IMG/VR virus record: IMGVR_UViG_3300029781_000008 | Coordinates: 1-26,007 of that record | Strand: one strand, 5' to 3' | Origin: a virus | DNA length: 26,007 nt | Part shown: positions 1 through 26,007 of the stretch, piece after piece | Layout of the letters: each line of letters starts with the position of its first letter | Position numbering within the stretch: the stretch's first letter is position 1 | Translations under genes and position numbers: made by a program | The notes under the pieces: generated by a model | Told to the model about the DNA's origin: nothing | The model's input: only the letters and a program-made list of their open reading frames with translations | The model's database searches: none

Positions 1-7
1 TGGATAA

Positions 8-15
8 TTATATAA
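8..15 (+). promoter_or_regulatory. Archaeal TATA box for the structural operon
   Basis: TTATATAA ends 23 nt before ATG 39, consistent with a leaderless or short-leader transcript. Confidence 0.6.
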
Positions 16-38
16 GAGAAATAAATTCACGGTCAATT

Positions 39-326
39 ATGGGAATCGGTAAGGTTGTTTCCCGGGCGGTCTCTCTTGTAAAGAGGGGCCGGGCGAAGGT
101 CCTGATGGTCATCGCTACCAGCGTGACCTTCCTTGTATCGAATGCGAGCGCAGCATCGATCAACTGGACGGAGATCAGCGACATCATCAATGGTGTCGCT
201 ACCAATCTGTTCCCGGCGTTCATAACGCTCATCACGGCTGCGGTCCCGATCATCATCGTGGTCTCAGTCGTGAGCTTCATCGTGATGTTCCTGGACAAGA
301 TCCTTGGCATGCTCAAGATGCGTTGA
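39..326 (+). CDS. Putative major coat protein, inovirus pVIII-like architecture (95 aa precursor, ~57 aa mature)
   Basis: Basic N-region, hydrophobic core and A-S-A cleavage motif, then acidic amphipathic helix (INWTEISDIINGV), TM (FITLITAAVPIIIVVSVVSFIVMF) and basic tail (KILGMLKMR). First gene after the TATA box. Confidence 0.65.
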   Translation: MGIGKVVSRAVSLVKRGRAKVLMVIATSVTFLVSNASAASINWTEISDIINGVATNLFPAFITLITAAVPIIIVVSVVSFIVMFLDKILGMLKMR

Positions 327-673
327 TGATCTCAAAAACCACACTTTTTTTCCTGATTGTTTGCCTGGTGTCGACTTCTACTATTATGTCCTCATCTGCT
401 CTTTCAATAAAGTTTCAGGACCAGAGTATGGCAGGGGCACAGAGTATCAATGTATACAGTATTGTCAATGGGACGCATCTCTATTCCGGGAATACAACAT
501 CTCAATTTACCACTGATGAAAGCGTTATAATCGCGATATCTCCGGAAAGGACTGATTATATCCGGAACCCATCTGCATTTCTCACAAACGTCAGTTCGTT
601 TGTGAGCGGGAACATGCTCGAAATTATGGTTCTTTGCTTTATTGCGGGAATGTTTCTTTTTTGGAGGAGATAA
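323..673 (+). CDS. Small secreted, C-terminally anchored virion/surface protein (116 aa), paralog of the C-terminal domain of the next gene
   Basis: Signal peptide; C-terminal TM plus WRR; TGA/ATG overlap with the coat gene; aligns by eye with the last ~90 aa of 676-1455. Confidence 0.8.
   Translation: MMISKTTLFFLIVCLVSTSTIMSSSALSIKFQDQSMAGAQSINVYSIVNGTHLYSGNTTSQFTTDESVIIAISPERTDYIRNPSAFLTNVSSFVSGNMLEIMVLCFIAGMFLFWRR
581..606. repeat. 26-bp interrupted palindrome, copy 1 (CTCACAAACG-TCAGTT-CGTTTGTGAG)
   Basis: Perfect 10-bp inverted arms around a 6-bp spacer; identical to 1360-1385. Confidence 0.97.
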
Positions 674-675
674 GA

Positions 676-1455
676 ATGATTTCATGGATAGGTCGCGTAT
701 TCCTAGTATTCTGCCTGGTAGTCACTTTAGTCCAAGGTAACATTAATAATGGTGATTTTGAAACCGGCGATCTTTCATCCTGGTATTACTCCGGTATGAT
801 TGAAACAAGCAGCCAATCTCATACGGGCAACTATGCGTGTTATTTTGAGGATACAGGACCTGCAACACTTAACCAAAGTGTCGATTTTTCTGGATTTGAT
901 GAACTGCATATCTGGATCTATGCTGATAATATCGGAAATGGAAATTGCATTATCCAAATAGACGGTAACAACATTGATACAATTGCGCCTTCTACTCCTT
1001 CTATTTATGAAGAACGAATAATTAACATATCGTTATATAATGGTCTTCATATTTTACAGTTTTATGGAGATGATGGCCAGTTCTTTATCCTGGATGATAT
1101 TATACTGGGATCAACGCCCACACCGACACCGACCACAACAACACCCACTCAAACACCTACAACAACACCAACAGCGAGCCTATATGTTCAAATGATTGAC
1201 AAAAGCATTGCCGGCCCGCAAAAAATAGATGCTTTCTCATTAACCAACGGAACTTACCTTTTTACGGCGGACACAAGCTCCGAATTTGGATTATATGAAA
1301 GTATAATCATCTACATTTCCCCGGATCCTATTGATTATGCTAGAAACCCTCATGCACTCCTCACAAACGTCAGTTCGTTTGTGAGTAGTAACATCCTGGA
1401 AATCTTTATCCTCTGCTTTATCGGGGGCTTATTCATATTCGGACGGAGGCGCTAG
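676..1455 (+). CDS. Anchored surface protein with N-terminal carbohydrate-binding-like (CBM4/9/CenC-like) domain, Thr/Pro linker and shared anchor domain (259 aa; start moved from 634 to ATG 676)
   Basis: Signal peptide; NGDFETGDLSSW motif; TPTPTPTTTTPTQTPTTTPT linker; C-terminal TM plus RRR; GGAGGAG upstream of ATG 676. Confidence 0.75.
   Translation: MISWIGRVFLVFCLVVTLVQGNINNGDFETGDLSSWYYSGMIETSSQSHTGNYACYFEDTGPATLNQSVDFSGFDELHIWIYADNIGNGNCIIQIDGNNIDTIAPSTPSIYEERIINISLYNGLHILQFYGDDGQFFILDDIILGSTPTPTPTTTTPTQTPTTTPTASLYVQMIDKSIAGPQKIDAFSLTNGTYLFTADTSSEFGLYESIIIYISPDPIDYARNPHALLTNVSSFVSSNILEIFILCFIGGLFIFGRRR
1114..1173 (+). repeat. Thr/Pro low-complexity linker coding sequence
   Basis: ACN/CCN-rich run encoding TPTPTPTTTTPTQTPTTTPT. 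Confidence 0.9.
1360..1385. repeat. 26-bp interrupted palindrome, copy 2
   Basis: Exact match to 581-606 in the same orientation and at the same codon position (LTNVSSFVS). Confidence 0.97.
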
Positions 1456-1457
1456 AA

Positions 1458-3494
1458 ATGAAGAGAATCATCGTATTAGCTTGCGTTATCTTATGTTTAC
1501 TGATCCCATCGGTACTTGCATCCAACTCCTCGTGTTTTGACATTAACCAGGAACAATCGGTTGTCAAAAAGTCATATATTACATCATATTCCGGTGTGGG
1601 CGACACAATGGGGAAACCCAACGTTTTCTATGTCCCAAGTATTGAAAAATGGGGAAAGATCCAGATTTACACGTTCAACGCAGCAAAACCCTACGCATTA
1701 AGTGGAAGCCCCGGACATGAAGAACAAGTCACCGTAAAAGATGGAGCGACAATAATTGCTCATGGATTTATTGGTTATTTGGACAATGGGCCCTCCTCGA
1801 TAACGATATACATGTATTTTGATGATTGGAATTCAACAGGGTTGACAGGAAACAAAGCCCTGACACTTGATTATACAAATGATATACTAGGGCTCTCTTT
1901 TGTCTATGCAGGAGCACATAATTATGGAAATGATCTGGGTTATCCCTTCATTTGCGCAGGGGGTTCAAATGCAAGACCCGCAATGGTAGGGACTTCCTTT
2001 GATCAAACTGTTTATGCTTCTATTTTCCACAATGAGCTATGCCATATTAGTCCAATAACCGGATCCGTGCATATCGACTTAACCCGATATTCCTATACAT
2101 CAAGACTAGCGGTATTCGCTGATGGAACCCAATGGTTTAATGAAAGCAGTAATACTGATTTAGACATCACGATCTTTGGATCCGTTGTTAAAGCGCATCT
2201 TTGGAATGCTGATTTAACCTATTATAAAGTCTTTGATATCTCACCAGGAGTGACCCCCACTCCAACCACTATAACCCCAACTGAAACGCCCACTCCAGCC
2301 CCTCAATTCTGTGGTTACTGGTCATTTGCAGTCAATTCAAGTAATATCATAAGGAACCAGTGGGTAAAAGGAACCCTAACAGAAACAGACCCGAGTGATA
2401 ATTTCCACAAGATCGATTGGTTCTGGATAACAACCTCTGGCGAAGAGGTAATGAAATATTCTTATGTGAACGACCCGGGATTCTTCGGCCTCGGGGCGGG
2501 CTGGGTAAGTGTCGATCCGATTCTTGGGACTGCAACATCCTCAAGTGTCGCAGCAGCAAAGGAAAACGATATTCAAATCCCCTACACCGGAAAACAATGG
2601 ATCCGGACAAAAATTTACAGGGATCAATCATTAATTCCCCTACTATATCACGATTATCAACTAATTTGCACGATGGACCAGGTTGTTTATGTCAGTGAGT
2701 CAACTCAGGGAACTAACACCCTAAACGTAAACGTGATTGATTCACTGACACGGGCGCAAATCGCAGGCGTAACGGTAAACGCTCAAAACAAGCTCACCGG
2801 CGAATGGCAAAACAAATCGACCCCGACCGGGGGAGCGATCCAATTCAATGTTATTCCAGGGAATGTTTACCGGTTCCTGGTGAACAATCCCCCATGGGAG
2901 CTGTATGATAAGGAATACACGATCCCCAACCCCCCGGGACTCTATGAAATCCTTTTGCGCCGGCCATTACCCGACACACCAGGGAAAAGTTGGATCCAGT
3001 TCACGGTTAAGGACGCAAGCACTACTCTTAACCTAAGGGCGGCCTCCATTACCCTTTCCGATGGACAAAGCAAAACGACACTTCCAAGCGGATACCAGGA
3101 CTTCCAGGTAAATAATAGCCAAGAATATTATTTCACGGTTTCAAAACAGGGTTATACATCCGCAACCGGTTCATTCAATATATCGGTCAATACCGAAAAA
3201 CTGGTTTATTTATATCCAAAAGTCCCGACCACAACCGCAACAACCGTCCCGGGATGGACTCAAACCCCGACCCCCGTTCAGACGTATCCAAATGGGACCC
3301 CGATTGACGTAACAACATCACCAACAGGTCTAGCCACTCTGGATGTTGTCCAGCGCCAGGCAAAAGTCAACGAGGGGATGGATATCTGGTATGAAGGATT
3401 CCCCATGCTGGCCCAATTGCTCTTTCTTTGCGCCATCATGGGCGCGTTTGGACTTATGGCATCATCGATGGGTGGCCGGAGGAAAAGCCGTTGA
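1458..3494 (+). CDS. Large adhesin/spike-like virion protein (678 aa), positional analog of inovirus pIII
   Basis: Signal peptide; two Thr/Pro linkers; two carboxypeptidase-regulatory/PEGA-like beta-sandwich repeats (LNVNVIDSLTRAQIAGVTV; IQFTVKDASTTLNLRAASITL...VSKQGY); C-terminal TM plus basic tail. Confidence 0.75.
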   Translation: MKRIIVLACVILCLLIPSVLASNSSCFDINQEQSVVKKSYITSYSGVGDTMGKPNVFYVPSIEKWGKIQIYTFNAAKPYALSGSPGHEEQVTVKDGATIIAHGFIGYLDNGPSSITIYMYFDDWNSTGLTGNKALTLDYTNDILGLSFVYAGAHNYGNDLGYPFICAGGSNARPAMVGTSFDQTVYASIFHNELCHISPITGSVHIDLTRYSYTSRLAVFADGTQWFNESSNTDLDITIFGSVVKAHLWNADLTYYKVFDISPGVTPTPTTITPTETPTPAPQFCGYWSFAVNSSNIIRNQWVKGTLTETDPSDNFHKIDWFWITTSGEEVMKYSYVNDPGFFGLGAGWVSVDPILGTATSSSVAAAKENDIQIPYTGKQWIRTKIYRDQSLIPLLYHDYQLICTMDQVVYVSESTQGTNTLNVNVIDSLTRAQIAGVTVNAQNKLTGEWQNKSTPTGGAIQFNVIPGNVYRFLVNNPPWELYDKEYTIPNPPGLYEILLRRPLPDTPGKSWIQFTVKDASTTLNLRAASITLSDGQSKTTLPSGYQDFQVNNSQEYYFTVSKQGYTSATGSFNISVNTEKLVYLYPKVPTTTATTVPGWTQTPTPVQTYPNGTPIDVTTSPTGLATLDVVQRQAKVNEGMDIWYEGFPMLAQLLFLCAIMGAFGLMASSMGGRRKSR

Positions 3495-4426
3495 GACCAA
3501 TTGAGATCCTCCCACTCTTAATGCTCCTGGTCCTCTTCATCGTCCCGGTCCATGCCGAGGACCTGTCTGCAATCAACCCAAACGTCGCACAAATGAAACT
3601 ATTTGTGGACCATGGGTCGTTCACCTATCGGGCTGCGGATGATGGATATCTCATCAGCAGGGTTGCCTGGATGGTCCTTCCTGGAGAGTCCGTCGACTTC
3701 ATACTCGAGTACAACGATGGGACAACCTCAACAGGATATATCCATACATCGACTACGTTCCTGGTCTGGAAGGACTGCTCTCTCTCCCTCAATGGCCAAA
3801 CGCAGACTTTATCAGGTGCATGGTTACCGGGGACTTACGATTATTATTATGTTTGCTATGCTGTTTCAAATGCGACACAGTCCCCATCATATTATCTCGT
3901 TCTGGTCAAGGACAGCGTCGGATTCGGCGGTGACCAGCCAAATTACGCGAATCCAAACCAGCCCCTGAAAGGGGATATCATCTTCAAGAAGGCCCTCTCG
4001 GCCTCTCCGAGCGATAACCCTATCATCCAGGTCACGGAGGAAACTGAATCACTGTCAGGGACAACCCTGGTCCTGGCCACGCTCGATGAGCTCTTTGCCA
4101 CGCAGGAAATGCATGAGAACATCAGCGGGAACTTCCTGTCCTGGATTATCTCCATCGGAGGGCAAGTATTCGGGATGCTCTCGTTTATTTGGGGGCTCTT
4201 TTACTTTCTATTTATCGAGAATTTCATGCTGACGTTCCTCTGTATTGAGATGGGGATTCTGGCCTACCGGCTCAATACTGCGAGGGACGTATTCATGGCC
4301 TTTTCCTTGATTCTCTCGGACAACGAGCGCCTTCTCCGGGGACTCGTCAGGTTTATTCAGCTGCTTGTGGATCTCGTGTGGAATATCATCAATGTTGTTA
4401 ACCCGATGAGGTGGCTGCGCCCATGA
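3491..4426 (+). CDS. Secreted ectodomain plus multi-helix hydrophobic C-terminus (311 aa; pVI-like position); TTG start
   Basis: TTGA overlap with the adhesin stop; signal peptide ending VHA; about three hydrophobic/amphipathic helices at the C-terminus. Confidence 0.7.
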   Translation: MRPIEILPLLMLLVLFIVPVHAEDLSAINPNVAQMKLFVDHGSFTYRAADDGYLISRVAWMVLPGESVDFILEYNDGTTSTGYIHTSTTFLVWKDCSLSLNGQTQTLSGAWLPGTYDYYYVCYAVSNATQSPSYYLVLVKDSVGFGGDQPNYANPNQPLKGDIIFKKALSASPSDNPIIQVTEETESLSGTTLVLATLDELFATQEMHENISGNFLSWIISIGGQVFGMLSFIWGLFYFLFIENFMLTFLCIEMGILAYRLNTARDVFMAFSLILSDNERLLRGLVRFIQLLVDLVWNIINVVNPMRWLRP

Positions 4427-4569
4427 TGAAAAAGGGGGTCTTTAGAAGCCTCTTCGGCCTGGCACTCTATGACCATGGTGAACGGGTCTACCTGGCCAGG
4501 GGAGAGTCTCCCCTGGTGGTCCTGCGGAAAATCGCACTATTCATCGCACAGAAATACCTCGGAGGCTGA
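4423..4569 (+). CDS. Small basic hypothetical protein (48 aa, MMKKGVFRSLFG...)
   Basis: Not in the ORF track; ATGA overlap with the upstream stop; fills the gap and contains the GGAGG for 4572. Confidence 0.6.
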   Translation: MMKKGVFRSLFGLALYDHGERVYLARGESPLVVLRKIALFIAQKYLGG

Positions 4570-4571
4570 TT

Positions 4572-4979
4572 ATGGGTCTTTTTGCAAAGTGGTTCCGGCC
4601 GAAACGTAATTTCCTAATCTGGTCACCGAAAATCAAGCAGTTCGAGCTCCAGAAACTCTCCTGGAGGCCAGGACTCGCCGAGGACACCTTTAACAAGCGT
4701 GCCTGGGAGTTGGCCCCGGACCTGGTGACGTATTCACTCAAGTTCGGTCGGAAAGTCATTAATTTCATCATCCTCGACGAGGAGCGGGGCGTTGGCCTGA
4801 ACGTCGAGCCTGATGAAGGCTTGCTAAAGCTGAAAACTAACACGGAGCTCTCCGGGCAGCTCATAGATGCCGTCATGATCACCACAGCCTACCAGCTCAG
4901 CCCAAGCAACAAAAAGGTCATAATCGCGGCTATTGTTGGATTGATGCTAGGCCTGCTCTTTGGGATGGGGATGCACTGA
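4572..4979 (+). CDS. Membrane protein with single C-terminal TM (135 aa)
   Basis: GGAGG RBS; TM VIIAAIVGLMLGLLFGMG. Confidence 0.8.
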   Translation: MGLFAKWFRPKRNFLIWSPKIKQFELQKLSWRPGLAEDTFNKRAWELAPDLVTYSLKFGRKVINFIILDEERGVGLNVEPDEGLLKLKTNTELSGQLIDAVMITTAYQLSPSNKKVIIAAIVGLMLGLLFGMGMH

Positions 4980-5401
4980 TGGCAGCAGTTGAAACCAGGG
5001 AGTCGATTGTTGTCCGACCTGGCGAAGACCGGGCCCTTACGAGGGTTGCACAGTTTGCGCCTGAGGTCCTGCGCCATAATGCAATCCTCAGGCTCATGGA
5101 AGGGCGGGCGACGCTGTCCCGGATTTCGAAAGAACAAATTATTCTGGAGTCATTAGTAGACTCAGCCGAGGAACTCGGCTATAAGCTGCCCGCCACAAAG
5201 GTCCTCATCCGCTCGGCTCGTGAGCTCTCCCCTGGCCTGGACGGGCTCGGGCGGGGCGAGGCGGTAAAGTGTTTGACGCCAACCCCGGCAAACGTCGGTA
5301 TGTTCCCTGCCAGCGCGTTTGCCCAGGAGGAGAAACCTGGGCTTTGGGCCAGGTTCCTGGCATTCGTGACCGGGGCCAGAAACAAGGATGGAGGTTCTTA
5401 A
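4979..5401 (+). CDS. Hypothetical protein of the assembly block (140 aa)
   Basis: TGATG overlap; C-terminal amphipathic helix LWARFLAFVTG. Confidence 0.75.
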   Translation: MAAVETRESIVVRPGEDRALTRVAQFAPEVLRHNAILRLMEGRATLSRISKEQIILESLVDSAEELGYKLPATKVLIRSARELSPGLDGLGRGEAVKCLTPTPANVGMFPASAFAQEEKPGLWARFLAFVTGARNKDGGS

Positions 5402-5402
5402 A

Positions 5403-5555
5403 ATGGACTACTTGACAATTTGGGCAACGGATTGTTTCAAATTTGGGCTCTTGATGCTCGTGATTGGGATTGGGTGCGGGATGCTCATTGGGTATGGCCT
5501 CGGAAAACTAATCGCTCCGCAAAGGCCCGATGCAGTGATGAGCTATGCCCGTTAG
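5403..5555 (+). CDS. Small single-TM protein (50 aa, MDYLTIWATD...)
   Basis: Not in the ORF track; GGAGG upstream; Gly-rich TM LLMLVIGIGCGMLIGYGLG. Confidence 0.65.
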   Translation: MDYLTIWATDCFKFGLLMLVIGIGCGMLIGYGLGKLIAPQRPDAVMSYAR

Positions 5556-5922
5556 AGATGGACTGAGCAGCCGGCTGTCCGGGATCCCGTCCCTGGTCGC
5601 ATTCGCCATGGTGACCAGGATCCAAAAGGCTGACATGACAATCTCCGCGAGGACAAATCTCGCGGTAAAGCTGTTCTCGCTACTTTGGGCCAAGTATCGA
5701 GATGATAAGGGGGTCTCCGCGACCCTGGATGAGATTGGTCTTGACCTACGCAATCTGAGGGAGAACTATGAAAATGTCGTTGATTTCGAGACATGGGCCG
5801 CCGAAAAACAGTCCCAATTCAACCAGTTCTTGGATGGGATCGAATATCGGCTTGACCGGGTGGTTGTGCTCACGAAGATCATAGACACCGCGAGCCTGCG
5901 GGACATGGCGGTGCCGGAATGA
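5545..5922 (+). CDS. Hypothetical helical protein (125 aa; start uncertain)
   Basis: Fills the operon gap; stop overlaps the ATPase start. Confidence 0.65.
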   Translation: MPVRDGLSSRLSGIPSLVAFAMVTRIQKADMTISARTNLAVKLFSLLWAKYRDDKGVSATLDEIGLDLRNLRENYENVVDFETWAAEKQSQFNQFLDGIEYRLDRVVVLTKIIDTASLRDMAVPE

Positions 5923-6848
5923 TGGGCGAGATTCTATATGAAGAAGAGCCCATCGAGGAGCCGGTCCAGCTGGATCCCGATGAGGACGAGGAGAAAAAGA
6001 TATATTCGCTCTTTGAGCGTGATTTCCTGAAAAAGCCTGGAGAGCACCTCCTTGGGATCGGGATTACCGGGTCCGGAAAAACCCAAAAGAGTTACTGGTT
6101 TGCTAAGCAGCTGTTGCCACATGAGACGCTCGTTTGGTTTGACTGCGGCAAATCGTCAAACTTCGGGCGGAGCGCAGAGATTGGGCCCCTCTTCACATTC
6201 GGGGTCCCGGTCAATATTATCATCCCGATGGGTGTAGATATCCAGGTTGTCGGGTCCCCGGTCCCGGTGACAATTCTCAAAACACCACGACCCGCTGATG
6301 TATGGGACCTCTGCGAGGCGGGGAAAATCAATATTGTGGCGATAAACCGGTTTTTCCTGGACCCGGATCTCTATGCAAAATACACCGCCGAAGTGTTCCG
6401 GCAACTGATTATCCTCTCCCAAAACGCGAAGGACCGGCTCCGGAGACTCCTCCCAATGGCAATTTTTCACGATGAGTTCCAGGATGTTTCCCCGGGCGTG
6501 ACGATGGCCCTTTCTCCATCGCACCTATACTCGGCAAAAATTGTCGCGTGGAACATTAACAAGCTCAGGTCAATCGGAGTCAGGGTCTGTGCATTTACGC
6601 AAAAATATACCTTTATTTATCCTAATACCAGGGCAGCTTTCAGCTGGATCCTCTGTTGCAGGGGTGCATATTTTGAGCGGGAGGACCCGGACCTGGCAGC
6701 CTTCAACCGCTTGTACAAGCACCTGGATGTGTTCCAAGCGATCCTGTGGTTCCCCAAGCGGCTATTCAAGCATCGCTGGCGGTTCAGGCTCTACCAGGGG
6801 CCTCCTGGCCTGGTCATCTCGCATGAAGGGGTCCTGACAAACGTTTGA
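5919..6848 (+). CDS. FtsK/HerA-superfamily P-loop ATPase (putative genome packaging/extrusion motor), no TM
   Basis: Walker A GITGSGKT (6060-6083), Walker B AIFHDE (DE at 6471-6476), Arg finger KLRSIG, sensor FTQ. Confidence 0.85.
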   Translation: MMGEILYEEEPIEEPVQLDPDEDEEKKIYSLFERDFLKKPGEHLLGIGITGSGKTQKSYWFAKQLLPHETLVWFDCGKSSNFGRSAEIGPLFTFGVPVNIIIPMGVDIQVVGSPVPVTILKTPRPADVWDLCEAGKINIVAINRFFLDPDLYAKYTAEVFRQLIILSQNAKDRLRRLLPMAIFHDEFQDVSPGVTMALSPSHLYSAKIVAWNINKLRSIGVRVCAFTQKYTFIYPNTRAAFSWILCCRGAYFEREDPDLAAFNRLYKHLDVFQAILWFPKRLFKHRWRFRLYQGPPGLVISHEGVLTNV

Positions 6849-7093
6849 CCAGGTCCCGGTCAGGGGTCCTGGCCAGGATCCTGTATGGTCTCCCCGCACT
6901 CAGTACACCACCACCCGACCGGCACGAACCGGCCACGTGCACCACCTACCCGGACATATGCCCTGGTCATGGGTGCACCACATTTCGGGTGGGGACATCG
7001 CGTAGCTCTCAGGCGGGGCATGGTATGTATACATTACCCCTGGAAAAGAAAAGCATTTTGCGCTTTGATTGCTCAAGGAGAATTCATACCTGA
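6845..7093 (+). CDS. Small Cys/His-containing hypothetical protein (82 aa, TTG start)
   Basis: TTGA overlap with the ATPase stop matches the coupling pattern of the operon; the competing frame 6885-7151 cannot be excluded. Confidence 0.4.
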   Translation: MTRSRSGVLARILYGLPALSTPPPDRHEPATCTTYPDICPGHGCTTFRVGTSRSSQAGHGMYTLPLEKKSILRFDCSRRIHT

Positions 7094-7175
7094 ACATGGC
7101 TTTAAACCCTGGCACTATAACCTCTTCCCCGGCGTGGTGAACCAGGCTTAAGAGCCACGACAACAATCCTTTTAC

Positions 7176-8423
7176 ATGGCGTTCCATCCCAACATAAGTA
7201 TCCGCTCCCGCGAAAGCTCTTTCTCAAAACATCGGGCGAGCGGCCTGATTTCTGAGGATGATGAGGCTTTAATCAGGGAATACGTTGCGGAATACCATGC
7301 CCGCAGGCAGGTGAAGGAGCACAGAATCCAGAAGACCGTGGTCGACCTGATCCAGTGGAGGAGGTTCCTGGTCGTTCCTTTCCGGGAGGCCACAATCCAA
7401 AATATCTATACGGCCGTTTCCAGGCTCGATACCGAGCCGTCGATGACCGGGAGGCCCCATAAGCAGAATACCAAGCACGACAAGATACAGGCCCTCCGTC
7501 GCTTCATGTTATGGCTCATCCAGCGTGGGATCTCCACCGTGGACCCGGAGAGGATCCGGGAGATCCGGGTCCCCGAACGGGATCGGTATACCACTCGGCC
7601 AGAGGACCTGGTCACCCCGGACGAGGTCAGGCAGATGATGGAGGCCTGCAAGCGGTCCCGCTATCCCACGAGGGACCGGGCTATTATTGTCACACAATAC
7701 GAGAGCATGGCTAGGATTGGAGAGATCGGCCGGTTGACCTGGTCATCCCTGAAATTTGACGAACACGGGGTGATGATGACCATCACCGATGAGAAGACTA
7801 AGAAGCTGCGATACGTCCGGCTGGTAATGGCCACGGAGTACCTGCAGAGGCACCTGGAGGAGAGCCAAGCCAGGGGGCATGTTGAAGGCCTGGTCTTCCT
7901 CTCGGAGCGCGGCCACCCGATGACATACCCTGATTTCGAATCCATGTATAAGCGGGCCGCTAAAAGGGCTGGAATTAAGAAGCGGGTCCACTCTCACCTG
8001 ATGAGAAAGTCCCGGATTACTGAGCTGATGAAGAAGCGCCGGCAGGAATCTATCATCAAAAAAATGGCATGGGGCAACGTCACCACGAGGGAATGGGAGA
8101 CATATGCGGTACTGTGCTCCCAGGACATAGACGATGAGGTCCTGGACATGTACGGGATCCGGAAGATCCAGGACGCCGAATCGGACCCACTAGCCCCGAT
8201 CCAATGTGAGAAGTGCCTCGTGATCAATCCCCCAACAGCCTGGTTCTGCATTCGGTGCCGGGCTCCCCTCACCGACCAGGCCAAAGCGTCAATCCAGGAT
8301 AAGGAGGACCTGGCGAGACAGGATCCCCTTTATCAAAAACTGCTGGAGAGGCAAAACAAGATGATGCAGGACCTGGCGCGGGAAATGGGGTTGGACCCGG
8401 ACAAGGTTTCAGTCCTCACTTAA
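7176..8423 (+). CDS. int: Tyrosine recombinase/integrase with C-terminal double zinc ribbon (SNJ2-like architecture)
   Basis: Catalytic set: R (ESMARIGE, 7713), K (DEKT), HxxR (HLMR, 7995-8006), W (MAWG), Y (ETYA, 8103). CEKC...CIRC ribbon. Confidence 0.93.
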   Translation: MAFHPNISIRSRESSFSKHRASGLISEDDEALIREYVAEYHARRQVKEHRIQKTVVDLIQWRRFLVVPFREATIQNIYTAVSRLDTEPSMTGRPHKQNTKHDKIQALRRFMLWLIQRGISTVDPERIREIRVPERDRYTTRPEDLVTPDEVRQMMEACKRSRYPTRDRAIIVTQYESMARIGEIGRLTWSSLKFDEHGVMMTITDEKTKKLRYVRLVMATEYLQRHLEESQARGHVEGLVFLSERGHPMTYPDFESMYKRAAKRAGIKKRVHSHLMRKSRITELMKKRRQESIIKKMAWGNVTTREWETYAVLCSQDIDDEVLDMYGIRKIQDAESDPLAPIQCEKCLVINPPTAWFCIRCRAPLTDQAKASIQDKEDLARQDPLYQKLLERQNKMMQDLAREMGLDPDKVSVLT

Positions 8424-8430
8424 TACTATT

Positions 8431-8676
8431 TTAGTCTTCGAAAGCCCTTCGGATCAATCTCTTTCCCTCATCACTCTCCAGGAATGCACGGATTTGTTGG
8501 TCCACAGTCCGGCGAAAAAAGAACTCTCTTAGCGCGGCCTCAACCACTGATGTGTTATTCGGAAATTCCCCAGACTTAACGGCATTATCGATTTGATCCA
8601 GGATACCTTGTGTTAACTTGTATCCTGTTTGTCTTTTCGGTTTCCCCCCGATAATTGCCATGATTTTAGGTTTCAT
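8431..8676 (-). CDS. Ribbon-helix-helix transcription regulator (81 aa from ATG 8676, or 76 aa from ATG 8661)
   Basis: RQTGYKLTQGILDQIDNAVKSGEFPNNTSVVEAALREFF fits the CopG/NikR-type RHH pattern; the longer 8898 start would overlap the opposite RHH gene. Confidence 0.8.
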   Translation of the reverse strand: MKPKIMAIIGGKPKRQTGYKLTQGILDQIDNAVKSGEFPNNTSVVEAALREFFFRRTVDQQIRAFLESDEGKRLIRRAFED

Positions 8677-8760
8677 TTTATTATATTTAGAGAGACGTAA
8701 ATCTCTAGTTGTGCTAAAGAGATACATATATAACACCTTTTGTATATCTCTAGTTGTACC
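8677..8760. promoter_or_regulatory. Divergent promoter/operator region
   Basis: TATATAA at 8727-8733 (27 nt before ATG 8761); 12-bp direct repeat ATCTCTAGTTGT at 8701-8712 and 8746-8757; inverted AGAGATA 8718-8724 / TATCTCT 8745-8751; AT-rich TATA-like block near 8680-8688 for the - gene. Confidence 0.7.
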
Positions 8761-8928
8761 ATGAAACCCAAACTTCGGCGGATCATCATTGGGATCCCGG
8801 AGCCCCAGCTTGCAAAGCTGGACCAGCTCATCGAACAGGGCATTTATCCGGGCCGCAACGAGGCGGTCCGGGACGGCATCCGAGGCCTCATCAAGCAATA
8901 TGAGACCGCGACCCCCTGTCCTGCATGA
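8761..8928 (+). CDS. Ribbon-helix-helix transcription regulator (55 aa)
   Basis: RRIIIGIPEPQLAKLDQLIEQGIYPGRNEAVRDGIRGLI; ATG 8761 sits at leaderless distance from the TATA box. Confidence 0.85.
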   Translation: MKPKLRRIIIGIPEPQLAKLDQLIEQGIYPGRNEAVRDGIRGLIKQYETATPCPA

Positions 8929-8976
8929 ACTGTCGATAACTCAGTACCGCATGTGACCATTCTGTGGTGATCAACC

Positions 8977-9111
8977 ATGATCAAAAATCAGGAAATTACC
9001 CGACAGGAACTGGAACATTTGAGCCCTCTCGCTCAAATGGTGTGGAAAATCAGAATCGAACAGGGAAAAGCAACTCTTTTGGAGGATTCAACATGCAGTG
9101 CAGTTGTATAG
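8977..9111 (+). CDS. Small hypothetical protein (44 aa, MIKNQEITRQELEHLSPLAQMVWKIRIEQGKA...)
   Basis: Not in the ORF track; archaeal SD GGTGAT at 8966-8971. Confidence 0.55.
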   Translation: MIKNQEITRQELEHLSPLAQMVWKIRIEQGKATLLEDSTCSAVV

Positions 9112-9362
9112 ACGCCGTCCCCACCCATTCCAACGATGCCAATCCTGGGAACGAAGCGGGGAACGGCGATCATGTATCGCAATCAATCGAGAAAAATGCA
9201 GCTGAAACGGCTTTCCGTCCCTCAGCGAAGGCATGCACTGATGCCAAGTGCCAGGACCTGGTCCTGGTATTCGGTTTCAGGCGGAACCACAAGGAATGCG
9301 GGATCATGAACAGGATCCCGGGGAACATGGCCTCCTGCCCGAAACGAGAGGGATCGCAATGA
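9093..9362 (+). CDS. Cys-containing hypothetical protein (89 aa; start moved from 8964)
   Basis: GGAGG 7 nt before ATG 9093; C-terminal CTDAKC...C...C pattern. Confidence 0.55.
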   Translation: MQCSCIDAVPTHSNDANPGNEAGNGDHVSQSIEKNAAETAFRPSAKACTDAKCQDLVLVFGFRRNHKECGIMNRIPGNMASCPKREGSQ

Positions 9363-9676
9363 TGCCCCTTGCTCAGCAGGCCCCTATCACCGACGAACCG
9401 CCCGCCAAACAGAAAGCCTATCCAAAATTCAGCCACCTTTTCCTGAACCTAAAACTCCCTGGGAGATGGATCCGCATCGACCAGATCACCAGTGTCAGGA
9501 TTGAGCGCATAGACCCGGACGGTCCCCGGCCATCGTTCTACCGTGTGAGGGTGAACGAGTATGATACCATCGATGAGGTCCCTACCATTGAAGAAGCCGA
9601 GGCCATTGCCGAGCGGGTCATGTTTGCCGTGTCCACCCGGCTGACCGCGGTCTTGGGATCCTGGAGGAGGTCCTGA
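9359..9676 (+). CDS. Hypothetical protein (105 aa)
   Basis: ATGA overlap with the upstream stop; ordered alpha/beta-like sequence. Confidence 0.7.
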   Translation: MMPLAQQAPITDEPPAKQKAYPKFSHLFLNLKLPGRWIRIDQITSVRIERIDPDGPRPSFYRVRVNEYDTIDEVPTIEEAEAIAERVMFAVSTRLTAVLGSWRRS

Positions 9677-10599
9677 TGTCCCATCATGATATCTTCCGGT
9701 GCAACTACCCGCCCTGCGAAAAGGAGTCAGAAGAGCCCTTCCGGGACGGGTGGGTCCATTTCAACTGCCTGGATGATGGGAATTCCCTCATGCTCGGAGA
9801 CCGGACCCTCCTCGCAAACCTGGAGGACACGCACTTCTGCTCTGTCAAGTGTCTCATGCATTACTTGAACGGCTTCCTCAAGAGCGCAAGCCCGCTCTTG
9901 AGCAAAGCGGTGAATAACACCATCCCGAAGCTGGGCCGAGGGTCCAGGGCAGAATACAATTGGATCAAGGACTGCCCTACTCTTACCCAATGCTTGTCCG
10001 GATTCAGGGACCGGTATCCTGGCAGGAAGAACGTAACAGACTCAGACCTCTCTGCTATCTGGAACCACTATCACCCGGACCAGGAAGAGGTTATCGAGGA
10101 GGGATCGGACTACTCAGACAAGGAACTGGCAGTCCTATATGCGCATGAATCCCATCGGGATGCATGGGCAGCCTATACCTCTGCATTCCCAGGCTCTAAG
10201 CGGAAGCGGTCCTCAATTAAGATCAAGTGGCTCAGGAATTGGGAGTCCACCGAAGGGAAGCGTCGAGCAAAAGAACTCAGGTCCAGGGAGAGTGTCCAGG
10301 AGAATGAAACCCCGCCAAGCTCTCAAAACATCGACGAACCGGCGCCAAATCAAGGAGCGCCACATCAAGAATCCTCGGGACTCTTTGTTGGCGCAAAGGT
10401 TCTCCAGGTCAAAGGAAAAAACAGGGCATACGGGGTTGGAGAAGTCCTGGAAATCCGCATGAATGGCGATGTGGTCGCCCAATTCTACGGGTCCAGGAAG
10501 GTCCTGTCCCAGGACCATTTTGAACTCTATGTCCCTGGAAGGGCAACATCACAGGGAACCGCAGACCAGGCAGCTACTGCGGGAGGTGGACAATCGTGA
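9676..10599 (+). CDS. Multidomain protein: TRASH/MYM-like Zn finger, helical Myb/SANT-like region, C-terminal Tudor/KOW-like barrel (307 aa)
   Basis: CNYPPC...HFCSVKC; YSDKELAVL...KRKRSSIKIKWLR; LFVGAKV...YGVGEVLEI...VVAQF. GGAGG RBS and TGATG overlap. Confidence 0.7.
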   Translation: MSHHDIFRCNYPPCEKESEEPFRDGWVHFNCLDDGNSLMLGDRTLLANLEDTHFCSVKCLMHYLNGFLKSASPLLSKAVNNTIPKLGRGSRAEYNWIKDCPTLTQCLSGFRDRYPGRKNVTDSDLSAIWNHYHPDQEEVIEEGSDYSDKELAVLYAHESHRDAWAAYTSAFPGSKRKRSSIKIKWLRNWESTEGKRRAKELRSRESVQENETPPSSQNIDEPAPNQGAPHQESSGLFVGAKVLQVKGKNRAYGVGEVLEIRMNGDVVAQFYGSRKVLSQDHFELYVPGRATSQGTADQAATAGGGQS

Positions 10600-10946
10600 A
10601 GAGAATTGCGGTTTGCCCCCCGGAGGATATTTGCCCTGTCTGCGGATGCTCAGACCTGGTCCTGCACTGGAACAAGACATATAAAAGGTACAATTGGGAG
10701 TGCCAGAAAGAGAACCATTTCTACATTCCAGCGGAGACTGTTGAAATCAACCCTATTTTGCTGCCCGCCGAGGAGGACCTCGTCGGGATCACTGCTGACA
10801 GCCGATGCTGGACATGCCTCCAGTTCTACCGGTGCCGGCCGAGGATCTCCGGCCTTCCAGGGGTCACCCTGGAGAAATGCGAGGGATATATGCCTGGACT
10901 TGATGTGCGGATTGCGCCGTCTCTCAAGCTCAGGGGGCGGTCCTGA
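10596..10946 (+). CDS. Cys-rich Zn-ribbon protein (116 aa, GTG start)
   Basis: CPVCGC...WECQKENH and CWTC...C...C; GTGA overlap. Confidence 0.7.
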   Translation: MKRIAVCPPEDICPVCGCSDLVLHWNKTYKRYNWECQKENHFYIPAETVEINPILLPAEEDLVGITADSRCWTCLQFYRCRPRISGLPGVTLEKCEGYMPGLDVRIAPSLKLRGRS

Positions 10947-11050
10947 TGGAGACACTCCCCTGCAGGATCCTGGGATACCTCGACCCCTGCAAGGACTGCC
11001 CTCGGGAGGATGACGACTGTCCTTATGAGTCCGAGGAGGCCTCCTCATGA
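10946..11050 (+). CDS. Tiny acidic Cys-rich peptide (34 aa, METLPCRILGYLDPCKDCPREDDDCPYESEEASS)
   Basis: Coupled by TGATG upstream and ATGA downstream; contains the GAGGAGG RBS for 11047. Confidence 0.5.
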   Translation: METLPCRILGYLDPCKDCPREDDDCPYESEEASS

Positions 11051-11337
11051 CCACCCTCAGGGATTATACTTCCATCGAGGAGGACCTGCCTGGTGACCAC
11101 CCCGATCCCCTCCTCCAGGAGACCCTATACCGGGCAGGCCAAACGGTCTGGTGGATCCCCTCTGACGGCAGCCGTCCGGCCATCATGACCAGGACACAGC
11201 GGATGCTCCCGGCGGTCGTAAAGTCCTACAACTCGCAGCAACGGACCTGTCTCATCGAGCACCAGGACGTCACCCGGACCACATATTCTTTCCTTGTCCA
11301 GGCCTCGGAGCTCACTCGGCGGGAGATCCCGAGGTGA
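11047..11337 (+). CDS. Small SH3/Tudor-like beta-barrel protein (96 aa)
   Basis: YRAGQTVWW...LPAVVKSY...CLIEH...FLVQASEL pattern. Confidence 0.65.
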   Translation: MTTLRDYTSIEEDLPGDHPDPLLQETLYRAGQTVWWIPSDGSRPAIMTRTQRMLPAVVKSYNSQQRTCLIEHQDVTRTTYSFLVQASELTRREIPR

Positions 11338-11344
11338 CCTTGAT

Positions 11345-11704
11345 ATGGCCCTTGAGATGTGCAAAACTTATACAGACCTGGTGCATCGGATAGGCTGGTA
11401 CCTCGGGTCTGAGGTGATGCCGCAGTTCATCCGACGGATCCAGGAACATGGAACAGCCTGGTGTTATTATGGCTCCCTCCTAAGCGACGGCCGGCCAGTC
11501 GTGAGAGTTTTGCAAGCCTACAAACTGCAATCAAATGGATACGTGCTGCGGGACCGGACCTATACGAGGGATCCTGACTGGAATTGGGTGAAGACAGTCC
11601 TTGATCCGGATGAGATCTTCCGGACCGCCCTCGAGCTTAGGAATTCACTTCGGCCAGTACCCGTCCCCATGTACGCCCGGCCGGACGTACCATCGGGGGA
11701 GTGA
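11345..11704 (+). CDS. Hypothetical protein (119 aa; start moved from 11294)
   Basis: GAGGTGA RBS before ATG 11345; stop overlaps the GTG of the next gene. Confidence 0.7.
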   Translation: MALEMCKTYTDLVHRIGWYLGSEVMPQFIRRIQEHGTAWCYYGSLLSDGRPVVRVLQAYKLQSNGYVLRDRTYTRDPDWNWVKTVLDPDEIFRTALELRNSLRPVPVPMYARPDVPSGE

Positions 11705-12648
11705 CCCTGATGCTCCCCGACGGTATTATTGAGCCATCCGCTGACTCACCCATCGGTTTCACATCGGACGTTTTTACGGGCGTTTTATTCGCACGTGGAC
11801 GGGACCTCTGGATCGGCAGGATATCCGTGCTGCCCTCCAAGCAGGATCAGGGCTATTTCACCCGGCTCCTCGCGGTGCTGATGTGGTTGGGGTACCGGGT
11901 CCGGGTCGCCTACCCGTCCCAGATCATGCGCCAAATCCTGGAGCGCCGGGGGTTCAGGATGGCCAGGACTTCCTGCTCTCGGGGCTCATGTCCCTACATG
12001 GAGCTTCCCGACCCCGCAACACTCTCCACAAGAGCCAGGGGGAAATATAACGGGGCCCGCATGGAGGCCCTCTTCGCCTGCAAGAACTCCAAGAATATTT
12101 TTGATGACATGCGGAACAACGTCGAGCTCAAATCGTGCCAGGAGTACGCTGTCACCAATCATTCGAACGGCACAAGGAGACTCGGCCGGTTCCAGTTCAG
12201 GAAGCACCAGCACGAGGCGCTGCTCTTCGTGGATGGGAGTTACCGGCTCATCGTCCAGGACGGCCAGGGGACTGTACTCCTCCATAGAGTTGTCAAGGCC
12301 CGGGAGATTGATCAGCACCTGGTCAAAATGACCAGGGACACCTATCAGCGGTCCTGGCGGGCGTTTTTCCCCGGTCCCCCCAAGCAAGATGGGGGGGCAG
12401 GCAGTGACAGGACCCCCCTCGAGTACCAGATCGACCCTGCCTTGATGGTCCAGGGCATCAGCCGGGAATGCACCATGGAGATCCAGGACCTGGTCCGGGC
12501 CAGGTCCATCGGGATCCACAACGTCCCGAACAGCGGGCAGTACCTGCGGGTCCTGGTCGAACGTGATGCTCAGGGCACCTACTATGTCACCCCGGCCCCT
12601 AAGGCCAGGGATACCCCCTTGTTCCTCCAGGAGAGTGTGCCGGCATGA
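11701..12648 (+). CDS. Protein with N-terminal minimal GNAT-like acetyltransferase domain and uncharacterised C-terminus (315 aa)
   Basis: WIGRISVLPSKQDQGYFTRLL (motif A-like) and MRQILERRGF (motif B-like); GTGA overlap. Confidence 0.55.
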   Translation: MTLMLPDGIIEPSADSPIGFTSDVFTGVLFARGRDLWIGRISVLPSKQDQGYFTRLLAVLMWLGYRVRVAYPSQIMRQILERRGFRMARTSCSRGSCPYMELPDPATLSTRARGKYNGARMEALFACKNSKNIFDDMRNNVELKSCQEYAVTNHSNGTRRLGRFQFRKHQHEALLFVDGSYRLIVQDGQGTVLLHRVVKAREIDQHLVKMTRDTYQRSWRAFFPGPPKQDGGAGSDRTPLEYQIDPALMVQGISRECTMEIQDLVRARSIGIHNVPNSGQYLRVLVERDAQGTYYVTPAPKARDTPLFLQESVPA

Positions 12649-12908
12649 GCGCGTCTGCTGCACTATTTGACCACCGGATCTCGTTCCAGGACATGGACTC
12701 GATGTGCCTGCTCCATATCGCCCAGCTCCTCGAACTCCAGGCATACGGGACCCACTACGTGATGAACAGGAAGGAGAGGTTGTGCATCCGGATCGAGCGC
12801 TGGCCGGACGAAAACTGGCCTGATGGTGAAATATATGTCAGGCTCCTGGATGTACCGAAGTCACCACTATTCCGGAGGGGGTCCCCCTGCTGCATGCCAG
12901 GATCGTGA
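12645..12908 (+). CDS. Hypothetical protein (87 aa)
   Basis: ATGA overlap with the upstream gene. Confidence 0.6.
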   Translation: MSASAALFDHRISFQDMDSMCLLHIAQLLELQAYGTHYVMNRKERLCIRIERWPDENWPDGEIYVRLLDVPKSPLFRRGSPCCMPGS

Positions 12909-13060
12909 TGGAACCAGTGGAGCGTCGGGACACCCTCCTGGAGGCCTCCAAGGTGGCGATGGCGAAAGGAGACCGAATCCGGGCGAAGTGCCTCGCCAGG
13001 GACGCCCGGATTATCTGCTACCTGTACGATCTCCCGATCCCGGCAGGGGAGGCCTCGTGA
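12908..13060 (+). CDS. Small helical protein (50 aa, MEPVERRDTLLEASKVAMAKGDRIRAKC...)
   Basis: Not in the ORF track; TGATG overlap upstream and GTGA overlap with the helicase start. Confidence 0.6.
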   Translation: MEPVERRDTLLEASKVAMAKGDRIRAKCLARDARIICYLYDLPIPAGEAS

Positions 13061-15186
13061 CGAACGGGACAGGGGCCGCAGGACCGTTTTCCCCGGCAAT
13101 CGCCGATATCGTGAGGTCCGCTCCGGAGGCAACGCTGCAGATGTGGGCGGAAGCTCTGAGAAAGAGGGACATCCCGGTGCCGCCCCCGCCCTCGAGCTCG
13201 GCCGAGGAGCTCCGGGAGTGGCTGGCCACAGTCCTCCCTCAGCACTGGTCCCTCCTGCAGCAGCAGGCACCGGTTGACCAGGTTGAACACGAGCATTCCG
13301 TGCACCAGCAGATCCGGGAGATAGGGGATACCTACCAGGTCCTCAAGTACCTGGAAGATTATGGCCTGAAAATCCGGGGATACGACCTCCTCAGTGAAGA
13401 GGAGGTCCGGAAGGCATGCATGGACTACCTGCAGACCGACAAGTTCCTGCAGGCATGGGACCGGGCCCGGTCCCAGGACCGGGAGGAAGCTGATAAACAG
13501 AGCCTGGCCCGGCGCGCCATCTACGTGACCGGGAAACGACTCCGGGACCAGACTCAGCAGGCGCTGGATACCCTCCTGGAGGCTAATCAACCCCCCCACA
13601 TATTCGCCCGGGTCGGGCAGCTGATCCGGATCCAGAAAGACGAGTACGGGATCCCCTACATCCAGTACCTGGACCGGTATGGTGTCCGGCATGTCCTGGA
13701 GCGGTGCGCCGAGTTCTGGAGGACCCGCCGTGACGGGGACCATGTCGAGATCCCCCCACCGATGGACGTTGTCGAGGACCTCATGGCCCTCCCGGAGATC
13801 CCGCTACCGCCCCTCGTGGCCATCATCGAGGCGCCGGTCATCCTGGAGGATAATACCCTCCTGGACCGGCGGGGCTACGACCCGAGGACCGGGTTGTATT
13901 ATTACCCTCACCAGGGCGTCGAGGTAGCAATCCCGGACCAACCAACAGCGACGGACATCAGGGAGGCGGTTGAGTTGCTGCAGGAGATATTCTGCGATTT
14001 TCCATTTGACAGCGATGCATCGCGGGCCAACACCTTCGGGGCCCTGCTGTCAGCCGTCCTCAGGCCGATGATCCGGGGCTGCGTCCCCATGGTCCTCCTG
14101 GACAAACCGCAGGCGGGGACCGGCGCGAGCTTGATTGCAGATGTCCTCTCCATGGTTGCCTGCGGGCGGGCTGGTGCAAAAACGACCGCCCCACACGAGG
14201 AAAAAGAATGGAAGAAAACTATTACGAGCATCCTGCGGTCAGGCCAGACCGTGGTCACCGTGGACAACATCGAGGGAAAGTTGTTCAGCCCATCCCTGGC
14301 CGCCGTCCTCACCATGGAGATATGGCAGGACCGGGCCCTTGGAGGGAACGATTGGGTTACCTGCCGAAACGTGACGGTCTGGATCGGGACCGGGAACAAC
14401 ATCACCCTCGGGGGGGATATGCCCCGGCGGTGCTATTGGGTCCGGATGGACGCTGAGCATGCGAGGCCCTGGCAGCGGACCGGATACCGGCACCCGGACC
14501 TGCTGGCATGGGTCCAGCAGGAGCGAGGGAGGATCCTCTCGGCGGTCCTGTCCCTGGCAAGGGCCTGGATCCTGGCCGGCCGGCCGGGACCGAAAGCCTG
14601 TCCCCTCGTCGGTAGCTATGAGAACTGGAGGTTCACCATCGCCGGGATCCTGGAGTTCGCCGGCATCGAAGGGTTCCTCGGGAACCTGGAGGCGATGTAC
14701 GAGGAGGCTGATACCGATACTCCACAGTGGGAAATGTTCTTGGAAAAATGGTATTCTATCTGGCATGACAACCCGAAGCTCGTTGCCGAGGTGCATGAAC
14801 ACCTTCAGCGGGAGGTATCATCCACATCACCCGACTATAGCCAGGGGGACCGGCTCATCGACAGCCTCCCGGACTACCTAATGGATGCCTGGACCCGCAA
14901 AAAATCATTTACCCGGGTCCTGGGAAACGCACTCAAGTCAAGGAGTGGGCGCCTGTTCCCTAATGGACTGCGGGTCCAGCGGTTTGGGATGGAGCATAAA
15001 TTACTACTTTGGAGGATAACCAGGATGTCCGACACAACCCTACAAGGGGGGTTTGGGGTGTTAGGGGGGTCTCCCTGTACACCCCCTAAGGGCGTTTCCA
15101 GTGGAAATATAGGTACTATTGTACCTGGTGATGAGCCACCGAAACCCCCTGAACACCCCAAACCCCCCGAAGGTGATCACCCATGA
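13057..15186 (+). CDS. D5/P4-primase-associated SF3-like helicase/replication protein (709 aa; GTG start) with non-canonical Walker A
   Basis: D5_N-like GYDPRTGLYY; Walker A-like DKPQAGTGAS; Walker B VDN; motif C GTGNN; DMPRR Arg finger; GGGGAGG RBS before GTG 13057. Confidence 0.8.
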   Translation: MTNGTGAAGPFSPAIADIVRSAPEATLQMWAEALRKRDIPVPPPPSSSAEELREWLATVLPQHWSLLQQQAPVDQVEHEHSVHQQIREIGDTYQVLKYLEDYGLKIRGYDLLSEEEVRKACMDYLQTDKFLQAWDRARSQDREEADKQSLARRAIYVTGKRLRDQTQQALDTLLEANQPPHIFARVGQLIRIQKDEYGIPYIQYLDRYGVRHVLERCAEFWRTRRDGDHVEIPPPMDVVEDLMALPEIPLPPLVAIIEAPVILEDNTLLDRRGYDPRTGLYYYPHQGVEVAIPDQPTATDIREAVELLQEIFCDFPFDSDASRANTFGALLSAVLRPMIRGCVPMVLLDKPQAGTGASLIADVLSMVACGRAGAKTTAPHEEKEWKKTITSILRSGQTVVTVDNIEGKLFSPSLAAVLTMEIWQDRALGGNDWVTCRNVTVWIGTGNNITLGGDMPRRCYWVRMDAEHARPWQRTGYRHPDLLAWVQQERGRILSAVLSLARAWILAGRPGPKACPLVGSYENWRFTIAGILEFAGIEGFLGNLEAMYEEADTDTPQWEMFLEKWYSIWHDNPKLVAEVHEHLQREVSSTSPDYSQGDRLIDSLPDYLMDAWTRKKSFTRVLGNALKSRSGRLFPNGLRVQRFGMEHKLLLWRITRMSDTTLQGGFGVLGGSPCTPPKGVSSGNIGTIVPGDEPPKPPEHPKPPEGDHP
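15046..15168. repeat. Nested inverted-repeat cluster (candidate replication origin)
   Basis: Perfect 17-bp IR 15046-15062/15152-15168 enclosing TTAGGGGG/CCCCCTAA, TTTCCA-G-TGGAAA and AGGTAC-TATT-GTACCT. Confidence 0.85.
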
Positions 15187-15443
15187 CCCTGGACCCTCTC
15201 ATCCTGCAGGGAATGGGGGTGGCCACCGGGCTGGCCGGCATGGCCGCGGTCACCTCCCCGGTGGCCATCACCCGGACCAGGGCATTCGCATGCTGGATCC
15301 TGTCCAACTTCTTCCTGCTCGGGTGGGCAGCTGCAGCCGGGGAGGTCCTCCTCGGGATCCTGTATGCCATCTACCTGGCCCTCTCCACTGCAGGACTGGT
15401 CAGGTCCTGGAAGTCAACATCGAATATAGGAGGCACAACATGA
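15183..15443 (+). CDS. Small 3-TM membrane protein (86 aa; weak resemblance to PnuC/PQ-loop half-transporters)
   Basis: Three hydrophobic helices; FACWILSN motif; ATGA overlap; GGTGAT RBS. Confidence 0.65.
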   Translation: MTLDPLILQGMGVATGLAGMAAVTSPVAITRTRAFACWILSNFFLLGWAAAAGEVLLGILYAIYLALSTAGLVRSWKSTSNIGGTT

Positions 15444-15610
15444 ATTGGGGATGGAAGCAGGAGGTCGCTTTTTGGGCCTTCTTGGTAATCATGGTATTTA
15501 CTATTGTATTTTTAGTTTGGTTCCTTGGAAATTTAATGATGGATTTGTTAATTCATGCACCTATTCCTGATTTCAAAAATGTAACCTCATTATTGGAGTG
15601 TGGCACATGA
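15440..15610 (+). CDS. Small single-TM protein (56 aa, MNWGWKQEVAFW...)
   Basis: AGGAGG RBS; ATGA overlap; long hydrophobic helix. Confidence 0.6.
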   Translation: MNWGWKQEVAFWAFLVIMVFTIVFLVWFLGNLMMDLLIHAPIPDFKNVTSLLECGT

Positions 15611-15759
15611 CACCGAACGAAGTTTTCTCAAAAGTTCATTCCTGCGATAATCTCATGGAACCGAAAAAGCGGCATGTACTGAAGTCACTAGGCATCCTCC
15701 TGGTCGGTATCATCATTGGGTATGCGTTCTACTATGTCCGGTTTCGGTATCTGCTCTGA
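15607..15759 (+). CDS. Small single-TM protein (50 aa, MTPNEVFSK...)
   Basis: ATGA overlap; TM LGILLVGIIIGYAFYYV. Confidence 0.5.
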   Translation: MTPNEVFSKVHSCDNLMEPKKRHVLKSLGILLVGIIIGYAFYYVRFRYLL

Positions 15760-15791
15760 AATTATTCCCAGGAACCCCCTAGAATTTCTCC

Positions 15792-15798
15792 TTTTTTT
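15792..15798 (+). terminator. Oligo-T archaeal terminator candidate between convergent operons
   Basis: T7 run 33 nt after the last + stop. Confidence 0.4.
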
Positions 15799-15851
15799 AG
15801 TCCTGGCCATGGCTACTATAAATGCTATGTTTTGGCTCCAGGTCCTGGTCG

Positions 15852-16220
15852 TCACAACAGTGAGCTGATCACCTGGAGATTCTGTACAAATGCCTGGCTC
15901 TCGATGACCACCGGGAGGACCAGGATCAGGATCCCGATGTGGTTCCTGTAGACCTTATTGAGGCCTCCAGACACCACCAGGATCCCCACTACGAGGATGA
16001 GCATCAGCGCTGGCCATATCATTGGGTGGCTGCACAGCAGGAACTCGGGATTTATTATTGGATGCAGCCCCGAGTTTATCTCGATGCCTCCCATGGCCAG
16101 GGCCGCCCCGGTCGAGAGGATGTCTCCGAAGACGAACCACACCAGGTCCCACCGCAGGATGCGATCCATGTAGCATGCGGCACGGGTCCACATCCTGTCC
16201 TGCGCGTATGCAGTTTTCAC
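15852..16220 (-). CDS. Membrane protein, DUF5658-like (122 aa, GTG start)
   Basis: GDILSTGAALAMGGIEINS resembles the D-x-x-T/T...G..E.NP motif; three to four TMs; GTGA overlap with the RHH stop. Confidence 0.6.
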   Translation of the reverse strand: MKTAYAQDRMWTRAACYMDRILRWDLVWFVFGDILSTGAALAMGGIEINSGLHPIINPEFLLCSHPMIWPALMLILVVGILVVSGGLNKVYRNHIGILILVLPVVIESQAFVQNLQVISSLL

Positions 16221-16438
16221 GCGCTCTGCGCCCCCGCAGGGGCCGGGGCCTCCGGTGCCGTGCCGTCCGAGTCGATTTCTTCTGAATTAAGTTTTTGTAT
16301 ACGTATTCGGTAATACCGGATTCCTTCCCGTACGCAAGAGCGGATGAACGCGGAGCGGTTCCCCGGGATGCTTTCAAGGGCCGCTCTCTCAGTGGAGGTG
16401 AACTTGATTGAAATGGGCTTTCCGTATCTTTCTACCAT
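16217..16438 (-). CDS. Ribbon-helix-helix regulator (73 aa)
   Basis: KPISIKFTSTERAALESIPGNRSAFIRSCVREGI. Confidence 0.75.
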   Translation of the reverse strand: MVERYGKPISIKFTSTERAALESIPGNRSAFIRSCVREGIRYYRIRIQKLNSEEIDSDGTAPEAPAPAGAQSA

Positions 16439-16462
16439 GTCAGTACATAAAAAAGAGAATAG

Positions 16463-16472
16463 TATATATATA
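16463..16472. promoter_or_regulatory. Symmetric TATA box, possibly bidirectional
   Basis: TATATATATA lies 24 nt from ATG 16438 (-) and 27 nt from ATG 16500 (+); the purine-rich BRE-like flank favours the + direction. Confidence 0.55.
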
Positions 16473-16499
16473 GCAAGAAACTATGTGGTTGGTGTAGAG

Positions 16500-16616
16500 A
16501 TGAAAGCAAAACCGAATAGCGATAAATTAGGCGGTTTAATAGAAATCGCTGGAGAGCCGCTATACCCCCCCACTGCTGCCGCCGAGGTTAGGGATTTGAA
16601 TGGAAATTCGATTTGA
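16500..16616 (+). CDS. Possible small peptide (38 aa)
   Basis: ATG at leaderless distance from the TATA box; no recognisable motif. Confidence 0.3.
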   Translation: MKAKPNSDKLGGLIEIAGEPLYPPTAAAEVRDLNGNSI

Positions 16617-16887
16617 AAATACGGAATTTAATTTAGCCAGCACGATTGTCGAATACAACGGAGTGAATAGGGGCACCGTGGAGCAAATCTGCTTCCTCGC
16701 GGCGGTGGCGGAATCAATGGGCTATCAAGTATCTCTGGTTAGGTTCTGGGATGCTGTTGATAGCACTTTTGAACTCGCGCGGATGATTGCGGATAACCTA
16801 CAGCAATCTTTTGAGAACCTATCAAAAGTATGGGGAGGGGTTGACTGGGGTAAATTGCGTGAGGCTGCGATGGGGGAAAGAAGATGA
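16600..16887 (+). CDS. Hypothetical protein (95 aa)
   Basis: GAGG upstream; stop overlaps the next start (ATGA). Confidence 0.65.
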   Translation: MEIRFENTEFNLASTIVEYNGVNRGTVEQICFLAAVAESMGYQVSLVRFWDAVDSTFELARMIADNLQQSFENLSKVWGGVDWGKLREAAMGERR

Positions 16888-17348
16888 ATAAGACAATATT
16901 CGCATTAATGGCGCTGCTGATGATAGCGCCAAGTATGGCAATAGAACAGGCTGATATGGCCTATTTGAAGGGCCTGGACGATGGTTATACATTAGGTAGG
17001 GCATCTATCCAAGGGCAAACCAATACATCTCAGGAGGCCATCTACAATGGCATGGTAGCGGATCTCAATGCCTGGATGGATCAGATAGGCTATGAGGGCG
17101 GAAGATGGGGCAACCTGCCAATAATTAATCACACTCTGCCTCCGATCTTTAATGGTGGTATATCCATGCAGCAGCCATATATTGAGGCCACAGGAAAGGC
17201 ATCTGGCGTAGAGCACAAGATCGATGGAAAGGCCGGAGGACAGAGCTATACCACCAATGACGCCAATCTCCTTCCTGATAATGTCAGGTACAACCACACC
17301 TCAAGGACATACTCCGATCTTGGAGGGCAATGGTTAGGGGGGATTTGA
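16884..17348 (+). CDS. Secreted hypothetical protein (154 aa)
   Basis: Clear signal peptide MNKTIFALMALLMIAPSMA; no C-terminal anchor. Confidence 0.75.
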   Translation: MNKTIFALMALLMIAPSMAIEQADMAYLKGLDDGYTLGRASIQGQTNTSQEAIYNGMVADLNAWMDQIGYEGGRWGNLPIINHTLPPIFNGGISMQQPYIEATGKASGVEHKIDGKAGGQSYTTNDANLLPDNVRYNHTSRTYSDLGGQWLGGI

Positions 17349-17349
17349 A

Positions 17350-17688
17350 ATGATTAACGACCTAAAGCACCAATTGGCAGATGCTTACACTGAACTGGCA
17401 AAACAGCGCACAGCCATGTATGAAGCTGAAGAAATCCGCATCGAAGCTGCAATCAAAAGAGAAGAAAAGTTCCTGGAGGCTATCAATGAGGCCCAGGCAG
17501 ATGGCATAACTGATCCAGGCCGCCAGCAACAGAAAGCCCAGAAGGCCACAAGAGCAGAACTGACCGACCTACACCAATCGGAGAAGGCTGCCAGAAAAGC
17601 AGCCTATGAATATCAGCTGGCAGGAATCCGGGTGGATGGATTGGTGAAGCTGTTGGAATGCGAAAAACTGGCGGCCCAAAAAGAGTAA
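17350..17688 (+). CDS. Helical/coiled-coil hypothetical protein (112 aa)
   Basis: A/E/K/Q-rich heptad-like sequence; starts 1 nt after the previous stop. Confidence 0.75.
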   Translation: MINDLKHQLADAYTELAKQRTAMYEAEEIRIEAAIKREEKFLEAINEAQADGITDPGRQQQKAQKATRAELTDLHQSEKAARKAAYEYQLAGIRVDGLVKLLECEKLAAQKE

Positions 17689-17694
17689 CTATTT

Positions 17695-18405
17695 TCAAAC
17701 TTTTTGAATATACACAAGAGCATAATAGTACGGCAAGCAGGTTACTGCATTCCCTGAGAAGCTTGTCCCTTCCGCTGCACTATGGCCATGAGCACCGCCT
17801 CCACCTGTGCTGGATGAGGTTTGGGTAACTGATGCCGTGCCGCAGACTGTTACACCTCCAGATCCCGTGTAGTAGGACCCGTCAAGAGTGCAGCCACGCT
17901 CAGAATATGGATGAACATGGGAAGCCATCTCAGCAGTAGTCAATACATGACCGGACACAGTAACCGTTCCGGCCATGGTGAATGTGACTGATCCACCAGA
18001 GTCTCCAACCGAATATGTCCCGCCAGCTCCTACGACAAATTTATCCCTTAAGTCGCGTGTCCCTCCAGATCCATCACAAATATGCCAGCCTGACGGAATT
18101 GAGCCAACCGAGCCATACCACAGGATAATCAGGCCCGTAGGGACTCCCAGGCCTGCAAAACTGGATGCATGGAGGTTTCCACCGCTCTTGTAGATAAGGT
18201 CTGCATCTGCGCCGCTGCCACTTCCATCATTCCCCGAATACCAAAAAGTAGCTTCCATCTCGGTTTGAGTGGGATATAGAGCATCATGATTATGTGCAGC
18301 TAAATAGCTCGATGCTTCGGTGTAGATGGTTTCAAAATTATCCATGACGGAGATTGTAACAGCGTTGCCTGCTGCCCAAGGGTTATGATTTTTAGTATAT
18401 GCCAT
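17695..18405 (-). CDS. Tail-collar/short tail fibre protein, paralog 3 (236 aa; start moved to ATG 18405)
   Basis: GLIILWYGSVGSIPSGWHICDGSGGTRDLRDKFVVGAG; HVH/HGH motifs; terminal PYYYALVYIQK. Confidence 0.85.
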   Translation of the reverse strand: MAYTKNHNPWAAGNAVTISVMDNFETIYTEASSYLAAHNHDALYPTQTEMEATFWYSGNDGSGSGADADLIYKSGGNLHASSFAGLGVPTGLIILWYGSVGSIPSGWHICDGSGGTRDLRDKFVVGAGGTYSVGDSGGSVTFTMAGTVTVSGHVLTTAEMASHVHPYSERGCTLDGSYYTGSGGVTVCGTASVTQTSSSTGGGGAHGHSAAEGTSFSGNAVTCLPYYYALVYIQKV

Positions 18406-18418
18406 CTTATCCTTACCC

Positions 18419-19129
18419 TCATGCATACTTCATAATATAATATAGGCTGTAATAGGGTGGTCTGGGATCTATCCCGGTTGCGCTTAATGTCGATCCAGTA
18501 TGACCATGAGCACCGTCCCCGCTTGTCTGATTCTGTAGAGTAGTGCCGAAATTCCTCACGCTGGTAGGAGTATCTCCTGAATATAAACTAGAGAACGCTC
18601 CCCAGCCGCTATTCTGGCTATCATACACTCCATGAGTATGAGCCGGGATCTCTGTGGTAGCAAGGATATGATCTCCTACTGTGACTGTGCCTGTAGGCGT
18701 AATCGTACCATTCCAGGATGCAGGACCACCAGTAGCCCCCACAGCATAAGTATTCCCTGCTCCAATCACAAATCTATCTCGGAGGTCTGGTGTAACATAT
18801 CCCCCATAGGTTCCACCATCGCAAATATGCCAGTTGGCAGGTATGGTAGCATCCGTCCCGCTCCAGACCATGATAGCTCCAATAGGCATCACAGACGATA
18901 AGAGATCTGCATAATGATTACCATCTAGCTTATCTGCATCAAAACCGGTATAATAAGATGTGCTAAAAAATGTAACATCAGCAGTGGCTTTAGTATAATA
19001 TCTGGAATCATGAGTATGGAGATCTGCATCTGCCTTAGCCGCATCATATTGAGTCTCGATATGATTAAAAGCAGCGCCGGATAGAAAATCAACAGCTGAC
19101 CATGCAGAATGATATTTTGTGTAGCTCAT
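18419..19129 (-). CDS. Tail-collar/short tail fibre protein, paralog 2 (236 aa)
   Basis: GAIMVWSG...IPANWHICDG...TPDLRDRFVIGAG; HTHDSRYY; DADKLDG; terminal PPYYSLYYIMK. Confidence 0.85.
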   Translation of the reverse strand: MSYTKYHSAWSAVDFLSGAAFNHIETQYDAAKADADLHTHDSRYYTKATADVTFFSTSYYTGFDADKLDGNHYADLLSSVMPIGAIMVWSGTDATIPANWHICDGGTYGGYVTPDLRDRFVIGAGNTYAVGATGGPASWNGTITPTGTVTVGDHILATTEIPAHTHGVYDSQNSGWGAFSSLYSGDTPTSVRNFGTTLQNQTSGDGAHGHTGSTLSATGIDPRPPYYSLYYIMKYA

Positions 19130-19132
19130 TCT

Positions 19133-19828
19133 TTATCCCTTCATTATTATGCAAAGAGCATAATAGGGTGGCATTTTGTCCTGACTGGATGTACCCGCAA
19201 AGCTAGCAGAATGTGTATGAGCATCGCCGCTGCCAGCAGCATCTGAATTCCTGCTCTTTGTTGTTTCAATTGATACATAATATCCTATCCCTCCTGTGGG
19301 GTTCCCATTGCTCATATTATTAATTCCGATATCAGCAGATGTATGTGTGTGCTTAGGGATCTCTCCGGCGGTCAGTGCATGGCCAGCTATTGTAACTGTT
19401 GCCGTGGTGGTGACAGTAGCAGTCCCGCCAGAATCTCCCTTGGAATAATGATTACCTGCTCCTACAACAAATTTCCCTCGGAGGTCCGGCGTCCCGTTTA
19501 GTCCATTGCATAGATACCATCCAGAAGGAATAGATGCCTCAGATCCGGACCAGATAGCTATGCACCCAGATGGCGTTCCGGCATCAATGATCTGCTGGGC
19601 AGTGTAGCCGTCAAGAGTAGCACAAATCAGCCCTGAGCCGCTGCCATCATTGGAAGAAGTGAAGAATTTTGCTGCTGCCTGGGCATCAGTATAATAACTA
19701 TTGCTATGGGTTATGGAATCAATATAGCTGGTGATCTCTGAGTACATCCCTTCCAGGTTATCCAGGGCCGCCAGCTTTTCCGCCTGGCTCATGGAGTGCT
19801 CCAGCCAGTCAGTCTTAACGTAGCTCAT
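19133..19828 (-). CDS. Tail-collar/short tail fibre protein, paralog 1 (231 aa)
   Basis: GCIAIWSGSEASIPSGWYLCNGLNGTPDLRGKFVVGAG; HTH motifs; terminal PPYYALCIIMK. Confidence 0.85.
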   Translation of the reverse strand: MSYVKTDWLEHSMSQAEKLAALDNLEGMYSEITSYIDSITHSNSYYTDAQAAAKFFTSSNDGSGSGLICATLDGYTAQQIIDAGTPSGCIAIWSGSEASIPSGWYLCNGLNGTPDLRGKFVVGAGNHYSKGDSGGTATVTTTATVTIAGHALTAGEIPKHTHTSADIGINNMSNGNPTGGIGYYVSIETTKSRNSDAAGSGDAHTHSASFAGTSSQDKMPPYYALCIIMKG

Positions 19829-21612
19829 GCTTCTCCATTAATATATGTGGCATTGATCTGGTAGCTCTCTAAAATAGTTTTGATTCGGCTGAAATTGGCC
19901 CGGAATAGCTCCACCCCGGAGCCATAAGTTATCGTTGCCAATGATCCGCCCCAAAAGACCACCTCATCAATCTCTCCCAATGCATCAGAAGGAGAGATGA
20001 ATGAATAGCTATGATATTCGTAGTCTCCTGTCTCATCTGGGACGGATGTGTGCTGCTTCCTGAAGACACAAGCGCCATCATTCCAAAATTCTATGTACTC
20101 GGTCCGATCATCTTCTTCAAAGCATGGCCATGAGTCGTCTGAGACAGCCAGACCGGTTCCTATTGCAGCAGCAGTAAATGGGTTAGGTCTATCAGCCAGA
20201 TAGAATGTATGTGCGAAATTATAGAGCTTAGTTACTCCTGTGCTCTCTTCTACACCTTCACGGACCTCGTAGACGAGTTGGTACGACGTATTAAGAAAGT
20301 TAACCCAGTCGTCTATGACCGGGCCGTACACCCCCTCTACCGAATAGGTAGTTATGCCATCTTTCCACTCCTCTGAGACATGATAAATCAGGATATCCTC
20401 ATTGATCCCCATATAATTGAAATTCTGCAAGACACCGGCAGCTAAGCCTGACCGCAGCGTCTTATAGCTGATCCTGAGACCATCTACTCCATACTCCGCT
20501 ATCTTGGCGCTGGCGTACTCTCCGGCGGCTACAATAGAATTTAAACTCTCATCTACGGTGATATGCTCCACTTTTCCGCTACCAAATCCTTGCCTGGTAA
20601 TGTTATTAGCTATGGCTGTAAGGTCTTCTGCTTTTGATTTGGATCTCCACAGGCCATAATATTCAGCTACAATCACTGCACCATTGGCAGGGGCTATATC
20701 GAATGTGATCGTCTCAGAATTAATGGCATAATAGCAATCATAGGTTCCTGCATCCGTTCCCTTTTGACCTATGGTCTGGGCAGTTGCTCCCACTGTAACA
20801 GTAGAGAATCTATTAGCTGGATAGGCCAGGGGAAATGTCTTAGTAATGCCATCTCCTATCCAAGATTCAGTTTGCAGATCAGTCTCTTCATAACCGCCAA
20901 TGATGATCTCTGTATTGCGATAGTCCGGATTCTCTCTGGTGATATCCAAGCTATCTGCAAGGATATCTTCGCCATCGGACACCTGCCAATCCGCAGCATA
21001 ACGCGTCCTAGTATGGAAGTATAGCTTGAGATCATAATCTAAGTAGACCACAAACCCGCAGGCCTCCGCAAGCTTCTGGAGGCCTTCCAGAGCACTCTTG
21101 TTGCCTATGGAGATTTCTGATAATTGATTTCCATCCTCGATATATCCAGCAGTGATCCCTTCTTCGGCCAGGTACTCATCCAGGATCTCCTGAACAGCCA
21201 CGCCCGGGAGTTTGTCGGTGGCTGCATAGTCAATCATCCTCCATCCAAGTACAGAAGTATAGTCTACTGCCTCTATGGAGTGGAATTTCATCAAGGTTCC
21301 GGGGATAGGGACAGTCTGGCAGCTCTGTACGACTCCACCAAAGCTTTTCTCTCCATCCCAAGCTTGGATTATCACCCTCTGCCGCTCATAGAATGTGAGG
21401 GAACCGGCGGCATCGTAGACCACGAAGGATGCAGTCGAGCGGCCATCTGTCCGATGGTCGATGGAGAGGCCCGGATCATTGAGCCATAGCTGTTCGATGT
21501 CCGCCCATTCATCCAGGAGCGTGGCGTCATTAGGCCACACGGTGGCGTCGTTGTCGTAGAGGGCGGAGGTGAAAATTGGAGTGGTCCCCACGGTTATGAG
21601 GGCGTCGCTCAT
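19825..21612 (-). CDS. Baseplate hub/Tal-like tail protein with C-terminal fibre-adaptor-like domain (595 aa)
   Basis: Position downstream of the tape measure gene; LQKLAEACGFVVYLDYDLKLYFH hub-type motif; C-terminal EIDEVVFWGG...AT...GSGVELFR...KTILES. Confidence 0.7.
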   Translation of the reverse strand: MSDALITVGTTPIFTSALYDNDATVWPNDATLLDEWADIEQLWLNDPGLSIDHRTDGRSTASFVVYDAAGSLTFYERQRVIIQAWDGEKSFGGVVQSCQTVPIPGTLMKFHSIEAVDYTSVLGWRMIDYAATDKLPGVAVQEILDEYLAEEGITAGYIEDGNQLSEISIGNKSALEGLQKLAEACGFVVYLDYDLKLYFHTRTRYAADWQVSDGEDILADSLDITRENPDYRNTEIIIGGYEETDLQTESWIGDGITKTFPLAYPANRFSTVTVGATAQTIGQKGTDAGTYDCYYAINSETITFDIAPANGAVIVAEYYGLWRSKSKAEDLTAIANNITRQGFGSGKVEHITVDESLNSIVAAGEYASAKIAEYGVDGLRISYKTLRSGLAAGVLQNFNYMGINEDILIYHVSEEWKDGITTYSVEGVYGPVIDDWVNFLNTSYQLVYEVREGVEESTGVTKLYNFAHTFYLADRPNPFTAAAIGTGLAVSDDSWPCFEEDDRTEYIEFWNDGACVFRKQHTSVPDETGDYEYHSYSFISPSDALGEIDEVVFWGGSLATITYGSGVELFRANFSRIKTILESYQINATYINGEA

Positions 21613-22155
21613 CTAATACATCTCCTGGAGGGCGATTCGCCGAAGGCCCATATAGGAGGCATTCCCCCAATTATTGGCGATTTTGACCGCGAAGTATCGA
21701 TATGCTTGATGGGGCGGAACTAAAATATATTTGGGGTCCGGAGAATTGGCGGCGACGTGTTGAGCGAATTGTCCGGCTGCGATCTGAGTCCAGCCGGTAT
21801 CAGTTGCATAAGTCAATTCTCCGAAGGAAGATGCTGAATTCGACCCTTGCAGAATAAAATTTTTAGATCCGGCGTCTGTGTCCTTGCCAGAAGCATGAGA
21901 ATTCTCATAATATATCCGGCCTATGACCTTCATTGCCCCAAGATCAACGTGGTATCTCTGGTTTGTGACTGCGCCTTCCGTCTGCCATTCTGTGGCCACG
22001 CCGTCACCCGTCAGAGAATTGGCGGGGTCATATGCTTCATGTGCAGCTTGAGCAGAATAGACCTGTGTGGCCTTAACATATGTGGTGGAATACTCGGCTG
22101 GATACAATGATTGAAATTGCCCCGTCAGCTTCGTTTGTCGTCTAACTATAGCCAT
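21613..22155 (-). CDS. Discoidin (F5/8 type C)-like carbohydrate-binding virion protein (180 aa; start moved to ATG 22155)
   Basis: AYD...W...QRYHVDLG...KNFILQGSN...W...YRYFAVKI pattern; GTGAGG RBS. Confidence 0.75.
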   Translation of the reverse strand: MAIVRRQTKLTGQFQSLYPAEYSTTYVKATQVYSAQAAHEAYDPANSLTGDGVATEWQTEGAVTNQRYHVDLGAMKVIGRIYYENSHASGKDTDAGSKNFILQGSNSASSFGELTYATDTGWTQIAAGQFAQHVAANSPDPKYILVPPHQAYRYFAVKIANNWGNASYMGLRRIALQEMY

Positions 22156-22162
22156 ATCCGCC

Positions 22163-23470
22163 TCACGGTACAACGAAAATTGCCGATACTGTCAAATCGG
22201 TGGCGTCGCCATTGCTGCCGTTGGCGTCGGTCACCACTTCTATTGCCTCATCTCGATTAATATCGTAGTTGGTGGTATTGATTCCCACCACCGTGGATGT
22301 CCAGGTTTCGGCCACTGCTTCTCCCGCGTTCGTATTGGATGTACCTACCACACTACCGGCAATCGATATAGTGACCCTCGGCTGATTGGCCCCGCTGTCA
22401 TCCACCCTGACAGTATGCCGAATCTGGACACAATAAGCCTTAGTCAAATTCCAGTCGAATTTTGTCCGAGCATCAGAGGCCAGGAGACCGGTATTGGCAG
22501 CATCGGCGAAGGCTCCAGGTATGAAGAAATCTACTTGCACCACTCTGGTGGGATCGCCCCAATAAAGAGCAGTGACATCCCCGCCCAATGGAGCCCCCGC
22601 GACGGTGAGCAAATTAGAAGTTATCGCCGTCACTATGCCATAATACACCACCCCGCCAATGGTGTATTTCACCGGATAGCCCACTAAGATAGTGCCGGTG
22701 AGATCGGCTGTCATTGTTAGCGTGGAGGTGCTCGGCGGAGTGGCGGTGAAATTTGTTTCCGCCGTCCAGAAAGACGCGCTCCCGCTGGCATCGCTCCATG
22801 AGGGGTCTGCTCCATTTCCGCCTGTGGTAAGAACCTGGCCAGCCACTCCGTGAGGAAGCATAGCCCACGCCGACGCGCCCCTATAGAGCACATCCCCACG
22901 CTCCGCCGTGCCGAGAAGGTCCAGGATTTCAGTTATGGAGCACTCTTCCCCCGCTCCCGCGCCCGCGGTCTTGCGCCCTAGAACCTTCGCAGTAGCCCCG
23001 AAGCTGGTTGCAGCGGCCACTATAGCCGCCCCGTCCCCTCCGTTGTGGTCGTGACTATCACCATTGGTTACTCCCTTGGCGGCTACCGCAAAGCTGGCCG
23101 GAGAGTATGCAGAATTCTTGAGAAGCTTCCCAGTAGCACCATCGAATAGAGGGATATTGCCATCTGTAGCTCCAGCGGGCCCGGACAAATCGCCTGCTGT
23201 GAGAGGATAAATTTGCCTCCAGATTGCAGATCCGGATGTAGCATTTTCGCATACAAAGACTTTATGGCCTGTTGTATTATACCATTGGCTTCCGGCTGAG
23301 TAACCATCACCACTATCATCGTTTGCGGTGGGATCTGAAGCTGCCACAAAATTGCATTTAGCTATGGCAGCATCAATGATATCTAAATTAGAGTTAAAAT
23401 AAGTCAGCAGGTTTGCCCTTGTGGACACACCCGCAGTTAGTTTGTCTAATGAATTCCTAGCAGTTACCAT
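22163..23470 (-). CDS. Mosaic tail fibre/receptor-binding protein (435 aa)
   Basis: Common fibre modules: DPTANDD..GYS.GS.W.N, GP.GATDGNIPLFDGATGKLLK, GDSHDH, RGDVLYRGASAW.ML..G..GQVL..G....PSW. Confidence 0.8.
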   Translation of the reverse strand: MVTARNSLDKLTAGVSTRANLLTYFNSNLDIIDAAIAKCNFVAASDPTANDDSGDGYSAGSQWYNTTGHKVFVCENATSGSAIWRQIYPLTAGDLSGPAGATDGNIPLFDGATGKLLKNSAYSPASFAVAAKGVTNGDSHDHNGGDGAAIVAAATSFGATAKVLGRKTAGAGAGEECSITEILDLLGTAERGDVLYRGASAWAMLPHGVAGQVLTTGGNGADPSWSDASGSASFWTAETNFTATPPSTSTLTMTADLTGTILVGYPVKYTIGGVVYYGIVTAITSNLLTVAGAPLGGDVTALYWGDPTRVVQVDFFIPGAFADAANTGLLASDARTKFDWNLTKAYCVQIRHTVRVDDSGANQPRVTISIAGSVVGTSNTNAGEAVAETWTSTVVGINTTNYDINRDEAIEVVTDANGSNGDATDLTVSAIFVVP

Positions 23471-23487
23471 TTATTCATCCCCTTATC

Positions 23488-26007
23488 TCATCGAACCGGA
23501 ACGGCTCCACGTAGGCGCTGCTCTTTAACCGCCCTGGCCATGATCTGGTTTGTAACCTCTTTGCCATCCAAGTACCATTTGTGGACAGTGTGATCCTCGA
23601 TCACTACCCTACCCCCACCAGATCCACCATGAATAGACTCAAATCCTGCATCGGCCAGGGCCGTAAACATCCTAGTCAAGCGGTTAGGAAGGATGATCTC
23701 CGGGCCCTGGTCTGCGATGACATCCAGTTCCGGCTTATTCACCAGACCTCCCCTCGCTCGGAATATCGGAGCAAGGCCACCCCAAGAAGATGTGCCGAAT
23801 GTTCCGCCATAACCGCCCCCCCCATATCCGCCGCCCCCCAATTCAACCCCCAGGCCTGCGGTGGCAAGGGGTCCGGTGCTGGCTATGACTGCGTTATTGT
23901 AGATGTCTCGGCAGGATGCCCCGCCGGCGATATAGCACCCGGAGCCGGAGCACCCGGAATTGCCGCCACCGTACTCGCTCCAATCGCCTGTAGGTGCAAG
24001 CCAATCAGACTCCGAAGCAAAGGCCCAATCCATGCCACCACCGCCTCCACCACCACCGCCGCCATAGCCTCCTCCGCTGCTGCTAATATTGACACTAACA
24101 TTAATCCTCTGGAGTTCTGCGGCTATCTGTGACACGGCGCTGGATATCTGGCTCTGAGCATTGGAGAGATCGGTGAGCATATCAGACCATACCTGTCCCC
24201 AATTCTCGGAGAAGGCCAAGAGAGAGCTTTCACCGTTAGCTACCATCTGGTTAATCGCATCCGTGACTCCGTTTTTGGCATCATAAAATGCGTTCTTGAT
24301 AGAATCATTAAGATTTGTGACCGTGGGCTCAATGGCTGGCCAGATGGCAGCATAATTGGTCTTAGTGTCGTCTAGGATCTGGGCATTGGTCTGAATCCAG
24401 GTATTGCGGATACCTATTGCGGCCTGCCAGGCATTATCTCGGAATGTAGTAACTTCGTAAGTCAGAATCTCGTTAATCTGCCGCCAATAGACAGATCCCT
24501 CTGCCTTGATTATGCCCCATGAAATCCTGAAGAAGTTCTTAAGATCGGTAATGATCTTCTGCACCTGTTTGTTCATGCTGGCCAGGCCCTTGATGCCGAA
24601 GTAGGCTTTCATTTCATCGGCATCTACTGCATCGCCTGAACCGCTTGCTCCTGCTGCCCCGCCTTCAGCCATACCTGTGATACCATAGGCTCTCATGGCT
24701 GCCAAGAGCAGATCCCAGCGCTTGTGCTTCTCCGGTATTACCCATTCCCGGCCAGCTTCACCTATGACTGCCAGCTCGGGGCCGGTGGTTTCCGTACCCA
24801 TCGCCCGGCCGCCTGCCGCCACATAAGCCGCATTCCACCAAGACGGGTCACTGGACGAGGAGGAGGATGAGGGACGGCTAGATGAGGCGCTGCTTGAGAA
24901 TGATATTGTCTGAGATATGGGATATGAGGGTGAAGCGTTGCCGCTATATGGGTTATTCCTGGCGAAAGATGCATAGGCATTAGCCAGGGAGGAAGCTGCA
25001 TTAGAGGCAGCTCCAGCCAGGTTGTTGGCCGCACCGTTCACGGCATTGGCTCCGCTCTGGATTGCGTTGGCTCCGCTTTGGACGGAGTTCTGGAAGCCTG
25101 AGCCCGCTACCTGGACCTTGTTGTAGAGTTCTCCCCCGGCCTGAGTAAAGCGCTGCTGGGCTACCTGGCCGATAACTGCAATCTCCCGGCCAGAGGCATC
25201 CAGGCCAATCTTTACAGCCTGGCCCGCTTGGGTGGCAAAATTGGCAGCTACTTGAGCGCCTTGCTGTATGGCATTGGCGGCGGTCTGGCTGCCAATAAGA
25301 ATCCGATCCACCATAGCAGCCCCGGCGGCGGAGACAGCCGCGGAAGCCTGCTTTAAGGCATCCCCACCGGCGGCACTGGCGGCCCTGAGTGTGTTTGCAC
25401 TTGTCTCAAATATGCCCATAGTTAGGGCATTTGCCTTTTTGGTGGTGGATAAGAAGCCTTCCGATGCCTTTTTTGTGGTTGTTGTTGTAGTGTCCGCCGC
25501 TTCATTGGCTGCCTTCGGGAGAACAGCCATTATCTCTTCAACCTTTTCCGGGGATAACTTTGCTCCCCATGCATCTGTGAATTTTGAGACTTGGCTCTTG
25601 ATTGTGTCAAAATCGTTGCCAATTTCATGCATGGCAAGCACCCATTCTTTGGGGTCCATGTATGTAACTTCCCTGGCATGGGGTACGAAAACATCGCCTT
25701 GTGCATTTAAGCTGAAGTTTCCGGGTTCTATTGTTCCCCCGCCAAGTTTGTAATTTACATTTACATCAATCGTTTTGCCATCATATTTACTAGGGACGTC
25801 ACCAAGCCCGTTAAAATTGATATCAGTCTCAAAGTCCTCCGAAGCAAAAAGGTCCTCTGCTGCCGCTCTCCACTCTTTCGCCCGGGTGATTAAGCTATCT
25901 CCTGCCCCTTCCCAGGCGGAGTTCATGGCTCCGCCAATTACATCCAGGATGGCGGCTCCGATGGTCCCCTTGCCTGCCGTCAGGATAGTAGAGCCGAAGC
26001 TAGTTGC
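23488..26007 (-). CDS. Tape measure protein, 5'-truncated by the window edge
   Basis: Frame stays open from 25926 to 26007 (ATSFGSTILTAG...); Ala/Gln/Gly-rich helical repeats; two A.GG...P....GE.G.E.viP-type motifs. Confidence 0.85.
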   Translation of the reverse strand, partial: ATSFGSTILTAGKGTIGAAILDVIGGAMNSAWEGAGDSLITRAKEWRAAAEDLFASEDFETDINFNGLGDVPSKYDGKTIDVNVNYKLGGGTIEPGNFSLNAQGDVFVPHAREVTYMDPKEWVLAMHEIGNDFDTIKSQVSKFTDAWGAKLSPEKVEEIMAVLPKAANEAADTTTTTTKKASEGFLSTTKKANALTMGIFETSANTLRAASAAGGDALKQASAAVSAAGAAMVDRILIGSQTAANAIQQGAQVAANFATQAGQAVKIGLDASGREIAVIGQVAQQRFTQAGGELYNKVQVAGSGFQNSVQSGANAIQSGANAVNGAANNLAGAASNAASSLANAYASFARNNPYSGNASPSYPISQTISFSSSASSSRPSSSSSSSDPSWWNAAYVAAGGRAMGTETTGPELAVIGEAGREWVIPEKHKRWDLLLAAMRAYGITGMAEGGAAGASGSGDAVDADEMKAYFGIKGLASMNKQVQKIITDLKNFFRISWGIIKAEGSVYWRQINEILTYEVTTFRDNAWQAAIGIRNTWIQTNAQILDDTKTNYAAIWPAIEPTVTNLNDSIKNAFYDAKNGVTDAINQMVANGESSLLAFSENWGQVWSDMLTDLSNAQSQISSAVSQIAAELQRINVSVNISSSGGGYGGGGGGGGGGMDWAFASESDWLAPTGDWSEYGGGNSGCSGSGCYIAGGASCRDIYNNAVIASTGPLATAGLGVELGGGGYGGGGYGGTFGTSSWGGLAPIFRARGGLVNKPELDVIADQGPEIILPNRLTRMFTALADAGFESIHGGSGGGRVVIEDHTVHKWYLDGKEVTNQIMARAVKEQRLRGAVPVR

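Follow-up and report, generated by a model that had tools for sequence, protein, structure and literature searches.

Plasmaviridae, such as Acholeplasma virus L2, are temperate viruses with a small, circular dsDNA genome and an enveloped, pleomorphic particle that is released from the bacterial host without lysis. Members of the Pleolipoviridae and 'Thalassapleoviridae' (e.g., HRPV-1 and AvPV1) have circular genomes of 7-18 kb that often integrate at tRNA genes, and are non-lytic as well (PMC10919331). Archaeal 'inoviruses' encode a pI protein with an N-terminal transmembrane domain (TMD), together with a rolling-circle replication (RCR) Rep (PMC6813254). The pT26-2 family comprises integrative or episomal elements of 17-38 kb in Thermococcales and Methanococcales; a role in secretion or DNA transfer by plasmids has been considered for their conserved module (PMC6972569).

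The DNA analyzed here is a 26,007-nt IMG/VR record, which is referred to as the window in its whole length. Positions 1-16476 represent one discrete mobile element, present as a single full copy, while the right 9.5 kb (16477-26007) are the tail module of a head-tailed virus. The element belongs to a family of integrative archaeal elements that is new, widespread and apparently without a name. The explanation to which we give slightly better than even chances, taken as a whole, is that 1-16476 is a complete circular dsDNA element of a methanogenic archaeon of the phylum Halobacteriota, which is a member of this family and exports its DNA without lysis in a virus-like particle.

The circular element and its join to a tail module

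In ENA and JGI metagenome assemblies, at least seven independent contigs (L002 and L004-L009; 99.9% identical) run from position 16476 via 8 nt into position 1, and one of them (L004, 16,603 bp) has an exact terminal overlap of 119 bp, yielding a circle of 16,484 bp. This comparison of contigs supports the circularity that an earlier note on this DNA had left to be checked, and its description of a discrete, self-contained element that combines an integrase with replication genes other than RCR holds, the size being roughly 16.5 kb. The end it had placed at 16450, however, lies at 16472-16476. At the left end of the window, 8-12 nt of the circle are absent. An identical integrase is found on 20 contigs, of which 17 are 10-20 kb in size.

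1-16476: circular element, full copy, linearized between the coat and RHH genes
16449-16476: promoter-like 28-bp common site with a TATA-like box, 27/28 identical between the element and the tailed-virus genome

The tail module adjoins the element at this 28-bp site. The right part of the window occurs without the element on L010-L017 and L064, and the window carries a hybrid form of the 28-bp site, with the T of the element at core position 21 and the G of the target at position 25, a combination that is absent from every k-mer of at least 21 of any observed parent. It is hardly credible that the 26-kb window is one genome, i.e., a head-tailed virus carrying a membrane module, or that the join is a pure assembly artefact. 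In favor of these readings, the whole window constitutes one IMG/VR record, to which CheckV assigns a completeness of 51%, the join is present on this contig only, with the empty site and the circle both in other samples, and 20 exact bases common to both parts could mislead an assembly at small k. However, one genome is excluded by the closed circle in seven assemblies and by the contigs that carry the right part alone, and a pure artefact is unlikely because the T(21)/G(25) combination is missing from the parental k-mers. The record probably owes its place in a virus database to the tail module, since the ATPase family occurs on only two other IMG/VR contigs.

The membrane module and its ATPase

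Both the gene order and the protein features of the membrane block are as described earlier:

39-326, + strand: small membrane ('coat') protein, 95 aa, with a leader ending in ASA and a 57-aa mature part
323-673, + strand: small secreted protein with C-terminal anchor, module gene 2; 116 aa with TTG 323 as start, 81 aa with ATG 428
676-1455, + strand: 259-aa paralogue of the preceding protein; alternative start at 634
1458-3494, + strand: surface adhesin or spike, 678 aa, with a signal peptide (Pfam CarboxypepD_reg, 2.5e-06)
3521-4426, + strand: 301-aa membrane protein, conserved module gene; leader, extracellular domain and hydrophobic C-terminal third
4423-4569, + strand: 48-aa ORF, called on sister contigs
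4572-4979, + strand: 135-aa tail-anchored protein, conserved module gene; TM at residues 112-135
4979-5401, + strand: 140-aa soluble protein, conserved module gene
5403-5555, + strand: 50-aa single-TM protein
5545-5922, + strand: 125-aa soluble protein, always directly upstream of the ATPase gene and overlapping its start
5919-6848, + strand: HerA-clade P-loop ATPase, 309 aa; Walker A GITGSGKT, Walker B FHDEF

The mature part of the coat protein contains an NWT sequon and a single long hydrophobic helix, and its C-terminus is basic. An alignment of 17 family members shows a conserved core (INWT...P...VP...VGF), and three of them have no leader. The 259-aa paralogue, which is limited to this sub-lineage, combines the same C-terminal anchor with an extra N-terminal domain. 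In the adhesin, the signal peptide is followed by an N-domain and three Ig/transthyretin-like domains (residues 286-590); a Thr/Pro linker then leads to the C-terminal TM segment, after which RRKSR follows. Its AF2 model has an overall pLDDT of 59.6, with 70-90 at residues 280-590 and a poorly modelled N-terminal stretch of 280 residues; the confident part is a string of Ig/transthyretin-like domains, matching the transthyretin-like domain of carboxypeptidase D (Z 13.3, rmsd 1.2, 77 aligned). Searches of Pfam and PHROG virion families returned no match for the coat, spike and membrane proteins.

The ATPase is of the FtsK/HerA type, as had been proposed: it has Walker A and B motifs, invariant arginines and a HerA-type fold, with K54, D185, E186, R217, R222 and R238 invariant across 35 ATPase sequences. 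The AF2 model (pLDDT 90.7) resembles HerA (4d2i; Z 20.1, rmsd 3.6, 239 aligned), and other fold matches are VirB4 (Z 17.0), B204 (Z 16.2), TrwB (Z 15.1), TcpA (Z 14.0) and FtsK (Z 12.8). The N-domain of Zot ranks 28th (Z 11.6), below HerA, VirB4, B204, TrwB and FtsK. Judged by its model, the ATPase is therefore closer to HerA and VirB4 than to Zot/pI. In Pfam, weak matches (FtsK_SpoIIIE, DUF87 and T2SSE) are obtained for 9-21 of the 35 family members, and Zot is matched by none of the 35 at E up to 1. A convincing TM segment is absent from the ATPase; the single hydrophobic window, residues 88-106, is located in buried β-strands of the confident model. The 125-aa protein is predicted to be a partner of the ATPase: the modelled complex scores 0.66, compared to 0.00 for the best of three controls, with a contact agreement between runs of at least 51% and a partner pLDDT of at least 69. 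Among solved complexes, 58 of 80 attain the mark set for this score, whereas 2 of 110 mismatched pairs do so.

Integration, replication and distribution of the family

The genes on the other side of the ATPase are related to integration, replication and regulation, and include further small membrane proteins:

7176-8423, + strand: tyrosine integrase, 415 aa, with a C-terminal Zn ribbon (Phage_integrase PF00589, 3.3e-24; Zn_ribbon_RanBP, 8.8e-06)
8431-8898, - strand: putative regulator of 155 aa, RHH-like in its C-terminal part; small ORFs of L024 and L003 are matched
11710-12648, + strand: PD-(D/E)XK-type nuclease-like protein, 312 aa (precomputed PF25941 PDDEXK_16 on the identical sister-contig gene)
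13057-15186, + strand: replication protein, 709 aa, like the helicase half of phage/plasmid primase-helicases (PHROGs, Atlas structural neighbours)
15046-15168: inverted repeat (15046-15073 / 15141-15168), 28 nt, 89% complementary, 67 nt apart
15183-15759, + strand: three small membrane proteins of 86, 56 and 50 aa
15852-16438, - strand: 113-aa membrane protein and 73-aa RHH-like protein (RHH by inspection), divergent from the coat gene

The integrase is a tyrosine recombinase, with a PF00589 score above the cut-off and a match to PHROG 1 integrase (1.4e-23); both Pfam domains thus bear out the Zn-ribbon integrase of the earlier note. Homologues of this integrase adjoin tRNA-Thr and tRNA-Glu in L047 and L050. 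The 155-aa regulator itself has no Pfam match, and its counterpart on L024 has a weak precomputed match to RHH_8. For the nuclease-like protein, a match to PHROG 2095 (4.8e-07) was obtained, whereas the precomputed PF25941 match was not reproduced in a repeat Pfam search.

The replication protein had been called a D5-type/SF3 helicase. Its helicase-like nature is supported by PHROGs (10537, 1.1e-69; 19930 'DNA polymerase/primase', 4.5e-37; also 29234) and by its Atlas structural neighbours (TM 0.66-0.72), which are primase-helicases with Prim-Pol, DUF3854 or RepB_primase at the other end; the nearest named Atlas cluster is DUF5906. The D5 assignment, however, finds no Pfam D5 or helicase match even at E 5, nor is there a PDB sequence match. 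By inspection, the Walker A motif is GTGAS, without the Lys. The start, which has been moved, is most likely at 13057, as on all sister contigs. The inverted repeat of the claimed origin-like structure is real, sits inside the 3' end of the replication gene and possibly constitutes an origin element. As claimed before, no HUH Rep is found by Pfam or PHROGs in any ORF of 1-16476, a search that a very divergent Rep could escape. Because an HUH Rep is absent and a helicase-like protein present, the genome is most likely double-stranded DNA.

The module of the family comprises eight genes in the same order. It opens with a membrane protein of about 57 aa that bears a leader, followed by a small protein anchored at its C-terminus and by a large, variable adhesin with Ig repeats and an anchoring C-terminal helix; a polytopic membrane protein, a tail-anchored protein and two soluble proteins come next, and the minimal HerA-clade ATPase is last. 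This module was found in 19 of 401 Halobacteriota genomes sampled, and McrA is encoded in nine of ten carrier genomes tested, in line with the methanogen link that had been suggested. The order is kept on L003, L024 and L025 with ATPase identities of 54-69%, and it is likewise conserved at MAG loci of Archaeoglobi, Hydrothermarchaeum (Hydrothermarchaeota) and Mnemosynella. Identities to the exact sub-lineage of this element reach no more than 36-37% among 800 sampled genomes, and its host was not found among them. Relatives are often located beside tRNA genes; one has perfect 44-bp att repeats in tRNA-Glu, 11.3 kb apart, and on another, a contig of 16.4 kb, the module wraps around the contig ends. 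The replication and integration genes around the module are freely exchanged between members: L025 has a D5_N helicase and an HNH protein, where the set of this element consists of the helicase-like protein, the PD-(D/E)XK nuclease and the Zn-ribbon tyrosine integrase.

Virus-like particle or DNA-transfer conduit

Of the described systems, only the pT26-2 family shows a link, through a weak but specific match of the family HMM to the ATPase of one of its members (pMEFER01, NC_013157; hmmsearch 5.9e-11, hhalign 89.7%). Like pT26-2, this is a mid-sized archaeal element with a one-strand block of mostly membrane or secreted proteins, in which a large carboxypeptidase-regulatory/PEGA surface protein is followed by a multi-TM protein, which ends in a HerA/VirB4/B204-like ATPase and which is adjoined by a variable replication region (PMC6972569). 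However, among the pT26-2 core genes (t26-5p, 6p, 7p, 11p, 13p, 14p and 15p), compared as single sequences of the one member pMEFER01, only the ATPase (t26-14p type) matches; the spike has just the common PEGA/CarboxypepD_reg domain in common with pMEFER01 (20.6%), and the other module proteins show no detectable similarity. Moreover, the ATPase has 309 aa here and 447 aa there, without the insertion after Walker A, and eight genes are conserved, compared to 12 (7 core) in pT26-2. The hosts differ as well, being Methanomicrobia/Methanosarcinia-type methanogens, Archaeoglobi and Hydrothermarchaeota.

The element is probably either a non-lytic virus or a self-transferring plasmid. That it is an integrative plasmid without a virion, the membrane module of which is a conjugation- or secretion-like DNA-transfer machine of the same functional kind as the Ced/Ted systems or the core module of pT26-2, is possible but rather unlikely in our estimation; the leader-bearing protein would then be a pilin-like subunit and the polytopic protein would form a channel, with the HerA/VirB4-like ATPase as the motor. 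The fold matches to VirB4, TrwB and TcpA, which nearly equal that to HerA, the ATPase match to pMEFER01 and the succession of PEGA/CarboxypepD_reg surface protein and multi-TM protein in both modules (PMC6972569) agree with such a plasmid, as does the rarity of the family in IMG/VR; nor was a capsid-like fold found among the proteins. On the other hand, the ATPase, with only 309 aa, has neither the N-terminal domain of VirB4 nor any TM segment, Pfam detects no relaxase, coupling protein or VirB6/CedA homologue, the match to pMEFER01 ends with the ATPase, and elements of small size (11-17 kb) that integrate at tRNA genes resemble temperate archaeal viruses. We lean toward a non-lytic virus-like particle over a conjugation-like conduit. 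Several observations speak against the virus-like explanation: no particle, capsid or fusogen homologue was recognized among the proteins of the element, virion families are not matched, and the family is rare in IMG/VR. Furthermore, the pT26-2 module, the sole described system with a sequence link, is seen as a candidate for secretion or DNA transfer by plasmids (PMC6972569), and the 800 sampled genomes did not yield the host of this exact sub-lineage.

Two known virus lineages come into question for such a particle. Distant but true membership in the inovirus lineage (Tubulavirales), with a filamentous extruded virion and with coat, adhesin, pVI-like and pI-like proteins homologous to pVIII, pIII, pVI and pI, appears improbable. 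The order of coat, adhesin, hydrophobic protein and FtsK/HerA-superfamily ATPase does mirror VIII-III-VI-I, the short coat combines a leader with an amphipathic N-part, a single hydrophobic helix and a basic tail, the Zot N-domain is among the fold matches of the ATPase, and a chronic, integrative or episomal lifestyle would presumably be shared. Some coat homologues are leaderless, as is the Pf3 coat. The coat fits pVIII in layout without a Pfam or PHROG match, and homology is rarely detectable for such short helical proteins. However, Zot is only the 28th fold match and unmatched in Pfam, the ATPase is not TM-anchored in the manner of pI/Zot, no HUH Rep was detected as a rolling-circle initiator, and three extra conserved genes lie between the hydrophobic protein and the ATPase. 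The genome, at 16.5 kb, is also about twice as large, the medians of proposed inovirus families being 6-9.5 kb (PMC6813254 supplement), and neither the N-terminal-TMD pI nor the RCR Rep of archaeal 'inoviruses' (PMC6813254) was found; the inoviruses considered here include the 'inovirus-like' proviruses of Methanosarcinaceae (Roux et al., 2019). Marginally less probable still is a divergent virus of the pleolipovirus lineage (Pleolipoviridae or 'Thalassapleoviridae') with VP3-like, VP4-like and NTPase proteins diverged beyond recognition. The layout is the same, i.e., a small membrane protein, a C-terminally anchored spike, membrane proteins and an NTPase in a fixed structural block surrounded by variable, interchangeable replication modules; circular genome, tRNA-gene integration and presumably a non-lytic lifestyle are shared; and methanogens and Archaeoglobi are known to carry pleolipo-like proviruses (PMC10919331). 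Nevertheless, all pleolipo-like groups so far have been recognized by a VP4-like fusogen at an HHsearch probability of 100 (PMC10919331, Table S1), whereas the spike profile gives 0.5% against HRPV-1 VP4 by hhalign and no PHROG match, with a model that is confident only at residues 280-590; no VP4-type spike is among the structural matches listed for that Ig-domain string. The V-shaped VP4 fold, the hallmark of these viruses, might still lie in the poorly modelled first 280 residues. The coat profile reaches 0.2% against VP3, ATPase profiles align to VP8 only at the P-loop, and profiles likewise reveal no similarity to ORF6. The ATPase of AvPV1 is described as the AAA+ type common to spindle viruses (PMC10919331), whereas that of the element is of the HerA clade, and the top 50 BFVD matches of the element's ATPase include no pleolipovirus ATPase. 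In the mcrA-negative carrier genome of 1,860,815 bp, the module is located at 1.74 Mb. If this genome is Geoglobus acetivorans SBH6, as we presume, the site of the module differs from that of the pleolipo-like GacPV1. The published GacPV1 site is at 1.18-1.19 Mb (PMC10919331).

Thus, none of the module proteins has a match among inovirus, pleolipovirus or PHROG families, and the homology to virion genes of inoviruses and pleolipoviruses that the earlier note had implied did not survive these comparisons. Its mixed inovirus/pleolipovirus blueprint stands as an analogy of layout, not as homology; the pT26-2 core shares that layout (PMC6972569). The virus reading is therefore a proposal; a match of the membrane block to a conjugative or secretion locus, which the note had named as counter-evidence, was not established, although such a kinship may exist. 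Its other expectation, that no classified virus family holds the element, proved right. For the virus-like particle that we favor, we infer DNA export and a non-lytic lifestyle along the following lines. The element would persist as an episome or integrate. The ATPase, docked via its 125-aa partner and the small membrane proteins, might pump the DNA of the element across or into the cell membrane, and the DNA could then exit in a membrane-derived or extruded particle, which would consist of the small membrane protein and carry the adhesin on its surface. Release would occur without lysis. By general description, such an element may also be likened to Acholeplasma virus L2 of the Plasmaviridae, the host there being a bacterium.

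The circular element and its proteins

The object described in the earlier note is a real, discrete element with its right boundary at about window position 16476. Seven independent metagenome contigs from ENA and JGI match window 1-16476 at 99.9% identity, and in all of them (7/7) position 16476 is followed by 8 more bases and then by window position 1. One element contig, L004 (16,603 bp; k=119 assembly), has an exact terminal overlap of 119 bp; together with the read-through contigs, this means that the element is a closed circle of 16,484 bp. The family is plentiful enough in wastewater, landfill and other metagenomes to be assembled there as a clean circle, and the identical integrase is encoded on 20 contigs, 17 of which are 10-20 kb long. 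ARAGORN detected no tRNA on the window or on the circle. The GC content within 1-16476 follows a strong gradient, from ~40-45% in the coat and adhesin genes to 60-63% in the nuclease and helicase genes, consistent with modules of differing history having been combined. The features that carry the following argument are:

39-326, + strand: small membrane ("coat") protein, 95 aa; leader ending ASA, mature protein of 57 aa
1458-3494, + strand: spike, 678 aa; signal peptide, CarboxypepD_reg domain (Pfam), C-terminal anchor
3521-4426, + strand: 301-aa membrane protein; leader, C-terminal third hydrophobic
7176-8423, + strand: tyrosine integrase; Phage_integrase at 3.3e-24 and Zn ribbon (Pfam)

Translations, inspection of transmembrane (TM) helices and leaders, and Pfam searches bear out the protein features that the earlier note had read from the module, i.e., a coat candidate with a signal peptide, anchored proteins, a large adhesin and a hydrophobic membrane protein. 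The mature 57-aa coat protein has an NWT sequon, a single long hydrophobic helix and a basic C-terminus, and the two paralogous small proteins encoded after it have a C-terminal TM helix followed by RR. In an alignment of 17 such small membrane proteins, three homologues on related contigs begin directly at a (V/I)NWT motif without a leader (L021 2063-2248, L022 2553-2765, L054 14637-14828), and the remaining ones have leaders of 30-60 residues that end ASA. The set of genes preceding the ATPase gene encodes a tail-anchored protein of 135 aa, two soluble proteins of 140 aa and 125 aa, and a TM protein of 50 aa.

The spike has only 5 homologues among 5.8 billion proteins. Its AlphaFold2 model is confident solely at residues 280-590, the N-terminal 280 residues being poorly modelled; the confident part consists of three Ig/transthyretin-like domains and resembles a carboxypeptidase D domain (Z 13.3, rmsd 1.2, 77 aligned). 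In the Atlas, the spike model is of low quality (pLDDT 0.50), its only neighbours being CarboxypepD_reg proteins, and a BFVD search with the spike model returned generic Ig-repeat adhesins with TM ~0.1. PHROGs gave no match for coat, spike or ATPase.

The ATPase (309 aa) has only 39 near relatives among 5.8 billion proteins, and an exhaustive profile search returned 272 clusters at E <=0.001. With tblastn, the single protein gave matches at the level of the P-loop alone in the phage collection (E 0.5 or worse) and one such match in the plasmid collection (E 0.6), and a scan of IMG/VR with it found nothing; a profile scan of IMG/VR with the ATPase family returned 2 contigs only. Against PDB sequences, the profile of 35 ATPases reached at best E 0.0025 (a VCP-like ATPase), followed by 0.025 (HerA). 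The AlphaFold2 model, built from a 35-sequence alignment, is confident (pLDDT 90.7) and was compared exhaustively with known structures.

Structural neighbours of the ATPase model
HerA (4d2i): Z 20.1, rmsd 3.6, 239 aligned
Other HerA-like proteins and DndH: Z 18-18.5
VirB4: Z 17.0
STIV2 B204: Z 16.2
TrwB: Z 15.1
FtsK: Z 12.8
Zot N-domain: Z 11.6

The Walker A lysine, the Walker B Asp-Glu pair and three arginines are invariant in the family. The protein is a minimal, probably active enzyme of the HerA clade without a membrane segment. The gene for the 125-aa protein (p125) lies directly upstream, its stop overlapping the ATPase start, and a model of the p125-ATPase complex scored 0.66 (best of 3 controls, 0.00), on a scale whose mark is reached by 58 of 80 solved complexes vs 2 of 110 mismatched pairs. 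The model runs share at least 51% of contacts, with p125 at a pLDDT of at least 69, and place the C-terminal tail of p125 against ATPase residues 285-290. p125 is therefore predicted by the model to bind the ATPase.

The replication genes are less clear-cut. The earlier note had assigned a D5-type helicase, an identity that is less secure than stated there: the replication protein at 13057-15186 matches PHROG 10537 (1.1e-69) and PHROG 19930, "DNA polymerase/primase" (4.5e-37), and in the Atlas it resembles in structure (TM 0.66-0.72) the helicase half of proteins with Prim-Pol, DUF3854 or RepB_primase, but Pfam (up to E 5) and PDB sequences yielded no match. On sister contigs the gene is called from 13057 on, giving 709 aa. 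Its P-loop at window 14125-14140 reads AGTGAS and has no Walker A lysine. The inverted repeat in the 3' end of the gene was confirmed, and, in line with the earlier note, searches of all ORFs with Pfam and PHROGs gave no HUH Rep. Between the ATPase and integrase genes lies a GC-rich, non-coding stretch of 328 bp (window 6848-7175) with a palindrome at 6864-6881. An Rfam search of 6700-7300 found no attP-type tRNA fragment upstream of the integrase, whereas homologous integrases elsewhere directly adjoin tRNA genes.

Relatives and hosts of the module

The neighbourhoods of ATPase relatives keep one gene order: coat, small anchored protein, large variable surface protein, polytopic membrane protein, p135, p140, p125 and ATPase. 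This order recurs on three metagenome contigs (L003, L024, L025; ATPase identity 54-69%), on two further IMG/VR contigs, in MAGs of Archaeoglobi, Geoglobus, Candidatus Hydrothermarchaeum and Candidatus Mnemosynella, and in 19 of 401 sampled Halobacteriota genomes (~5%). McrA is encoded in 9 of 10 carrier genomes tested, the exception being a 1.86-Mb genome, and several McrA-encoding carriers are closed single contigs. These taxonomic statements are based on MAG titles, McrA presence, and genome sampling at the level of phylum and class; the host genus of the element's own sub-lineage was not found among 800 sampled genomes.

Module copies usually adjoin tRNA genes, and a homologue of the window integrase is located next to tRNA-Thr or tRNA-Glu in two relatives. 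The genes for replication vary around the fixed module; on L025, for example, they encode a D5_N helicase and an HNH nuclease. Such a constant membrane module among exchangeable genes for replication and integration is characteristic of a mobile-element family.

Individual relatives differ in their setting. One of 11.3 kb (L046 3140-14490; G069:C1, ~1.735-1.746 Mb) is flanked by direct repeats of 44 bp that match perfectly; one of the two lies in tRNA-Glu, and the genome (1,860,815 bp) is mcrA-negative. In a 16,415-bp contig of an mcrA-positive draft genome (L054, G081:C1), the module wraps around the contig ends, and this relative is probably an episome binned with its host. The 33.5-kb contig IMGVR_UViG_3300037067_016798 carries two whole module copies ~18 kb apart (L066 and L067), which could be tandem elements or two related neighbours.

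Affinities of the element and how it may work

The element is a circular replicon with a conserved membrane module and an intact HerA-type ATPase; its relatives integrate into tRNA genes, and the carriers are methanogens. By our reconstruction, it would replicate as double-stranded DNA via the helicase-like protein and host factors, and could integrate. With p125 and the small membrane proteins keeping it at the membrane, the ATPase would translocate the element DNA, and the abundant small membrane protein and the adhesin might form the surface of whatever exits the cell.

A particle-forming, non-lytic, virus-like element is the reading we favour, by a modest measure of confidence; no lysis genes were found in the element. 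A conjugation- or secretion-like plasmid apparatus is a less probable but serious alternative. The module of pT26-2 is a one-strand block of membrane proteins that ends in a HerA/VirB4/B204-like ATPase (PMC6972569); it includes one protein with a carboxypeptidase-regulatory domain and another with five TM helices, and DNA secretion or a vesicle system has been considered as its possible role (PMC6972569). The ATPase family HMM matches the ATPase of the pT26-2-family plasmid pMEFER01 at 5.9e-11, covering Walker B and the following motifs (hhalign 89.7%). Beyond the ATPase, however, only a PEGA/CarboxypepD_reg domain is held in common with pMEFER01, the sole member compared (as single sequences). 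The element is therefore not a member of the pT26-2 family, but at most remotely related to it and of a similar functional type.

True kinship with inoviruses or pleolipoviruses, along with other readings, takes up the small remaining share. The earlier note had proposed a mixture of both blueprints. The layout is indeed analogous to that of inoviruses, but the defining parts were not found: none of the ATPase members (0/35) matches the Zot family, the element's ATPase has no TM domain, no RCR Rep was detected, and the genome is roughly double the usual size. A pI with an N-terminal TM domain and an RCR Rep are features of the archaeal "inoviruses" of Roux et al., and the element has neither. 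As for pleolipoviruses, the element's family profiles match nothing in HRPV-1 (one pleolipovirus, as single sequences). All pleolipo-like groups known so far, those of methanogens and Archaeoglobi among them, were identified through a VP4-like fusogen with an HHsearch probability of 100, and the NTPase of AvPV1 is of the AAA+ type shared with spindle viruses (PMC10919331). No pleolipovirus spike was among the matches listed in two fold searches with the spike model, in which the N-domain is poorly modelled, and a VP4 fold might still reside in those N-terminal 280 residues.

Two further virus types were considered. The best BFVD matches of the ATPase are the packaging enzymes of PH1, corticovirus, STIV and A32, which brought up an icosahedral membrane-containing virus; this was rejected, as no jelly-roll candidate was found near the ATPase, and the module proteins are all small and helical or membrane-bound. 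A spindle-shaped virus seems unlikely, given a single long hydrophobic helix in the small protein instead of two, and no match to PHROG capsid families.

A literature search found no published description of the element family, and we rate the element as a new family within a loose class of archaeal integrative elements with a membrane module and a HerA-type motor. More speculatively, the family might represent an unrecognised, widespread lineage of non-lytic archaeal viruses of methanogens, Archaeoglobi and Hydrothermarchaeota, an independently arisen counterpart of inoviruses and plasmaviruses with its own virion plan (a ~57-aa helical membrane/coat protein, an Ig-repeat spike and a minimal HerA motor); we consider this doubtful.

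To our knowledge, few viruses and plasmids of methanogens have been described outside the gut, and tools to study them are scarce. If particles are made, the element would provide a new virion type in the archaeal virosphere, and also a small replicon for methanogens that is naturally episomal and integrating. If it is a transfer machine, the pT26-2-type class of membrane module plus HerA motor would extend from hyperthermophiles to mesophilic methanogens. On either reading, the role of such modules becomes testable in cultivable hosts. What makes the family of good interest is its frequency in methanogens, the closed single contigs among its carriers, and the direct test that it allows of virus or plasmid.

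The tailed-virus part of the window

The window is the complete IMG/VR record (26,007 bp, linear, CheckV completeness estimate 51%) and comprises two unrelated things, the element and part of a head-tailed virus:

16477-26007, - strand: tail module of a head-tailed virus; PHROG 5795 at 5e-32 to 6e-28; outside the 16.5-kb element

Nine short contigs (L010-L017, L064) carry sequence of window 16449-26007 and lack the element. The products of 16477-26007 include three tail-collar fibre paralogues (243, 236 and 231 aa) and proteins of 595 aa, 186 aa (F5/8-type-C lectin-like), 435 aa and 839 aa, the last running off the window end.

Circle and tailed-virus genome have a 28-bp sequence in common (27/28; window 16449-16480, L010 1510-1537, L004 14681-14708), which opens with 20 bases, AAAAAAGAGAATAGTATATA, that are the same in both, after which come a mismatch, ATA, a second variable position, and CAA. 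At the second variable position the element has A and the target variants A or G. Element contigs carry T and A at the two variable positions (7/7), whereas in target contigs the first is A and the second either G or A (6/6). The window has T, then G, a hybrid of element and target forms, which puts the crossover in the three bases that separate the two positions. This T...G combination is absent from all k-mers >=21 of every observed parent, which argues, if not strongly, for a real recombinant molecule over an assembler join.

At the other end, the predicted left junction (attL) was sought via the gene left of the empty site, which returned empty sites only and no attL contig. On the circle, window positions 0-2 read ATG, in the frame of the window's first ORF; the left window end may be a provirus-trimming boundary placed at a called gene start, which would explain the absent left junction. 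The shared site includes a TATA-like box, with an ATG ~25 nt downstream at 16500 and the coat ATG ~60 nt downstream; the 28 bp look like a shared promoter. The hybrid site suggests recombination at this putative promoter, or at an att-like site far from the integrase gene.

Follow-up and report, generated by a model that had tools for sequence, protein, structure and literature searches.

A 26-bp palindrome is repeated, identical to the base, in two diverged and adjacent surface-protein genes of a circular virus-like element, and is probably a cis-acting site that is read by its sequence, as DNA, by a symmetric dimeric protein, with purifying selection at the nucleotide level holding both copies of a lineage-specific tandem duplication. 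The window, i.e. the whole stretch of 26,007 nt that was analysed, contains the 26-mer CTCACAAACG-TCAGTT-CGTTTGTGAG on the + strand at positions 581-606 and 1360-1385, with perfect 10-bp arms around an asymmetric 6-bp spacer (10-6-10). The two copies are in direct orientation, 779 bp apart, and both start at codon phase 0 and encode the peptide LTNVSSFVS; the repeat, its coordinates and its phase had been reported in a first-pass annotation of this DNA and were verified here. The geometry and the codon phase are direct observations, as is the nucleotide-level conservation described below; from these we infer the binding of a protein and, further on, recombination and the identity of the acting enzyme. 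The features of the operon are as follows.

39..326, + strand: small membrane protein of 95 aa, head of the operon, kept upstream of gene A in relatives
326-673, + strand: gene A, 115 aa, with a signal peptide, a beta domain, a juxtamembrane helix, a C-terminal transmembrane helix and RR
581..606, + strand: copy 1 of the palindrome (10-6-10), codons 86-94 of gene A
676-1455, + strand: gene B, 259 aa, with a signal peptide, a CBM/MAM-like jelly-roll, a Thr/Pro linker, a gene A-like beta domain, a helix and an anchor
1360..1385, + strand: copy 2 of the palindrome, identical to copy 1, codons 229-237 of gene B
1458..3494, + strand: gene C, 678 aa, anchored and adhesin-like, directly after gene A in relatives

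Outside the palindrome, genes A and B are only 55.6% identical in nucleotide sequence over their 92 shared codons, and third positions are identical in 29.8% of these codons, which is near random. Identical residues are encoded by the same codon in 14 of 41 cases outside the palindrome versus all eight whole codons inside it, in agreement with the earlier statement that all third positions are identical within the repeat; the synonymous differences that had been pointed out in neighbouring codons (CTC/CTG and ATT/ATC) are likewise there, downstream of the palindromes. Since the base immediately 5′ of the palindrome differs between the copies (T/C), as does the base immediately 3′ (C/T, at the third position of the ninth codon), the identical run coincides with the palindrome to the base, and the next longest identical runs between both genes are of 7-8 nt. 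An identical run of at least 26 nt appeared in 20 of 200,000 codon-column shuffles, and the probability of eight identical codons, given the same residues and the local codon usage, is 2.8e-5, so that overall chance estimates range from about 1e-4 to 3e-5. The identity of the two palindromes is a confirmed, solid and statistically unusual observation.

In the left arm, the synonymous positions are 3, 6 and 9, and their pairing partners in the right arm (24, 21 and 18) are synonymous positions too; compensatory change is therefore free at the protein level. By enumeration, 384 synonymous spellings of the peptide (16 stems x 24 loops) keep a perfect 10-6-10 palindrome, and 1944 keep the hairpin when G-U pairs are allowed. 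Both copies share one and the same spelling, and they also agree at two spacer positions that are free to vary, indicating that the sequence itself is constrained, and not the fold alone; this points to sequence recognition and to matched spacers, such as recombination partners need. Additionally, the peptide encoded at this spot is among the more variable stretches in 20 orthologues, and a protein-level constraint thus does not explain the conservation of the nucleotides.

In the window, there is no third copy of the 26-mer with up to three mismatches (chance expectation, 0) and no inverted copy, and the only further half-site with up to one mismatch is at position 6834. Scans of viral and JGI metagenome contigs with the exact and the spacer-free palindrome patterns yielded no match, in sets that may omit records close to the window. 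Both copies are present in each of 10 loci from independent assemblies made with different assemblers, which shows that the pair is not an assembly artefact. At the DNA level, the hairpin of copy 1 scores -9.3 kcal/mol (z -5.4), and the stem of copy 2 can be extended by three extra pairs beyond one mismatch (1356-1389). Two other classes of palindromic elements were considered and rejected: a protelomerase target, since the 6 bp in the centre lack self-complementarity, and a mobile in-frame palindromic repeat of the REP/RAYT or RPE-like kind, because there is no gain in length with respect to 20 orthologues and there are only two copies.

Positions 1-16476 of the window correspond to a 16,484-bp circular element that was found, always with both copies of the palindrome, in more than 24 assemblies. 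The sequencing runs in which it occurs include ERR1414216, ERR1414218-20, ERR1823510 and ERR12256840, besides JGI samples. Its circularity is read directly from contigs of 16.5-16.6 kb that are circular permutations of this sequence, with a terminal overlap equal to the k of the assembler. The fetched contigs are about 100% identical across the palindrome region, each with both copies, and gene B is upstream of gene C in 12 out of the 12 contigs read. From 16449 to 26007, the window is part of another element; in other contigs, the genes upstream of it are not the same. Two features of the circular element are relevant to what follows.

7176..8423, + strand: tyrosine integrase (PF00589, E 3.3e-24) with a C-terminal RanBP-type zinc ribbon
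16449..16476, no strand assigned: AT-rich core of 28 nt, probably for attachment; its sequence has no relation to that of the palindrome

The circle, the junction in the window and an empty site of a second element, one that has tail-fibre-like genes, have the 28-nt core in common (window, 16418-16510; contigs L003:8670-8760, L025:1479-1571 and L027:761-853), with the crossover lying inside the core. This set looks like an attP/attB/attR trio, as if a mobile element had inserted itself into the genome of another virus-like element; an assembly chimera is less likely. The claim that the element encodes a tyrosine recombinase is borne out by the integrase, which is the sole recombinase found in it, lies 5.8 kb from the palindromes and seems to use its own 28-nt core. 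It shows weak matches to XerD and XerA, with the HxxR motif aligned, and its relatives include proteins from metagenome-assembled genomes (MAGs) of Methanoregulaceae (35-42% identity) and, at 80% identity, the integrase of related element L031; one scan against genome contigs returned a Clostridium match only. A zinc ribbon (here PF00641, E 8.8e-6) is an uncommon feature in a tyrosine recombinase, and the 80%-identical copy in the L031 MAG contig is truncated and adjoins a transposase. The best named matches of the helicase are from a virus assigned to Methanosarcinales and from a Methanothrix plasmid. Plasmid pGP6 of Methanothrix was discarded as a relative, having the helicase in common and not the structural genes, and a tblastn comparison of the structural genes of the window with a GenBank collection of phages and archaeal viruses gave no match.

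The model of gene A obtained from the family alignment (pLDDT 88) comprises a signal helix, a small five-strand beta domain and a transmembrane helix, with the palindrome-encoded peptide contained in a helix at residues 82-95; a fold search with this model returned no significant match. Members of the gene A family are proteins of roughly 110-150 aa. Gene callers place the start of gene A differently on identical DNA, giving products of 81, 95 or 115 aa, and only the 115-aa form has a signal peptide like that of the orthologues. The N-terminal domain of gene B resembles CBM_4_9/DUF642/MAM domains at the level of a lead (Pfam E 0.015), with structure matches of TM 0.78-0.84 by query; the single-sequence fold of the whole protein (pLDDT 40) is too low for use. 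Protein searches with gene B retrieved a single match, of 25% identity, to the N-terminal domain, and no relatives of gene B were found in viral contigs. The C-terminal part of gene B is a paralogue of the last 92 residues of gene A (54% amino-acid identity), and both domains are sisters in the tree (99/96), with a branch four times longer for B. Together with the weak likeness of the two signal peptides (E 0.036), this sister placement suggests that the duplication was local and old and that copy B gained the CBM head. The extra divergence of gene B is confined to the beta domain, and the tails of A and B score about alike, both against the whole set of orthologues and against the two closest. 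The GC content is 39-42% from gene A, through gene B, to the middle of gene C (400-2400) and 56-64% in the replication module (10800-14800), and the surface-protein genes may have a different history or codon regime from the replication module.

Seven related loci (L013, L014, L015, L020, L021, L023 and L031) have the order small membrane protein, one gene A orthologue, large adhesin. Gene B is absent from all the related elements fetched, including these seven, and neither the palindrome nor a comparable hairpin was found at the homologous codons of the seven elements. The absence of the site from single-copy relatives is as expected if it matters only together with the duplicated module. Five elements (L020, L021, L023, L024 and L031) form an undescribed group, to which the circular element belongs, with a conserved module that combines the small membrane protein and the gene A family with a large anchored adhesin and a multi-TM protein, together with small genes and a gene of about 310-370 aa, which has a Walker-A motif in L031. 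Within this group, L023 and L024 contain a serine resolvase in place of the tyrosine integrase, and L020 contains several DNA methyltransferases. Another palindrome, perfect and of 31 nt (15-nt arms and one central base), is identical in L020 (9223-9253), L021 (4569-4599) and L023 (9488-9518); in L020 and L023 it is situated in an intergenic gap, just downstream of the small gene that follows the 318-aa gene (309 aa in the window counterpart), and it may be an origin or a regulatory site of this virus group. L031 has a perfect 10-8-10 palindrome inside the start of the adhesin-like gene (2665-2692), GC-rich and in single copy, which may be due to chance.

What kind of site the 26-mer might be is less clear than its conservation. 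The likeliest single mechanism, itself still doubtful and almost level with a site for some other dimeric protein, is that the 26-mer serves as a simple core site for a tyrosine recombinase of the Xer/Cre type. Sites of this kind have arms of about 9-14 bp and an asymmetric overlap of 6-8 bp, and the 10-6-10 layout with a spacer that is not self-complementary conforms to it; to this extent, the first-pass annotation was right in recognizing the layout of dif and loxP sites, which XerA sites also have. The two 10-bp arms would be bound by the recombinase and would flank a 6-bp overlap region, and the spacers match between both copies, including the two free synonymous positions, as is found in partner sites. 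The direct copies would then bracket the following unit, which could be excised or re-inserted in frame and carries the carbohydrate-binding head of gene B.

607..1385, + strand: putative excisable unit of 779 bp, from coordinates and codon phases, comprising the tail and stop of gene A and gene B through its palindrome

Both palindromes being at codon phase 0, a crossover would leave an in-frame hybrid, gene A with the tail of gene B. Of the earlier proposal that a crossover deletes the CBM gene in frame, the geometry is allowed by the coordinates and the phase, and the product was not seen: there was no deletion junction or hybrid A/B in 24 contigs with gene B and 12 with gene C, all of them assembled contigs from which rare products could escape, and none was listed in profile and single-sequence searches of a collection of 5.8 billion protein clusters, where the 90% clusters held only start-codon variants of gene A and one single sequence of gene B.

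In favor of the recombinase site are the 26/26 identity amid flanks of 55.6%, with the run ending at the ends of the palindrome, and the circular 16,484-bp replicon that encodes a tyrosine recombinase. Against it, active direct sites should lose the intervening segment, yet the pair has outlasted the saturation of synonymous sites; the integrase has a different core of 28 nt and is 5.8 kb away, with no second recombinase; the sites are direct and have no further copy in the element; no product turned up; and the contigs, about 100% identical, show no variation in the population. Recombination would need to be an infrequent or strictly regulated event, and the acting enzyme might be the XerA of the host instead of the integrase of the element. 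The excision switch is a hypothesis that is possible by its geometry and for which the evidence is mixed. Its fullest form, namely an archaeal virus-like element with an in-frame promoterless cassette between two recombinase core sites, whose excision and re-insertion would toggle a carbohydrate-binding head while the anchored proteins stay complete, in an integron- or shufflon-like manner with direct sites, appears rather unlikely. The adhesin cassette or host-range switch put forward in the annotation has found no direct support, and two of the three findings that the annotation itself had listed as speaking against it (no palindrome in homologous genes, no deletion products, no protein binding) were made, as the palindrome is absent from the orthologues in seven elements and no deletion or hybrid was detected among the assembled contigs and in the protein collection.

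A perfect dyad whose sequence is conserved, spacer included, and a stable pair with no deletion forms would also fit a non-recombining site for another dimeric DNA-binding protein, such as an intragenic pair of operators that forms a loop or blocks transcription in the virion operon, or a site for partition or for packaging, inherited from the gene that preceded the duplication and needed at both places. The auxiliary operators lacO2 and galOI, as well as parS sites, occur within coding regions. We regard this as a tentative explanation, hardly behind the recombinase site; however, perfect arms of 10 bp, in a site of 26 bp, exceed the usual length in operators, no partner site exists at the operon promoter or elsewhere in the window, no DNA-binding, ParA or ParB family is recognizable among the small ORFs, and the orthologous operons of seven relatives do without the site. 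The conservation could also be a passive relic, a functionless palindrome that appeared by chance in one copy and reached the other through a tiny patch of gene conversion, which was the fallback of the annotation. Tandem paralogues often convert one another, inverted repeats with perfect 10-bp arms occur in this element with some frequency (five sites in 16.5 kb), the orthologues lack the palindrome, and no product or further copy was found. Nevertheless, the flanks are diverged by around 45% and have no run longer than 8 nt in which a heteroduplex could start or be resolved, the ends of the tract would have to coincide exactly with those of the palindrome, an older tract would have gathered synonymous changes as the flanks did, and a tract of 26 nt taken at random would be a 10-6-10 palindrome with a probability of about 1e-6. 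The flanking homology and the ends unrelated to any motif that are expected of a conversion tract are both missing, and this explanation is weak and, in our opinion, unlikely.

More improbable still is that the palindrome acts as RNA, with a hairpin in the polycistronic mRNA that would serve each gene separately, for instance through pausing, processing or a stability effect that sets the protein ratios. The stem is stable in the minimum-energy fold, where that of copy 1 is present, folding of 66-nt windows around the palindromes gives z values of -2.1 and -4.1, and each copy is situated about 70 nt upstream of the ribosome-binding site of the following gene. However, the structure would permit the 1944 spellings mentioned above, with G-U, paired and loop changes, and none that differs was seen; there is zero variation between the copies, and so neither compensatory nor wobble changes, and the orthologues have no hairpin at the homologous spot. 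There is also no Rfam match, T-run terminator or slippery site, and cleavage within an ORF would give mRNAs lacking a stop codon.

If functional, the palindrome would be a rare and clear example of a DNA signal superimposed on a protein code, in which three arm pairs connect synonymous positions with one another and no free position differs between the copies, with the other synonymous sites near random. If it recombines, it would constitute the first cassette system of surface proteins with in-frame direct repeats in an archaeal virus, and a route to study host-range change in the viruses of methanogens, which are hardly known.

Taken as a recombinase core site, the palindrome resembles the dif sites of XerCD and XerA and the loxP site of Cre in its inverted arms of around 10-13 bp and its asymmetric spacer of 6-8 bp that is identical in partner sites (PMC2958812, PMC8371274). 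The layout of dif and XerA sites is 11-6-11, and archaeal XerA requires no accessory factor in vitro (PMC2958812, PMC8371274). The replicon that carries the palindrome is also circular and would need multimer resolution, as in dif/XerA systems. Unlike dif and loxP, it is placed in frame within coding sequence, in two direct copies 779 bp apart, and no product was seen.

In the shufflon of plasmid R64 (Rci/sfx), recombinase sites lie inside paralogous adhesin genes and protein parts are swapped in frame. In the archaeal viruses phiCh1 and phiH1, a tyrosine recombinase switches between paralogous adhesin genes; the invertible tail-fibre region of these viruses, on which Int1 acts, is similar to our case in that the sites are inside such genes and a crossover swaps parts of the proteins in frame (PMC6210493). 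In-frame sites within paralogous adhesin-like genes are also what genes A and B contain. In both phiCh1/phiH1 and R64, inverted sites flank a segment that can invert, the recombinase gene lies between these sites or next to them, and populations contain both arrangements, whereas the window has direct sites, no adjacent recombinase gene, the integrase being 5.8 kb away, and one arrangement only. To our knowledge, the known adhesin switches work with inverted sites.

Phage 21 and e14 are integrative elements that insert at icd and bring a replacement 3′ end for their target gene. The window shares with them a duplicated, synonymously diverged gene end that adjoins an identical core repeat, and the 779-bp unit is formally equivalent to an insert with a new tail for gene A; it differs in that the domains of genes A and B are sisters, which fits a local duplication, in that the unit is devoid of its own recombinase and in that the tails show no swap. 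If the palindrome is instead a site for another dimeric protein, it is longer than usual in comparison with lacO2, galOI and the Spo0J parS sites and, in the window, has neither a promoter partner site nor a recognizable cognate protein; what it has in common with them is that a palindromic site, the binding being putative here, is conserved at the nucleotide level within coding DNA.
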